A stretch of DNA of 64,000 nt from an uncultured delta proteobacterium (GTDB lineage Bacteria; Desulfobacterota; BSN033; UBA1163). The translations under genes were made by a program, and so were the position numbers. Shown in pieces: positions 1-64,000 of the stretch (position 1 is the first letter of the stretch; each line of letters opens with the position of its first letter). The stretch lies in NCBI GenBank assembly GCA_963708295.1, contig CAVPSJ010000004.1:192001-256000 (forward strand), written 5' to 3'. The notes beneath the pieces were generated by a model. That model saw nothing but the letters and a program-made list of their open reading frames with translations. It made no database searches and was not told where the DNA came from.

Positions 1-16
1 GAAGACTCTCCAAAGG

Positions 17-847
17 ATGATTCGCATGTCTGAGATATTTTTTCGCAGCATCAAAGGACTTCTGATGTTTGCCCTTTTCGGTCTTTTTCTCCTCGGCATC
101 TTTATTGAACTCCTGATCATTCTTCCGATCCTCTGGGTCCTCAACAGAATCCTTGGGCCTCAGCCTTACCGGATGCAGTGGACCATCCGCACCCTCGTGG
201 GCCTGTGGCTTTTCCTGCTGAGAGGATGCGGGCTGCTCAAGGCCGCGAAGCTCAAAGGAAAACTCTTCGATGGATCATGCGTGGTCGTTTCCAACCATCC
301 TGGTCTCTTCGATGTGCTCTTCCTGATCCGGGATGTCCCGCGCCTGTCCGTCATGGTTAAACAATCTCTGGCAAAAAAACTTCCTCTCGGCCCGGTTTTT
401 CGCTCAGCCGGGTATGTCCTCTCTCCCGACTTCGACCGGAGGGGCCCGTTCCAGTGCCTCGATGAGGCCATTGAGAAGATCCGCCTGGGGTACAAGTTTA
501 TGATTTTCCCAGAAGCCACTCGGTCCCCCAAAGGGAACCTGGGCAAGTTCAATGCCGGCCCGTTCATGCTTGCAAGGCTGTCGAATGTGCCGTTGCAGCC
601 GCTGTTTGTAAGAAACGATCCGCCCTTTCTCCCGAAGGAAGATAAATGGTATTTCCCTCCCTCCCGGGTCTCAACCCTTGAGATTGAATTCTGGGAACCC
701 ATCGATCCACCCAAGCCGGGGCAGGAGAAGGAGTTTGCCAGGAACCTGGAGGCTCGATACAGGAAGGCGTTGGGCTTAGTCTCTGAAAGAAACAGCGGTG
801 TGGATGCAGAGGGAGGAAATGGAACAGAACCAACCCCTTCCAGCTGA
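17..847 (+). CDS. Lysophospholipid/glycerol acyltransferase (PlsC-like)
   Basis: HxxxxD motif (NHPGLFD), FPEATRS motif, N-terminal hydrophobic helix. Confidence 0.85.
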   Translation: MIRMSEIFFRSIKGLLMFALFGLFLLGIFIELLIILPILWVLNRILGPQPYRMQWTIRTLVGLWLFLLRGCGLLKAAKLKGKLFDGSCVVVSNHPGLFDVLFLIRDVPRLSVMVKQSLAKKLPLGPVFRSAGYVLSPDFDRRGPFQCLDEAIEKIRLGYKFMIFPEATRSPKGNLGKFNAGPFMLARLSNVPLQPLFVRNDPPFLPKEDKWYFPPSRVSTLEIEFWEPIDPPKPGQEKEFARNLEARYRKALGLVSERNSGVDAEGGNGTEPTPSS

Positions 848-1286
848 ACCTCTCATCCCGCACCGGCTCCGAATGAGACTCATCGATTGGGTGAAGGCAC
901 CCACTCAGAGCGGTTTGCAGGCTGAGACGACCGTTACAGAAGCGTGGCCTCTCGACAAAGACGGAAAGGTCAGTTCCCTGATTTGTGTTGAGCTTGTGGC
1001 CCAGGCCATCTCTGCCCTGAGCACATGGCGCCGGGGTGAAGGGGCAAAACCCCGCGTCGGGCTGCTGGTTGGCATCAAAGAAGCAGAATTCTCTTATTCC
1101 AGCATCCCCGTGATGACTAGACTCTTCGTTCAGATTGATGAGCTTTACCATGTCGGGGACTACGCCGTGTTCCAGGGTAAGGTCAGCTCAGAGCTGACTT
1201 TCTTTTGTAAAACGATCATCCAGGTGTTGGAACCGGAAGAGGAAACCCTGTCGAACCTCATCACCTCACAGAGAATCGACTCCTAA
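819..1286 (+). CDS. Hotdog-fold 3-hydroxyacyl-ACP dehydratase-like protein (ApeP-like)
   Basis: LIPHR..MRLID, ELVAQAI, VGLLVG motifs; GGAGG RBS before ATG 819. Confidence 0.75.
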   Translation: MEQNQPLPAEPLIPHRLRMRLIDWVKAPTQSGLQAETTVTEAWPLDKDGKVSSLICVELVAQAISALSTWRRGEGAKPRVGLLVGIKEAEFSYSSIPVMTRLFVQIDELYHVGDYAVFQGKVSSELTFFCKTIIQVLEPEEETLSNLITSQRIDS

Positions 1287-1332
1287 GAAACTGTGCTATA
1301 AATTGACGAGGATCCACTTCCGCGTCGCAAGA

Positions 1333-1492
1333 CGGGACAGGTGGTCGGGTAACGAAGCTTTAGAGCGGAAACCTTTAATCAGTCAGCTACTGGCCTGCAA
1401 GCCCCTGAAAAAAATGTACTTGCGACAAGCTCGATGACCGATGATTATAGATGACCGCATTCTAAAGCTGAGGAATCTGACCGTCTGTCCCG
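1333..1492. repeat. Imperfect long inverted repeat (MITE-like or structured RNA)
   Basis: cgggacaggtggtc (1333) pairs with gaccgtctgtcccg (1479-1492); agctttagagcgg pairs with ccgcattctaaagct. Confidence 0.5.
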
Positions 1493-1556
1493 AGAATATC
1501 TACTCTCCTTCATGGTTAAGACAAGCTCTCTAAGAGAAGGAGAACGGAGGCCTATA

Positions 1557-2282
1557 ATGTCTAAACAGATTGCCCTCGTGACGGGCGGAAGTCGAGGAAT
1601 CGGACGCGCCATCTGCCTCGAGCTGGCGAAGAGCGGCTCCTATGTGGTGGTCAATTTCCGCTCTAACAAGAAAGCCGCCGAAGAGACACTGGAACTCATC
1701 CACCAGGCTGGAGGGATGGGAGAAATAGTTTGTTTCGATGTCGCTGACAAAGAAGCGACCGGGAAAAACATCGAGGCCCTTCTGACTCGCCATGAGGCGA
1801 TTGATATTCTCGTAAACAACGCAGGAGAAACTGCGGACAGTCTTTTTGCCCTCATGTCTTCCGAGGAATGGACGAAGGTGCTGAACACCTTCTTGCAAGG
1901 ATTCTACAATGTAACAAAGCCTGTTCTGATGAAAATGGTCGCCAGAAAGCGGGGCTCCATTGTGACCATCTCCTCCGTGTCCGCACGGCTCGGCCAACGG
2001 GGCCAGACAAACTACGCGGCTGCCAAGGCCGGCCTTGAAGGGGCTAGCCGATCCTTGGCTTCGGAGGTGGCTCGCCTCGGCATTCGGGTCAATGTGGTGG
2101 CGCCCGGACTGATTGAAACCGAGATGATCCAGAACCTTCCGACGGAGATCATGAAGCAGATCATCCCCATGGGTCGCGTGGGTCTTCCTGAAGAAGTAGC
2201 AAAAGTCGTTCGGTTCCTGTGCTCTGACGATGCCTCCTACATTACCGGCCAGGTCATCTCGGTGAATGGTGGCATGATCTAA
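1557..2282 (+). CDS. fabG: 3-oxoacyl-ACP reductase
   Basis: TGGSRGIG, NNAG, YAAAK, GQVISVNGG. Confidence 0.9.
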   Translation: MSKQIALVTGGSRGIGRAICLELAKSGSYVVVNFRSNKKAAEETLELIHQAGGMGEIVCFDVADKEATGKNIEALLTRHEAIDILVNNAGETADSLFALMSSEEWTKVLNTFLQGFYNVTKPVLMKMVARKRGSIVTISSVSARLGQRGQTNYAAAKAGLEGASRSLASEVARLGIRVNVVAPGLIETEMIQNLPTEIMKQIIPMGRVGLPEEVAKVVRFLCSDDASYITGQVISVNGGMI

Positions 2283-2302
2283 AAAGGTTTCTCAAAAACG
2301 CC

Positions 2303-2322
2303 CCTGCCTACCGGTAGGCAGG
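2303..2322. repeat. 20-bp perfect palindrome
   Basis: cctgcctaccggtaggcagg directly after fabG. Confidence 0.6.
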
Positions 2323-2412
2323 CATCTGCGGCGTTGCAACAATTATATATAGTAGGGAACGCATATATGCGTTCCTTACGGTTTCTAAATGTCCACGATG
2401 AAAGGGAGCAGG

Positions 2413-3024
2413 ATGAGAAAATTTCTTTTTTTGAATGTCCTGGTCACCGTGAGCCTCTTCTCCGCTACGCCAGCACTCTCCCAGGATTGGACCTCGCTCA
2501 AAGAGGCGTTCAAGAACATTCGATCCGTGAAGGCGGATTTCCTTCAGAAGAGATTTCTTCAGATCCTCACGAAACCCTTCCTCTCCGAAGGAAAGCTCTT
2601 TTTCAACACCCCCGATTCCCTGAGATGGGAATACCTCAGCCCGTTGCGGACCGTGATGCTTCAGAAGGGAAGTACCATTCAGGTATACAATTTCTCCGAG
2701 GGTAAGTGGAAGCCAGAAATGACACAGGCCGTTGAGGCAAGGCGGATGGTACTCGCGGAAATCAGTCGATGGTTTCAGGGTCGTTTCAATGAAAGCAAGA
2801 CATTCAAGCAGGACTACTCTCCGGGACCTCCTGCGCGAGTCACGATGGTCCCGGGGGAGGGAATCAACAGGTTCATCCAGCGGATTGAGATTGTCCTCGC
2901 TGCGAGGCCCGGTGTTATTGACCGGGTGGAGATAGAGGAACCCGGAGGCTCCCGAACGTCAATTGAATTCAGGAACGTGGAGATCAATTCCAATTTCTCT
3001 CCAGAGGTCTTCGAGAAACCATGA
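2413..3024 (+). CDS. LolA-like lipoprotein/lipid carrier
   Basis: Signal peptide; ADFLQKR, SEG, LRWEYLSP and C-terminal 'IEFRNVEIN...VF' pattern. Confidence 0.75.
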   Translation: MRKFLFLNVLVTVSLFSATPALSQDWTSLKEAFKNIRSVKADFLQKRFLQILTKPFLSEGKLFFNTPDSLRWEYLSPLRTVMLQKGSTIQVYNFSEGKWKPEMTQAVEARRMVLAEISRWFQGRFNESKTFKQDYSPGPPARVTMVPGEGINRFIQRIEIVLAARPGVIDRVEIEEPGGSRTSIEFRNVEINSNFSPEVFEKP

Positions 3025-3677
3025 CCTCGAGGAAATGTCTCGATATCTGTCTTCTGGGATTTTTCATCCTCTCTGTCGGGTGTGTCTCCCTATCGGAGAA
3101 AACCCTGGTGCCAGGCTCGCCCGATGATCTTCCAGGTTGCTACGCCGTCTTTCCTGCTGTGCCATGGGAGTCTGTGCATAAGCTTGAGGCCACCATCAGA
3201 GGAGGAGGCTCTTTCTCGCTGCTCGGGGTTACCAAGGGCGAACCATCGGAGCGCAGGCTTCAGAGCCTCTTGCTTACCCCTGAGGGATTCATCCTATTCG
3301 ATGCAGAACTCCAGGATGGTGAAATGGCCGTACGAAAGGCTATGGTTCCTTTCGACTCACCGGCCTTTGCCGGAGGGCTGATGGAGGATGTGTCTCTCCT
3401 CTTTCTTCCTCCAAAGGATAAGCCCACAGGATGGGAAAAGAAAGCGGATGGTACGATGATCTGCAACTGGAGAGGCCCTGACGATTCTCATACAGAGGTT
3501 AAGGGATCGATGGAAGGCGGCTGGCGAATCCTGCGCCGGGATAAATATAGAGAGGTGATAAAGGAGGTTGCCCTGAAAGGACCATTTGTCAACGGTCTTG
3601 CCTCTCATGTGGAACTCCACGCATTCGAACCAACATCCTACAAATTGAGGATGACCTTGGTCCAGCCATCCCCCTGA
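3021..3677 (+). CDS. Lipoprotein, possibly DUF3261/LolB-like
   Basis: Lipobox LSVGC; ATGA overlap with the LolA-like gene; 'LLTPEGFILFD' segment. Confidence 0.55.
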   Translation: MTSRKCLDICLLGFFILSVGCVSLSEKTLVPGSPDDLPGCYAVFPAVPWESVHKLEATIRGGGSFSLLGVTKGEPSERRLQSLLLTPEGFILFDAELQDGEMAVRKAMVPFDSPAFAGGLMEDVSLLFLPPKDKPTGWEKKADGTMICNWRGPDDSHTEVKGSMEGGWRILRRDKYREVIKEVALKGPFVNGLASHVELHAFEPTSYKLRMTLVQPSP

Positions 3678-4021
3678 TGCCTAAAAGAAGATGCCTGAAA
3701 AGAAAGTTTTTATTTTAATGTGCGAAGAAGTTGAAGGAGAAGCTCAGGTCTGCCGGTTCTATGGCTTCGAATTCCCAGAGCAAGAAGTCCTTCCTATTAA
3801 AGAAATAATTGAAAAGCGATCCGTCTGGATGTTGAGTACCTGTACTCGTGATTTTCTAAAATCCTCCTTCTATACAACCTTTAAGTGGTAATCAATAATT
3901 CTTGCAATAATTCTTGTTGAAGTTTCCGTTCAAAATGAGTAAACTTTTGTCAAACCATAGGGGTTTAGACCAACCTCCTAACTAATCTTTGCGGGTTCCC
4001 TGCAAAACGTTTGCTCTAACC

Positions 4022-5806
4022 ATGAACCGGTTGCGCATCATTGTTTTGTCGTTTATCCTACTTTGCCTGAACTGCAGCTCCCTGCACCCGGATCGACCTG
4101 TCTTCGAAAGGGGAGATTTTCAAGGGGCGGCAGCCGTTCTCGATACCATCATCAGGAATAACCTGAAGCAGCAGCGGATCCCCGGCGCCGCCGTCGCCCT
4201 GGTGCATGAGGGTCGGGTGATCTTCTCGCGATGCTATGGGTATGCGGATACCGGAAAAAAGGTTCCAATTACAGAAGACACCTATTTCATGGTCGGTTCC
4301 CTGACAAAATCCTTTACGGCGCTGGCCGTACTCAAACTCATCGAACAGGGAAAAATCGATCCGAATATCGATATAAAAACTTATCTCCCCGGTTTTTCCA
4401 TCAGAAACCTTTATGAGGGTGAAGCCACGATCACCGTCAACCACCTTCTCACGCATACGTCAGGACTGATGATTGATTATTATGCCCATTTGACCGGTGA
4501 AAAAAAGTATTCCAACGCCGATCTCCTCTCCCAATTACAAAATGAATACCTCTGCTTTATGCCGGGCTCTGCCTCCAAGTATTCGAATATCGGATACCGG
4601 CTGCTCGGCATGATGATCGAGCAGGTCACCCATGAGGGATTTGAAAGCTATGTTGATAAAGAAGTTTTTAAACTCCTCGGGATGAACAAGTCATCCTTTC
4701 ATTATACGGAGGATATGGCTCTTCACATGTCCAAGGGCCATAATGGTGATACAGAGATCACAAGAGTTGACAATGAGGATAAGTCTGCCAGCGGCCTATT
4801 CAGCACGCTGAAGGATATGACCGTATTCTTGAAATTTCTGTCCTCCAGGACTATCCCCTCAACGGGGGGAATCAATCATGATGCCATCATCGATTCAATC
4901 ATAAAGAATGCCAATCCTGCTATCGACACGTTTTACGACAGCAAAAACATATATTCTACCGGATGGTATTTGAATTCCTATCAGTTCCAGGGCATCCATA
5001 CGGTGCTCTCCAGCAGCGGGAATATCAACGGTTTCTCCACGGCAATGACGTACCTCCCTGAAGAGAGACTCGGAATCGTCGTTTTGACGAATTCATCTCT
5101 TGGATGGAAAGCTAACATGGATATCATCGCCAGGGGCCTCCGTGGTTTGGTTGACGCGACCAGAGGCACCGCAACCCGGAGGCCCGACGGAGAAAATGAA
5201 AAGAATATCAATTCAACAGCGGAATATGATTCTTTGTGCGGACGGTACGTGGGTTTTGGTCCCATTGTCGATATTTTCCAGAAGAAGAATAGGTTATACG
5301 CAAAGTTTAAAGGCCCTGCGGCCCTGCTTATCCCCGAAGGCGATGGTGTTTTCAAACCCGTTCTCCGAATCCTCTTTTTGGATATCGATGTGGCGCGATT
5401 TACCGAATATGAAAGTATACGGTTCAGATTTGGCAACAATCGACGGGGGGATAAATTCCTCTACATGGAAGCCCGGATAGGCGAATCAACATTCTCAATC
5501 CCCCTTCATCATTACCAGAAAGGCGATATCCCGAAGACCTACAGCCGCTATTATGGCACCTGGGTTTTAGATGAAAATGATACTTACCCGAATATCCTGA
5601 AACTCTATCTGCCATCCAATCGATTGACTTTTTTCGAAAAGGACGGATGGCCCACGATTAAAATAAATACCTGGATGGGTGAGGGACAGCTGCTGCTCGT
5701 ACCGTTGTCAGAAAACCTGGCACGTATCGCCGGCTCGGGGGAAATTGTTTCAATTAACGATGATACGGTAAATTATATCGGGCTTTCTTTTAAGAAAGTC
5801 CGGTGA
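4022..5806 (+). CDS. Beta-lactamase-family serine hydrolase lipoprotein with C-terminal extension
   Basis: SxxK (SLTK), LLTHTSG, YSN; signal peptide with CLNC. Confidence 0.85.
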   Translation: MNRLRIIVLSFILLCLNCSSLHPDRPVFERGDFQGAAAVLDTIIRNNLKQQRIPGAAVALVHEGRVIFSRCYGYADTGKKVPITEDTYFMVGSLTKSFTALAVLKLIEQGKIDPNIDIKTYLPGFSIRNLYEGEATITVNHLLTHTSGLMIDYYAHLTGEKKYSNADLLSQLQNEYLCFMPGSASKYSNIGYRLLGMMIEQVTHEGFESYVDKEVFKLLGMNKSSFHYTEDMALHMSKGHNGDTEITRVDNEDKSASGLFSTLKDMTVFLKFLSSRTIPSTGGINHDAIIDSIIKNANPAIDTFYDSKNIYSTGWYLNSYQFQGIHTVLSSSGNINGFSTAMTYLPEERLGIVVLTNSSLGWKANMDIIARGLRGLVDATRGTATRRPDGENEKNINSTAEYDSLCGRYVGFGPIVDIFQKKNRLYAKFKGPAALLIPEGDGVFKPVLRILFLDIDVARFTEYESIRFRFGNNRRGDKFLYMEARIGESTFSIPLHHYQKGDIPKTYSRYYGTWVLDENDTYPNILKLYLPSNRLTFFEKDGWPTIKINTWMGEGQLLLVPLSENLARIAGSGEIVSINDDTVNYIGLSFKKVR

Positions 5807-6050
5807 GACAGTCCGGAGCGATCTGGCTGGATCCTCCGCACAATTCTTGGATATAACCCCCTAACGCAGGCCAATCATTACTTTTTGTAGGTGAAAGCCG
5901 TAACATGATTTTTTTGCTCGGCGGGATTTTGGAAAACGAAGACTCCTTCCTGTAACTTGCTGTTCCATAATTCTTGAAAATCGCTTATATTAATACCACA
6001 AATGAACAATGGGGTTCTGCCCCTCAACCGAAGTGTTATGGAGAAGTAAA

Positions 6051-6250
6051 GAACCCCCCCACAGGGCGGGGCTTTAAAACCTAAATTCTAAAGCCCAAAA
6101 CCGAGATCCCGAAACAAGTTCGGGATGACAAAAAGATCAGAACCGAACCGTCATGTCATGCTGAACTTGTTTCAGCATCTGATTTATTTTTTCTGCTTTC
6201 AGCAGACGCACCTTTCATCCCCGTCCACAGGACGGGGTTTTCAGGTGCGA
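6051..6250. mobile_element. Non-autonomous composite palindromic element, copy 1
   Basis: Terminal hairpins (ccccccacagggcgggg; ccccgtccacaggacgggg) enclosing gatcccgaaacaagttcgggatgac and gtcatgctgaacttgtttcagcatc; second copy at about 41655-41850. Confidence 0.65.
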
Positions 6251-6390
6251 TCTTAATAAAATGAAAAGCATCCTCATCACAATAATTGCTCTTCTGTTGG
6301 TGCAATCGACATTTGCGTCGCAAGAGGGTATGCTTTAATTCTCTGAATTTAAAATTCAATCAAACGCGATTGCTGAGTCTGGTGTTGCAA

Positions 6391-7263
6391 ATGATAAAAA
6401 AATATGCACTTCCATTAATGTTTATCATCGTATTTACTGTGGTTGGTCTATGTGTTTTTGCATTCAAACAACCGGTGGAATACTTCTTTCTATTTGCGGG
6501 AATGGGCACTGCTCAAGCGTTTTGTGAATGGCTGACTATATTTTATCCTTCAAAAAAACAAACCATTAGAAGAATCTTTCAGGCCTCTGTTGGAGGGATG
6601 CTTTTTATCTGGTTATCTTTACGTGTGGGTGTTAATTTTCAATTTACTCAGATAGTTTTTGGTTTTTTTGGCGGTGTTACAACGGCTGCATTAATACAGT
6701 TTATTATAGCAAGAATTGTATTCCCCTTTTTTATTGGAAATGGTTTTTGTTCAAGAGCATGCTGGGATGGTGTTATTTTTGAACTTGTTCAGGATAAAAT
6801 TCCTAAAGCAAAACACCCAAGAAAAAGAAATGAGGTAATTGCATTCTCATATTTAATCGGATTAATTTTAATCGGAGCAATTGTCTCATCAATCAATAAC
6901 CCGGCAACTAATGAATCTGTCTCTCGATATTGGATTGTGGGTGAAAATCTAGTATTATTGACCTTGGGAATCGGACTATCAGGTTTTTGGGGAAGTAGAA
7001 TATATTGCAGAACTTTTTGTCCATTTATTTCAGTCTCAGGGATTTTATCAAAGTTTTCTGTTTTTAAAATAACCCCTATAAATTATACAAAGTGCACCTC
7101 CTGTGGCGAATGTAATAAGTCATGTCCTATGTTGGTAGATGTTCGTGAATCAGTAAAAAATAATAAGCGCATCGACCATAAAAGTTGTATTGTTTGTGAG
7201 CATTGTGTGACTGCCTGTCCTGAAGAATGTCTGAGACTGTCTCCTGGTTTACCATGGAAGTAA
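6391..7263 (+). CDS. Membrane 4Fe-4S binding protein (NapH/MauN/YccM-like)
   Basis: Multiple TM helices, CxxxCW and CxxxCP motifs, two CxxCxxCxxxCP; visibly AT-rich. Confidence 0.8.
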   Translation: MIKKYALPLMFIIVFTVVGLCVFAFKQPVEYFFLFAGMGTAQAFCEWLTIFYPSKKQTIRRIFQASVGGMLFIWLSLRVGVNFQFTQIVFGFFGGVTTAALIQFIIARIVFPFFIGNGFCSRACWDGVIFELVQDKIPKAKHPRKRNEVIAFSYLIGLILIGAIVSSINNPATNESVSRYWIVGENLVLLTLGIGLSGFWGSRIYCRTFCPFISVSGILSKFSVFKITPINYTKCTSCGECNKSCPMLVDVRESVKNNKRIDHKSCIVCEHCVTACPEECLRLSPGLPWK

Positions 7264-7491
7264 TAATTTATATTAATTAAGAAAGTTAGTTTTTCGCCCT
7301 TGAAATGAAAACACGTCACCCCATGCTCCCTTTCATCCCGAAATCATCAATGTCTTATGCGTGGTGCTCCTCATCCTTTGTAGGTGTACTTTGGACCCCT
7401 CTGCATCTTCGGCAATTTTGGAGTTCCCATTTTGGCAAAGAATGAGGGAAAGTAAAATGCGCTTGAGTGAACACCAAGGACAAGGAGGTCG

Positions 7492-8049
7492 ATGATGAAT
7501 ATTTCAGAGGCAATCGCAAAGAGGAAGAGCGTAAGAGCATACTTGGATAAGCCGATTCCCGCCGATGATCTGGCGAAGATCGTCGAGGCCGGCCGGTGGG
7601 CGCCGAATGCCGGACCATTCCAGATTTCGGTGGTCCGCAACGCGGGGTTGCGAAAAAGGATCAATGACCGGACGCTCGATGCCATGGTTCACTCCAACAA
7701 TGAGTTTCTACAACAGCGGGCGTCCCTGCCAGGATATCAACCGATCTACGGCGCGCCGGTGCTGATCCTGCTTTCCGCGCCAGCGAATGCTCCCTACAGC
7801 GCGCTCAATACAGCGCTCGCCGCAGAAAACATGCTCCTCGAAGCGACCGGGCTGGGCCTGGGATCATGTCATCTCATTACTCCCACCTTGGCGTTGAATG
7901 GGGAGAACAATCGTGACCTGGCCCGAGAGGCAGGCATCCCGGATGGCCACGTGGTCCAGTGCGCGGTTATTGTAGGTTACGCCGCGGCTGAGAATAAGTT
8001 CACGGCTAGCGAGCGCACGAGGAAGGGCTCCGTAAACTACGTCGACTGA
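7492..8049 (+). CDS. Nitroreductase family protein
   Basis: RKSVRAY, AGRWAPN, AAENMLLEATGLGLGSC; AGGAGG RBS. Confidence 0.9.
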   Translation: MMNISEAIAKRKSVRAYLDKPIPADDLAKIVEAGRWAPNAGPFQISVVRNAGLRKRINDRTLDAMVHSNNEFLQQRASLPGYQPIYGAPVLILLSAPANAPYSALNTALAAENMLLEATGLGLGSCHLITPTLALNGENNRDLAREAGIPDGHVVQCAVIVGYAAAENKFTASERTRKGSVNYVD

Positions 8050-8161
8050 AGGTACCTTCCGCCTTGAAAATGGAAGGGAGACGTGTCGGAACACGTCAAC
8101 CGGACACGCCAACCGGAGCGTCGTTGAAGAACAGGTCTTTACACGGAAATGTATAGTGACC

Positions 8162-8330
8162 ATGATTAAACGCGCGATGATGCGGATAGGAACACTTACT
8201 TTGTTTACCTTGCCGCTTCCACTCGCCCTTCTCGCGGCCGCAGCCCCACGAATCGAGACCGGCTTTTTAGACCGGGAGGTCACGCTTGGCAGCGTCAGCT
8301 ATCGCTATCAGGCATACGGAGGTACTGATG
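8162..8330 (+). pseudogene. Remnant of an exported esterase/peptidase N-terminus
   Basis: Signal peptide plus ETGFLDREVTLGSVSYRYQ, then protein-like sequence is lost. Confidence 0.4.
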
Positions 8331-8682
8331 TTTCTTCCAAACTGTTTTTCCCTGAGGGACCCATCCCCCTGTCTCCTGAGGCATTCATCCTAGAAAGAAT
8401 AATTCCGCGCGTATTTCTATCAATCATCCCTTACCTTTCGGAGTTACGTACGGTGAACATCAATAGGCGGAGGCGATCACCGGGTTTTTTAACTTTTCCT
8501 TCCCAAAGGCGTGATTTTTAACTCTGGGTTCGAGTTGCGATACTCCAAAGAGGGATCCGCAGCGTGATCGTTTAATAGCCTCTTTGACATTGAATCCCAG
8601 GACTCAATGATTAAATTTTAATCGGGATGTGAATGTGGCTTCTGCTGCCTAATCTATGGATTTGAACGGAGGTGTTTCCGCA

Positions 8683-8850
8683 ATGAGGAGATGGTTGAAT
8701 ATGTTCATGGCGCTCGTGATCTTAACCTTTACGCTTTTCTCTTTTGGGTGCGCAGGGACGTATAGGTCCACTGAGTGTGAGACCCCCGCGTTCAGTGCCA
8801 ACTCGAACTGTATGAACAACTTGAGATACTATGAGAGGTTCGGCTACTAA
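8683..8850 (+). CDS. Small lipoprotein
   Basis: GGAGGTG RBS, basic N-terminus, hydrophobic core, lipobox FGC. Confidence 0.55.
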   Translation: MRRWLNMFMALVILTFTLFSFGCAGTYRSTECETPAFSANSNCMNNLRYYERFGY

Positions 8851-8966
8851 CGGCAGTATCCGTCCAACATTCCAACCCGTGACCTTTCCAAAATTTCGCG
8901 CGCCCCGTTAAGAACTGCTCTAACTCCTTATATTCCTATCCTCTTAGGAGGTTCCCCGGCCCTTTT

Positions 8967-10274
8967 CTATCGACCCATTAATGTGTAAGGCAGAAAGGTC
9001 GCGATTTGAGGAAAGAGGAAAAGAAGCGCTGCAACAAAAATAAAACTTAACAGGAACGGGAGAACGCCGCCATAAATCACTTTAAAGGATTCGCCTGTAA
9101 TGCTCTTGACCACAAAGACGCCCACCGCCACAGGCGGAATGATCGTGCCAATCATGATCGTAATCCCAATCATCACGCCGAACCAAATGGGGTCATACCC
9201 AAGCTTTGGAATAGCCGGGTACAAGATGGGAGTGGCAAGAATCATAAAGGCCATATCATCGATGAAAGAGCCCCCCAGCAAGTAGAAAAAGCAGATGACC
9301 ACCATGATCAGTTCCTTCGACAGGGGGAGCGAAGTGAGCCAATCTGCCGCAATCTGTGGAATGGTCGTGATCGCGAAGAAATGCGCCAGGATGGCGGAGC
9401 ATGCAATGAGGAAGAGGACCATGACCCCATTTCTTAACGACTCATCGATGGACTTGACAAAAAGCTTGATGGTCAGGCCCCTCCTTAACAAGGCCAGAAT
9501 CAAGACAGCAACCGTTCCGATCGTCCCTGCCTCTGTGGGCGTGAATAGTCCTGACATGATTCCACCGATCACGAGGGAAAAAATGACAGCCACGGCGATG
9601 AATTCGGGCAGCGCCCGGACCCTTTCTCCCCAGGTAAAACTCACGGTAGACTTTGGGCCAAGTGTAGGATCGATCTTACACCATACATAGATAATGGCGA
9701 TGCAGAAAAAGGAAATGAGCAATGCAGGAAATATCCCTGCGAGGAAGAGCTTCCCGATCGACTGCTCCGTCATGATGCCGAAGACGATCATCGTGATACT
9801 CGGAGGGAGGATAATTCCAAGGGTGCCCACGCTGGCGACGGTCCCCGTGGATAACTTCTTGCTATACTTATAGTTCGTCATTTCCGGGATAGCGACCATT
9901 GAAAAAGTGGCAGCCGTGCCGAGGGTAGAGCCGGACATGGCTTTAAACATCGTCGCTGCAACCACCGTCGCCATGGCCAGACCTCCCGGGATGCGACCGA
10001 TCAATTTGTAGGCGGCGTCATAAAGTCTCTTGGCGATCCCTGAATGAAAGGCGATTTGCCCCATGAGCATGAAAAGGGGGATGACCGTCAAGCTATACGC
10101 GGATAAAGTGTCGAGGAAATCCTGGGCGAAAAGATTAAAGGCAACGTCAAACCCCGAGAGCAAGGCGTAACCCACGATCCCTGTGATGGCGATTCCGAAA
10201 GCCAATTCGATCCCCGTAAGAAAGAAAAAGAGAATAAAGAAACACGCGATAATGCCCAGGGTGATCTCATCCAT
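8967..10274 (-). CDS. dctM: TRAP transporter large permease
   Basis: IPLFMLMG, GTLGIILPPS, FTPTEAG; highly hydrophobic. Confidence 0.92.
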   Translation of the reverse strand: MDEITLGIIACFFILFFFLTGIELAFGIAITGIVGYALLSGFDVAFNLFAQDFLDTLSAYSLTVIPLFMLMGQIAFHSGIAKRLYDAAYKLIGRIPGGLAMATVVAATMFKAMSGSTLGTAATFSMVAIPEMTNYKYSKKLSTGTVASVGTLGIILPPSITMIVFGIMTEQSIGKLFLAGIFPALLISFFCIAIIYVWCKIDPTLGPKSTVSFTWGERVRALPEFIAVAVIFSLVIGGIMSGLFTPTEAGTIGTVAVLILALLRRGLTIKLFVKSIDESLRNGVMVLFLIACSAILAHFFAITTIPQIAADWLTSLPLSKELIMVVICFFYLLGGSFIDDMAFMILATPILYPAIPKLGYDPIWFGVMIGITIMIGTIIPPVAVGVFVVKSITGESFKVIYGGVLPFLLSFIFVAALLFLFPQIATFLPYTLMGR

Positions 10275-10752
10275 TCTTCACTCCTTTGTCATCAAATATC
10301 TCGGAAAGCGATACAAGACACTGGACCAGGCAACTGAATGCCAAACCAAAGACGACAGGATAAAAGGGAACTCGAAGGGTCATGGTAACTGTATTGGTTA
10401 GATAGAAGTTCCTTCCCATCAGGGCAAGGTAGATTGCCCCAAAAAGAAAGAGAAGCACCCCCAAAAGTTTTGTGACGATCAGAAGGACTCGCCGCGTCTC
10501 CGCCGGAAGCTTTGAACTGACAAGATCCACATTGATGTTGGCTCCTTTTAACGAACCGCGAGGGAGCGCAAACCCTGCCACAGCAGCTCCCAAAAACGCG
10601 ACGATTTCATAGGTGCCCAGGATGGGCTTTCTGAACAGACGCAGGATGACGTCCGCCAGGGTGAGAGCTGCCATGAAGAGAAGGATGCTTCCTGAAATGA
10701 CCGACATATAGGTACTTAACCGCACTACCATCGCAGAAAATGCTCGCATCAC
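10267..10752 (-). CDS. dctQ: TRAP transporter small permease
   Basis: Four TM helices, DVILR..GTYEI; located between dctP and dctM. Confidence 0.88.
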   Translation of the reverse strand: MMRAFSAMVVRLSTYMSVISGSILLFMAALTLADVILRLFRKPILGTYEIVAFLGAAVAGFALPRGSLKGANINVDLVSSKLPAETRRVLLIVTKLLGVLLFLFGAIYLALMGRNFYLTNTVTMTLRVPFYPVVFGLAFSCLVQCLVSLSEIFDDKGVKNG

Positions 10753-10965
10753 CGTTCTCCCTTACCGTCAGAAAACCCGCTGCAGGCAGCGGGGATGAAA
10801 AGTATTTTTGCAGGTTGTTCAGCCAACCCCGGATAGAGATTTATCTCAAAACGGGGCAAAACACGGGGTTTAATCGCCCACATGAGCCTTCCGCCGCCCT
10901 TCACCCTCCCTCTCCCCCTGCACTGGGAGTAGGCATGGGATAGGGTGAGGGGTAAAACCCGCCTG

Positions 10966-11991
10966 TCATGACGAATGAGACTTTATAAAATCCTGAAGGA
11001 ACTTCAAGGACTCTTCCCCGGGCAGCCCTTTCTCCTTCATTCTTTTCACATAATCCGCAAGAACCGGTATCATTTTTTCCCTCGTGATCGCTACCTCTGC
11101 CGGCGAGATCTTGAACACTTTCATGCCTTTTGAAACGCCGAATTCAATGCCTTCCTTCGTCGTTTCGTCCCACAGCCTTCCCTGTTTTTCGATATATTCT
11201 TCGCTGACCTTTTCGAACGTTTTTTGAATATCCGCGGGCAACGAATCCCATTTCCCCTTATTCATCACAAGACATTGAGCGGAGGGATACCCTAATCCGT
11301 CGTTATCCTGCAGACCCCTGATCAGGTCTCCAAATCGCCAGCCCTTCAAGGCTTCGGCAGGGAAAATGACGCCCTCGACGACACCCCTCTGTAGCCCCTC
11401 ATAGATATCCCCCATCGGCACGGACACAGCGATGGCCCCCATGGCCGTGACAATCTTGGCCGTGTCCCCCGCCGCCCTTATTTTCAAATTTTTCAAGTCA
11501 TTGATCGAGGGGAGCGGTTTCAGAGTCATAAACACACCCGGGGGCGCACAGTTCTGATAGAGGACCTTCACATCATCATATTCTTTTGGCTTAAATTTCT
11601 TATACCATTCATTGATCATCACTGTTCCTTGGTAACCGCTTTTTACACCCAGGGGAAGATATAATGCTTCCGTTAAGGGGAATCTTCCGGCCATCCATTG
11701 TTGAGAACTCAGGGAAATATCCGCGATGCCCCGGACGGCTCCCTCATAGGACTGGTTCGCCGGAACCAATGTCCCCCCCGGAAGATAGGTCATCTTCACC
11801 CTTCCATTGGTCTGCTTCTCTATCTCTCTGCACCACTGTTCTGCAAGGATGCTGCACTTATGAACCGGCGGAAAAAAATTTGCGACCTTGAGCTTGATGA
11901 CTTCTTGCGAATGAGTCGGAAAGGGCGCCGCTAAGAGGAAGAGCGCAATAAAAATACATAGAACTCCAATCGATGGATACTTTTTCATCAC
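10966..11991 (-). CDS. dctP: TRAP substrate-binding protein
   Basis: Signal peptide, DLKNLKIR, YEGLQRGVVEG, MNKGKWDSLP. Confidence 0.92.
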   Translation of the reverse strand: MMKKYPSIGVLCIFIALFLLAAPFPTHSQEVIKLKVANFFPPVHKCSILAEQWCREIEKQTNGRVKMTYLPGGTLVPANQSYEGAVRGIADISLSSQQWMAGRFPLTEALYLPLGVKSGYQGTVMINEWYKKFKPKEYDDVKVLYQNCAPPGVFMTLKPLPSINDLKNLKIRAAGDTAKIVTAMGAIAVSVPMGDIYEGLQRGVVEGVIFPAEALKGWRFGDLIRGLQDNDGLGYPSAQCLVMNKGKWDSLPADIQKTFEKVSEEYIEKQGRLWDETTKEGIEFGVSKGMKVFKISPAEVAITREKMIPVLADYVKRMKEKGLPGEESLKFLQDFIKSHSS

Positions 11992-12336
11992 AGCCTCCTT
12001 TATGATTCTCCGTTTGTCTTCAAACCTCTGGAATTTTAGAAAATGTGGAAAGTTTGAAAAAGACTTTCTTTTTTCCTGCTTGTGGTCGTTTCTTTTACCA
12101 TCCCCCCCATTCCCCGTTCGCTTTTCAAAGAACGCGAGTTCTGATCACCCCCTTTCATCCATACCTATCAACGGTTTGGGTCAAGACCAAGTTGGGTTCG
12201 AAATCTCTTGCGAAATTCGTCGCCGTCGGGCTGAAAGGACGGAAGAACCCAGGGCATGGTCTTCAGATTATCAAGCATCGTCGGGAGCAGAACATATGGA
12301 ATCGATATCAGCTGGAGCCCCGGATTAAGCCTCCTC

Positions 12337-13275
12337 TCAGGTTTTCTTAAACTCTTCAATAAAATCTCTTACTGTATCTTCTAAAGAATAAGTCACACGC
12401 CATCCCCATTCCTTTTCTGCTTGATCACCTTTAATGATCTTTGGAATAGTGGCTAAGCCGATGGCCGCATTCGGATCAGGTTTAAAATTAATTCTCGCAT
12501 CCGGATAATATCTTTTTACAACCTGGACAAGGTCCTTCGCGGTGGGTGGCGGCATAATCTGTCCCAGGTTGTACACCCTTGTAATGATCTTGCTCTGATC
12601 GGCGTCATGGAGCAAGATCAGACTCCGGATGGCATCCTTAATGTACAATAAGGGCAGAATCGTGTCCTCCGACGTCCAGACGTCAAAGGGTTCTCCCTTG
12701 ATGGCTGCTTCAATGAGCCACGGATGATACTGACCAAACCCGAAAGTTTTCACATTTGGGCCAATCAGTTGTGGGAAACGGATCCCTCTGAAGTCGATAC
12801 CGAACTTTCTGTGATAGTACAGGCCCAGATGCTCGCTGAAAACCTTCGTCACCCCGTAGATCAACGTTGGCCTTTGTCTCGTATCCTCGGTCACGATCGT
12901 ATCTGGGGTGACGGTATACGTACCCATGGAGCTTGTATAAAGAACCTTTTTGACCTGAAATAATCGTGCGGCCTCCAGAACGTAAAAGGTCCCGAGGGCA
13001 TTAATGTTAACGGAGGCCCAGGGGTTAGCCTCGGATACTGCTGATAAGATTGCCGCTAAATGAAAAACAGTCTCTACTTGATGCTGTTGCACAGCATTTA
13101 AGACCTCGGGCCAATTGGTGATATCCCCTTTTATCTTCGTTACCTTTTTTTCTCCAGCAAAGAGTGAGTCACTGATCACTTTGTCAAAGATGACGATCTC
13201 TTCCCCTCTCTTCAGAAACTCCCTTGCCAGTTGAACCCCTATGAAGCCCGCACCGCCCGTAATCAGGATTGCCAT
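12337..13275 (-). CDS. Extended SDR, NAD-dependent epimerase/dehydrogenase (threonine 3-dehydrogenase-like)
   Basis: TGGAGFIG, HLAAILSA, YGVTK. Confidence 0.85.
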   Translation of the reverse strand: MAILITGGAGFIGVQLAREFLKRGEEIVIFDKVISDSLFAGEKKVTKIKGDITNWPEVLNAVQQHQVETVFHLAAILSAVSEANPWASVNINALGTFYVLEAARLFQVKKVLYTSSMGTYTVTPDTIVTEDTRQRPTLIYGVTKVFSEHLGLYYHRKFGIDFRGIRFPQLIGPNVKTFGFGQYHPWLIEAAIKGEPFDVWTSEDTILPLLYIKDAIRSLILLHDADQSKIITRVYNLGQIMPPPTAKDLVQVVKRYYPDARINFKPDPNAAIGLATIPKIIKGDQAEKEWGWRVTYSLEDTVRDFIEEFKKT

Positions 13276-13277
13276 AT

Positions 13278-14254
13278 TCAGTCCCCCTTGTATTTCCTGA
13301 GGATACCCAGGATTCCTAATAGTTTCTTGTCCCTTATTTCTTCCTCATTCCCCTTCGTGCTTCCAGCCTGATAGTCAAAAAATCCCTTTCCTGTCTTTTT
13401 ACCCAGGAATCCCTTTTCGACCATCTCGGCTAACGTCTTTTGGGGCTTCTTAGAATCATCAAACAGTGGATAAAGGTTTGTCGCCCCTTGAAACCACAGA
13501 TGCACCCCTGCAAGATCAACCGTCGCAAGAGGTCCGATCGCCGCCAACCTCAGCCCAAAACTTCCACTGACTGCCCTGTCAATATTTTCGGCGGTCGCCA
13601 CACCAGCCTCTAATAAGCCGATCACCTCTCTGAACATCGCGGTCTGGATTCGGTTGACCAGAAAGCCCGGCACTTGCTTCAGGATATGGACCGGTTCTTT
13701 GCCCATTTCTTTTAAGAAGAGAGAGGGTCCATTGGAGAGTCTTTTCCGTGGTGGCCTCCGTTTTCAGAACTTCGACCACTGGAATCAGGTGGGGTGGATT
13801 AAACCAGTGGGTGATGAGCAATCGGTCACTTTTTCGAATCCCTTTTCCCACTTCCGAGATATTGAGTCCGGAGGTATTGCTCGCCATGATCACGTCGTCA
13901 TCTCGTCGCCGCATCAATCTCCTTAAAAACTTCCTTCTTAAGATTCAGATCCTCAAAGACTGCCTCGGTGACGAAGTCCGCACCTTGAACGGCCTCCCGA
14001 AGATTTCTGGTTGTTTCGATTCTCGACAGGACTCGATCCACAACGGTTTCATCTTCGAATCCTGTATCAATACAGAGTTTCAGGTTGGAACGAATTCTCT
14101 CTTTTGAAGTCCTCAGGACGTTCTCATTGATATCGTAAAGCTTCACGGAACAGCCACCCCGTGCGAACACCTGGGCAATCCCATGTCCCATCAGGCCTGC
14201 GCCGACAACGGCGACCTGTTTTATCGTCCCTTTACTCTCTATCGTCCTTGCCAT
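13278..14254 (-). CDS. 3-hydroxyacyl-CoA dehydrogenase family protein (two frameshifts)
   Basis: GAGLMG, EAVFEDL, SNTSG, HWFNPP, PGFLVNR spread over ORFs 13898-14254, 13579-13917, 13278-13706. Confidence 0.85.
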
Positions 14255-14344
14255 AAATCCTCCCTCGCATGGAATGTTCCACTATCCTTTTCAAAGGGTG
14301 TCCCGGGCTTTACATTCGTCAGGACCGCGATTGCGACACGGTCT

Positions 14345-16053
14345 CTAAACCTGCCGCCCTACAAAGGATTCATAGTAGACGACGGGAGCATAAAACTCTC
14401 TGTCAATAGCGAAATCGATCACGGCCGTCTTTCCGGAATCGAGTGCCCTCTTCAGAGCGCTTTCCACCTCACCGGGCTTCATCACCTTCTCACCATAGGC
14501 GCCAAAAGCCTTGGCCACGGCGCCATAATCAACATTGCTGAAATCGTTCACTTCGGATATCTCCGTCTTGTACATATATTTCTGGAGATGGTATTCGAAC
14601 GCCAGGGTGCTGTTGTTGAGAACCAAAACAACGACGGGTAGCCCCAAGCGCACTGCAGTTTCTATGTCAGCGACATGGTAGCCAATCCCCCCGTCCCCGG
14701 TAATGCAGATCACCCGGCCTTTATCACTGATTGCAATCTGCGCGCCGAGGGATGCGGGAAACCCCCAACCGAGGGAACCGGCGGTTCGGATATATTTCCT
14801 CCCGGGCGCTTTGATTTCGGCGAGTGCGGCGGCATAGGCACCCATGTAGCCCGTGTCTGCCACTACCACATCCTCTGGGGCGATCAGTCTGTTCAACACG
14901 TTGAAAACGAAATAGGGATTGATGGCTCCCGGGGAACCCCCGTTTCTCCGCCATCTTCTGAAATGACTCTTTCCAGCTCGCTACCATCGACTGCACTTCT
15001 TGGACCCAATCAGCCCAGGGGCAGGCCTTCTTCTTGAGGCCCGCCGTCTCCCCTGCCTCGATCAGGGACTGAAGTGCCAGCTTCGCATCGGCAACGATCG
15101 AAATCTCCTCTTTGAGATTGGCTCCCATGACGTTCGGGTCCAGGTCGATGTGAATGATTTTCGCAGAAGGGGATGGAAGTCGCCACCGCTTTGTCGTCAT
15201 GTCGCCTAAATTGGAACCGATCACGATGTACGTATCACATTTTTCAACGACATCGTTGGCAACCTTGCGCGAGTAGTTGCCGGTGACACCCACCGCAAGG
15301 GGATGGGTCGTGGAGAAGGCAGACTTTCCCGCTGCGGAGGCGACGACCGGGATGGAGAGCATTTCCGCAAATCGGTTAAGCTCCGCCCAAGCCTCTGACA
15401 TAAGAACACCGCCACCCGCCAGGATCAATGGCCGGCGCGCATTAGCGATGACCGTGATGGCCTGCTCAATCTCTCTGGCCACCGGTGGACGCCGGTAGGC
15501 GGGAAATTTCATGCACTCTGGCTCTGCATAGAGTTCTACATTGGGAAGATCTTCCTTCGTAAAGATGGTCAGCTCGGAGGGGATATCCATGTGGACAGGT
15601 CCGGGCACCCCGCTCACTGCAATCCTGATCGCACTCCTTAAGATATCCGGCAGCCTCCCGAGATTGGGTACCCGGACATTCCACTTGGTGATCGTGGAGA
15701 AGAGATCCTGCTGATCATCAATCCCCTGGTACGCATGCCGGTACTGGACAGCGGAATGGGTATCGCTTGTGATGCAGAGGACCGGGCTCTTTGCCCAGTA
15801 GGCGTCGACGAGCCCCGAAACACAGACTGCGGCCCCGGGTCCGGACTGGCCATAGGTGAAAGAAGGCTTACCCTGTAATCCTCGCATAGGCATCTGCCAT
15901 CGCCACGCCTGACCGTTCACTGTGGGGGAGAATGTACTTGATCCCGGCATCCCGCAAGCCCAGCCAGATATCCTGGTCCCCGCCGGTAAAGGCGAAGAAG
16001 TATTCGACGCCATACAGTTTCAATGTCTGACCGATGATCTGCCCTGCATTCAT
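14345..16053 (-). CDS. ThDP-dependent acetolactate-synthase-like enzyme (two frameshifts)
   Basis: HSERSGVAMADAYAR, SGPG, PGPVHMDIP and GDGG..NN across three frames. Confidence 0.85.
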
Positions 16054-16073
16054 GGTCTTCCTCCCATTCTCAT

Positions 16074-16578
16074 TCATTTCGCTTGGCACTCCGGCAGCCA
16101 AGATTTCCAGATAATCTCAAAGAGGGTACCCACGGCTTTGTCCGTGTCAAAATAGCAGACCTTTAAATCTCCTTTATAAGTTCTCAACATACCCTCCTGA
16201 CCTCAGCAAAGGCTTAAATCCCTCTTTGGTAAATTTTTCGTATAATTCGTCAAAATTGGGAACATTGAAGCCAAAATGCTGAACCCCTTCTCCTCGCTGC
16301 TGAAGAAAATCCATGTGAGGTGATTTTCCCTCCAACGGCTGGATCAGTTCCAACTCCATGTTGTTCCACATGGCCTTCCCCATCCTAACCTTCGCATAGG
16401 TCTGCTCTCCGTTGTAGACATGCATTTCGGGCACGAAATCATAAATCGTAAAAGGACCAACCCCCAAAAGCGACGAGTAGGAGTTCGCCGCCTTTTGAAC
16501 ATCCCTGACAACCATGCCAATCTGACTGATTGGCGGCAGCCCCAGTTTTGCTTTAAGTTTATTCATACCATCCATCAT
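16074..16578 (-). CDS. VOC/glyoxalase family (methylmalonyl-CoA epimerase-like), frameshift near 16180
   Basis: QIGMVVRD, ELELIQP, GEGVQHFG; continues in another frame as YKGDLKVCYFDTDKAVGTLFEII...stop. Confidence 0.8.
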
Positions 16579-16680
16579 GAACCTCCTTTCAATTGTGTAA
16601 GGTAAGCGGAACCCGCCTTGATTGAACAGATAGAATACGAAAAATCTTATGCTTATTACTTCTGTCTTTTTTCCATAAAG

Positions 16681-17595
16681 TCACTTCTTCTGAGGTAGCT
16701 TGAGTATTTTTCTTGCTTCATCCGGCGTAGCAATCTCACGGTCAAGCTCCCTTGCAATCCGTACTGCCTTTTCCACCATCTCCGCGTTGCTCTTTGCCTT
16801 GATTCCTTTAGACAGATAAATATTGTCCTCGAATCCCACTCTAACGTTTCCTCCCAGGAGGATGCCTGCCGTAATCATGGGCCACTCGCTTAAGCCGGTG
16901 GCACACACGGACCAGGAGGCCCCTTGGGGTATGCTCCGAACCATGTGGATAAGGTTATCGACCGTTGCAGGAATCTGGCCAAGCACTCCCAGGACGCACT
17001 GAAAGTAGAGCGGCGCTTCGAGAGCACCGATGCTCTGGAGGAAAGTACAATTGTTGATCATGCCGATGTCGTAACACTCCAGCTCCGGCTTGACCTCGCA
17101 TTCTTTCATCAAGTTGGCCGCGTATACCATATCCGGGAAGCTGTGAACCATCACGAATTTAAGAAGGAACTCGTCCTTGCTCTGGCTGTAAATGTCGATG
17201 ACGGGGGACCCCGCATTAAAAGAAGCCAGATCAGGCTTGGTGTGGGGGTGCTTGCAGAGGTCGGAAATGACCGAGAAACGGCCCTTCACACTCTCCTTCG
17301 GAATTTCCCGATACAACCAATCCGCATCCACTCGATGGGCCGTTCCTCCCGTCGTACAGTTGACGATGATGTCACATCGCTCCTTAATCCCGGCAATGGC
17401 TTCCCCGAGGAACTCTGCCACGTGGTCTGACTCCCCGGTCTGAGGATTTCGGCCATGAATGTGGACGATGGAAGCGCCCGCATTCCACGCATCGACAGTT
17501 GCCTGGATTTGCTCCTTTGGTGTTTTTGGCAAATATGGATTGCCTTGGGGAGAGGAGCCCCCGGTGATCGCTGCAGTAATGATAAGCTTTTCCAT
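16681..17595 (-). CDS. Beta-keto acid cleavage enzyme (BKACE/Kce, DUF849)
   Basis: IITAAITG, AGASIVHIH, TTGG, PELECYD, RVGFEDN. Confidence 0.9.
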   Translation of the reverse strand: MEKLIITAAITGGSSPQGNPYLPKTPKEQIQATVDAWNAGASIVHIHGRNPQTGESDHVAEFLGEAIAGIKERCDIIVNCTTGGTAHRVDADWLYREIPKESVKGRFSVISDLCKHPHTKPDLASFNAGSPVIDIYSQSKDEFLLKFVMVHSFPDMVYAANLMKECEVKPELECYDIGMINNCTFLQSIGALEAPLYFQCVLGVLGQIPATVDNLIHMVRSIPQGASWSVCATGLSEWPMITAGILLGGNVRVGFEDNIYLSKGIKAKSNAEMVEKAVRIARELDREIATPDEARKILKLPQKK

Positions 17596-17644
17596 AGGCC
17601 CTCCAGAAGAGTTTACTCTTACTAAACCATGGTGGTAAAAAAAT

Positions 17645-18226
17645 TCATTGCCTTCGATAGTTATATATGACGGAAAGCATTTTTATATGGCCGTCACCCA
17701 AGACCTTTGTTGTGGAATGCTCAATCCCCGAATCAAAGTAAACACTATCTCCCTTTCTCAGAGTATATTTTCTCCCTCCATAATTAAATTCCATCGCTCC
17801 CTCAAGAATATGTATAAATTCCTCTCCGTCATGTTTGAAAGTCCCCGTAGGATGTGAATCTAGAGTGGTGATGAGATAGGGTTCCATGTTCTTTCCCTTT
17901 TTCTTGTATGCCAAAGATTCATATCCGTAACCTCGGCGCAGGCCACCGGGATCCACCTTTTTTCTCTCCTCCGGCCTGACAATGACGATATTGGCGTCCT
18001 CCTGCTCACTCTCGTTATCGACAAAGAAATAAGTGATGTCAACGCCCAAAGCATAGGCAATCTTATCCAGGGTTGAAAACGGTGGTGTTTTGGATGAACT
18101 CTCAATTTGGGACAAATAACCCTTGGTAAGGCGAGTCCTCTTCGCAAGCTCCTCTAAGGTGACCCCCTGGCTCTTTCTCAAACTTTTAATCTTTGAAATG
18201 ATTTGTTTTTCATCCAACCGTGCCAT
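17645..18226 (-). CDS. XRE-family HTH plus cupin regulator
   Basis: TLEELAKRTRLTKGYLSQIE; HDGEEF..GDSVYFDS..H. Confidence 0.9.
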   Translation of the reverse strand: MARLDEKQIISKIKSLRKSQGVTLEELAKRTRLTKGYLSQIESSSKTPPFSTLDKIAYALGVDITYFFVDNESEQEDANIVIVRPEERKKVDPGGLRRGYGYESLAYKKKGKNMEPYLITTLDSHPTGTFKHDGEEFIHILEGAMEFNYGGRKYTLRKGDSVYFDSGIEHSTTKVLGDGHIKMLSVIYNYRRQ

Positions 18227-18240
18227 AAGTTTAAAAAGGA

Positions 18241-18267
18241 AGTATACCATTATTAAACTTTTGTCAA
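18241..18267 (-). promoter_or_regulatory. Putative sigma70 promoter of the XRE regulator
   Basis: Minus strand TTGACA-N15-TATACT with TGn extension; short spacer lowers confidence. Confidence 0.4.
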
Positions 18268-18539
18268 GCAAAAAAGGCAGGGAGGATTCGATAACCTCAT
18301 GGCCGGTGAGTCCCGCGAAGCGCGGGATCAAACGGCCCCTCTTCGTTAAATCCCGCAGAATGCGGGATTCTCTTTTGCAAAGGAAGGGGAGGAGGTTGGC
18401 GGGTGTCGCAATTGAAAAAGCATTTATGTTATGATAATTTCGGTTCTAATAAGCGGAGTTTTCCAAAGAATTTTTAGAACAAGGCTGCTGTTTTGAATAC
18501 ATTCGCTTCAGTTCCTGTTGAAATTTATTTGTGAGAAGA

Positions 18540-18974
18540 ATGGCTCAACCTGTTTCGACCAGCGTCACGTTAAAAGTGCCCTATTACGATGTAGACCTGA
18601 TGCAGATTGTCTGGCATGGAAATTACTTGAAATACTTCGAGGTGGCTCGCTGGGCACTTTTTAAGAAATACGGAGTGGATATGCAGCGCTACACGGAAGA
18701 TACGAGATACGCGTTTCCCGTAGTCCGCTCCATGATCAAGCATATCTGGCCTTTGAGGTTCGATGACGAGTTTACCTGCACGGCAGTGGTCAGGGAAGCC
18801 CGAGTTAAGATCGTTTTGGATTTTGAGATAAAGCTAATTTCTAACGGGAAGCTCTGCGTCAAGGGCTGGACTGAACAAGTGGCGGTTCTATTACCGGAGA
18901 TGGAGATGTCCTTCCAGATCCCTGAAGAAGTTCAGAAAGCCCTGTCCGGTGATGAACCGGTGAAGTCATCATAA
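18540..18974 (+). CDS. Acyl-CoA/ACP thioesterase (4HBT/YbgC family, ApeK-like)
   Basis: YDVDLMQIVWHGNYLKYFEVAR. Confidence 0.88.
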   Translation: MAQPVSTSVTLKVPYYDVDLMQIVWHGNYLKYFEVARWALFKKYGVDMQRYTEDTRYAFPVVRSMIKHIWPLRFDDEFTCTAVVREARVKIVLDFEIKLISNGKLCVKGWTEQVAVLLPEMEMSFQIPEEVQKALSGDEPVKSS

Positions 18975-19017
18975 GACGGCCTTAAGAATCGAAAAGGATT
19001 TTCATAAGGAAGCTTTC

Positions 19018-20256
19018 ATGAAAATGAGTAAGAGAAGAGTCGTCGTTGTAGGCATGGGGATACGATCTCCTATCGGCAATACCCCCGGAGAGCTCTTAAA
19101 ATCTCTCAAGGAACGCCGAAGCGGCATTTCCATCATGCCCGAGTGGGGAAATATAAAGGGGTTACGAACCCGCGTGGCCGGATTGTGTGATATTAAAGGC
19201 GAGGAAGAATCCATCCCCCGGCAATACCGGCGAAGCATGGGCAGGGTGGGAATGCTGGCAGCCCTCTCAGCCGTTGACGCAGTGAAGGCATCCGGCCTGA
19301 GCGAAGACGAGATCGCTTCGCAGGCTTGTGGCATCTCTTACGGATCTACCGAAGGGAGCGTGAGAAGTCAAATGGATTATATAGGCAACATGGTCCAGAA
19401 CCGCTCCCTCGAAGGCATCCCCCCATCCTGGTACTTGAAATGCATGAGCCATACGTGTGCAGGTAACCTTTCAATTCTATTCCATACGAGAGGACCTTTC
19501 ATCGCGTCTTGCCCGGCCTGTGTTTCGGGTTCCCAGGGAATTGGATTTGGTTATGAGGCGATCAAGACCGGAAAGGCGGACCTCATGATCACAGGCGGGG
19601 CAGACGAGGTCGACGTTCTCTCTGCCGCCGTGTTCGACCTGATGATGGCCACCTCATCCAACTACAATGACCGGCCCTCGGAAACCCCCCGACCCTTCGA
19701 TGAAAAAAGGGATGGCCTGGTCGTGGCCGAAGGGGCGGCGACTTTGGTCCTTGAGGAGTACGAGCGGGCCAAAAAACGAGGGGCCCCTATTTTGGGAGAG
19801 ATCGAAGGCTTCTGGACGAACGGAAGCGGTGTGCATCTTACAAACTCAGATGCCCGGTCTATGGAAGAGTGTTTGCTCGCTGCGTTGAAAGACGCCGGGC
19901 GCAGTCCGGATGAAATCCAATATGTGAACGCCCATGCAACTGGCACGACCCACGGAGACGAAGTCGAGGCAACGGCTATCAACAAGATTTACGGGCCGGG
20001 TGTCCCGACTGCCTCCCTCAAAGGTCACATGGGTCACACCATGGGAGCCTGCGGAGCGATCGAGGCCATCGCCGCCCTTCTCATGATGCGGGAAGGCTTC
20101 ATTGCTCCCACATTGAATCTTGAGAACCCGGACCCGGTCCTTCCGCCGTTAAACCACGTGATTGGCGAATCGCGGGACCATCGGGCTCGTCTTGCTGCAA
20201 GCAACAATTTCGCCTTTGGGGGAGTCAACACTTCATTAGTCTTGGGTTTGGTCTAA
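19018..20256 (+). CDS. Beta-ketoacyl-ACP synthase (ApeR/FabF-like)
   Basis: ACVSGSQ catalytic Cys, NAHATGT, KGHMGH, NNFAFGGVN. Confidence 0.9.
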   Translation: MKMSKRRVVVVGMGIRSPIGNTPGELLKSLKERRSGISIMPEWGNIKGLRTRVAGLCDIKGEEESIPRQYRRSMGRVGMLAALSAVDAVKASGLSEDEIASQACGISYGSTEGSVRSQMDYIGNMVQNRSLEGIPPSWYLKCMSHTCAGNLSILFHTRGPFIASCPACVSGSQGIGFGYEAIKTGKADLMITGGADEVDVLSAAVFDLMMATSSNYNDRPSETPRPFDEKRDGLVVAEGAATLVLEEYERAKKRGAPILGEIEGFWTNGSGVHLTNSDARSMEECLLAALKDAGRSPDEIQYVNAHATGTTHGDEVEATAINKIYGPGVPTASLKGHMGHTMGACGAIEAIAALLMMREGFIAPTLNLENPDPVLPPLNHVIGESRDHRARLAASNNFAFGGVNTSLVLGLV

Positions 20257-20460
20257 ACGATGGGTTCCCTCGCGACATCCCCAGGTTCCTCCGCCATTCG
20301 ATGAGCGAAGAATACATCCTTCTTTAAGAAAAGTTGCTGTCTCCCTTTCTTTCCGCGGTGGTTTGCCCCGTTTGAGATTTGTCTCTAAACGGCGCGAACA
20401 CGAGCCTTCATGCCCCGTGTGAACCTTCCCATGAAAAAGTGGAAGACTTTCTAACGGGGT

Positions 20461-21186
20461 TTATTTCCGTAATCTGGATGGGATCAAGATCCTCGTGGCG
20501 ACCAGCCGGGTGAAGGTCTGGGTGTTACGCCAGAAATCCAGCCATGGCCGGAAGTGGGAAACCCTCTCGTCACGAGGCCCGTAGATGGCACGAACAGGCG
20601 TCTCCACAATGGGAATCCCGCGCCAAACTGCCCGGACCAGAACCTCCACTTCAAACTGGTATCTCCTGGCCCTGGTCCCGAGGCGCAGGGTTTCAGGAAG
20701 GGGATAAACCCGAAATCCGGACTGCGAATCGGAAAGCCATCTGCCGCATGAGGTCCAGACCCAGAAGTTGGCGAATTTTCGGCCCCAGCGGCTGGTCCAG
20801 GGTACGTTCCCATGTCCCATTCCCACGCGTTTTCCTATCACCAGGGGCCGCTGTCCCTCCGGGACTGTCTGGATCAGAGAGATCAGTGAGAGGATATCCT
20901 CTGGATCGTGCTGGCCGTCTGCGTCAATCGTGATCGCCCAGTCCGCGAAGGGGAGGGCGCCGGCAAACCCCGTCAACAAAGCGGCTCCTTTACCCTGATT
21001 CTCCTTATGGTGGATCACGGTTACGCGAGAAAGGGAAGCGAGAACAAAGGGGGTGGAGTCTGTCGAACCATCATCCACCACAATTACAGGCAGCCGGAGC
21101 TCGAGGCATTTCTCGACAACCCCCCGCACCTGCGCCCCATGGTTATAAGTGGGAATCACAATGGCACAGCGAAGAGGTGTGGTCAT
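20461..21186 (-). CDS. Glycosyltransferase family 2
   Basis: IPTYN, VDDGSTD, DADGQH, DSQSGFR, SHFRPWLD. Confidence 0.9.
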   Translation of the reverse strand: MTTPLRCAIVIPTYNHGAQVRGVVEKCLELRLPVIVVDDGSTDSTPFVLASLSRVTVIHHKENQGKGAALLTGFAGALPFADWAITIDADGQHDPEDILSLISLIQTVPEGQRPLVIGKRVGMGHGNVPWTSRWGRKFANFWVWTSCGRWLSDSQSGFRVYPLPETLRLGTRARRYQFEVEVLVRAVWRGIPIVETPVRAIYGPRDERVSHFRPWLDFWRNTQTFTRLVATRILIPSRLRK

Positions 21187-21267
21187 GAGAAGAGGAATCC
21201 TGGAAATACTGTGTCCACCTCGGGGGGTCCTTATACCAGCACCGCCTCAAGGCTCGGGCGGAACCAG

Positions 21268-23034
21268 CTACCAACTCCCGCCACCTCCTCCACCAAAGCC
21301 GCCTCCGGAAGAACCCCCCCCTCCAAAACCACCGCCGCTCCCGCCCCCACTGCTTCCCCTCGGTGCGGAGAACATGGCAGAGGCAAGGTTCGAGGTGACG
21401 GAATTGATGGAATGGGCAAAGGCATAGGGAGTGAACGTCCGGAATCCTCCTGGGGAGACATACCAGTCGGGCGGGTCTTGGTAAATCCCTTTAAAGGCCT
21501 TTGCCCAGTGATCAACCACATCGAGGGCGATGGCATAAGGCAGGAATTTCGAGAAAAGATCTTTATCTCCCATTCGCTCAAGCCGATCTTTCTCGGCACG
21601 GTTCATGAATTCCTGAAAACCCAAAATGTCCATGTAAGCCAAAGCTCCCGCTCTTGTTTTTGCAGGCATGAACTTCGCGAAGCCAAGGACCGAGACCCCT
21701 ATTAAGAAAGCCGCGATGATGCCTTTCCATCCCGGGTTGGGTATAAAGAAACACAAGCAAGGACACCAAATACAAAAACAAGGATACCCCGCAACCCTAT
21801 ACGAATTTCTCACATTCTCCGGGTTGCTGAGAAAGTATTTTTTCCTTATGAGCTCTCCAAAGAGCACCTTTTTCAAAACGGGCAAATTGGCATAGAATTT
21901 ATTCTTCAGATCAGAAACAAGGTTCCCGGCAAGGCAGCCGGGAAAAAGTCTTTCATCAGCTCTATTTCAAAAGGGTTGAGATTCGAATCGGCCTCTTTTA
22001 CCTTCTTCAGGTAGTAATCCGTTTTATGAAAAATCAGTCCTTCTTTCTTCGTCTCTTCGATCTTGACGATATCCCTTAACCGCCAAGGCCGACAATTGTT
22101 GAAGTGATATCTCTTGGGTCGAGTTTTTCATCGATGAGGGTCCCGACCTCGGCCGGGGTGAGGGGCTGGTTGTCAAATTTCGGAGGTTCATACATGACGG
22201 TAATGGCCTCCCTCACTTTTGGATCTCTCCCCTTTCGATACCACTGATTGCAACATAAAGACAAAGAAAAAATGGGGAGCATAAATACCCAGTTTTCTCC
22301 AAGATTCATTGTCCACAAGAATCTCTTCCACGAAGACGGTGGAGAGACAAGCCCTTTATCCCACCCAAAGGCAATGGTCAGCCCTTCCCCCACGCCAAGG
22401 CTTCTCTTTGTAAAAAATTTAGCTCCATTCTCATAGGTTTGATATTCACAGTCCGATTCTTTCGAACCGGAACGCCCCGTGAAGGCCGCGGCCATGACAT
22501 TCTTGCTCTTCTCCTTAACAGCCAGGGCGGCAGTCCGCAGAGGCCTCCTTGATGGGCGCCTTCCAGTAATTTCCGGTCACGTTCCAGTAGAGCTCATCGT
22601 GATCCTTAAAGAAGAGGATCGCATTTTCGACTTGATAGGTAATGACATAAGTCTGATTCCCATCCACATATCGGTCGGGGTGGCCAATCCGTGATGTTGA
22701 GGATCGGACCGCTTCTTTCAAGCCTTGTATTTCCAGGCCTTTCCTGTGCCATCTTGACGGAGATAAACTCTGATGGGAGTCACAATGCCTTTGCCGAATT
22801 CATCCCTGTATTTGAAAGGGATCTCCCGGTAGATGCCATGTCTCGGCCGATCAAATTTCACATCGATCGTCTCTTTAACAGTAAAAGACGAATCGCGATG
22901 GATGGTGATATCGGAGTGAAATTTCGTAATGGTAAAGAACTGGGCAAAGGCAGGAGAAATAAGAAGGATGAGGCTGAGGTTAAGGCTCAGGGTGACAAAG
23001 ACAAAGAAACGGACAAACGGCTCCTGCTTTTCAT
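21268..23034 (-). CDS. DUF2207 membrane protein (multiple frameshifts)
   Basis: GIYREIP, DELYWNVTGN, GRDP..YEPP, FSKFLPYAIAL and Gly-rich GGGGGSW end in successive frames. Confidence 0.8.
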
Positions 23035-23149
23035 TCAATTCCCTCGATTCCGATCTAAGGCCGCAAATTAAAGGGCGAGCAATGTCGCCTCTGCCCTTCG
23101 ATGGCATTATCCTCTCCGCATTCCGCAATCTGCAATCTGAAATCTGTAA

Positions 23150-23707
23150 TTCTGAAAAACTGACTTTAGGCGCTTTTCGCTCCGCCTCCGGGGCCTCGAG
23201 CTGGAAGAGCTCTTCCCTCTTGAAGTTGAATTGGAGGCGATCAGGTTTGACGGAAACGTTTCGGTCGAGGATGTTGTAGTCCCGGACCACGGCATTGTAG
23301 TATCTTCTTGCCGATTCGATATTGTTTTCCAATTCCTGAAGCTGAGACTGAAGTTGAAGAAAGTTGGTATTGGCTTTTAATTCGGGATAGGCCTCTGCCA
23401 CGGCAAAGAGGCTCTTCAGGGTATCCCGAACATATTTTCAGCCTTCGCCATTTCCGCAGGTGTCGTTGCCTTCATGGCCATCGATCTTGCCTTTGTCACC
23501 TTTTCAAAGACCGATTTCTCATGAGCGGCATAGCCCTTGACGGTCTCGACCAGATTGGGTACGAGGTCGTAATCGCTTTTTACACTGGACATCAATATCC
23601 GACCACGAGGACTTCACCGTATTTCTGAGTCGGACGAGTTTGTTGTACATCGCGATCACTGCGAAGACAATGACGGCAAGGATGACAAGAATGACGATGA
23701 AGGTCAT
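23150..23707 (-). CDS. lemA: LemA family protein (frameshifted; 3' end approximate)
   Basis: [41 protein letters not shown]. Confidence 0.85.
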
Positions 23708-24015
23708 TTTTCTCCTCCTTTCCTCAGATCATTCTGTAGATTACAGAATCTCAAGAATTTTTGCAAGGGTTCTCTGGTTCAATACCGAGATTGGATATGG
23801 TTGTGAGGTTACTACCTTGGGTTCAAGGCCTTATTTGATCCTGAAGAAAGCAGGCGGGTAACAACCATGTGGGAAGAAGTCATCCTCGTATTCGCTCGTC
23901 ATTTCTAAAAGAAGCCCAGGGCTGAATGGACACGAAGCAATTGCAAAAGGGGCATCCGCCACTCAACCAAACGGTCAACACAATACAGTGAAGGACGGAA
24001 AGGGAACGGTTATCA

Positions 24016-24492
24016 TTACTTTCGATTAACCCGTCTCCTGTCTCCGCTCGTCATGCCCGCTCGATTCAAAACCTTCTTGACGTATTGGCTCGTCACCGGT
24101 CTTTTTGAATTCGGATCGCCACTATGATAGTGTCGCAATACCTTATCCCATGACACATACATCTTGTATAAATCCCCCAAGTACTGGATACCACACCGCA
24201 AATTCTCCTCCGGATCATATGCCAGATCCCAACTCTTCCCCTTCATGAAAATGTTCCAGACCTCTTCCGATACTTGCATGAGACCCCGGCAATTGGCAAC
24301 GGACTTGGCAAGAGGGTTACCAGACGACTCTGTATGGATAACCGCATAGACCAACTCGACGGGGACATCGACGGCCTTTGATTCAACGTTTATAAGATTC
24401 TGCAATGTAAGAATTCCTTGCGTTGATACTTCTCCGACTCCGATCAGCACAAGAGCAGGAACAAGAAAAATGATTGCGATCACGTTCTTCAT
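24016..24492 (-). CDS. SLT-domain lytic transglycosylase
   Basis: AVIHTESSG, GLMQV, NLRCGIQYL, YVKKV; GGAGG RBS. Confidence 0.85.
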   Translation of the reverse strand: MKNVIAIIFLVPALVLIGVGEVSTQGILTLQNLINVESKAVDVPVELVYAVIHTESSGNPLAKSVANCRGLMQVSEEVWNIFMKGKSWDLAYDPEENLRCGIQYLGDLYKMYVSWDKVLRHYHSGDPNSKRPVTSQYVKKVLNRAGMTSGDRRRVNRK

Positions 24493-24990
24493 TTCGCCTC
24501 CCCAAGCCCCGGGAACAAAGCCAAAACCCTTTATGGCGCCCTTAATCCCTCGTCCTCTAATGAATAGAGCTTTAAACAAAAGAAATGAGAGCAAAATCAG
24601 CGCCAAAATTTAATTGTTGATATTGCTGCAAACAGATGTTCATTTAGGACAATTGAGTTAAAAATGTTCCAATTTAACAAAACTAGAAAGTGGAAGTACT
24701 TTTCACAAAATTCCCTAATTCCTTCCCTCGAATAGGTAAGACTCTTCAGGTTGTGTGTAAAATGGGGGAATCCCCGATATCAGAAACCATCCCGAGCGAT
24801 CGTCTAAGGGGGCTGATAAATACACTATCTTTCCTCCTAAAATAGGGATTTCACCTTATTCCTTTTTGTCCAGTCCTCTAATAGGGTAAGAATGAAAATA
24901 GTACGACGTATCGAATTCTTTATGATTTGCACCCCTCCCCTTCACTCTCCACACTGGGGGGAGGGGGAGGATCATTCCCGGGAGGAAGTT

Positions 24991-25623
24991 ATGGATAAGG
25001 ACAAAGAGGAAAAAGATGGCCGTTGCGCAAGAGGGGTCACGCGCCGTGGATTTCTACAATTAATGGGAGCCGGCGCTGCGGCCTCGGTCACTACCGGTAC
25101 GTTAGCTGCTGAATCCGCCACAGAGATGATCACCCCTGCGGAAATGAGTAAGGTGACTCTGCAGATTAACGGCCGTCGGCACCGCCTCCTCATCGAACCA
25201 CGCTGGTCTCTTCTTTATGTCATCCGGGAAAGACTGGGGCTGACCGGGACAAAAATCGGCTGTGAGCGCGGGGAGTGTGGCGCCTGCACCGTGCTCATCA
25301 ATGGTCAGCCCCGCTACGCCTGTCTGATTCTCGCCGCGGAAGCCGAAGGAACGGAGGTTACGACTCTGGAAGGACTCATGAACGGGGAAGACCTTGGCTC
25401 TGTCCAGCAAGCTTTTGTGGAAAGCGATGCTTTCCAGTGCGGGTACTGCACCCCGGGCCAGATTATGGCCGCCGAGGGTCTTCTCCGCGCCAACCCGAAT
25501 CCTTCCATCGAAGAAATCCGACGAGGGATGAGCGGCAACCTCTGCCGCTGCGGCACCTATCCAAATATTTTTAAAGCCGTGCGCCGCGGGGCTGAGCTCA
25601 AAAGGGTTAAGGGAGGTGCGTGA
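24991..25623 (+). CDS. Xanthine dehydrogenase family 2Fe-2S subunit with Tat signal (PaoA-like)
   Basis: TRRGFL; GCERGECGAC; QCGYCTPG; CRC. Confidence 0.92.
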   Translation: MDKDKEEKDGRCARGVTRRGFLQLMGAGAAASVTTGTLAAESATEMITPAEMSKVTLQINGRRHRLLIEPRWSLLYVIRERLGLTGTKIGCERGECGACTVLINGQPRYACLILAAEAEGTEVTTLEGLMNGEDLGSVQQAFVESDAFQCGYCTPGQIMAAEGLLRANPNPSIEEIRRGMSGNLCRCGTYPNIFKAVRRGAELKRVKGGA

Positions 25624-27941
25624 TGAAAACAGAGGAAGCAAGACTCTACTACGTTCAGGGGCTCCCTGTCCCCGAAACCCCGAAGCCGAGTCAGGACCCG
25701 AAGCCCTGGAAAGAGACAGAAGTGATCGGCAAGCCCATGCCCCGTGTGGACGCCTATGAAAGGACCAGCGGCTCCGCCGTCTACCCTTCTGACACTTCTC
25801 TGCCTGACATGCTCTACGGTGCCATTCTCCGGTGTCCTCATCCTCATGCCAGGGTGAAGGAAGTCGTGACCGGTGATGCCGAGAAGATGCCCGGAGTCCG
25901 TGCTGTGATCACCGGCAAGACCCCCGGAGCTAACATTGATTGGCCCTATCTGGGAGGAATAAAGACCAAACTCTTCGACGCCCTCTGCCGGCATGAAGGT
26001 GAGGAAATCGCCGCCGTGGCGGCTGAGACTCCTTACCAGGCATGGGACGCCCTCAAGAAAATCAAGGTGAACTATGAGGTGCTGTCCTTCGTGGTGGACG
26101 AGCGAAAATCTCTTGAGTCAGGTGTTCCATCGATTCATGAAGGCGGGAACCGAGTGGGTGAGCAAAAATACGAGCGGGGCGACGTTGAGAAAGGGTTCGC
26201 TGAGGCGGATGTGGTGATCGAAGAAAGCTACAGGAGCGAAAGCGAACTCCATACCCCCATGGAACTTCACGGGTGTGTCGCCAAATGGGACGGAGACCGT
26301 CTGACCCTCTGGGAATCCACCCAGGGAGTTTACGCCGTACAGGCAAGAGTCGCTGAAGTGCTCGGGCTTTCCCTTTCCAATGTTCGGGTCATCGGCCACT
26401 ACATGGGTGGCGGCTTCGGCAGTAAGCTACAGCCGGGCAAGTACACGATTATCGCTGCATTGCTGGCGAAGAAGACGGCTCGCCCGGTCAAGCTCTTCCT
26501 TACCCGCGATGAAACCTATCTTTGTGTTGGCAACCGGCCTCCCTGCAACATGAAACTGAAAGCTGGAGTCAAGAAAGACGGCACGATGACGGCCCTCGAC
26601 TTTAGCTGTATCGGGACAGGGGGCGCTTATCCGGCAAACGGGACGGGTCTGGTGGACTGGCTCATTCGGGACCTCTACTTATGCCCAAACGTGCGAACCA
26701 AAATGACGGACGTCTATATCAACGCCGGTCCGGCCCGGCCCTTCAGGGCTCCGGGTCACCCCCAAGGCTCCTGGGCTTTGGAGCAGATGCTTGATGCCTT
26801 AGCTCGCGCCATTGATATGGACCCTGTTGAGCTCCGGTTGAAGAATATCCCCACCTACAGCCAAGCCCGTGACGGCAACCCTCCTTATACCACCACCGGC
26901 CTCAAGAAATGCCTGGAGGAGGGAGCCAAGGCCTTCGGATGGAAGGAGGCTAGAGGGAAGGGGGAGCCAAAGGGACATATTCGCCGCGGTGTGGGAATGG
27001 CGAGCGGTTTATGGTTCGCCGGGGGCGGTGGACCCCCTTCCACGGTGGTCGTCAAGTTCTTTCCCGATGGGAGCGCCAACCTGAATATGGGCGCCAGTGA
27101 CCTTGGCACGGGGACCAAAACGGTCATGGCCATGGTTGTCTCGGAGGAATTAGGAATCCCGACAAGAAAGATCCAGATCGAGCATGCCGACACAGGAACC
27201 ACCCAGTATGCTACACCCAGCGGGGGCAGCAAAACGATCCCTACGGAATCGCCAACGGTTCGCGCAGCCTGCCTGGATGTCAAAAAGCAACTGTTCAAGA
27301 TGGCGGCCAAGGACTTAAAAACGGACCCCTCCGACCTGACGCTAAGGAAGGGCGAGGTAATTTCGAGTAGCGAACCTTCAAAGAAGATGAAGATCGCCGA
27401 TATCTCCGATTTCAAAAAACGCGGACTGGTCCTTGGAGTAGGTTATCGCGGTCCGAATCCGGAAAACAAAGTCGTCAACCCTTTTGTCGCCCAGTTCTGC
27501 GAGGTAGAAGTCAATACGAAGACGGGCGAGGTCAAGGTGTTGCGCTTCCTTGCTGCCCAGGAGAGCGGCCGGGTGATGAACAGACTGACCTTCGACAACC
27601 AGGTCATTGGAGGAATTACCATGGGAATTGGTTTCGGGATGACCGAGGTTCGGGTTCTGGATGGCGATCAGACAGGAAAGATGGTCAACAAAAACTGGCA
27701 TGACTACAAGCTTCCGACGGCTCTGGATGTTCCTCTGGAGATCACTTCCATGCCCGTTGAGCTTGAGGATCCCATCGCCAATAGTGCCGGGGCGAAGGGA
27801 TTGGGAGAGCCGGTGACAATCCCCACTGCACCAGCCATCGCCAATGCGATCTATGATGCGACCGGCGTGCGGGCGACCCGAACGCCCGTCAACCCGTTAC
27901 AGCTCTGCCAGTTGATCTCGGATCGCCGGAAGGAGAAATGA
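25620..27941 (+). CDS. Xanthine dehydrogenase family molybdopterin subunit (PaoC-like)
   Basis: GGGFGSK, FRAPG, SGGS, AKGLGE. Confidence 0.92.
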   Translation: MMKTEEARLYYVQGLPVPETPKPSQDPKPWKETEVIGKPMPRVDAYERTSGSAVYPSDTSLPDMLYGAILRCPHPHARVKEVVTGDAEKMPGVRAVITGKTPGANIDWPYLGGIKTKLFDALCRHEGEEIAAVAAETPYQAWDALKKIKVNYEVLSFVVDERKSLESGVPSIHEGGNRVGEQKYERGDVEKGFAEADVVIEESYRSESELHTPMELHGCVAKWDGDRLTLWESTQGVYAVQARVAEVLGLSLSNVRVIGHYMGGGFGSKLQPGKYTIIAALLAKKTARPVKLFLTRDETYLCVGNRPPCNMKLKAGVKKDGTMTALDFSCIGTGGAYPANGTGLVDWLIRDLYLCPNVRTKMTDVYINAGPARPFRAPGHPQGSWALEQMLDALARAIDMDPVELRLKNIPTYSQARDGNPPYTTTGLKKCLEEGAKAFGWKEARGKGEPKGHIRRGVGMASGLWFAGGGGPPSTVVVKFFPDGSANLNMGASDLGTGTKTVMAMVVSEELGIPTRKIQIEHADTGTTQYATPSGGSKTIPTESPTVRAACLDVKKQLFKMAAKDLKTDPSDLTLRKGEVISSSEPSKKMKIADISDFKKRGLVLGVGYRGPNPENKVVNPFVAQFCEVEVNTKTGEVKVLRFLAAQESGRVMNRLTFDNQVIGGITMGIGFGMTEVRVLDGDQTGKMVNKNWHDYKLPTALDVPLEITSMPVELEDPIANSAGAKGLGEPVTIPTAPAIANAIYDATGVRATRTPVNPLQLCQLISDRRKEK

Positions 27942-27944
27942 GCC

Positions 27945-28925
27945 ATGTCGATGCCGAACTTCAGCTATGTAAAAGCAAAGTCACTCAAAGAGGCGATCAG
28001 CCACCTTTCATCAAAAGGGGCGAGAATCCATGCAGGTGGGACCGACCTCCTGGGCTGCCTTCGGGATGATATTTTCGAGGCCGAAAAATTGGTGAGCATC
28101 GGGCAACTCAAGGCCCTCCGCGGTATCAGCCAGGCAAGCGACGGCGGACTCCGGATCGGAGCCCTCACCACGATTGCCGAAATTGAAAATAATAAGACCC
28201 TCCGGGAGCGCTATTCCGCCCTGGCCCAGGCTGCCTCTGAGGTGGGAAGCCCTCAACTTCGGAACCAGGGGACGATTGGCGGAAACATCTGCCAGAAGCC
28301 CCGGTGCTGGTACTATCGGGGAGAATTCAATTGCCTTCGTAAGGGCGGAGATACGTGTTACGCGTACCAGGGTGAAAACCAGTTTCACTGCATCTTCGGC
28401 GGGGATGGGTGCTACATCGTCCATCCCTCAGACACGGCCCCTGCCCTCGTTGCCTTCGAGGCCATGGTCCGGGTGAGCGGGCCGGGTGGAACCCGTCTTG
28501 TGCCCATCGCAAAATTTCATGTTCCTCCCGGCGAGAATGTCCAGAAAGAAACTATTCTGAAACCCAATGAAATCGTCAATGAGATTCTTCTGCCGTCAGC
28601 GAAGGGAACGCTGCACAGTTCCTATCGAAAAGTGCGCGCCCGTCGATCCTGGGACTTTGCCCTGGCAAGTGTGGCCCTGGTACTGCAATTCGACGGCGAC
28701 AAGATTGCCAGGGCACGTGTCGTGTTTGGCGGCGCAGCGCCCGTTCCCTGGCGTTCCAAAGAAGTTGAAGAGGCGATTACCGGCAGACGCTTGGATGCTG
28801 AGACCGTGACCAGGGCGGCAGCCGCTGCCGTCAAGAATGCTCAACCCTTGAAACAGAACGGTTACAAGATTCCTCTCTTTCGCGGCATGATAGAGGAAGA
28901 GCTTACAGCCATCGCCCGCGTGTAG
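27945..28925 (+). CDS. Xanthine dehydrogenase family FAD subunit with 4Fe-4S insert (PaoB-like)
   Basis: AGGTDL, RNQGTIGGN, CQKPRCWYYR..C..C..C..HPSD. Confidence 0.92.
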   Translation: MSMPNFSYVKAKSLKEAISHLSSKGARIHAGGTDLLGCLRDDIFEAEKLVSIGQLKALRGISQASDGGLRIGALTTIAEIENNKTLRERYSALAQAASEVGSPQLRNQGTIGGNICQKPRCWYYRGEFNCLRKGGDTCYAYQGENQFHCIFGGDGCYIVHPSDTAPALVAFEAMVRVSGPGGTRLVPIAKFHVPPGENVQKETILKPNEIVNEILLPSAKGTLHSSYRKVRARRSWDFALASVALVLQFDGDKIARARVVFGGAAPVPWRSKEVEEAITGRRLDAETVTRAAAAAVKNAQPLKQNGYKIPLFRGMIEEELTAIARV

Positions 28926-28947
28926 AGAGGGATGAAAGGAGAACAGG

Positions 28948-29283
28948 ATGGCAGTGGAAAAGATGTGGTCTTACAAAAACTTTGATGTTAGCGAAGGGCT
29001 CAAGCCCGGGAGTAAGCATTTCCAATATTTCTTTGTGGTTTCTGAAAAAGGCAAGAAAAAATGTAATTACTGTGTATGGATCGACGATGAGAACCTAACC
29101 CACTTCACCACTCATTCCAAGGAATTTGAAGAAATTGCGTCCCTCAAGAAAGACCAATGGAAGAAATGGGTTCAGGGAAAAATCGATCAGGGAGATTTCA
29201 AAAATCTAGTTTTGAAGCTCGAAAAAAACGGCCAGAAAGAGATCGATCTTTCTGAAATGAAGAAGGCGCTGAAGCCCGAGTGA
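28948..29283 (+). CDS. Hypothetical protein
   Basis: AGGAG RBS, 111-aa soluble ORF, co-oriented with the molybdoenzyme genes. Confidence 0.6.
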   Translation: MAVEKMWSYKNFDVSEGLKPGSKHFQYFFVVSEKGKKKCNYCVWIDDENLTHFTTHSKEFEEIASLKKDQWKKWVQGKIDQGDFKNLVLKLEKNGQKEIDLSEMKKALKPE

Positions 29284-29301
29284 TGGGTATCAAATCAGGG
29301 T

Positions 29302-29528
29302 TCACCGCTGAGACGCAGAGAACGCCGAGGTTTTTTTTGTGATCCAATCCTTCGAGACACAAGATTGGATCACAAGCGCTTACCCTTCGGGAAATTTCAA
29401 GCTTTGTACCAAGGCTTTAGCCCTGCAACAAGGTAGGTTCTCATCTAGAACAGAGCTTTTTGTTTGGCGGCCTCTCACCGCCAAACAAAAACAATCATTT
29501 CTCCGCGTCCTCTGCGGCTCTGCGGTGA
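29302..29528. repeat. Palindromic MITE-like element with nested hairpins
   Basis: tcaccgctgagacgcagag at the left end, ctctgcggctctgcggtga at the right; inner stems gtgatccaatc/gattggatcac and ttgtttggcgg/ccgccaaacaa. Confidence 0.65.
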
Positions 29529-29555
29529 GATTTCTATTTTGACAAGAATGGTTCC

Positions 29556-30875
29556 TTAACAAAGCTTTCTGCTTCCTCCCCTAAAATACCCCTCTGCTTT
29601 TTTGACGGCAGGCCAGAGCCCAAGGTTCATCGGACCGAAGATGATCAGGCTTCTTCTGATGTGGAAGGGGTTGAAGATTCTTTTCAGGATGGAGGGGATG
29701 GAATAAAAAGACCGGTTCACCTTCCAGAATCCTTCTTGGAGTTCTTCGACGGTCATCCGCTTGGGTTGAAAAACGACGGTGGCCATATCATACTTCGACC
29801 AATCCTCCGTTAAAATCCTTCCCTCCTGTTTTAATCTCTGATAAATCCGGGTCCCGGGAAAAGGGGTGAGCAGGGGGAGAAAAGCCCCTTCAATTCGGTT
29901 TCGCTCAGCAAATTCCAGAAACTCATCAAAGACCGCCGGGTCATCATAATCATAACCAAAGACAAAGGAGGCATAGACTCCGATGCCAGCGTCATGAAGT
30001 TTTTGAATTCCTCTTTCATAGGCTCCTACCCGGTTGATTCGCTTCCCCATCAGACTCAGGTTCTCCTCGCGAAGGCTCTCCAATCCGATGAAGAGCCCAT
30101 GACAACCGGCCTTAGCCATCAGGGAAACCATTTCTTCATCTTCCGCAATATGGATCGGTCCCTGGCTCACCCAGCGCAACCGATAATGGGAAAGCATGGT
30201 GAGGAGTTCTTTGGCATGGGAAACGTTCCCAACAAGATTATCATCGACAAAGAAGATGTAGGCCTTTGACCGCTGCAGGGATTGAATCTCTTTTTCAACT
30301 TCGGAGACCGGTCTCATCCGATAGGATCTTCCGTGAAGAGCCGTCACCGAACAGAATTCACAATCATAAGGACAACCCCTTGTGGTCTGGATCAGATTGT
30401 GAAAGAGGTACCCCCTGGAGGGAAAAAGATCTCTTCTCGGAAGCGCAAGGCGGCTGAGGTCTGTTCTCTCCTTCTGGCGATAAAAAGGTTTCATCGTCCC
30501 TTTTTCAGCATCTTCCAACATCTCGCCCCAGACCTCGTCTGCTTCGCCGATGGCCACGCTATCGCAGTGGGCTTTTGCCTCATCCGGAAGCCAGGAGGCG
30601 TGAATGCCCCCCATCACCACCTTTCTCCCTCTTCTTCGAAATTCGTCCGCAATCTCATACCCCCTGGGGGCTAAAGGGGTAATGGCGGTAATCGCGACCA
30701 GGTCCACCTCTTGATCGAAGTCGATCTCGGCAAGGCTTTCATCCACGATGCGGAGTTGATGATTTTCGGGGGTGAGCCCTGCAAGGAGGGAAGTCGAAAG
30801 CAAAGGGAATTTAAATGCGATCACATCCCAGAAACTATCCTTCGGCCATCTGGGAATAATAAAGGCAATCCTCAT
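29556..30875 (-). CDS. Cobalamin-binding radical SAM protein
   Basis: N-terminal B12-binding domain (VMGGIHAS, GEAD); RGCPYDCEFC; TPFPGT. Confidence 0.9.
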   Translation of the reverse strand: MRIAFIIPRWPKDSFWDVIAFKFPLLSTSLLAGLTPENHQLRIVDESLAEIDFDQEVDLVAITAITPLAPRGYEIADEFRRRGRKVVMGGIHASWLPDEAKAHCDSVAIGEADEVWGEMLEDAEKGTMKPFYRQKERTDLSRLALPRRDLFPSRGYLFHNLIQTTRGCPYDCEFCSVTALHGRSYRMRPVSEVEKEIQSLQRSKAYIFFVDDNLVGNVSHAKELLTMLSHYRLRWVSQGPIHIAEDEEMVSLMAKAGCHGLFIGLESLREENLSLMGKRINRVGAYERGIQKLHDAGIGVYASFVFGYDYDDPAVFDEFLEFAERNRIEGAFLPLLTPFPGTRIYQRLKQEGRILTEDWSKYDMATVVFQPKRMTVEELQEGFWKVNRSFYSIPSILKRIFNPFHIRRSLIIFGPMNLGLWPAVKKAEGYFRGGSRKLC

Positions 30876-31486
30876 TCCAGTTTCTTTCCTTTCAAAAACT
30901 GAGCTAACGGTCTGACGTCCACTCCCTCCGGAGCAACCCACTCAAAGGTATCTGCCGGCAGGGGTCGATTGATGGAGATTTCCTTCAATTTCAAGTCGAC
31001 ACGAGTCTCCTTCTCTGGCATCTCGATCAGGATCCGATCCGGAACATCGCTGCCTTCGGGCTTTTCCGCGGAAATCTTAATGTTTGTCTTTGAGATGAGG
31101 TCTCCAAATTCCGAAACTTCCCCGGTGTAAGCCCGATTCTGCAAAGGGCTGAAAAGGAGGAATTCCCCACCCCGGTAAAGAACATCAAATACACCCATTC
31201 CGAAGGGGTGATAGCCCAGGATACGAAGCTTATCCGGTTTCTCGTAGAAGACGACCCCGTTCAGCAGAAATCTGAGTTCCTCGCCTTTTCTCACGGTATC
31301 CAGGCGAATCGACGCCTTTGCCTGAAGAGATTCGGCAGCGGAAAAGGATTCAAGAAATTTAGCCACGGGATCCTTAGCAGGAGGCGCCTCGAAAGAAGGA
31401 ATCTTCGTTAATTTCTTGGGACACCCCGAAAGAAACAGCCCCATCAAAAAGAGACACGGAATCAAAAACCAGAGTCTTCGGATCAT
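30872..31486 (-). CDS. Lipoprotein, LolA/LolB-like
   Basis: Lipobox LSGC; KPDKLRI..PFG; C-terminal 'INRPLPADTF'. Confidence 0.6.
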   Translation of the reverse strand: MIRRLWFLIPCLFLMGLFLSGCPKKLTKIPSFEAPPAKDPVAKFLESFSAAESLQAKASIRLDTVRKGEELRFLLNGVVFYEKPDKLRILGYHPFGMGVFDVLYRGGEFLLFSPLQNRAYTGEVSEFGDLISKTNIKISAEKPEGSDVPDRILIEMPEKETRVDLKLKEISINRPLPADTFEWVAPEGVDVRPLAQFLKGKKLE

Positions 31487-31518
31487 CTCAACATTCTCCT
31501 TTAAAATTAATGAAAGTG

Positions 31519-31622
31519 GTCAAGGATTCAAGGGTTCATGGGATCAAGGCATGAAAGAATAAAGACTCTTTTAGTTTCTGCGTTTCACTCAACCCCTCGA
31601 ACCCTAGACTCCTGGAACCCTT
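31519..31622. repeat. Inverted array of degenerate 8-mers
   Basis: caaggatt/caagggtt facing gaacccta/gactcctg/gaaccctt. Confidence 0.6.
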
Positions 31623-31642
31623 CCAGATAACCTTCCAGGTTG

Positions 31643-33142
31643 CTAGTTCGGAGATAACTCTCCTTTCTCGAATCGATTCAGTACAGCATCTGCGGTCAAT
31701 TCCCCTGAAGCCACCACTCCGGCAATCCCTCCTCCCGGCGCTGTCCAATGTCCGGTGAGATAAAGATTTGGGATGGGAGTGGTGCGCGAAAGACGGTAAA
31801 TCCCGGATTGCCTCGGGATCTGTGCCCATCCATAGGCTGCGCCCCACCGATTTCGAGTCCATCGCTCGATCGTCTTCGGAGTCGTCTCTATTTTGACCTT
31901 GATCCGGTTCTCCAGATTGGGGATGAATGCCGATGCCTTGTGGATCAGATGCCGGGACAGTTCGTCCCTGATTTTCCGGCCCCAATCCGGACTGAAGTGA
32001 TAGGCGGCTTTACAGCTTAAACAAAGAGTGTTTTCTCCCTTGGGGGCATGGGATGGATTGACCTTTGATGGGGCAAGGAGGTAGAAGGGAGCCTTTTCTG
32101 GAATTCGATTCTCGTAGAGGCCCTGAAATTCTTTCTGGAGTTGATCCTCGAAAAACACCTCATTATTTGAAATGGAAAGCTCATCCAACTCCCCCTCGAT
32201 TCCCAGATAGAGGATAAAATAAGAAAGTGTAGGCCTCATCCCTTTTAATTTTGATCGAAAGCCGCTTGGAAGACGGTCCTCCCCGATGAGGTCTGAAAAG
32301 GTGTGATGGGCATCGACATTGGAAATGGCGATCTTCCCTGTGATCTCCCGGCCGTCCTTCAACCGGACCCCCGTGGCCCTCTTCTCTTGGATCATAATCT
32401 GCTGAACCTCGTGACCGGTCAAGATCTGTCCACCCATTTTCTTAAGGGCTTCTCCCATTTTCAGGGGAAGTTGTTCCACCTTTCCTTCCACACAGGAGAC
32501 CCCGTAATTAAAATAGGACATCTCAATTCCCGCCATCCCCACTGCAGAAACCTCTTCAGGCGGAAGCAGCGCGTAAGAACTTCGTATGGCAAGGAGGGTT
32601 TTCAAAAAAGGATTGGAAATAAATTCGTTCAGAAGCTCCCCATAAGTCTTATCCTTATATTGTGAGAGAGAAGGATATTGAGCTTGAACGGAGGAAGGAT
32701 TGAACCAATTGAGAGACGATGGAATGCTTGAAAATTCTTCAAAGATCTTTTTCAGGACGGCATAGATCTTTTCAATTCCCTTTCGCTCTCCTGGAAAGAG
32801 GGACGATAGATTTTCAAGATGGGTCTCCAGTTTTGAGGATTGAATCACCTTCCGATCCGGAAAAAGATATTCCCTCGCCGGTTCGAGTGGGATGAAATGG
32901 ATTTGGTCTAACAGGCTTAATTGTCTCAGAATTCTCCATATCCTCCCTCCTTCCTGGCATTCGCCCAAAGACTGAACGGAGAGATCGAAGGAAAATCCAT
33001 CTTTTTCAAAAGACGTGCAGCACCCGCCCACTTTCTGATTCTTCTCAATCATCAGCACCTTCAATCCTTTTTGGGCGAGAAGACAACCACAGGTGAGCCC
33101 TGCCATCCCTGCTCCGATGATGAGAACATCTGCATCTGGCAT
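31643..33142 (-). CDS. Phytoene desaturase family FAD oxidoreductase
   Basis: IIGAGMAGL, EKNQKVGG, TPKT, NLYLTGHWTAPGGG. Confidence 0.88.
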   Translation of the reverse strand: MPDADVLIIGAGMAGLTCGCLLAQKGLKVLMIEKNQKVGGCCTSFEKDGFSFDLSVQSLGECQEGGRIWRILRQLSLLDQIHFIPLEPAREYLFPDRKVIQSSKLETHLENLSSLFPGERKGIEKIYAVLKKIFEEFSSIPSSLNWFNPSSVQAQYPSLSQYKDKTYGELLNEFISNPFLKTLLAIRSSYALLPPEEVSAVGMAGIEMSYFNYGVSCVEGKVEQLPLKMGEALKKMGGQILTGHEVQQIMIQEKRATGVRLKDGREITGKIAISNVDAHHTFSDLIGEDRLPSGFRSKLKGMRPTLSYFILYLGIEGELDELSISNNEVFFEDQLQKEFQGLYENRIPEKAPFYLLAPSKVNPSHAPKGENTLCLSCKAAYHFSPDWGRKIRDELSRHLIHKASAFIPNLENRIKVKIETTPKTIERWTRNRWGAAYGWAQIPRQSGIYRLSRTTPIPNLYLTGHWTAPGGGIAGVVASGELTADAVLNRFEKGELSPN

Positions 33143-33255
33143 AATTTAAAAGTATAACACAGCGTTTCAGGCTTCGTCGAATCACCCCCTCTCTTGCAAA
33201 CCGTCTTGTAGCTGAAACAGGTTGATCGTTTTACAATTGACGTGCGAGATCTCAT

Positions 33256-34098
33256 ATGGCCAACCCTAGAAAGTTTGTCCCGGGAATTGTCCCTCCCGAA
33301 GTCCAATCCGACCCTGCCTGGTGGTTTGTCTTCCAGGAGAGCAAACTTCTCGTCTATCAGAAACCCGATTCCATCACTATCCCTTTTCTGATTAAGCCCG
33401 ACGAATTGAGTCTAATTTTCATCAGGCAGAATTATCTCGGTCATCTGGACAATGACCATTGCTATGCGGCCGAAGTGGCTGAAGGAACGATTCCGCCCGA
33501 GGGGATGACCTTTGAGGGGTTGCGCCAGGTGTACGGTCGTTTGGATGAAGACCTCTTCTGGATCGCGGCCCGTGCCGTTCAAATCATCGATTGGGACAGG
33601 ACCCACCGGTTTTGCGGCCGGTGTGGCGTCCCCTTAAAATCGAGAACCACTGAGCGGGCGAAAGAATGCCCTCAATGCGGTCTGCTTCACTTCCCCCGCC
33701 TGGCTCCGGCAATCATTGTTCTAGTCCAGAGAGGAAATCAATTGCTTCTGGCCCGTTCCCGTCACTTTATGCCGGGGATGTACAGCGTTCTCGCCGGATT
33801 TGTCGAGCCGGGTGAGTCACTGGAAGAGGCAGTGGTGAGAGAGGTAAAGGAAGAAGTAGGGATAGAGATCAAGGACATAAAATATTTCGGAAGCCAGCCC
33901 TGGCCCTTTCCCCATTCTCTCATGATTGGATTCACAGCGACTTACGCCGGCGGGGAAATTTCGCTCGACGACAAAGAGATCGAGGATGCGGGTTGGTACA
34001 TTGCTGAAAAGTTGCCGCGCCTCCCGGGAAAAATCAGCATCGCCCGAAAGCTGATCGACGGGTTCGTTGTGAAACAGGGAAGACTTCAAGAAGATTGA
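33256..34098 (+). CDS. nudC: NAD(H) pyrophosphatase
   Basis: Zn ribbon CGRC..CPQC, Nudix box, SQPWPFP. Confidence 0.95.
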   Translation: MANPRKFVPGIVPPEVQSDPAWWFVFQESKLLVYQKPDSITIPFLIKPDELSLIFIRQNYLGHLDNDHCYAAEVAEGTIPPEGMTFEGLRQVYGRLDEDLFWIAARAVQIIDWDRTHRFCGRCGVPLKSRTTERAKECPQCGLLHFPRLAPAIIVLVQRGNQLLLARSRHFMPGMYSVLAGFVEPGESLEEAVVREVKEEVGIEIKDIKYFGSQPWPFPHSLMIGFTATYAGGEISLDDKEIEDAGWYIAEKLPRLPGKISIARKLIDGFVVKQGRLQED

Positions 34099-34143
34099 TT
34101 TACAAATTTCTACTCGTCAGTCATCACGAACCTGACCAAGATG

Positions 34144-34245
34144 GTGCAACTTTTGTTGCACAGTCAACCTTCTTTACTAAAGGCTAATTTAATGATTTTA
34201 ATAGCTTTCCGGAAGACGGCTGAAATCATGTCAACTTCTGTTGCA
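34144..34245. promoter_or_regulatory. Two putative enhancer-binding-protein sites
   Basis: Perfect palindrome GTGCAAC-TTTT-GTTGCAC (34144-34161) and variant tgtcaac-ttct-gttgca (34229-34245). Confidence 0.55.
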
Positions 34246-34335
34246 TCCTGTTGATCCCTTCTTTTCTCCTGCAACCGTTCAGGAAATCCTGCAATTACAA
34301 AAAGTTAGTCGAAAAAAAATTTAAGTTCGCTCACT

Positions 34336-34353
34336 CCGGTATGCCCTTTGCTT
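34336..34353 (+). promoter_or_regulatory. Putative sigma54 (-24/-12) promoter
   Basis: ccGGtatgccctttGCtt, GG-N10-GC with TTGC. Confidence 0.6.
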
Positions 34354-34623
34354 AGTATTGCAGCCATGATCGAACTTACAGACAGCTCTCCCCCGCTAGG
34401 AGACTGTGCCGCAATGGAACGTCTGAGGGGAGAGGCAGCCGGGCTCCAAAGCTTTAGAATGCGGGTCCGACCACCCCTCCCCTTTTCCCAGAAGCCGTAT
34501 TTTCATATTACGACACAGTCTCTAGAGGGAGTGGGCGAGGCGAGGGAAAGATTCAAGTGCGAGAAAGAAAATCCGTGAACCTTTCTTGATGACGGATGGG
34601 ACCAAGGAGTACTGGAGCCTCTG

Positions 34624-34806
34624 ATGAAGTGTGATCGCTGTGGAAGCGCTATGATCCAGGAGAAATTTTATGGTCATCAGGAACATTTCTTCGGATGGAA
34701 GTGCATCTATTGCGGAGAGATCGTTGACCATTTAATCCTTGAAAATAGGCAATCCCCGAGCCGGATGGAGAAGCAAAGAGAAAAAGCAGAAGAACTGGAT
34801 ACGTGA
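34624..34806 (+). CDS. Small zinc-ribbon protein
   Basis: CDRC...CIYCGE; GGAG upstream. Confidence 0.7.
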   Translation: MKCDRCGSAMIQEKFYGHQEHFFGWKCIYCGEIVDHLILENRQSPSRMEKQREKAEELDT

Positions 34807-34919
34807 TCTTGCAATTCCGTGAATTCATCTCAACGCAGCAATCGTACCCAACTGCTCTCGACAATGCTTAGGATGGGACGAAACGCTAATCGATCAAAAG
34901 CGGGGGCTTCAGATCTGAA

Positions 34920-35105
34920 ATGAACGACAATTTTGATCCGAAAAGGTATGGTATGGTTTTTTGTCTGGAATGTAATGGGAACGGAAAATTACTCACCGAC
35001 TCCGACGATATTCAGATTTGTCCGAAATGCGGCGGTTTTGGGTTTGTCAAAAAAGAAAATGAGCCGGAAAAGAAAAAAGATAGCAGCACCCTCCTTAATA
35101 AATGA
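34920..35105 (+). CDS. Small DnaJ-type zinc-finger protein
   Basis: CLECNGNG and CPKCGGFG. Confidence 0.65.
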   Translation: MNDNFDPKRYGMVFCLECNGNGKLLTDSDDIQICPKCGGFGFVKKENEPEKKKDSSTLLNK

Positions 35106-35514
35106 TAAGGAAACAGGCTTAGATGGTCAGCTTCACAGAATGCGATGATGCTCCCGTAAACCTCCTTTCTCAGGACTTCTTCAAATTTACCTGAACATCC
35201 AAGAACTTATGTGTGCCCATTTATTGGGCAAAACGGTGGAGATAGCCTCCTCCAAGAGGAAGCGTATCCAATTCCACAGCTTTTCCACATTGCCCTGTGG
35301 ATTCACAAGAAAAACCCTTTCAGAACAATTTTTTTCAGACTGAACCTCATCTCACTGAATTCTCCACCCGGGGATGCCAGATCCGTGGCAATGATGACAT
35401 TAGGATCTAATTCGACAGAGAAACCTTTTACATTGAAAGCCTTTTATGGTATATATTGCTGGACAATGAAATAAGGAAGAGAGCACAATTCCTTGTCGAG
35501 ATAGGAATTTGAGA

Positions 35515-36048
35515 ATGGAAACTCCGGGATTTACCATTCTTGTGGTTGATGACGAAGAATTATTACGAAGGTTTATCATGACTTTTTTGTCCCAGCTGGG
35601 ATATTCCTGTGTCGCAGCGCTGGATGGAGTTGATGCTCTGGATAAGATGAAGGAAAATAAAATCAATGCTGTGATCACAGATATAAAGATGCCCAAGATG
35701 GATGGAATTCTTCTTACCAAGGAGATCTCAACACGATACCCAGGGGTTCCTGTCATGGTGATGACGGCATTCGATGAAGAGTATTCCGCGGGCACGGCGA
35801 TTTCTCTGGGGGCCCGAGAATTTATAAAGAAGCCATTCTCTCCTGAGGAGTTTGCCATCAGATTGAGTAAGATGATCGGCGACTCAGAAATCATAAAGGG
35901 AGCGAAAAGTGGAAAGGATGCAGACAAAGACACTCAGCGATACATGAATGAGTCAGAAACCCAGAAAAAGATAAGGGATGAGACGAAAACAGACGAGGAT
36001 ATCGAAAAACTTGTGGATGACCTACTGAAACCCTCGAAGAAAAGTTAG
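35515..36048 (+). CDS. Response regulator receiver with charged C-terminal tail
   Basis: VVDDE, TDIKMPKMDG, MTA, KKPF; no DNA-binding domain. Confidence 0.88.
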   Translation: METPGFTILVVDDEELLRRFIMTFLSQLGYSCVAALDGVDALDKMKENKINAVITDIKMPKMDGILLTKEISTRYPGVPVMVMTAFDEEYSAGTAISLGAREFIKKPFSPEEFAIRLSKMIGDSEIIKGAKSGKDADKDTQRYMNESETQKKIRDETKTDEDIEKLVDDLLKPSKKS

Positions 36049-36278
36049 AAACTCCGGCCATCAAAGCCTCAATAACAAAGTAATACTTCTCACCTAAGGG
36101 CTGTGCTTCTTTAGCACCCCAGTTAACCGTTGACCTATCGAACTCTGGAGGCAAGCCTCTTTTCACAATCCAAAACGCTGCCTATCTGTGATTGAAAAAA
36201 GGAAAAGGCAGGGTTAGAGATGGCTCTGCTTTTCTATTTATGCCCGTTTGAACAGCCGTTCAATTGCGAATTTCCATT

Positions 36279-37577
36279 TTACGTATGACTATTCCCTTCG
36301 CTAAACGGTTTGAACCATAAAGAAATATTGGACCCACCGTTGGAGGCGCTATTAAGGATAGCTGAACGTATCTCCATTTTCTTCGGCTGCCCCAGGACTA
36401 CGTTCAAATCGCATCGGGGGTCGAGATGCTCTGTTCCAATAGTGGGAGGAATCATTCCGTGATAAAGACTCAAGGCCATCCCACAGGCCCTGCTGCCTCC
36501 CGAACCGTCGAATTCCCCGAGCATCGATTTGAGGCTGCCGACCGAAATCTCTTTTGCCCTTTGTCCAAAAACTTTTTTGATTGCAAGGGCCTCTCCTTCA
36601 TCCAGATCAGGAGTGGAGTTAGCGGCTGCTGAGATGTAATCGACTGTCTGGAGTTCATTGGCTGCTAAAGTCATGCTCTTTGCAATCGAATCTCCCTCGA
36701 TGTCATATCGAAGAAGTCCGCCCGTGCTCCCCGAAAGCCCGGCGCCAGCCATCTCGGCGTAAATTCTTGCGCCTCTCTTCTCTGCATGCTCCAATGTCTC
36801 CAGGACAAGGATCCCGCTTCCTTCGCCAAGGACAATACCGTTCCGATTCTGATCAAAAGGCCTCATCCCCTCGACACCTTTTCCTCTTCCCGGGGATAGC
36901 GCCCCGAGCATCGAATAGACATGATAGAGGGGCTCACTCAACTCGTCGCCACCCCCTGCAAAGATGACGTCTGCCCTTCCCTCTTTCAACAAATGATAGG
37001 CAAAAGTCATGGCCATTTCTGTGGAGGATTCTTTGTGGGAGAAGGTGATATTGACTCCCTTAATTCCGTACTCGATGGCACAGTGGCTCGTGATGGCGTT
37101 GGGCACGGCTGTCTGGAATAGCAGGGGGGCAGCCCCAAGAGGCCCATCTTTTAAAAGGGAACGAAAGAACTGGTCCACGGTATCCGAACTCCCGAGACCT
37201 GTTCCGATAGAAATCCCTATTCGGCCGGAGTCCTCTTCCTTTAGGTCGAGGCCTGAATCATCTATCGCTAGCCGAACGGACGAAACAACGACTTTGCCAA
37301 TCCGATCCATCCTTCTAAGATTGGCGGGTTTGATAAAAGCTTTGAAATCAATCTCAGGGAGTTGGGCGCCTAATCGAGAACGGTAGGAACTCACATCAAA
37401 CCTCTGGATCGGCTTGATTCCGGAGACGCCCCGAAGACAGTTCTCCCAAAACGTTTCCTTCCCGACGCCGATAGACGAAACGATACCCAAGCCGGTAATG
37501 ACAACACGATGATCGTTCGGCGAGTCCGGAGTTCGGAGCTCGGGGTTCGGAGTTTTTTCAAAAGTCTTATTGTCCAC
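36279..37577 (-). CDS. Catalytically inactive ketosynthase (chain-length-factor-like)
   Basis: KS fold, but SHKESS at the Cys site, SAAANST and KSMLGE at the His sites; start approximate. Confidence 0.8.
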   Translation of the reverse strand: MDNKTFEKTPNPELRTPDSPNDHRVVITGLGIVSSIGVGKETFWENCLRGVSGIKPIQRFDVSSYRSRLGAQLPEIDFKAFIKPANLRRMDRIGKVVVSSVRLAIDDSGLDLKEEDSGRIGISIGTGLGSSDTVDQFFRSLLKDGPLGAAPLLFQTAVPNAITSHCAIEYGIKGVNITFSHKESSTEMAMTFAYHLLKEGRADVIFAGGGDELSEPLYHVYSMLGALSPGRGKGVEGMRPFDQNRNGIVLGEGSGILVLETLEHAEKRGARIYAEMAGAGLSGSTGGLLRYDIEGDSIAKSMTLAANELQTVDYISAAANSTPDLDEGEALAIKKVFGQRAKEISVGSLKSMLGEFDGSGGSRACGMALSLYHGMIPPTIGTEHLDPRCDLNVVLGQPKKMEIRSAILNSASNGGSNISLWFKPFSEGNSHT

Positions 37578-37632
37578 TTCTATCTTCCTATTATTAAAGG
37601 GCCCGTAATTGAATAGACATCTGATGAGTCCC

Positions 37633-37722
37633 ACCCCCGCCCTTTCCCTCCCCCTGAAGGGGAGGGAAATCGTTACGTTCCTCCCCCTTCAAGGGGAAGG
37701 TTAGGAAGGGGATGGGGATTTG
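37633..37722. repeat. Pair of C/G-rich REP-like hairpins
   Basis: ccctccccctgaaggggaggg and cctcccccttcaaggggaagg. Confidence 0.6.
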
Positions 37723-37783
37723 CCGGAGTACTATAGTCATATCTTCCCAATTACGTCCTTAGTAAATGGTCACTCCGAACTCA

Positions 37784-39004
37784 TTACTCCGAACTAAACT
37801 TCCCAAACACCAGGCACACATTGTTCCCGCCGAAGGCAAAAGAATTTGAGAGGGCAATTCGAACATCCTTTCTGATGGATTGATTGGGTGTATAATTCAG
37901 ATCGCAAAGGGGATCGGGAACTTCATAGTGAATCGTAGGGGGAATGATCCCCGTCTCCAGAGTCATCACGGTAGCTGCGGCCTCGATGCCCCCGGCAGAG
38001 CCGAGACAATGTCCCACCATCGATTTGATCCCGCTGATCGGGATGGCTTTCGCCCTTTCTGCGAAAACTCTTTTGACCCCCCGTGTCTCGGCAATGTCAT
38101 TGAAGGGCGTTGCCGTCCCGTGTGCGTTGATGGTATCGACCTCTTCCGAAGAAACTCCGGCATGGTTCAAAGCGATGCGGATCACCCTCTCCACGCCCTC
38201 TCCATTGGGCTCCGGCGCGGTGAGATGGTAGGCATCCGCACAGATTCCATATCCCAGAAATTCCGCATGAACCGGGACGCCCCTCTTGAGAGCGTGCTCC
38301 AGGTCCTCGATGATCAGGATGCCTGCTCCTTCACCGATGACCAAACCCTGTCTTCTCTTGTCGAAGGGTTTACAATTTTCAGGATCCATCAGCTTCAGAC
38401 TGCTGAATCCGCTATAAGAAACTTCACAAAGAGAATCACTTCCGCCCGTCACCATCACATCGGCCAGGCCCATTTGAATCATTTCGTAGGCGACACCGAT
38501 GGAGGCGGAACTCGAGGAACAGACGGTCGCGGTGGTGGTCCGGGGTCCCTTGAGTCCCGACTCAATGGCGATGTGGTCTGTTGTGGTAGCGAGGGAATAA
38601 GAAATCAGAAGCGAAGGAGAGGATTTCTTCGTCCCCTGATAATAGTCCCTGAAATATTTCTCTACAGAGAGAATGCCGCCGGAACCTGCTCCCAATACAA
38701 CCCCTATCCTTTCCTTGTCATGCGGATGCTGGTCAAGACGGGCGGATCTCCAGGCTTCTCTGAAGGCAATCAAGCCGAACTGGTCGCATCGGGAGAGGCG
38801 TCGAATCTCTTTTTTCGAAAAATGGGCCTCCGTGTCCAAATGGGAAACCTCTGCGGCGATCTTTGTCCGGTAGGCAGCGGGATCAAAGACCGTAATCTCC
38901 TTTGTCCCATCTTTTCCCTCAATCAGGGAGTTCCAGAACTCAGGGAGGCTGTTTCCCACTGCGCTGACGACGCCCAAGCCTGTGATCACAACCCTCTTCT
39001 TCAT
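37784..39004 (-). CDS. fabF: Beta-ketoacyl-ACP synthase II-like
   Basis: TVCSSS, NAHGTAT, KSMVGH, NSFAFGG. Confidence 0.88.
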   Translation of the reverse strand: MKKRVVITGLGVVSAVGNSLPEFWNSLIEGKDGTKEITVFDPAAYRTKIAAEVSHLDTEAHFSKKEIRRLSRCDQFGLIAFREAWRSARLDQHPHDKERIGVVLGAGSGGILSVEKYFRDYYQGTKKSSPSLLISYSLATTTDHIAIESGLKGPRTTTATVCSSSSASIGVAYEMIQMGLADVMVTGGSDSLCEVSYSGFSSLKLMDPENCKPFDKRRQGLVIGEGAGILIIEDLEHALKRGVPVHAEFLGYGICADAYHLTAPEPNGEGVERVIRIALNHAGVSSEEVDTINAHGTATPFNDIAETRGVKRVFAERAKAIPISGIKSMVGHCLGSAGGIEAAATVMTLETGIIPPTIHYEVPDPLCDLNYTPNQSIRKDVRIALSNSFAFGGNNVCLVFGKFSSE

Positions 39005-39130
39005 TGAACCTCAGTAACTCAACTACGTGTCCATGCACGCTGAGACGTTTCGGCGCACAAGCGGGTCCGTTCTTCGTCCCCGGAAACCATAAAATTGTAT
39101 TCCCAAGTTTTCTAGAAAATAGCTTTTTGA

Positions 39131-39205
39131 AATCCCTCCCCACCTCCCTTTACAAAAGGGAGGAGTAACTTCCCCCTTTGTAAAAGGGGGATTGAGGGGG
39201 ATTTT
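39131..39205. repeat. Inverted pair of REP-like hairpins
   Basis: aatccctccccacctccctttacaaaagggagga facing tccccctttgtaaaagggggattgagggggatt. Confidence 0.65.
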
Positions 39206-39292
39206 CATCCTTCGTGAATGCCCAAACTGCAATGAAAGATTGCTCAGAAGATAAACCTTTCCAAAAACTTTCTCTCCGCTTTGGACGGTCCA

Positions 39293-40147
39293 TCACTTCG
39301 CATTACTTTTGAACGCCATTACCGTTTTGCTGACACCCGGGAAAAGAAGTTTTCTTCCGCTCAGGCTGAAAAGTACTTCTGCGAAACCTCCGAAAAGAAG
39401 AGAGGAGGTTCGCTTTCCCAGATTGCCCGGCAGCGTGTACCCTCCAATCGAGTGTTGACACTTTTCGAAACCAATTCTCTCCAAACATTGCTGAATCACC
39501 CTTGGCGAGAAATCGGAGAGATGGGCAGGTAGATCGTAAAGGCGATTCTTGATCCCAAAAAACTGGAGAAGGTTCTTGATCGGCGTGGTATGAGGATACC
39601 TCAACAGGAGGAGTCCTCCAGGCTTTAAAATTCGACAGCATTCTCTGAGAAATGCCATCGGATGAGAAAGGTGTTCGATGACATAGAACGCTGTGACCGC
39701 ATCGAAATCGTTATCCGGAAGACCTGCTCTTTCCAGCGGACCTGGAAAGATGGTCAGCCCCAAAACACCTCTTGCATAGTCCATCGCTTTTTGAGAAATC
39801 TCTACTCCCGCGGCCTCCCATCCTTTCTTCTTCATCTCGACCGGGAAAAAACCAAAGCCTGTTCCCACATCCAGGAGCCTTCCGTTTCTTCTATACTGAT
39901 GAACCAGATCGGCTGCCCGACGGAAGACAGGCTTCATCATTTTCTTCCATGATTCAATCGATGATTCTCCTTCCGGGAGATACTGCTGATAGAAATGATG
40001 AAGAGATTCCGCCGTGGGACGAGGATTGAGAAAGATGAATTGACAGGAGGGGCACCGGACCATCTGGAAAGATCCTTCAAGGTGAAGAGGGTTTCCTTTT
40101 GACCCCTTACAACTGGGGCAGTCGACTTCCTCCATTTCAAAATCCAT
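39293..40147 (-). CDS. Class I SAM methyltransferase with N-terminal Zn ribbon
   Basis: CPSC..CPSC, LLDVGTGFG, VIEHL, LKPGG. Confidence 0.88.
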   Translation of the reverse strand: MDFEMEEVDCPSCKGSKGNPLHLEGSFQMVRCPSCQFIFLNPRPTAESLHHFYQQYLPEGESSIESWKKMMKPVFRRAADLVHQYRRNGRLLDVGTGFGFFPVEMKKKGWEAAGVEISQKAMDYARGVLGLTIFPGPLERAGLPDNDFDAVTAFYVIEHLSHPMAFLRECCRILKPGGLLLLRYPHTTPIKNLLQFFGIKNRLYDLPAHLSDFSPRVIQQCLERIGFEKCQHSIGGYTLPGNLGKRTSSLLFGGFAEVLFSLSGRKLLFPGVSKTVMAFKSNAK

Positions 40148-40180
40148 ATTCAACTCTTATACTGACCGCCAAAAGGAAGT

Positions 40181-40306
40181 TGTCATTGCGAGGAGCGAAG
40201 CGACGTGGCAATCCAATGAGATTGCTTCACGGAGTTTACCCCGAGCAAAATAATGAGATTCTTCGCTTCGCTCAGAATGACAAGAAGCGAAGGGTTCGCA
40301 ATGACA
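40181..40306. repeat. Nested GTCATT-type REP cluster
   Basis: Terminal inverted repeats tgtcattgcga/tcgcaatgaca; inner gattcttcgcttcgctcagaatgaca. Confidence 0.7.
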
Positions 40307-40335
40307 TCCCATGCGCACCAACTTACTTAGGCCGT

Positions 40336-41055
40336 TCACTTTGGTAATCCCACTCCACCTCCTTTTATTAAAGGAGGATTAGGAATTGGCCTCACCGATT
40401 CGATCCACATCTCCACGGTCCGTGTGTAAAGTCTCCAATGCTTCAATCTCGATTGTTCTAGGAAGTCCCGACATTCCTTGAAGGTATAGGAAGATTGAAT
40501 CGATTCTATAAACCCTTTCCTCGCTTTAGGATGCTTTCCAAAAAAGGCTTTCCAGAGAAGATTGAAAATCCCAATGAACACAAAAGAGGCATCCCGATGA
40601 AAATCAACTATAACAAACGCTCCCCCTTCCTTCAAGGATCGGGCGACCTCGTTGAAGAAGTCCACAGGACGTTCTAAATGGTGGAGAGTGGTAATGCAGA
40701 GAACAAGGTCGAGAGAATGATCCTCAACGGGAAGAGAGTAGGCCGAGCCTACCTCAAACTCGATTTTGTCGGCCAATCCCTCTTCCTTCGCGTTTCTCCT
40801 GGCAATTTCGACCATCACCGGAGAGAGGTCAATCCCTTTAAATCGAATTTCTGGAAGGGCCTTTGATAAAAAAATGGGGAAGGTTCCCGGACCCGTTCCC
40901 ACATCAATGGCCCTTCCCTTCTCGATCCCCTTGGCCAACACTCGTTTGAGAACCCTCTGGCAAGGGAACCTCCCATATCGTTTGGCCATGCGGTTGTAAT
41001 ATTCCGCCAGCTCCTGATCCTCAATAATTTCAGGCTCTCTAACTCGCTCTTTCAT
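40336..41055 (-). CDS. Class I SAM methyltransferase
   Basis: IDVGTGPG, GIDLSPVM, TLHH. Confidence 0.88.
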   Translation of the reverse strand: MKERVREPEIIEDQELAEYYNRMAKRYGRFPCQRVLKRVLAKGIEKGRAIDVGTGPGTFPIFLSKALPEIRFKGIDLSPVMVEIARRNAKEEGLADKIEFEVGSAYSLPVEDHSLDLVLCITTLHHLERPVDFFNEVARSLKEGGAFVIVDFHRDASFVFIGIFNLLWKAFFGKHPKARKGFIESIQSSYTFKECRDFLEQSRLKHWRLYTRTVEMWIESVRPIPNPPLIKGGGVGLPK

Positions 41056-41156
41056 ACGTATTCCGGGGAAAATAGGTCGGGGTAATTCACTCTCCTGCCT
41101 GAGGTACACGTATCTTGGCAGTCGTGGAGCTCGGAGAATTCAATCTTTCTCAGCAC

Positions 41157-41597
41157 TCACGACGTTGAATTCGGTCCTTTCGCTAAAACAAGCGTTCCCT
41201 CGGCCACTGTTTCTTCTCGGACTCTGGCCAGAACCTTCACCTTGGCCAGGTTAGAAAATATGCGTAAGACTTCTGCCTCGATGATCAGTTGATCCCCGGG
41301 AATCACTCTTTTTTTCACTCGAAATTCTTCGACGCTCGCCAGGGCCGGTATCCCTTTCTCTCCCTTTTCAAAGGACGACCCAAAGGCCAGTCCTCCGGTC
41401 TGCGCCATTGCTTCCAGAATCAAAACCCCCGGGAGGACGGGTTTCTTCGCAAAATGGCCTGAGAAATACGGCTCATCCATGCTGACATTCTTCAGGGCAA
41501 TCGCCTTTTTTCCTTTTTCGATGTCAAGGATTCGATCGATCATCCGAAAAGGAAAGACGTGGGGCAAGCTTCTTAAGATTTCGTCAAAATCCATCAT
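41157..41597 (-). CDS. fabZ: 3-hydroxyacyl-ACP dehydratase
   Basis: LPH.FPF..ID, EPYFSGHF..PVLPGVLILEAMAQ. Confidence 0.92.
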   Translation of the reverse strand: MMDFDEILRSLPHVFPFRMIDRILDIEKGKKAIALKNVSMDEPYFSGHFAKKPVLPGVLILEAMAQTGGLAFGSSFEKGEKGIPALASVEEFRVKKRVIPGDQLIIEAEVLRIFSNLAKVKVLARVREETVAEGTLVLAKGPNSTS

Positions 41598-41654
41598 TCC
41601 AATCCAACGGATCAGGAGTGAACGGGTACTACGGTGCCAATTCAGGGATAATCA

Positions 41655-41850
41655 ACCCCGCCGATAGGCGGCGCTTTTAAAGCCTAAATTCTTAAACCCG
41701 AAAACGGGATCCCGAATCAAGTTCGGGATGACAGAGAAACCGGAACCGAACCGCTATGTCATGAACCTTGGACTGATGAAGATCAGGCTTGTTTCAGCAT
41801 CTGGTTTGCCTTTTTTCTGCCTTCTGCAGACGCACCTTTCAACCCCGTCT
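41655..41850. mobile_element. Composite palindromic element, copy 2
   Basis: Colinear with 6051-6250: cctaaattct, gatcccgaa.caagttcgggatgaca, gaaccgaaccg, cttgtttcagcatctg, gcagacgcacctttca.ccccgtc. Confidence 0.65.
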
Positions 41851-41857
41851 CTGCCTA

Positions 41858-43292
41858 CTATATTTGCGGGGGAGAGTCGAGATTCGGTTGCTTCCAGGGC
41901 CTTTTCGTTGCATTCTCCCAAACATATCGGAGGATGAGCCGGTAAGCCATTCGTTTGAAGGGATTTGGGTTGAAGAAACCCCCCAGGAGGATCCTCGGCT
42001 GGGTATAATATTTTTTCAGATACGCCTGGTGAAGACGCTGAACCTCCCCTGCGGATAAGAATTGTGTATCCACCACAGGGTGCATGAAATCATATTTACC
42101 TAAATCCCTCTCTCGAATCCTCCCCAGTCGTTCTGCCTCTTCAAAGTATCTTGTTCCGGGAAGGGGAGTCGTCATGGTGAGTACCAAAAAGTCGCTCTGA
42201 GCCTTAACAAATCGGAAGACCTCCTGGATCGACTCCTGGGAGTCATTCCAGTCTCCGAACATGATGTTGGCCATCACCATGATCTTATTTTTTCTGAGAA
42301 TATCGATGGCCTTCTGGGCCATCTCTCTCGATTGTTGTTTTTCATACCGGCTGAGCACATCGGGCTGGATGCTCTCGATTCCCAACATCACTTCATAGAG
42401 CCCCAGGCGCCTCATTTCGGGGATGAGATCTTCATCCCTGATAATATCCTTGGTTCGGGATTGAAACCAGAAGTGGATGCGAAGACCTGACCTCCCCAAC
42501 TCATCAAGAAACTCCTCCACCCGTTTCCGGCTCCAGTTGAAGGTATTCTCGTTGAAAATAAAGAGGGTCTTGCCGTATTGATGGTTCAGAAAGGAAATCT
42601 CCTCCACGATTTTCTTCCCGCTCCGTCCCCTCCAGACCGCCTCCCAGAATCTGGACTCAGAACAGTAAGCGCATCGATCTCCACAGCCGCGGCTGGTCGA
42701 AAGACCAAACGCCCTTCTCCCCATTCCATGCCAGTAGTAGGCTTCTTTCTCCATATCGATGAGATGGTAGGCCGGGAGAGGAAGGGAGTCCAGATTGGGA
42801 ATGAGAGGATGTCTCTCCCTTAGAATGACTTTCCCGTTGTCCGAATAGGCGAGGCTCTTCACCCCTTTCCCTTTTCCGCCTCTGGAGAGGTCATGAAGGA
42901 ATTGAGAGAAGGCGATCTCTCCTTCGCCCAGGATAATATAGTCCAATTCCTTCAGCTCTCTGGAGGATGGTTTCCGCCATCAGGGTGAAGTGGCTTCCCC
43001 CTGCCACGATGATGGCGTTCGGCGAAAGTCTTCGGCTGAGAGTGATCGTCTGAATGGCCTCGGGCGAGAGACAGGTGGCCGAGCAGGTTATGCCAATGAC
43101 ATCGGCCTTGGCCGCTGAAATCGTATTTCCCAGATCTTTCCAAGGGGATGGAAGGACCGTGGCGTCAACGATCTGGACTTCGATGCCTTCTCTTTCCAGA
43201 TAGGCGCCCAATTGGAGAAGACCAAAAGAAGGGGTCCACATTCGAAGACCCGGAAAAAGTTTATGAGGCGGATCGATGAGAAGAACCTTCAT
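41858..43292 (-). CDS. Cobalamin-binding radical SAM protein (frameshift near 42950)
   Basis: MKVLLIDPP..GLLQLGAYL..GGSHF in one frame; GEGE, SRGCGDRCAYC, TPLPGT in the next. Confidence 0.88.
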
Positions 43293-43355
43293 CCGTTTAC
43301 GTTTTGAAATATGAATTTTGTGGCCGACAAAAACCTTGGCCGTCGACAACTCGAG

Positions 43356-43569
43356 ATCCGAATATCGGGAGAAGCGTCCGTCTCGGACCAATCCGAAACA
43401 AGGATATTAAACCCTAAACTCGAAACCCAAAACCCTAAACAAACTCCAATGTCGAAACCACAAAACTCAAACCCTATAATCTTTTGAGTTTTAGATTTTG
43501 GGTTTGTTTTAGGTTTAGAATTTAGTGTTTAGAGATTAATCCATTTCGGATTTCGTGCTTCGAATTTAA
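43356..43569. repeat. Nested 7-mer inverted-repeat element
   Basis: About 46-bp left end and tttcgtgcttcgaatttaa right end shared with 62686-62839; inner aaaccctaaac.../...gtttagaatttag array. Confidence 0.7.
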
Positions 43570-43626
43570 CGGTCTTCCCCTTCTTAAAAACGTTTCCCCC
43601 CATTGATTAGTTCTATCGGGACGAAA

Positions 43627-44049
43627 CTACACTTCCAAATACCTCTGCATCGCTTCAATTTTTTCGAGCACATCCGGAGGAACCTTGTAAAGTAGATTCC
43701 CCTTAAGATCGGTGAGGACATGCGTGGTGGAGCCCGTGGCCAGAACCTTCTCGTTTTCTTGATCAAGGACCCGATAGCGAAAGATCAATTTGGCCACCTC
43801 TGTTCTCTCCATGGTGGTCTGGATGATGAGGGATCTGCCGAAAGTGGCCGGAAGCTTGAACTGGCAGTTTAAATCCACTACCGGCGCCAGAAGATTCTTA
43901 TCCTTAAGCTGAAGCGGGCCCATCTGGTAGCGTTGGGTCAGGTCATTTCGACCCGCTTCAAACCAGCCCACATAGTGACCATGCCAAACGACCCCGTAAG
44001 CATCGACTTCATAAAATCGAACCTGAAGGGATGTCTCGTGGTATTTCAT
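43627..44049 (-). CDS. Acyl-CoA/ACP thioesterase (4HBT/YbgC family)
   Basis: VRFYEVDAYGVVWHGHYVGWFEAGR. Confidence 0.9.
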   Translation of the reverse strand: MKYHETSLQVRFYEVDAYGVVWHGHYVGWFEAGRNDLTQRYQMGPLQLKDKNLLAPVVDLNCQFKLPATFGRSLIIQTTMERTEVAKLIFRYRVLDQENEKVLATGSTTHVLTDLKGNLLYKVPPDVLEKIEAMQRYLEV

Positions 44050-44064
44050 CTCACATCCTCTCGT

Positions 44065-44973
44065 CTAGATGCGATCCCCTGCAGAAAACGCCTCTGCCTC
44101 ACGATCAATCCATCGCATCAATTTGGTAAGCGTGGTTTCATGTCCTACTTCGATGAATTGCGTATATCCTTCCTGAAGCAATTTCTCAACACATCGGATC
44201 CAGTACACGGGCCGGCCGATCTCCTGGGAGAGAAAATCTTTAATCTCCTCTCTTCTCAAAGGTTTGATCGTCCAATGATTGAGGATGGGAACCTTCAAGG
44301 GTTGAACCTTAATCTCTTGAAGGATCGTCATGATCTCTTCTCTTAAACAATAAAGTGAAGGGGAATGAAGAGCCGTATTGAAAGCAAGGCGGGTGGCAGA
44401 GACGGCCTTCCTGGAGAGGGCAAGGGAAATCGCCTTTTCCACCCCCCTCTCCTCCCCTGAAAGGACAAAATGCATCGAGCCGTTATAATTGGCAATGGAG
44501 AGTTGAAACCCGTTGAGGTCTTGACAGATCTTTTGGATTTCCTCCAACGGGAGACCGATGATGCTGGCCATGCCTCCTTTGTGAATCTCTCCTTCTCTCT
44601 TCAGGAGACGACCGATCGCTTCGGTGATGAAAAGACCTTCTTCAAAACCGATGGCCTCCGAGGCCGCTAGGGCTGAATAGATCCCCATACTATGTTCGGC
44701 AAAGATATCCGGATTCCATCCGGCGGCTCGAAGACGATAGAAGTGAACCATCGAAAGGAAGTAGGTCGACATCTGAAGCTTAAGACTAAAATCTTCCTCT
44801 TCTTCCTCGCCCCCGAATAAGAAGTTGAGGAGGTCGAATTTCGTCTGGTGGGAAGCCCTTGTTGATAATTCCTTAAAGTGCGGATCCTCCCTGAGGGGAT
44901 GATCCTTCAGCATCGGCTTTTCATGAAGTTGGCCGGGAAAGCAGAAGGCTGTCTTTCCTTTTGACGCCTTCAT
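44065..44973 (-). CDS. FabD-like acyl-CoA:ACP transacylase (atypical)
   Basis: FPGQ, EHSMG, IANYN, ALHS. Confidence 0.85.
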   Translation of the reverse strand: MKASKGKTAFCFPGQLHEKPMLKDHPLREDPHFKELSTRASHQTKFDLLNFLFGGEEEEEDFSLKLQMSTYFLSMVHFYRLRAAGWNPDIFAEHSMGIYSALAASEAIGFEEGLFITEAIGRLLKREGEIHKGGMASIIGLPLEEIQKICQDLNGFQLSIANYNGSMHFVLSGEERGVEKAISLALSRKAVSATRLAFNTALHSPSLYCLREEIMTILQEIKVQPLKVPILNHWTIKPLRREEIKDFLSQEIGRPVYWIRCVEKLLQEGYTQFIEVGHETTLTKLMRWIDREAEAFSAGDRI

Positions 44974-45242
44974 GCGGTCCCCTGATTTTCTAAAACATAC
45001 TGGGCCATGGTTCTCACGGATTGAAAGACTTTTTTCCCCACCTCCGCATCGGGGATGACGACTCCAAACTCCTTCTCCAGGCCCAGAACGAGTTCGAGGG
45101 CATCGATCGAGTCCAATCCAAGGCCCTCGCCGAAGAGAGGGGCATCGTTCTCGATCATCTCCGGCGTCATGTCCACGAGTTTCAATCTCTGGATAATCAG
45201 TTGTTTGATTTTTTCGATCAGGTGATCATTCGGTTCAACCAT
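44970..45242 (-). CDS. Acyl carrier protein
   Basis: PLFGEGLGLDSIDALEL. Confidence 0.93.
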   Translation of the reverse strand: MVEPNDHLIEKIKQLIIQRLKLVDMTPEMIENDAPLFGEGLGLDSIDALELVLGLEKEFGVVIPDAEVGKKVFQSVRTMAQYVLENQGTA

Positions 45243-45339
45243 TCTTCTCCTCTTCTGTTCAATGAGTACTTTGAAGTTCGTATTTCGGCTTTCGGAGCCT
45301 GAGAATCACTAGGCCAACTTGACTCCCTCGGAACTGTTT

Positions 45340-46251
45340 TCACTCGTTCCAGTAAGAATAAAAATTATACCATTGATCCGGATATTTTTCGATATACTCC
45401 TCAAATTTCTTGATCAGTTTTTCCATCCCTTCTTGAATCACTGTCTCCCGATCTTTCCTCGAAGAGGGATTAAAATAGATAGGGGGTTCAATGATTCCTC
45501 TATACTTTCGGTTGCTTTCCATCACCACAAAGACCGGCAGAACCGGTGCACCTGTGGCCATGGCGAGGATGGCGACACCGACGGGAAATGCGGTCTTTCT
45601 CCCAAAGAAATCGAAGATCATGGTCTTTTGAGACTCAATGCGGTCTCCTAACATCGCCACGATTTCATTTCGCCGAAGAGCCTTGACGGCATCCAAGATG
45701 GCCATGGGAGAGTCGTCCTTCGGATTGATATAGAGAATCTTTATTCCCCTTCTTCTTCTCATCTCCTCCCGAAAAGATCGGGTATCCAGATCTCTCTCGT
45801 CAAGGGTGAGGACATTGAGACTTCCTCCTCTGAAGGAAAAGAGCAATCCTCCGATTTCCCAATTTCCAAGATGGGGCGTGATACAGATGGCCCCTTTTCC
45901 GGCTTCAAGGGCTTCCATCATGTAACCCGCTCCCACCTCTTCTTCAACCCATTGGTTCTTATTGGATGGGAGGAGGCGATGCATGACCATATAATCCAAA
46001 AGGTACTGACCATAGTTTTGGAAAGTCTTTCTGGTTAAGACATCCACTTTCCCCTTTGACCACCTTCCTTTGTTCAATCCTTCAATATTCTTTCGGACAT
46101 GGGCTCTTGTCTTTCTCATCAGCAGGTAAAAGAGATCTCCAATGATCACGGTAAAGAATTTTTGGATCGACCGGGGGATGAGGGTTGAGCAAAACTGAAA
46201 GAAAAAGAGGTAAATGAACCGATTCAGAGATCGGGGGTGACGTTCTTCCAT
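45340..46251 (-). CDS. LpxL/HtrB-family lipid acyltransferase
   Basis: HLGNWE, MLGDR, FFG, YPDQWYNF. Confidence 0.88.
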   Translation of the reverse strand: MEERHPRSLNRFIYLFFFQFCSTLIPRSIQKFFTVIIGDLFYLLMRKTRAHVRKNIEGLNKGRWSKGKVDVLTRKTFQNYGQYLLDYMVMHRLLPSNKNQWVEEEVGAGYMMEALEAGKGAICITPHLGNWEIGGLLFSFRGGSLNVLTLDERDLDTRSFREEMRRRRGIKILYINPKDDSPMAILDAVKALRRNEIVAMLGDRIESQKTMIFDFFGRKTAFPVGVAILAMATGAPVLPVFVVMESNRKYRGIIEPPIYFNPSSRKDRETVIQEGMEKLIKKFEEYIEKYPDQWYNFYSYWNE

Positions 46252-46252
46252 A

Positions 46253-47624
46253 TTAACCCCCGAAGTAGTCTCTCAGGAAGCCGAGAAGCGTCCGGAAACC
46301 CAAACGATGTTTCTTGACGTGATGCCAGATGTCGTGAATCCCTTTTTTCGACCGGGTATAATAGAGGAGGTGCGCCTTGAGCAGAAGCCACTCCATTCGA
46401 ATGAATGAAAGATGGTCGTGTTTAAACACCAAGTGCTGCATATCGAAAAAGGACCAGGGCGACCTCCATTTAAAAATCCGACCCTTCACCTGCTCGTAGA
46501 TGGCCGTGCCCGGGTAAGGGGTGAGGATGGCGAACTGGGCCACGTTCGTATCGAGCTTTTTTGCAAAACGGATGGTGTCATGAATCGTCTTGACGGTATC
46601 GTGGAGCCCTCCCAGGATATACGAGGCGTGGATCTCCAGACCATTCCGTTTCAGCATCTCTACCGTCTGAACGGTTTCCTCCACATGGAACCCCTTCCTC
46701 AACTCCTCGAGGGTTCTCGGGCTGGAGGATTCCACTCCGATAAAGACCGATTTCGCTCCCGCCCTGACCATTTCTTTAACCATTTCTTCGTTTCGAAGCA
46801 GGAGGTCGATCCTGGATAAGCACCACCACCAGAGGTCGAGTTTCTTTTCAACGATCCCATGGCAAATTTCAATCACCCTCCTCGAATTGAGGTTAAAGGT
46901 GTCATCCACAAAGGCCACGGCATTAAAATGATACCGGTGATGAATCTCTTCGATTTCTTTCAAGACAGAAGCCACGCTCCTCATCCTGATTCTTGTCCCC
47001 CAGAAGTGGGAAGAAGCGCAGAAGGCACATTGATAGGGGCATCCACGGCTCGTGATCAAAGGAGTGATGTCACGGTCTCCGATTCTTGGTCCTTTGATAA
47101 TCATCGATAGGGATCAGATGCCTGGCGGGGAGGGGAAGACTGTCGAGATCCTCAATGAAAGGCCGCGGAGGAGTTCGCACCAGTTGACCCTTGGATAAGA
47201 AACTGATCCCCTGGATGGAATCGAATGTGCGATCATCTTTTTGTAAAGCGCCCGCCAATTCTGAAAAGGTAACCTCTCCTTCTCCCCGGACAATGAAATC
47301 AACTCTTTTGGTCGAAAGGATTTCTTCATCCACATAGCCAGGATGGGGCCCGCCCATCACCACCGTGCACCCATTCGCCTTCGCTCTCTTTGCTAATCGA
47401 AGGGCTTGACGGTGACGGGTCGTATCTGTGGAGATGCCGACGATATCATATTTCTTAAAATCGATTTCCTCCTTCTTCCGTCGAACAGCCAGGTCCCTGA
47501 CCACAACTTGATGGCCTCCCTTCTCGGCATACGCAGCAACATAGAGAAGGCCGAGAGGTGGAAAGAGAACTCCTGTTGCTTTCAGGGTCCCCGTAGGCGC
47601 AGGATTGATTAAAAGGATGTTCAT
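46253..47624 (-). CDS. Cobalamin-binding radical SAM protein (frameshift near 47100)
   Basis: PPLGLLYVAA, GGPHP, GEGE; then SRGCPYQCAFC, TPYPGT. Confidence 0.88.
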
Positions 47625-47643
47625 GAATTTAGTCAAAAGTCCC

Positions 47644-47742
47644 GTAGTCTTGTAGCCTTGTAGTTTTCTTGACCAGACGACTAAGTGACTGCCTAACTAT
47701 TCGACCTTTTCTTCGCTATGCTCTATGCGCCATGCACTATGC
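47644..47742. repeat. Short-period repeat array (8-mers and 7-mers)
   Basis: gtagtctt gtagcctt gtag facing gacca/gacta; gctatgc tctatgc gccatgc actatgc. Confidence 0.65.
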
Positions 47743-48694
47743 CATTTATTGTTTGGCGGTAGCGTTCGCAGAGATCCCCCCAGCAGGCGACCACTTGATG
47801 GTCCACCAGAAGCTGGATCACCTCACACTGGTTTCCGCACTCGCTGCAATCAAACCCTTTGGTCGAACAGGACTTCCGGAGTAGATCAAACCCTCTAAAC
47901 TGGGTCTTGGAGATTTTGGCCTTCTTTACCAATTTTGCAGCCCCGATGGCGCCCATCACATCAAAATGTTCCGGAATGACCAGGGACACTTCCAATTCCC
48001 TTTCGAGGGCTCTTTGAATGCCCCGGTTCGCCGCGACGCCCCCCTGGAAAACGATGGGAGAAAGGATTTCTTTCCCCCGGCAGACATTATTCAAATAATT
48101 CTTCACCAGGGAGTCACAGAGGCCCGCCACAATATCCTCAACGGAGTGTCCAATCTGTTGCTTATGGATCATATCCGTCTCGGCAAAGACCGTGCATCGG
48201 CCTGCGATCCGGACCGGGTGATCGGCCTTGAGCGCAAGATCCCCGAACGCCTCGATGGAGATCCCGAGCCTGGCCGCTTGCTGATCCAAGAAAGATCCTG
48301 TGCCTGCGGCACAGACCGTGTTCATGGCAAAGTCGACGACGACGCCATTTCTCAGGACGATGACCTTGGAATCCTGGCCACCGATCTCGATGATGGTCTT
48401 CGCCTCGGGCAAAAAATCGATCACGGAGATGGCGTGGGCAGTAATCTCATTTTTGATAAGATCGGCGCCTACCAGATATGCAGCCAGATGCCTGGCACTG
48501 CCGGTCGTGGCCACTCCATTGATCGCAATGGTTTCCCCCAGCTGAGTCAGGATCTCCTTGATCCCTTGCTGGATGGCTTCAATAGGCCGGCCAATGTTCC
48601 GGATATAGGACTTGGCTAAGACTTGATCGCTTTCGCTCAACACCACCAGCTTGGTGGTGATGGAACCGACATCAATGCCTAAGTAATGACCCAT
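47723..48694 (-). CDS. ASKHA-type acyl-CoA dehydratase activase (HgdC/BadFG-like)
   Basis: GIDVGSITTK, EIGGQDSK, CAAGTGSF, RCTVFAE, C-terminal CxxCxxxC..C. Confidence 0.92.
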   Translation of the reverse strand: MGHYLGIDVGSITTKLVVLSESDQVLAKSYIRNIGRPIEAIQQGIKEILTQLGETIAINGVATTGSARHLAAYLVGADLIKNEITAHAISVIDFLPEAKTIIEIGGQDSKVIVLRNGVVVDFAMNTVCAAGTGSFLDQQAARLGISIEAFGDLALKADHPVRIAGRCTVFAETDMIHKQQIGHSVEDIVAGLCDSLVKNYLNNVCRGKEILSPIVFQGGVAANRGIQRALERELEVSLVIPEHFDVMGAIGAAKLVKKAKISKTQFRGFDLLRKSCSTKGFDCSECGNQCEVIQLLVDHQVVACWGDLCERYRQTINGIVHGA

Positions 48695-48735
48695 TCTTTA
48701 AATCTCACAAAGTAAAACAGGGAATAACGTCTCAG

Positions 48736-48784
48736 GTTCAGGCTAAGGCTGAGGTTAAGAAGTGCTAAACCTTAACCTCAACCT
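48736..48784. repeat. Inverted 6-mer array
   Basis: ggttcaggctaaggctgaggttaag facing ccttaacctcaacct. Confidence 0.6.
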
Positions 48785-49832
48785 AAGTATTTTCTGTTTT
48801 TCTCTGTTCCACCACGTCCCGAAAGGCTTCCAGCCGGGTGGTCAACCCTTCCCTTCCCGTATGTTCATCAAAGGAGAGGATGAGAAAGGGGATGGAAGAC
48901 CCTCCCCGGACTTTCAACCTCCTTTTGATGAATTCTTGTAGGAGAGCGTCAATCCCGCATTTAAACGAGGTGAGGAAGACCACCCCATCCACGCCACCGG
49001 ATAGAAAGTGGAAAAGGGATCCTACAATTTCTCTTCCCGAGGACCAGTAAATCTCTTTGGAAAGGCCAGAGACCTCTCGATCGATCTCCTTTTCAGAAAG
49101 GAGATCAGAGGTCATGATCTCCATCTCCAAACTTTTCGCCAGGGCGAGAAGGTCCTTGTTGATATCGATGTCGAAGAGATTGTACGGATGGCCGATGAAA
49201 GCGATGCGCAAGGAACCTCCAATTCCTTTTTCTCCTCTTTTTGCTGCTTCTCCCTCCCCTTCATCCCCTCCCACCCAGGGAGGGGAAATTTTGGATGGAG
49301 GCGGAGTGGGAACATTCATCTCAAAGAGTTGCCCTGTCGGAAGTCGGTTGATTCGATTCCCCCAGTCCTTTTGAAATTCGGAGAAAGACTCCTCGGCCTC
49401 TCGAAAGGCCCTCCTGCTTTCTTGTCTCGAGGCGCCCAGCTTTTCGGCGATGTTCACAAAAGACTGAAGCAGGGGAATGCCCCCTTTTCGAGGATCGACG
49501 GTCTCGTCGATAATGGAAACTTTTCCTTCCGTGGCAAGCCGCACAATGTCCGGAGCCGCACGAAACTTGGGACACATGATGTAAGTTCGATGAATACTGA
49601 CCAACCGAGGGATGAAAAGATGGTCTACTTTGTCCTTCAATTGAACGGCATGTGTGACCAGAAGTTTCATCGGAAGGCAACTGTCTTCGAAATAGATGAT
49701 CTTCTCCTTTTGTCCCACCCCGCTGGAAACCATCACCTTCCAACCTAGCCTTTCAAAGAAGGAGCGCCAGAGAGGAAAAAAACGGTAAAACATCAGCGCT
49801 CTGGGAATGCCTATGCGGCCCTTCTCTTCCAT
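48783..49832 (-). CDS. DUF2229 / 2-hydroxyacyl-CoA dehydratase-related subunit
   Basis: IGIPRAL, DSCLPMK, CPK, GHPYN, SFKCGID, DEHTG..TRLEAF. Confidence 0.85.
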   Translation of the reverse strand: MEEKGRIGIPRALMFYRFFPLWRSFFERLGWKVMVSSGVGQKEKIIYFEDSCLPMKLLVTHAVQLKDKVDHLFIPRLVSIHRTYIMCPKFRAAPDIVRLATEGKVSIIDETVDPRKGGIPLLQSFVNIAEKLGASRQESRRAFREAEESFSEFQKDWGNRINRLPTGQLFEMNVPTPPPSKISPPWVGGDEGEGEAAKRGEKGIGGSLRIAFIGHPYNLFDIDINKDLLALAKSLEMEIMTSDLLSEKEIDREVSGLSKEIYWSSGREIVGSLFHFLSGGVDGVVFLTSFKCGIDALLQEFIKRRLKVRGGSSIPFLILSFDEHTGREGLTTRLEAFRDVVEQRKTENT

Positions 49833-50911
49833 TCCAACATCTCCACAAAGGCCTCAAGAAGTGTCTGGATGCGGCCTTCGATTTCCTGCTCATCTAAAAT
49901 GATCGTCAGGATGGGAATGTCCCGGTCCTTTCCCACCTTCGTCAAAATTCCAGAGGCGGTGGTCTCCGGCATGCAGGCGAAAGGCATGAGATGGACGATC
50001 CCATCGTATCCTTCTTCCGATCTCAAGATGGCCTCACCGATGGAGATATTACATTCTGCCCCCACGTCGTAACCCAGATAAGCCTTTGACGCTTCAAAGA
50101 AACGAATTCGTTCCGAAGCCCGATCCGCCTTATTCTTCCGAAGACTCCTCAGGATATGAGTGGAGAACCAGGAGGTCCGCGTCACTTCCACGCCCAATTC
50201 TCCCAGTTTCTGTTCCACTCCTCGATTGATATGGGGGTCCATCACGGTATAGAGTTCGCCCACAACGGCGACTTTAAACGGGCTGCGGGAAGGATCTCGT
50301 TCCATATCCTGAAGAAGGGTTTTTCCTTCTTGAGTGGCTCCTTGCAGGGCGCTCGTCGTTTTAGCCTCATCCACCCACGAGAGGGCCTTCTTCAATCGCT
50401 TCTGAGTCTCTCCTTTCTTGATCTCCATGGGTCTGACCTTCATGGCCAATTGTTCTAATGCCTCGCAGGCCATCATCTTCTTCCACCCTATCCAGAGCCC
50501 GTAAGGGAAGAGGAGAACATTCTTCGCACTCAACTCTTTTCTCAGCTCTTTCGTCTCCTCGTGATTCTTCCACATCGCCTTCCAGCCGAGTCGAGGCGGG
50601 ATGGTCAGCCATCGATAATGAAGACCCATATCTTCAAGGATCACTTTCTGAACAAGGTCATAGAGTCCCAGGCGGCAAGGAGGGCCGCTGCCGACCATCA
50701 CAATGGTATCCGCTCCCCTCTGAAGGGCTTCGATAAAATTCCCCAGGATGATTTTGAAAGGAAGACAGATAGACTCATTTGAGTGGAGGGCACCGAGGGT
50801 CAGGGTTTTTCGGCTGGTTTCAGGAGGAAGGATATAGGGAATACCGGCGGTCTCTGCGATGGCCTTGCAGAAGATGTGCATCGAGCCCAAACGGGGAAAG
50901 GTTACCTTCAT
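49811..50911 (-). CDS. 2-hydroxyacyl-CoA dehydratase/reductase-related subunit
   Basis: ESICLPFK, GPPCRLG.Y, VGELY, PFACMPE, DEQ..LEAF. Confidence 0.85.
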   Translation of the reverse strand: MKVTFPRLGSMHIFCKAIAETAGIPYILPPETSRKTLTLGALHSNESICLPFKIILGNFIEALQRGADTIVMVGSGPPCRLGLYDLVQKVILEDMGLHYRWLTIPPRLGWKAMWKNHEETKELRKELSAKNVLLFPYGLWIGWKKMMACEALEQLAMKVRPMEIKKGETQKRLKKALSWVDEAKTTSALQGATQEGKTLLQDMERDPSRSPFKVAVVGELYTVMDPHINRGVEQKLGELGVEVTRTSWFSTHILRSLRKNKADRASERIRFFEASKAYLGYDVGAECNISIGEAILRSEEGYDGIVHLMPFACMPETTASGILTKVGKDRDIPILTIILDEQEIEGRIQTLLEAFVEMLEWKRRAA

Positions 50912-52320
50912 CCATGTCTACCCACTACCTTTTTCCCTTTTGAAAAAAGCTGAGGGTTTTGGTTTTCGACTTTCTCCTTCCAGGCAGGTTCTGCGATCTC
51001 TCCATAAGCCTGGGAATACTCATCGAGGGACTGCGCAAAATCCGTAAAGAGCTGCTCTGCCCCTTCATGGGTAAAGTACTTCGCATGTTGAAGCGCAAAC
51101 TCCCTCCCCTGCTGAGGGTGGTCGATCAGAGGACAGGACCGAAATAAGTTCTCCGAGAAAGGCTGATGGGATCGCATTTCCCTGAAGAGAGGAGAATTGA
51201 GAGCCTCCATGAGAGACTTCTCTTTGATGTTGTCAGAGGCAAAATGGCAGAAGATACAGGGCTCCACATCTCCTCGGGCATTGACATGAAAGTATTTTCT
51301 CCCCGCAGCAATGCATCCCTGTGTGAGACAGCCATCATTCCAGAAGTCGACAAAGAGCATGGGTTTGGTGGCCCGAAAATAGGCGAGTCGCTCCCTCGCC
51401 CGGCTCCTCTGTTCAGGAGTGACCATGAGGGAGAGATCGGGGTTTCTTCCGATGGGGACGTAATGGAAGTTCCAGTGAAGAATGCATCCCTTCTCTACCA
51501 GAAAATCGACAAAGGCATCGCTCGTCAGGACATCATGATTTCGGGAAGTTTGCGTCGTGGAGACAGCGAAAAAGATCCCGGCTTTTCGGAGCCCGTCCAT
51601 CACCTTCACGATTCGATCGAACTGACCCTTGCCCCTCCTCCCGTCGGTTTCTTCTCTGAGCCCTTCGAGGCTGATCGCGGGAGCGACATTTCCCAGGGCT
51701 ACGAATCGATCGATCATCTTCTCGTCGATCAATGTGGCATTGGTATAGATTTGGAACATCATGTCATCATGCTTTTGGAAGAGGTCGAAAAGATCCTGCC
51801 TCAAGAAGGGTTCCCCACCCGTCATCATGACCAGATGGATGCCCATCTCTTTACACTCTCCCATTAACCGATCCAGCACCTCATAAGGAAGATCTTCTTG
51901 GGAATAGACCGCTGAATAACAACCATAGCAATTCAGATTGCACCGCATCGTCGGGCTGATCAACATGGCGTCCGGCGGATAGAATCCCCTCTCTGCCTCA
52001 AAGGCTTTTCTCCGGTTGGTGCCCACCAGAAGTTGATTGAGGATGAAGTTGGAGATGAGCCTTTTCCGATGATGGGGATGTGTCTCGCTGAGCACCCTTC
52101 GCGCAATCGCCAGACCAAGATGATTGCTCTGGAAGAGAGTGCGAATCCATCGAATCTTCTCCCGATAGGATTCCTTTTTAGGAATCTTCTCTGCAAGATA
52201 AGTGAGACGAATCAAATTTTCCGTGGAAGCGCTGGCCAGCAGAGAAAGAGCGTTCGTTGTAAACTTCTCTATGGAATACCGCTTAGCCCGTTGGTAAAAA
52301 TCCATCTTTTCCCTCACCAC
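50908..52320 (-). CDS. Radical SAM protein with C-terminal auxiliary-cluster Cys motifs
   Basis: CNLNCYGC, TGGEP, DFWNDG..GCIAAGR.Y.H....GDVEPC, RSCP. Confidence 0.9.
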   Translation of the reverse strand: MVREKMDFYQRAKRYSIEKFTTNALSLLASASTENLIRLTYLAEKIPKKESYREKIRWIRTLFQSNHLGLAIARRVLSETHPHHRKRLISNFILNQLLVGTNRRKAFEAERGFYPPDAMLISPTMRCNLNCYGCYSAVYSQEDLPYEVLDRLMGECKEMGIHLVMMTGGEPFLRQDLFDLFQKHDDMMFQIYTNATLIDEKMIDRFVALGNVAPAISLEGLREETDGRRGKGQFDRIVKVMDGLRKAGIFFAVSTTQTSRNHDVLTSDAFVDFLVEKGCILHWNFHYVPIGRNPDLSLMVTPEQRSRARERLAYFRATKPMLFVDFWNDGCLTQGCIAAGRKYFHVNARGDVEPCIFCHFASDNIKEKSLMEALNSPLFREMRSHQPFSENLFRSCPLIDHPQQGREFALQHAKYFTHEGAEQLFTDFAQSLDEYSQAYGEIAEPAWKEKVENQNPQLFSKGKKVVGRHG

Positions 52321-52985
52321 AAAAGACTTCGAAGAAAGAGTTTACAAACCATCCAGGTATCGGTCACCGGCCTGAAATGGCTGGAAGAAGTTCCATCGAC
52401 TTTTTGCGTATTGATAGGAACAGATAACACACGGAATCCTTTTTTGCAAGCTTTAATCAGGAGTTCCAACTCTGTCTCGAATCGAGACGTGGTGAGGTCA
52501 ATCTTCTCCAATACCTCTCTCCGAATGAGCCGAAAACCGGACTGACTATCCGTAATATCCGAATGGCAAAGCCGTGCAACTGCCTTTACGCCCAAGCGAT
52601 TCCAGAAGCGACGGAGGAAGGTCATCTGCCCGAATTTTGCGGCCCGGGAGGCGATGAGGATATCGGGCTTGACATTTTGAAACACCTTAAGCAGGAAGGG
52701 AATGTCGGCAGGATCATGTTGACCGTCGGCATCCAGAGTGATGACCACCTGATAGTCCTTCCGGAGGATAGATTCAAACCCCGTCCGAAGGGCGGCCCCC
52801 TTTCCAAGGTTAAGGGGATGTTTCAAGAGTTGAACTCCATGTTCTGAAGCCACCCTCCCCGTCTCATCCGAGGACCCGTCATCGACGACAAGGGTATCGA
52901 CCCTGAGAGGTTCAACCTTATTCAGGACGGAACCAAGGGTCCATTGGGCATTATAAGCAGGAATGAGGACACAGATTTTATCCAA
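52314..52985 (-). CDS. Glycosyltransferase family 2
   Basis: IPAYN, VDDGSSD, DADGQH, DSQSGFR, SHFRP. Confidence 0.9.
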   Translation of the reverse strand: MDKICVLIPAYNAQWTLGSVLNKVEPLRVDTLVVDDGSSDETGRVASEHGVQLLKHPLNLGKGAALRTGFESILRKDYQVVITLDADGQHDPADIPFLLKVFQNVKPDILIASRAAKFGQMTFLRRFWNRLGVKAVARLCHSDITDSQSGFRLIRREVLEKIDLTTSRFETELELLIKACKKGFRVLSVPINTQKVDGTSSSHFRPVTDTWMVCKLFLRSLLW

Positions 52986-53062
52986 GATGGGCCCCTACCG
53001 TCATTCCGGTTTCTTTATGCACGCTGCCTGTCTCAGCAGTGGAACAGACCTAAAAATATAAG

Positions 53063-53099
53063 TTTCAAATGTCAAATTTCAAATGTCAAATGAATGTCA
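53063..53099. repeat. 7-mer tandem array
   Basis: tttcaaa tgtcaaa tttcaaa tgtcaaa. Confidence 0.6.
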
Positions 53100-54260
53100 T
53101 CTTTCCAGAAAACGTTTCATCTCCGGGTCATAGAGAAAAGTAAAAAAGGTTGCTACCGATCCAAAGAATGGAAGCGGATCATCTTTTGAAATGACGTCAT
53201 AGCAGGTGTTGGGGTCAAAGAAATCGAAGAAGGAGGGATGAAGATGAAAACGATCAGGGTTTTTGAAAAAATGAAGAAGATCGCCCAAAAGAAGCCACCG
53301 AAAGCGTTTTCCCGCCGCATAGTGAAGAACGGGCTCGAAACTTTCCCTCTTGGCCATCTTCAAAATCAGATACGGGAAATCGACCCCGGAGGCAATGGCC
53401 AGTTGCAAGGACCCCCAAAAACGAGGGTTGACCTCCATCAGTTTTGGAATCCCATCCCTGGGGTCGAGTTTGAATTCGGCCATGCCCACACCGACCCAAC
53501 TTAAAGACTTAAAGAGGGAAAGGCCCATTTCCATCAGCTGAGAATGTTCAACCCCTTCCCCAAGTGTACTGGGACCTCCCTGAACGGGATACATCCTCAA
53601 CTTCCTATGAACAAAGGCAGCCTTCACTTTTGAAGTCTCATCGTAAAGGGCAGAGAAACCGTAAATCCCCTCTCCATCCGGAATCCATTCCTGGACAATT
53701 GGAAAAGGAAATCGCTCGTGGACCCTTCGATAAGACGAAATAAGATCCTCCTTTTTTTTCACGTAGACAATACCGAGCGATCCTGAACTCACCCGGGGCT
53801 TGATGACTGCTGGGATAGGGATAGAATCGAGGGGGAGGCTGGGGGATGGAGGCATATAAAATGTTTTCGGCGCAGGAATCCCTGCTTTCTCCGCAAACTG
53901 CATCAGATTTCCTTTATCCCGAACAAATTCAATTTTCTTCAAATCAGGGCTGAGAAGGTAAGTATACTGGGATATCTCCGGGTGATGTTTCGCCAGTAGA
54001 AGCAGCGTCTCCTCCTCCATAGGAAAGACGCAATCGTAATGGTTCTTCTTAATCTCTGTGAGAAAAAATTCAATAAATTGATTTGGGGTTTGTCGCGGGG
54101 AAGGGTAGACGAGACGCCCGGCACAATACTTTGAGAAGAAGGAGGTATTGAGGCGTGTTCGCTCTCCTACGGTAACCTGGACTCCTTTCCGACCCAGAGA
54201 TCGAACGACGGCCAATGTTTTTCTGAAGTGCCCATCGGTGACCAGAACGCGCATTTTCAT
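53097..54260 (-). CDS. ATP-grasp carboxylate-amine ligase-like protein
   Basis: DK, VIKPR, VQEWIP, EFK, LMEVNPRFWGS. Confidence 0.85.
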   Translation of the reverse strand: MKMRVLVTDGHFRKTLAVVRSLGRKGVQVTVGERTRLNTSFFSKYCAGRLVYPSPRQTPNQFIEFFLTEIKKNHYDCVFPMEEETLLLLAKHHPEISQYTYLLSPDLKKIEFVRDKGNLMQFAEKAGIPAPKTFYMPPSPSLPLDSIPIPAVIKPRVSSGSLGIVYVKKKEDLISSYRRVHERFPFPIVQEWIPDGEGIYGFSALYDETSKVKAAFVHRKLRMYPVQGGPSTLGEGVEHSQLMEMGLSLFKSLSWVGVGMAEFKLDPRDGIPKLMEVNPRFWGSLQLAIASGVDFPYLILKMAKRESFEPVLHYAAGKRFRWLLLGDLLHFFKNPDRFHLHPSFFDFFDPNTCYDVISKDDPLPFFGSVATFFTFLYDPEMKRFLER

Positions 54261-54340
54261 ATTTCGGAATGCGGATTTCGGAATGCGGATTTAGAATCTT
54301 CGTTTTACATTCCGAATTCCGCATTCCGAAATCCGAAATT
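54261..54340. repeat. Inverted 7-mer array
   Basis: ttcggaa tgcggat ttcggaa tgcggat facing ttccgaa ttccgca ttccgaa atccgaa. Confidence 0.7.
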
Positions 54341-55028
54341 ACATCAATCCTTCGTCAGCGAGACTCTGATAACGCTCTCCTGCCAGAATGATATGATCAT
54401 AAACCTTAATCCCCAGAAGCCGGCCTGCCTCTACTAATTGCTTGGTGATCCGGAGATCCTCTTCGCTGGGGCTCGGATTTCCACTCGGGTGATTGTGGAT
54501 CAAGATGATCCCTGAGGCAGGCTCCAGGATGGCTTCCCGAAAAACGTCTCTGGGGTGAACAATGCTCGCCTCGAGTGTCCCTTCGGAGACGGTCACGTCC
54601 CGAATGAGCCGATTCGCCCGGTTGAGAAGAAGGATCTTAAAAACCTCTTTCCTCAAATCCCTCATCAAGGGGAGATAGTGGTTTGCCACATCCGAAGATC
54701 GCTTAAAAACCCCTCCGGAATCATCTCTCTGGGATTGAGTCCTTCTCGTCAATTCAAAGGCGGCACAGAGTGTGGCCGCTTTGGCAGATCCGATACCCTT
54801 CACCTTCATCAGCTCCGAAGGCGAGCGCGAAAAGAGTTTGTGAAGGGATCCGTATTGATCCAGGAGTTCCCTTGCCAAATCAATGGCTGTTTTCTTTCTT
54901 GTCCCTTTTCCGAGTAAAATACCCAAGAGCTCTGCTTCGCTGAGGGGTTGGGGACCATGCTGAAGAAGCCTTTCTCTGGGTCTCTCCTTCTCGGGCCATC
55001 GCGTAATCTTATAAGAGGATTCGGCCAT
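54339..55028 (-). CDS. radC: RadC/JAB-domain protein
   Basis: ERPRERL, KGIGSAKA, HNHPSG.PSPS.ED, DHII. Confidence 0.95.
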   Translation of the reverse strand: MAESSYKITRWPEKERPRERLLQHGPQPLSEAELLGILLGKGTRKKTAIDLARELLDQYGSLHKLFSRSPSELMKVKGIGSAKAATLCAAFELTRRTQSQRDDSGGVFKRSSDVANHYLPLMRDLRKEVFKILLLNRANRLIRDVTVSEGTLEASIVHPRDVFREAILEPASGIILIHNHPSGNPSPSEEDLRITKQLVEAGRLLGIKVYDHIILAGERYQSLADEGLM

Positions 55029-55169
55029 GTTTGATGAAGCTCTTCGTTTTTGCCATGGGAAGATTTCCGGACACGCAGTGGCGAGCCGGATGCGAGCAAA
55101 AGAAATACCTTTTTAAGGGTGTGCCCCTTCGCCCCGCTCCTCCCGCTTTGGCGGGACGGCACTCGCCGG

Positions 55170-55946
55170 TCAAGTGGAAGCTGAAGACCCGACCTTGTTC
55201 CCATCCCCTTCGGAAGGAGCCGGCCCGGACTTCTTCCCAAAGATTCTGGAAAGTAGGATGCTTAGCTCGTAGAGCGCCATGAGAGGAAGGGCCATGATCA
55301 CCTGAGAGATGAGGTCAGGAGATGGGGTGACGGCCGCAGCAACGACAAAAATCAGGAGAATGGCGTATTTCCTCTGCCGGGCCAACATCTTTGCATCAAT
55401 GATTCCAATCTTAGCGAGGAGGACTAAGACCACGGGAAATTCGAAAACCAGCCCGAAGGCCAGTAAAAACTTGATGCTGAAGGAGAGGTACTCCTTCATG
55501 CTCGGCATGGGTTTGATGACGTCGGTGGCATAACCTAAAAGAAATTTAAAACCGACTGGAATGGCAACAAAATATCCAAAGAGAACCCCCACGGCAAAAA
55601 AGAGCGAACCACCGAGGACAAAAGGAATCACGTATTTTTTCTCTTTTTGATATAGACCCGGGGCGACAAACGCCCAGATTTGATAGAGGAGGAAGGGAGA
55701 GGTCAGGATCACACTCGCGATGAAGGCCACCTTCATATAGGTAAAGAAGGCTTCTGCGACGCTGATGAATATTAAGGATCCTCCCTTGGGCATCACATTT
55801 AGGAGAGGTGCGGCGAGGATGTCGAAGATCGAATCGGCGAAGGCATAACAGAGACCGAAACCTACCCCGATCGCGATAAAGGAGAGGATGAGCCGCTTCC
55901 TCAGTTCCTGGAGGTGAGAGGTTAAGGGAAGTTTCTTCTCATCCAT
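55170..55946 (-). CDS. tatC: Tat translocase TatC
   Basis: [31 protein letters not shown]. Confidence 0.95.
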
Positions 55947-56340
55947 GGGAAGGAATACCCTCTTTTGCCCCTTCGGGTTCCTCCTTCTTTTTCTCTTCCA
56001 CCTTTTCCTCTTCAGTCTGGGTGGAAGCCTCTTCAAGGGGTGGCGTCTCTGCGGTAACGGAAGGTTCTGGCTGTGCGGAAGTCACTTCTGCAGCGGGTTC
56101 TAGAGGAGAAATCTGTTCTGCTAAATCGGCCAAGAGCGTTTCATCCGTGAGGGTATGTTTAACCTCTTCCAGGTCCTTCGTCTCAGCTTCAAAGCTTTCC
56201 TTTACCTCTTCGGTAGCTTTTTTGAACTCCCTCATCGCCCTCCCAAAAGCCTTCGCGAGCTCGGGAAGTTTATTCGGGCCGAAAACGATCAGGGCAATCG
56301 CCACAATGATCAACAGTTCAGGAAGTCCGATATTAAACAT
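55939..56340 (-). CDS. tatB: Tat translocase TatA/TatB subunit
   Basis: [17 protein letters not shown], acidic tail, overlaps the tatC start. Confidence 0.75.
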
Positions 56341-56535
56341 AAATCCTCCTTCAAATTTATATCATAATCTCTCCTTCTATTGCAATGGTCCGCCTTTTCC
56401 CGGAATGTTCCTCAAAGGGTGTATCGCAACTCTATGAAATTAATTCTTTCGTAAACCTCGCCGGTGCAATATAATATTTCTCGGGACTCGTAAGGAATGC
56501 TTGTCGTTGCTGCTTATTGAGATAGCGGAAAATCA

Positions 56536-57342
56536 ATGCACGAATTCGGACTCATTATCAATTTGTCAGTCAGCTTGGTTCTGGCCCTTTTACTGGGCCT
56601 CCTCACCGAACGGTTCCGATTATCGCCGATCGTAGGATATCTGCTGGCGGGCATAGCTCTCGGCCTTCAAACCCCCGGGTTCATCGCCGACCCCAAAATG
56701 GCCCGTGAGTTTGCCGAGATAGGCGTCATTCTTTTGATGTTCGGCCTCGGGCTGCATTTCAATCTCCATAATCTTCTTTCAGTCAGAAAAATTGCGATAC
56801 CAGGAGCCTTTGGACAGATCCTGGTGGCCTCCTTATTGGGTACAGCCGTGACACTGTTATTTGGCTGGCCGACCGGAACCGGCCTCGTGATCGGCATCGC
56901 CATCTCCGTGGCCAGCACGGTTGTTCTCGTACGCATGCTGATGGACAACGATGTGCTCCAGACAAGCCAGGGACAGATCGCAGTCGGCTGGCTTATTGTC
57001 GAGGATATCTTCACTGTCTTTGTCTTGGTTGTTCTGCCCGGCATGAAGGGGATTCTGGGTCTCCACGCAGAAGGTGGGGGAAGTCCGCTCGTTGCTCTGG
57101 CGTTGGCAATCGCCAAATTCGCCGGATTGGGCCTTCTCGTCGTTGGCGTGGGGAGAAAAGCAATTCCGTGGCTTCTCAGCCACGTAGCCCGCACTCGGTC
57201 CCGGGAACTTTTCACGCTTAACAGGTCCATCGAAACGGGCGATCCCCCATCGGTGGATTTCGAGATTTATTTTTACAGAGGGTCGCTTGTCCGAATACGG
57301 AGGGAATTGAGTTTCGTTTTGCGGCATGATATAAGAAAATAA
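56536..57342 (+). pseudogene. Truncated CPA2 cation:proton antiporter (YbaL/RosB-like)
   Basis: PIVGYLLAG, AEIGVILLMF, ISVASTVV, GWLIVED; family-like sequence ends abruptly at RSRELFTL (about 57220). Confidence 0.7.
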
Positions 57343-57510
57343 CTCTATCCGCCTTTTCCCGTTCGAGACGGTGTCGTCATCTGATGAAAGAAAGATTTTG
57401 ACGGAATCCCGCTCTGGCGGGATTCGTCTTGCAACGGAAGTGGTTCTTCGTTCATGATGAGACAGCCCCTCGGACGGAGGATGAAGGAAGGGGGTAAGGA
57501 AAAACGGTTT

Positions 57511-58275
57511 ATGGCCATCATTCACACGAATGTACCCTATTCCATGCTGCTTCACCGCATCGATTTTGCGATTCAAAACCAAATCCATCCTGAAATCTAT
57601 TTCAGTGCAGAAGATTTGGACGCCTGCCGTGAGGAGGATCTTCAACGTTTATCCAAGGCCCTCCAGGAAAACCAATTGGAAGTCAGCATCCATGGGCCAT
57701 TCATGGATTTAAGCCCTGGGGGAGTGGACAGGAGGATCAAAGAGGTGACACTCGACCGGTTCTTAAAGACGATCAAACTGGCACATTTCTTCAACCCCAG
57801 GATGATCGTCTTTCATCCAGGGTATGAGAGATGGAAATTCGATGGAAATATCAAGCTTTGGCTTGAGAGCAGTCTTCAAACCTGGAGGCCCGTGGTCAAG
57901 GAGGCAGAAAAGAGGGGGTTGACCCTCGCCATCGAAAATGTTTTTGAGGAGAGTCCCGATCCCATTAAAAACCTCTTAGAAGAAATTCATTCACCCCGTT
58001 TTCGTTTCTGCTTTGACACAGGCCATCACAATGTTTTCAGCAAGACCACCCTCCCCGTTTGGATGGAAGCTTTGGGAGGGTTTCTGAGTGAGGTTCACCT
58101 CCACGATAATCACAAAGAGATGGATGAACATCTCCCTGCGGGAGAAGGGGAATTCGACTTTAGTCAATTCTTTACCCTCCTTTCGCAATTGAACCTGAAT
58201 CCTCTTTACACCCTCGAACCTCATGAAGAAGCCCATCTCTGGAGGGGGCTGAAAGCCGTCAGAAAATACATTTGA
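57511..58275 (+). CDS. Xylose isomerase/AP endonuclease 2 TIM-barrel protein
   Basis: HGPFMDL, FHPG, IENVF, DTGH, HLHDN..DEH..G.G. Confidence 0.85.
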   Translation: MAIIHTNVPYSMLLHRIDFAIQNQIHPEIYFSAEDLDACREEDLQRLSKALQENQLEVSIHGPFMDLSPGGVDRRIKEVTLDRFLKTIKLAHFFNPRMIVFHPGYERWKFDGNIKLWLESSLQTWRPVVKEAEKRGLTLAIENVFEESPDPIKNLLEEIHSPRFRFCFDTGHHNVFSKTTLPVWMEALGGFLSEVHLHDNHKEMDEHLPAGEGEFDFSQFFTLLSQLNLNPLYTLEPHEEAHLWRGLKAVRKYI

Positions 58276-58287
58276 TTGCAGATGGCA

Positions 58288-58330
58288 CCCTGCCCTCACC
58301 CCCTCGGGGAGAGGGCAGGGTGAGAGGGAA
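58288..58330. repeat. C/G-rich REP-like hairpin
   Basis: ccctgccctcaccccctcggggagagggcaggg; related copies near 10900, 24935 and 59740. Confidence 0.6.
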
Positions 58331-58439
58331 ATCAGAGGCATCCGGAAAAGAATGACGGCGTTTGTATGAGCATTGTGAACTTATCAGGGGTTTGAATTTT
58401 GAGGTTCTGGATTTCCTGTTGATGAAAAAGGAGGGGTCT

Positions 58440-59700
58440 ATGAAACGTCTGTTCATTTTACTATTTGTTCTTACCCTGCCGGTGGTTCTCATCGTAACGA
58501 ATACATCACCGGTTTCAGCACAACAAACGAAGTCAGCTTTCAAGGTTGAAGATCCGATGGGCGTCGTGAAGGTCAAGCCTGGCGAACCCGTTCACATCGC
58601 TTGCTGGTTCGTTGTCGCAGGTCCGGATGCCTCTTTGGGAACAGATACCAAGCGTGGTGTTGAAATCGCCATTGAAGACAAGGGCGGTAACGTTCTCGGG
58701 TTTCCCATCAAGCTTACCGTTCAAGACACAGGCTGTAACGCCGAAGGGGGTCAGGTGGCTGCAACCAAACTTGCTGCGGACCCGACGATTATAGCAGCGA
58801 TCGGCTCAAGCTGTTCAAGCGAAGCTCGGCCCGGTGTACCGATATTGTGGAGAGCCGGGATCGCTACGGTCTCACCGTCTCCACGTCACCCGATTTGACG
58901 GATCCGACGAAACGAGGCCCAGAGTATGACGGCTATTCTCCGTACCGCTCACAATGATAAAGTCCAAGGCGCAGTAGCGGCTGAGTTTGCTACGGAAACA
59001 ATTGAAAGTCAAGAGGGCAGCGACCATTCACGATGGAAGCATTTATGCTGAACAACTCCAGGCTGTTTTTGCTGAAACCTTCAAGAAACTAGGCGGAACC
59101 ATCACCTCTCAAGAAGCGGTTTCCCCCACCGATACGGATATGCGGCCCGTTCTCACCAAGATCGCCACAGGAAAGCCCGAATTCATCTATTATCCCGTCT
59201 TTATTGCAGCGGGTGGCCACCTCACGCGCCAGGTGAAAGAGGTGAAGGGACTGGAGAAGGTAGCCCTGATGGGGGCGGATGGAATATTCTCCCCGGATTT
59301 CTACAAGGCAGCCGGGGAGACTGCCGTCGGCATGTACCATTCCAGCCCTGACTTTTCCGCTTTTGGTGCAGGCTACAAAACCTTCTTGGAGAGACATCAA
59401 AAGAAATATGGCGAAAAACCCATTGCCCCTTTCCATGCTCATGCCTATGATGCAGCCATGATGATCTTTGCCGCTATTGAGACGGTGGCCAAGAAAGGAC
59501 CAGATGGAACCCTCTTCATTGGCCGAAGGGCTTTAAGGGATGCTCTTTACGCCACGAAAAACTTCAAGGGTTTGACCGGAAATCTTACCTGCGACAAATA
59601 TGGCGATTGCGCTGACCCAAAAATCGCAATCTATCGAACGAGTGCCGAAAATATCAAAAGCTTGGTGCTTCCAGACAAACCTTTTTGGAAGCCTTATTAA
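58440..59700 (+). CDS. livK: Branched-chain amino acid ABC substrate-binding protein (frameshifted near 58880-58990)
   Basis: Signal peptide, IGSSCSS, IHDGSIY, AYDAA, FKGLTG. Confidence 0.8.
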
Positions 59701-59833
59701 ATCTAGAAGCAACTCATCCCGATCCTCCTCCGGCCTCCTTACCCTTCCCTTCTCCCTCGGGGAGAGGGATAAGGTGGGGAAAAGGATGAGCACATTTTGA
59801 TGGGCTCGACGATCTTATGGGACGGAAATCCGT

Positions 59834-60894
59834 ATGTTGAAACGTCTGCGAGAGAGGACGACTCCCACCGATGCCGTCATGTGGTTCATCGGAGCAGCCA
59901 TCTTCATTTGTGTGATCTGGGGTTCCACGGCTACTTTATCCGAAGGAAAGTATTCCTCTTACCACTGGTTTGACTTTATCATTTTCGGCCTTGCTCAGGG
60001 AAGTATCTATGCCCTCATCGCCATGGGTTACACCATGGTTTACGGCATTCTCCGAATGATCAATTTCGCTCATAGCGAGGTCTTTATGAGCGGCCCTTAT
60101 ACGGCTTACTACGTCGCTGCGGCCTTTTACTCATCCGGCTTTCTTGATCGCCAGCCTGTTGTCAGTCTGATCATCATCTTCCTCGTCTCCATGGCGACAT
60201 CAACCTTCATCGCTATTCTCCTGGAGCGAATCGCTTATCGCCCCTTGCGAACGGCCCCCCGACTGGTTCCCCTCATCACGGCGATCGGAGCCTCCTTCTT
60301 TCTGCAATATACCTTTCGAGGACTTTACGGTTCCGGCTTCCAGGCTTATCCAGTGGTGAAGATCCTTGAAGGGGAATGGATGTTCGGAGAATTTCGGATT
60401 CTAAAGTTTCAAGCTGCGGTGATCATCGCGGCGGCGCTCTTGATGGCTGCTCTCTACTCCTTTATACAACGTACCCGTATCGGAAAAGCAATCCGATCTG
60501 TCTCGGAAGATAAGGAAACGTCTTCGCTGATGGGGATTAATGTTGACGAATGATCGTGACCACATTTGCCATCGGCGGAATGGCTGCGGGGGCTGCGGGT
60601 GTTTTATATGCGGTGATGTTCAAGCAGGTTCACTTTTTTATGGGTTTTGTTCCGGGGATCAAAGCTTTTACGGCGGCCGTATTGGGCGGCATCGGCAATA
60701 TTCCGGGAGCCATGTTGGGCGGGATTTTTCTCGGTCTCATCGAATCGGTGGGACCTACCCTGTTCCTGGATGGCCTTGGAATTGTCGCCCCTTACCAACT
60801 CAAAGACGCCATTGCTTTTATCCTGCTCGTTCTCGTGCTGATCTTTCGACCCACAGGCATTTTGGGGGAGCGTGTAGCTAACAAGAAAGCTTAA
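59834..60894 (+). CDS. livH: Branched-chain amino acid ABC permease (frameshift near 60548)
   Basis: YALIAMGYTMVYG..INFAH, KAFTAAVLGGIG, FRPTG. Confidence 0.88.
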
Positions 60895-60976
60895 ACAAGT
60901 TCCGAGTGTTGAGTGCGGAGTTCGGAAAATTTCACCTTAGTCACTTTTAACCTTAGGTCACTTTCGTCACTTCACT

Positions 60977-62673
60977 ATGAAGCACGCAATTAAAATCGCG
61001 CTGATCGGAGGTGTCGTAGAGGTCCTCCTCTCGCTGATCGGAATGATTGAGGCTTTTAGTCAACGCGATATTATCAGCCAAATCATCTCCATGGGCCATA
61101 CTCTGCTGCTTCTGGTCGTTCTGTTTACGGGCTATCTCGTAGCAAAACGGACACCGGGAGCTAAACGTTTGTGGGTACTGATAAACAGCCTGATATCGGG
61201 GTTGATTGTGGGAGGCGTCCTCGCCCTACTGGTGATGGTGGGGGGGGGAGTAAGTTTGCGGAAGGTCTTTATCAATGCTTCACCTCTTCTCTATAAATTA
61301 CTCACTTTTGATCAGGGGGTAAAGACGGGTATTCTTCTACTCGTCGGGGGGGGCGCCTTGAGTGGACTTCTCGCAGGCCTCCTCTCCCTCGCGCCAGGCT
61401 TCTCCGTCGGGTGTTGATCGTCTCACTTGGCAGCGTGGTTGGGGCGGGCGTGCTGCAGGACTTGCTGCGTCCCACCTTCGCCCTCTGGGGACCTCTTGCC
61501 GTCATGAACAAGTGGCTTTTCACCGCCAATGGACTTACATTCCATGGTGCCATAGGGCTATTCGTACTGATTGCGGCCTTGTCTGCCCTTTGGGCTAAAA
61601 AAGGGAATGCGATTCGATCTGACTTGAAACGTCTGCCTTCCACAAGGCAACGTGCGTTAAAGATAATGAGTCTCCTTCTTCTCATCATGGTCCTGCTCGT
61701 GCTACCACGACTTCTCGGTCTTTTCCTCAGTGAAGTGCTTACCATTGTGGGTCTTTACGTCCTTTTCGGATTAGGACTAAATATCGTGGTTGGATTTGCC
61801 GGCCTTTTGGATCTGGGTTATGTCGCTTTCTTCGCCATCGGTGCGTATACCACAGGCGTGCTGACCTCCCCGGAATTGGGCTTCTTCAATCTATCCTTTT
61901 GGGGAGCACTCCCTTTCGCGATCTTCATGGGAGTACTGTCGGGTGTCCTTTTGGGCATCCCTGTTCTGAAGATGCGGGGTGATTATCTTGCTATTGCAAC
62001 CCTTGGTTTCGGTGAAATCATCCGTATTCTTGTTCTCTCCGATTTTTTACGGCCGTGGTTGGGCGGGGCACAGGGTATCGGTAAAATTCCCAGAGCACAC
62101 GTCGGCAGCATAGAATTGGCGACGCCTCAGCAGGTCTACTATCTTATTCTCGCGGGTTGTCTGCTCGTTGGCTTTATCTCCTGGCGACTAAGAGACTCTC
62201 GACTGGGACGCGCCTGGATGGCCGTGCGGGAGGATGAAGACGTCGCCCAGGCGATGGGAATCAATCTGAGCTCCACAAAGTTACTCGCCTTCGCCACAGG
62301 AGCCGGTTTTTCTGCTTTGAGCGGAGCCATCTTCGCCAGCAAACTGGGCTCGGTCTACCCCCACAGTTTTAACGTGATGATTTCCATCAACATCCTCTGT
62401 TTAATCATCGTCGGAGGGATGGGAAGTATCCCGGGCGTGCTCGTGGGAGCAATTGCCCTGGTGGGACTGCCGGAGTTGTTGCGAGAGTTTGCCGAGTACC
62501 GCCTCCTGGTTTATGGCGCTGCTCTCGTGGCCATGATGCTTCTTCGGCCTGAGGGTCTTTGGCCGGAGGCTTTGCGCCGCCGCGAAGTGCACGAAGGAGA
62601 AAAGGCCGATACAGAATCCACGTCAGGCGCCAAACCTAACCCGGCGTTGCCGAAACTAAAGAGTGGGAGTTGA
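60977..62673 (+). CDS. livM: Branched-chain amino acid ABC permease with long N-terminal TM extension (frameshift near 61400)
   Basis: GLNIVVGFAGLLDLGY, RGDYLAIATLGFGE, RAWMAVREDE. Confidence 0.85.
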
Positions 62674-62676
62674 AGA

Positions 62677-62839
62677 AAATCCGAAATCCGAATATCGGGC
62701 GAAGCGTCCGTCTCGGACCAATCCGAAACAAATCCGAATTTCAAAAATTCAGATTTATTGCACCTTTTTGAGTTCCGAACATTTCAAAATTGGTCATTTG
62801 GGATTGTTTCGAATTTCTGATTTCGTGCTTCGAATTTAA
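62677..62839. repeat. 7-mer inverted-repeat element, sister of 43356-43569
   Basis: aaatccgaaatccgaatatcgggcgaagcgtccgtctcggaccaatccgaaacaa ... tttcgtgcttcgaatttaa. Confidence 0.7.
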
Positions 62840-62913
62840 ATCGGTCAACGACAATAAGTTTGCTCCCATCTTGAGCACAATTTTATTCAGGAGAGACTAG
62901 ATAAAAAGAACTT

Positions 62914-63690
62914 ATGGCTATTCTATCCACAAAAAAAGTCACCAAACGCTTCGGCGGGTTGATCGCCGTAGGCGATTTGGACATCGAAATCAAAGAGCAC
63001 AGCATCCACAGTATCATCGGACCCAACGGCGCTGGCAAGACGACCTTTTTCAATTGCGTTACCGGCTTTTACCGGCCTGAATCCGGAGAGATTCTATTGA
63101 GCCACCACTCCCTCGTTGGCCTGTTGCCCGACCGAATCGTTCGTCTTGGAATTTCTCGCACCTATCAAAATATTCGCCTCTTTCCCAACCTCACCGCCAT
63201 GGAGAATATCCTCGCGGGCCTCCATAGCCACTTGAGAGCAGGGTTCTTTGGTATTTTGGTTGGATTCCCTGCTGTCCAACAAGAAGAAAGAGAAGCAGCG
63301 GAAGAAGCGCGGCGTCTCCTTAAGTTCGTCAACCTCGCTGGGAAGGGCGATTTCCTGGCAAAGAATCTTCCCTATGGCGACCAGCGACGGCTGGAAATTG
63401 CCCGGGCCTTGGCTGCTCGCCCCAAACTTCTGCTCCTCGACGAACCCACGGCAGGCATGAATCCAAGAGAGACGCAGGATATGATGGATTTCATCCGGCA
63501 CCTCCGTGATGAGCTGGGAATCACGATCCTTCTCATCGAACATCAGATGAAGGTCGTGATGGGTATCTCTGAATCCGTCACCGTATTGGATTATGGGGAA
63601 AAAATCGCAGAGGGCGCCCCGGCCGAAATTCAGAAAGACCCAAAGGTCATCGAGGCCTATTTGGGAAGATCGAGTCAAGTAGTCTTGTAG
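62914..63690 (+). CDS. livG: Branched-chain amino acid ABC ATPase
   Basis: GPNGAGKT, LPYGDQRRLE, LLDEP, IEH, EAYLG. Confidence 0.93.
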   Translation: MAILSTKKVTKRFGGLIAVGDLDIEIKEHSIHSIIGPNGAGKTTFFNCVTGFYRPESGEILLSHHSLVGLLPDRIVRLGISRTYQNIRLFPNLTAMENILAGLHSHLRAGFFGILVGFPAVQQEEREAAEEARRLLKFVNLAGKGDFLAKNLPYGDQRRLEIARALAARPKLLLLDEPTAGMNPRETQDMMDFIRHLRDELGITILLIEHQMKVVMGISESVTVLDYGEKIAEGAPAEIQKDPKVIEAYLGRSSQVVL

Positions 63691-63766
63691 TCAAATAGTC
63701 ATGAAAAATCACAAGACTAAAATGTTGCCTGACTAGATTTTATGACTACTTGACCAAGAGCAAAAA

Positions 63767-64000
63767 ATGAAGATTGAGAAATTTGAAGATTTAGATTGCT
63801 GGAAGAAGGCAAGGTAATTGGCTAACTTGGTTTATGATCTTACGAATCAAAGGAGCTTTGTGAAGGATTTCCACCTACGGGATCAAATGCGGGATGCCGC
63901 AGGGTCGGTAATGCACACCATTGCGGAGGGGTTTGCGGCAGGTTCCGATGCGGAGTTCGTCCGATTCTTAAAAATCTCTCGACGTTCTGCAAGCGAGGTG
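63767..64000 (+). pseudogene. Four-helix-bundle protein (IVS/Avd-like family) with in-frame stop; runs off the window
   Basis: Hand translation MKIEKFEDLDCWKKAR*LANLVY..DFHLRDQMRDAAGSVMHTIAEGF..EFVRFLKISRRSASEV; TAA at 63815-63817; absent from the ORF track. Confidence 0.8.

Follow-up and report, generated by a model that had tools for sequence, protein, structure and literature searches.

A lipid gene set in an uncultured Syntrophia-type bacterium joins fatty acid synthase parts, cobalamin radical enzymes and a predicted three-gene homologue of ether-lipid reductases

The genes described here, most of them located in a 64-kb window (the whole stretch of DNA analysed) of an uncultured Syntrophia-type member of the Thermodesulfobacteriota, a wetland bacterium, form a lipid gene set that, by sequence homology, joins FAS parts, B12 radical enzymes and a three-gene ether-lipid reductase homologue. 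The preferred reading, to which a probability of about one half is given, is that of a conserved lipid-building set in which an ACP-bound chain would be tailored by radical SAM enzymes and an ester reduced to an ether by genes 04-06. On this reading the product would be an ACP-dependent, radical-SAM-tailored membrane lipid, probably with an ether linkage.

Three modules are distinguished by their predicted content. Module A comprises an ACP, a FabD-like loader, FabG, a thioesterase, an LpxL-type O-acyltransferase and up to four cobalamin radical SAM enzymes (B12-rSAM), together with a SPASM radical SAM enzyme, a family-2 glycosyltransferase (GT2), an ATP-grasp ligase and the three-gene PlsA/Ger-like reductase. 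Module B comprises an active ketosynthase (KS), inactive KS partners, FabZ, two SAM methyltransferases and an acyl-CoA dehydrogenase (ACAD), and module C a phytoene-desaturase-like (PDH-like) flavoenzyme, a lipoprotein and another cobalamin radical SAM enzyme. The features in the window are as follows.

53097..54260 (-): gene 01, ATP-grasp ligase, 387 aa (PF15632 37.4 bits, cut-off 29.1; PF02655 25.5, cut-off 23.2)
52314..52985 (-): gene 02, GT2, 223 aa (PF00535 86.6 bits)
50908..52320 (-): gene 03, radical SAM/SPASM enzyme, 470 aa (PF04055 75.3, PF13186 36 bits)
49811..50911 (-): gene 04, DUF2229/HGD-D subunit a, 366 aa (PF09989 49.8 bits)
48783..49832 (-): gene 05, DUF2229/HGD-D subunit b, 349 aa (PF09989 126.1 bits)
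47723..48694 (-): gene 06, ATP-dependent activase (BcrAD/BadFG, HgdC type), 323 aa (PF01869 165.2, TIGR00241 201.6 bits, cut-off 125.4)
46253..47636 (-): gene 07, B12-rSAM1, ORFs 47070-47636 and 46253-47104 (PF02310 77.4, PF04055 80.7 bits)
45340..46251 (-): gene 08, LpxL/PatA-type (lipid A biosynthesis family) acyltransferase, 303 aa (PF03279 118.7 bits)
44970..45242 (-): gene 09, ACP, 90 aa (PF00550 44.8, NF006617 72.7 bits, cut-off 70)
44065..44973 (-): gene 10, FabD-like acyltransferase, 302 aa (PF00698 59.2 bits)
43627..44049 (-): gene 11, YbgC/FadM-type hot-dog (4HBT) thioesterase, 140 aa (PF13279 57.3, TIGR00051 71.8 bits, cut-off 68.7)
41858..43391 (-): gene 12, B12-rSAM2, ORFs 42891-43391 and 41858-42946 (PF02310 64.4, PF04055 52.4 bits)
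41598..41857 (no strand): spacer of 260 bases, synteny breakpoint between the operon A 5' part and the operon B 3' part
41157..41597 (-): FabZ 3-hydroxyacyl-ACP dehydratase, 146 aa (NF000582 148.8 bits, cut-off 113)
40336..41109 (-): class-I SAM methyltransferase 1, 257 aa (PF08241 80.9 bits)
39293..40153 (-): class-I SAM methyltransferase 2 (MT2), 286 aa (PF13489 73.9 bits)
37784..39004 (-): FabF-type KS, 406 aa (NF005589 436 bits, cut-off 387)
36279..37634 (-): KS2, inactive KS homologue (chain-length-factor-like), up to 451 aa (PF00109 125.6 bits)
31643..33142 (-): module C, PDH-like flavin amine oxidoreductase, 499 aa (PF01593 93.1 bits)
30872..31486 (-): module C, 204-aa protein with a lipoprotein-type N-terminus (hydrophobic segment and Cys)
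29556..30941 (-): module C, B12-rSAM with DUF4070, 461 aa (PF04055 66.1, PF13282 29.6 bits)

All 17 gene kinds listed by an earlier sequence-only reading are present on the minus strand according to ORF, Pfam and NCBIfam calls, and the mixing of a dedicated ACP and FAS-II-type lipid genes with cobalamin radical SAM enzymes and methyltransferases, also claimed there, is borne out by the domain calls, as is the pairing of an active with an inactive KS: in the alignment, the Cys-His-His triad is intact in KS, as expected for a predicted active FabF-type ketosynthase, and replaced by Glu/Ala/Glu in KS2. The true start of KS2 probably lies near residue 38-40; matches in relatives begin at residues 20-40. 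Module C (29556-33142) adds related genes beyond the range of that reading, namely the PDH-like gene, which abuts KS2 in one relative (G018) and lies 4-6 kb downstream of it in two others (G012 and G010), and a third B12-rSAM. The latter, 48% identical to the B12-rSAM of a paralogous type-2 cluster and 72% identical to one in L076, scores 29.4 bits with PF02310, under the gathering score of 32.1; its membership of TIGR04072 was considered and rejected (71 bits). The 204-aa protein of module C matched no family in the Pfam search.

Among the remaining proteins, gene 01 reached no NCBIfam equivalog at cut-off, and neither did methyltransferase 1 any NCBIfam model. The GT2 resembles polyprenyl-phosphate-sugar synthases, its closest NCBIfam models (PpgS and AglJ) being both far under cut-off, and no hydrophobic segment was found in its sequence. 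The gene 03 protein carries a CxxxCxxC motif at residues 127-134 and an all-helical N-terminal domain of ~110 aa; its AF2 model (pLDDT 88.4) has SkfB, SuiB and anSME as top fold matches. The H-x4-E motif of the LpxL-type acyltransferase reads PHLGNWE, the ACP, the only one among modules A, B and C, has a DSI serine motif, and the FabD-like protein, which scores 159.8 bits with TIGR00128 (cut-off 260.9), reads EHSMG where GHSxG is expected. B12-rSAM2 has BchE as its nearest model, its two ORFs covering profile positions 2-116 and 116-452.

The case for an ether-lipid reductase rests on genes 04-06. The genome encodes a 1396-aa protein of BcrAD-BcrAD-DUF2229 architecture, the one reported for Ger in the available excerpt of PMC13159169, and it is through this protein, itself a predicted Ger-like protein, rather than through tested Ger or PlsA sequences, that the likeness was measured: gene 04 aligns end to end with residues 1001-1382 (E 2e-25, 24% identity), gene 05 with residues 672-983 (E 7e-25, 24% identity), and either of the two activase domains at the N-terminus of the fused protein shares 47-49% identity with the gene 06 activase. 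Gene 04 corresponds to the C-terminal module and gene 05 to the middle module of fused PlsA/Ger-type proteins. Whereas PlsA and Ger are fused ester-to-ether lipid reductases, genes 04-06 are, by homology, a colinear counterpart split into three. The sequence-only reading had singled out an activase/reductase module as the unusual part of the layout; the module is there, but what was called an activase/dehydratase trio is better specified as this split PlsA/Ger homologue. Three cysteines are invariant in each putative subunit (Cys49, Cys79 and Cys313 of gene 04 in 50 sequences; Cys52, Cys87 and Cys292 of gene 05 in 41 sequences). The predicted 04/05 heterodimer scored 0.87 (runs 0.88, 0.87, 0.87; contact agreement >=98%, partner pLDDT >=84) and the best of three controls 0.00; the mark applied is one that 58 of 80 solved complexes attain, as do 2 of 110 mismatched pairs, counts that hold roughly given the use of own alignments, and as like complexes have been solved a pass may reflect that likeness.

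The folds of genes 04 and 05 count in favour of the reductase reading but leave room for another chemistry, in which the DUF2229 pair and its activase act on an ACP- or CoA-thioester, in the style of a 2-hydroxyacyl-CoA dehydratase or a class-I benzoyl-CoA reductase, filling the dehydration or enoyl-reduction step missing from operon A and making no ethers. Structural matches go to DCCP, 2-hydroxyacyl-CoA dehydratase and BzdNO for gene 04 (probability 1.00) and, for genes 04 and 05, to DCCP, (R)-2-hydroxyisocaproyl-CoA dehydratase, BzdNO and MbdON (probability 1.00, TM 0.45-0.58), no less than to any other fold; the activase meets the TIGR00241 'acyl-CoA dehydratase activase' model; and operon A in most relatives has ACP, AT, FabG and TE without FabZ or an enoyl reductase. 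However, sequence homology goes to the DUF2229-type fused proteins, colinearly across both modules, while a PDB profile search reaches dehydratases only at E 0.3-0.7. FabZ is moreover supplied by operon B, which co-occurs with A. In both cluster types the reductase has an O-acyltransferase for a neighbour. The type-2 cluster, which holds a reductase of the same type along with an LpxL acyltransferase, a B12-rSAM and a PDH-like gene, also encodes an SRPBCC protein and an MMPL exporter. Such neighbours suggest that the substrate is a finished lipid and not a thioester, and the thioester alternative is considered unlikely. Against the ether-lipid reading stand the identity of only 24% to the Ger-like protein, Pfam HGD-D scores of genes 04 and 05 (28.1 and 23.3) that fall under the gathering score of 28.4, and the absence of gene 05 from type-3 loci.

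Gene order was compared in 51 related loci carrying gene 04 at >=60% identity. In relatives, operon A runs from the ATP-grasp gene to B12-rSAM2 and then to B12-rSAM3, B12-rSAM4 and FabG, and its order is far from chance, adjacent pairs being kept in 48/48, 39/39, 36/36, 28/28, 27/27, 27/27, 25/25, 23/23, 20/20 and 5/5 scorable loci; gene 01 is followed by the GT2 gene in 25/25 related loci, gene 03 by gene 04 in 48/48 and the LpxL-type gene by the ACP gene in 28/28. The optional exception is B12-rSAM1, found after the activase in 20 of 33 related loci. Genes overlap by 4-22 bases at 02/03, 03/04, 04/05 and 09/10, and intergenic spacers measure 47-288 bases in the FabZ-to-KS2 part; promoter- and terminator-like sites were no commoner than in shuffles.

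This conservation covers the 5' two thirds of the array proposed earlier but not its 3' third, so that the idea of 17 genes in one conserved operon does not hold, and the outcome that the earlier reading had itself named as refuting, an order that relatives do not share, is what this 3' third shows: FabZ-MT-MT-KS-KS2 follows B12-rSAM2 in none of the 23 related loci that reach past B12-rSAM2, where B12-rSAM3 comes next (23/23). These genes belong to a separate operon B (ACAD, KS-like, small exporter, FabZ, MT, MT, KS, inactive KS), contiguous and apart from operon A in G010 and G003, whose counterparts of methyltransferase 1 are 89-90% identical, and DNA likeness to these two genomes ends at the coding ends flanking the spacer. 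Because A and B exchanged their 3' parts in this genome, the window contig (C4) carrying A5'+B3' and contig C17 carrying B5'+A3', the array of 17 genes is peculiar to this assembly.

Whether this exchange is biological can be doubted: A and B may have been misjoined in the metagenome-assembled genome, a 20-contig bin with 5.63% contamination, the frameshifts being polishing errors. Each of the two B12-rSAM genes is broken into two ORFs by one surplus base, at 47088/47089 in B12-rSAM1 relative to four relatives (single frame in G010, G003, G018 and G013) and at 42959 in B12-rSAM2 (single frame in four relatives, and one base missing at 42959/42962 in short-read contigs of runs X2 and X3). As this assembly splits 6 of 92 orthologous ORFs, these private +1 insertions are probably assembly indels. 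The unmatched array fits a misjoin too, and none of the listed short-read contigs bridges 41623-41858 (loose ends at 41623, 41762, 41802 and 41809). Yet the short-read runs contain only related strains (word share <=0.32), loose ends being expected either way; the exchange goes both ways, with orientation preserved on either contig; and no repeat common to the spacer and the C17 partner junction, which could mislead an assembler, was found. A chimera is rated as unlikely, and it would bear on the array alone, leaving the biology of A, B and C untouched.

The case for coupling A with B is built on their complementarity and on their co-occurrence among kin, two lines that are not independent. 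Of 41 related genomes, 23 carry the A marker (DUF2229b at >=48% identity) and 25 the B marker (MT2), the latter including all 23 A carriers. TIGR04072 is above cut-off in 22 genomes, 20 of them A carriers; 16 genomes have none of the three, and in two (G026 and G034) TIGR04072 and the B marker occur with no close DUF2229b for the query used. The 15-kb operon-B loci of G010 and G003 showed no homologues of ACP, AT, KR, TE or LpxL; conversely, none of 79 operon-A-type loci gave a FabZ, MT or KS2 match.

Under the preferred ether-lipid reading, the KS/inactive-KS pair of B would extend an acyl chain on the ACP of A, with the transacylase and ketoreductase of A and the dehydratase of B serving chain building. 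Unactivated carbons may then be altered by the methyltransferases, by the B12 radical SAM enzymes and by the desaturase-like enzyme. The LpxL-type enzyme would hand the ACP-bound chain over to an acceptor lipid, at a hydroxyl, and the head group of this lipid could be handled by the GT2 and the ATP-grasp ligase. Finally, the activase would spend ATP to drive a low-potential electron into the [4Fe-4S] heterodimer of genes 04/05. This heterodimer would reduce the resulting ester, or else a glycerol ester, to an ether of the alkyl or alkenyl kind, like Ger and PlsA. The radical methylation, cyclisation or cross-linking and the glycosylated head group put forward by the sequence-only reading are likewise inferred. 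No glycerolipid genes of PlsX/Y/C type were found within the cluster.

The product could also be a secreted or outer-membrane secondary metabolite, such as an aryl-polyene-like or glycolipid-like pigment or surfactant, instead of a bulk membrane lipid. Aryl-polyene clusters combine an LpxL-type acyltransferase and an ACP with KS/inactive KS, a thioesterase and a GT2, and the ACP here meets NF006617. Tools of the antiSMASH type class such clusters as secondary-metabolite BGCs in many phyla, as stated in passages of PMC9902471. Against this, module A has no AMP-ligase, aromatic-starter gene or exporter, and in 23 of 41 related genomes the set is retained next to TatC and RadC at a single conserved position of the chromosome, as one would expect of a core envelope trait more than of an accessory metabolite; a secondary metabolite is considered improbable.

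Comparison with the FAS-II/B12-rSAM clusters of anammox and deltaproteobacteria, described in the available passages of PMC2649909 and PMC10139942 and invoked by the sequence-only reading, proves apt: once the PDH-like gene and the B12-rSAM of module C, just downstream, are counted in, the window has, of the six kinds of gene in anammox 'Cluster I', five in the reported listing order, and a dedicated ACP lies within operon A. The only protein of the genome above cut-off for TIGR04072 ('rSAM_ladder_B12') lies on C17. True ladderanes would therefore seem conceivable, all Cluster I kinds (ACP, FabZ, KS, inactive KS, PDH-like, B12-rSAM) being present, but a ladderane product is unlikely, and its chance is put as very slight. 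According to the excerpts of PMC2649909 and PMC9902471, ladderanes are reported only from anammox Planctomycetota, and Desulfotalea psychrophila, with similar clusters, gave none; the link of Cluster I to ladderanes lacks proof in the accessible text of PMC10139942; and the FabZ and KS proteins are no nearer to other PDB chains than to ordinary FabZ and FabF (for FabZ, 118 bits, chains named only 'Beta-hydroxyacyl-(ACP) dehydratase' scoring 96-104). Polyunsaturated hydrocarbons are reported for D. psychrophila in PMC2649909, and following the proposal of Rattray et al. for the syntenic clusters of that species the set might make polyunsaturated or otherwise modified hydrocarbons or fatty acids, desaturated by the PDH-like enzyme with radical SAM assistance, any ether being incidental or absent. 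The adjacency of the PDH-like gene and B12-rSAM to KS/KS2 agrees with this, but the D. psychrophila link is itself a proposal, the likeness is one of described gene kinds, and no role is left for the LpxL acyltransferase, the GT2, the ATP-grasp ligase or the Ger-like reductase, so this outcome is rated as rather improbable. In support of the ether-lipid reading, a KS/inactive-KS heterodimer is described for anammox in bioRxiv 10.64898/2026.05.19.726425, which the predicted KS and KS2 proteins resemble by their intact and absent triads. The kind of cluster was previously known in the literature, and the version with a three-gene Ger-like reductase represents a variant of that kind.

The 17 gene kinds listed by the sequence-only reading are all present on the minus strand, from 54260 down to 36279, as judged from open reading frames (ORFs) and from Pfam and NCBIfam models, and the Pfam domains assigned to the array genes lie above the curated cut-offs. 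They run from an ATP-grasp enzyme (gene 01), a GT2 glycosyltransferase (02), a radical SAM/SPASM enzyme (rSAM/SPASM, 03), two DUF2229 subunits (DUF2229a, 04; DUF2229b, 05), an activase (06), a cobalamin radical SAM enzyme (B12-rSAM1, 07), an LpxL-type acyltransferase (08), an acyl carrier protein (ACP, 09), a FabD-like transacylase (10), a thioesterase (11) and B12-rSAM2 (12) to FabZ, two methyltransferases (MT1 and MT2) and two ketosynthases (KS and KS2). The label 'inactive KS' was also right for KS2, since alignment places Glu, Ala and Glu at the positions of the Cys, His and His of KS. From the ORF coordinates, neighbouring genes share 4 to 22 bases in the pairs 02/03, 03/04, 04/05 and 09/10.

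Family matches of array genes (bits, with model cut-off)
Activase (gene 06): TIGR00241, 201.6 (cut-off 125.4); PF01869, 165.2
ACP (gene 09): NF006617, 72.7 (cut-off 70)
Thioesterase (gene 11): TIGR00051, 71.8 (cut-off 68.7)
FabZ: NF000582, 148.8 (cut-off 113)
KS: NF005589, 436 (cut-off 387)

Downstream of the array, on the same strand and outside the range first delimited, three further genes form module C. The gene for the phytoene-desaturase-like (PDH-like) protein is 3.1 kb from KS2 in the window, adjoins KS2 in one related genome (G018) and lies 4-6 kb away in two others (G012 and G010).

Module C
31643-33142, minus: PDH-like flavin amine oxidoreductase (PF01593, 93.1 bits)
30872-31486, minus: 204-aa protein with a lipoprotein-type N-terminus
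29556-30941, minus: third B12-rSAM of the window, with DUF4070

Directly upstream of the array and on its strand are RadC (54339-55028) and TatC (55170-56036), which precede the ATP-grasp gene in 18/18 related loci reaching that far among the matches listed. On the plus strand, 25620-28925 holds unrelated genes for a molybdopterin large subunit (xanthine dehydrogenase/aldehyde oxidase type) and a CO-dehydrogenase-type flavoprotein subunit. Searches of the window for Rfam families and tRNAs gave no match, a cobalamin riboswitch included, and promoter-like (18) and terminator-like (32) sites are uninformative against the 13.9 and 26.6 found in shuffled sequence. Contigs of an RNA library (run X20) match seven pieces between 42372 and 48000, with possible DNA carry-over.

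The order of the first part of the array, hereafter operon A, is strongly retained in relatives. Scanning a profile of gene 04 against one genome per species yielded at least 483 confirmed relatives; 79 loci were kept and, among the matches listed, almost all are in metagenome-assembled genomes (MAGs) titled Thermodesulfobacteriota, Syntrophaceae, Syntrophobacterales or 'Deltaproteobacteria'. The order kept is TatC, RadC, ATP-grasp, GT2, rSAM/SPASM, DUF2229a, DUF2229b, activase, B12-rSAM1 (in part of the loci), LpxL-type acyltransferase, ACP, FabD-like, thioesterase, B12-rSAM2, B12-rSAM3, B12-rSAM4 and FabG. It was scored, among the matches listed, in the 51 loci whose gene 04 has at least 60% identity.

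Order of adjacent genes kept in scorable loci, among the matches listed
Gene 03 to gene 04: 48/48
Gene 04 to gene 05: 39/39
Gene 05 to gene 06: 36/36
Gene 08 to gene 09: 28/28
Gene 09 to gene 10: 27/27
Gene 10 to gene 11: 27/27
Gene 11 to gene 12: 25/25
Gene 12 to B12-rSAM3: 23/23
B12-rSAM3 to B12-rSAM4: 20/20
B12-rSAM4 to FabG: 5/5

Among the same matches, the activase is followed by B12-rSAM1 in 20/33 loci and directly by the acyltransferase in 11, and no query gene follows gene 04 in 12/51, some of these being contig ends and others loci of a different type ('type 3', see below). The idea of the whole array as a conserved operon holds for operon A, whose order is kept wherever it can be scored, but fails for the remainder: FabZ, MT1, MT2 and KS2 of the window have no match in any of the 79 operon-A-type loci, among the matches listed.

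In the relatives G010 and G003, these genes belong to a second operon (B), consisting of an acyl-CoA dehydrogenase (ACAD), a triad-less KS-like protein, a small exporter, FabZ, MT1, MT2, KS and KS2, which lies on another contig than operon A in G010 and 110 kb away from it in G003. The missing halves occur on another contig (C17) of the genome under study, where ACAD, the KS-like protein and the small exporter are followed by B12-rSAM3, B12-rSAM4 and FabG. The 17-gene array is two operons joined, an arrangement found among the compared genomes only here, and A and B have exchanged parts reciprocally, with orientation preserved. Such an outcome is what an inversion between two operons of opposite orientation would produce; the alternative is a chimera created during assembly. 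No repeat is common to the junction spacers of the window and C17 (about 540184-540702), the spacers give neither an alignment with those of the relatives nor a resolution of the exact breakpoints, and the junction at 41598-41857 is bridged by no contig listed for the best sequencing runs, which represent related strains, a result that weighs neither for nor against the rearrangement. A real rearrangement is considered clearly likelier than a chimera. Directly after FabG on C17 (545244-546590, minus; L096:15244-16590) stands a further, divergently oriented B12-rSAM gene, which also comes after FabG in G010 and may be a fifth radical SAM gene of the operon A neighbourhood.

Assembly quality also bears on B12-rSAM1 and B12-rSAM2, each of which is split into two ORFs in the window and has a single frame in G010, G003, G018 and G013, DNA alignments with relatives locating an extra base at 47088/47089 and at 42959. 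At 42959/42962, short-read contigs from related strains (runs X2 and X3) lack one base, with depths for this gap of 12.3/41.1, 28.8/47.3 and 22.1/132.2, and no indel at 47088/47089 occurs among the read contigs listed for the best runs, which represent related strains only (word share 0.32 or less). Real decay of a rearranged operon was entertained because the two B12-rSAM genes are the only split genes over ~55 kb, and was abandoned on a wider count: 92 G010 ORFs of 200 aa or more have an orthologous stretch here at 70% identity or more, and 6 of these are broken between frames, so that two breaks in ~19 genes are within expectation. One of the six, a 370-aa ORF of G010 matching two adjacent frames at window ~59810-60891 with a break near 60547, forms part of this evidence for assembly indel errors. 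The frameshifts are probably of that origin rather than real inactivation.

The swap of 3' parts, together with the complementary content of operons A and B, provides a testable hint that both serve one common pathway. Module A has the only ACP of the three modules, as well as a transacylase, a ketoreductase, a thioesterase and an acyltransferase, and module B contributes KS with its inactive partners, FabZ, the methyltransferases and an acyl-CoA dehydrogenase. Homologues of the ACP, acyltransferase (AT), ketoreductase (KR), thioesterase (TE) and LpxL genes are absent from the 15-kb B loci of G010 and G003. The third marker surveyed, the NCBIfam model TIGR04072 ('rSAM_ladder_B12'), is represented by operon A's B12-rSAM4 on C17 (391 bits, cut-off 360); the three B12-rSAMs of the window score about 100 bits or less on it, and no member above the cut-off was found in 14 control genomes. 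Cobalamin radical SAM paralogues are very numerous in this organism: 35 stretches of its genome match this model at E 0.001 or better, one of them above the cut-off.

Markers in 41 related genomes
A marker (DUF2229b, at least 48% identity): 23/41
B marker (MT2): 25/41 (all 23 with the A marker, plus G026 and G034)
TIGR04072 above cut-off: 22/41 (20 of the 23; G007, G025 and G005 just below)
None of the three markers: 16/41

All three markers occur in genera g1, g3, g5, g8, g9 and g11 of the family and none in g2, g4, g6, g7 and g10; since the genomes are kin, this co-occurrence is suggestive only.

An indication of function comes from genes 04-06. The genome encodes elsewhere a fused protein with the canonical architecture of the ester-to-ether lipid reductases PlsA and Ger:

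C4:805683-809873 (L102:684-4874): 1396-aa BcrAD-BcrAD-DUF2229 protein

This protein combines two BcrAD/BadFG domains with DUF2229. Gene 05 aligns end to end with its residues 672-983 (E 7e-25, 24% identity), gene 04 end to end with residues 1001-1382 (E 2e-25, 24% identity), and gene 06 has 47-49% identity to each of its activase domains. Owing to this colinearity, genes 04-06 are a split and reordered homologue of the PlsA/Ger-type reductase, as far as sequence comparison goes; and because the fused protein exists as well, the operon copy is a second, dedicated one. ORFs of ~1400 aa with weak matches are found in nearly all of the 41 related genomes. DUF2229 (PF09989) is recognized in gene 05 with 126.1 bits and in gene 04 with 49.8 bits (cut-off 29.4), and HGD-D (PF06050) reaches 28.1 and 23.3 bits on genes 04 and 05, under the gathering score of 28.4, although the fold of gene 04 resembles HGD-type subunits. 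Each subunit has three invariant cysteines in alignments that reach identities as low as about 30-35% (Cys49/79/313 of gene 04 in 50 sequences, Cys52/87/292 of gene 05 in 41), and these presumably bind an Fe-S cluster. A PDB sequence profile search stayed at noise level (E 0.33 at best, E 0.3-0.7 to dehydratases). The AlphaFold model of gene 04 (pLDDT 87.5) matches DCCP, 2-hydroxyisocaproyl-CoA dehydratase and the class-I benzoyl-CoA reductases BzdNO and MbdON in Foldseek (prob 1.00, TM 0.45-0.58), the best 18 listed rows all belonging to the ATP-dependent Fe-S reductase superfamily. A 04/05 heterodimer is predicted with a score of 0.87, against 0.00 for the best of three controls; this mark is reached by 58/80 solved complexes and 2/110 mismatched pairs (approximate counts, given the author's alignments) and, since such alignments were used and similar complexes are solved, denotes likeness rather than proof of binding. 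At least 98% of contacts recur between runs, partner pLDDT is at least 84, and the predicted interface takes in the loops with the invariant cysteines. To our knowledge, the sole tested function of DUF2229-type enzymes is the making of bacterial ether lipids.

Related loci bear on the likely substrate. A paralogous type-2 cluster in related MAGs (L072-L080; read in L074:7654-20850, where LemA, DUF2207 and HEAT proteins precede it) contains an rSAM/SPASM enzyme, an activase, four DUF2229 subunits, an LpxL-type acyltransferase, an SRPBCC protein, a B12-rSAM, an MMPL transporter and a PDH-like protein, and is absent from this genome with the query used. The core it has in common with operon A (the SPASM enzyme, the activase, the DUF2229 subunits, the LpxL-type O-acyltransferase and B12-rSAM) makes a finished lipid ester a likelier substrate of the reductase than a thioester. 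In type-3 loci (L051-L059, L062 and L078) the ATP-grasp, GT2, rSAM/SPASM and DUF2229a genes are kept and gene 05 is absent; at L059:11112-12380, the ORF after gene 04 fuses an HGD-D-like N-terminus to a glutamine-synthetase catalytic domain. Distant gene 04 homologues in Fusobacterium (35-37% identity) have no lipid genes around them and are uninformative. The gene 03 protein combines a CxxxCxxC motif with an N-terminal helical domain of ~110 residues, and the structure search placed it closest to SkfB, SuiB and anSME. Its reading as a Tes-type synthase is not supported: no Tes or Mss entry appears among its 9 PDB sequence matches or the fold rows listed to rank 50, a Tes structure being present in the PDB.

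The most likely function of the modules is the synthesis and tailoring of an ACP-derived acyl chain that would be O-linked in a membrane or envelope lipid and would probably end up ether-linked. The full mechanism as proposed has a probability of about 0.5, and a dedicated lipid pathway is held with more confidence. The product cannot be named, as had been anticipated from sequence, and a true ladderane is unlikely. The dedicated split copy, with its O-acyltransferase, ACP and radical SAM enzymes, points to an unrecognized class of ether lipids, and record titles indicate that many uncultured Syntrophia-type genomes of wetland, peat and sediment origin retain it. Orphan bacterial ether lipids in wetlands, peat and sediments serve as climate proxies. 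A bolder and improbable extension is that A, B and C constitute the pathway for such an orphan, a non-isoprenoid ether lipid of anoxic wetlands or peat, brGDGT-like or ladderane-related, made by uncultured Syntrophia. Four to six cobalamin radical SAM enzymes would introduce methyl branches, rings or cross-links into its chains, and the three-gene Ger-like enzyme would be a new reductase of non-canonical esters: sn-2 esters, or acyl-sugar or acyloxyacyl esters that the LpxL-type transferase would produce. Were this so, the set, which holds every gene kind of anammox Cluster I, would be a second, non-anammox system for these enzymes and a route to the roles of the KS/inactive-KS pair, the PDH-like protein and the B12-rSAMs.

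The proposed acyl-chain pathway can be set against four known systems. Genes 04-06 share the BcrAD/BadFG activase and DUF2229 domains, and putatively the HGD-D-like parts, with the anaerobic plasmalogen synthase PlsA/PlsR and the glycerol ester reductase Ger (Thermotoga maritima, Desulfatibacillum alkenivorans), with a likewise anaerobic host and a lipid gene context. Ger, related to PlsA, has been shown to turn sn-1 ester bonds into ether bonds and is described as having the architecture BBDHDDH (PMC13159169). In contrast to the single polypeptide or the two-gene PlsA+PlsR form, three genes are found here, their order inverted (C-terminal module first, then the middle module, then the activase), with a single activase domain where the fused form has two, and with ~24% identity as measured against the genome's own fused homologue; this second copy sits among genes for an LpxL-type acyltransferase, an ACP and radical SAM enzymes, and its ester-to-ether role is predicted. 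An activase/reductase module had been singled out as the unusual element of the layout. It is now more specifically a PlsA/Ger-type homologue, and literature searches gave, among the papers listed, no account of a split Ger-like enzyme built into a FAS-II/radical SAM cluster alongside an LpxL-type transferase, a SPASM enzyme and an ATP-grasp ligase. With the wider HAD/BCR/DCCP superfamily, i.e. 2-hydroxyacyl-CoA dehydratases (3o3m), class-I benzoyl-CoA reductases (8s02, 9g87) and DCCP (6eno, 7yyl), it shares the fold, a separate ASKHA-type activase, three cysteines per subunit and a predicted heterodimer, but it differs in its DUF2229 N-terminal part, specific to the PlsA/Ger group, and has no CoA-ligase or CoA-transferase nearby.

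Aryl-polyene clusters contain an LpxL-like acyltransferase, an ACP, a KS/CLF pair, a thioesterase and a GT2. The window resembles them in its LpxL-type acyltransferase directly followed by a PRK09184-type ACP, its KS/inactive-KS pair, its hot-dog thioesterase and its GT2, and departs from them in that no aryl-starter ligase was found in the modules and that aryl-polyene clusters are not known to contain counterparts of the reductase or of the four to six cobalamin radical SAM enzymes.

The remaining comparison is with the ladderane-type clusters. Anammox Cluster I (KustE3603-3608) comprises amxACP, amxFabZ, an active and a triad-less FabF, a PDH homologue and a cobalamin radical SAM enzyme (PMC10139942; bioRxiv 10.64898/2026.05.19.726425); the preprint describes the FabF pair as a KS/CLF-like heterodimer and calls the cluster unique to ladderane producers (bioRxiv 10.64898/2026.05.19.726425). 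Dedicated ACP, FabZ, active and triad-less KS, PDH-like protein and B12-rSAM are all matched here, the run from FabZ through KS, inactive KS and PDH-like to B12-rSAM is the order in which the preprint lists Cluster I (bioRxiv 10.64898/2026.05.19.726425), and the one TIGR04072 protein above cut-off counts as a further likeness. SAM methyltransferases and a glycosyltransferase are also named for the anammox and Desulfotalea loci (PMC2649909). There are also differences: instead of one contiguous six-gene cluster there are three modules, two of which lie apart from each other in relatives; module A, rather than the KS/PDH module, contains the ACP and the TIGR04072 enzyme; the preprint's Cluster I has its inactive KS upstream of the active one (bioRxiv 10.64898/2026.05.19.726425), and here it is downstream; and the Ger-like reductase, SPASM enzyme and ATP-grasp ligase go unnamed in the passages on anammox clusters in PMC2649909, PMC10139942 and bioRxiv 10.64898/2026.05.19.726425. 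In a PDB sequence search, FabZ and the KS proteins showed no special closeness to chains beyond ordinary FabZ and FabF: FabZ reaches 118 bits against ordinary FabZ and 96-104 against entries labelled simply 'Beta-hydroxyacyl-(ACP) dehydratase', and KS scores 365 bits to its best chain, 9s5h_B, a code absent from the preprint's text, barely above Bacillus subtilis FabF (363.5); the best chain for the ACP is 9ls6. The comparison with ladderane-type clusters proposed by the sequence-only reading is apt.

Occurrence of the Cluster I kinds in a non-anammox lineage argues for a product more general than ladderanes. It agrees with Rattray et al., who reported that Desulfotalea, Geobacter and Pelobacter carry syntenic clusters in which radical SAM genes accompany methyltransferase, glycosyltransferase and PDH-like genes, no ladderanes being found in Desulfotalea (PMC2649909), and with surveys reporting uncharacterized antiSMASH 'ladderane' clusters in Desulfobacterota and other phyla (PMC9902471). 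A 2026 review of lipid-modifying radical SAM enzymes names Tes, Mss, Gms, Grs, Gmm, Cds, HpnH/J/P/R, Jaw5 and unassigned ladderane enzymes. Expression of the anammox proteins is reported to have failed (PMC10139942), and the present set supplies alternative proteins for biochemistry. Because comparable anammox, Desulfotalea-type and antiSMASH 'ladderane' clusters have been described, the window's set is of a known but uncharacterized kind.
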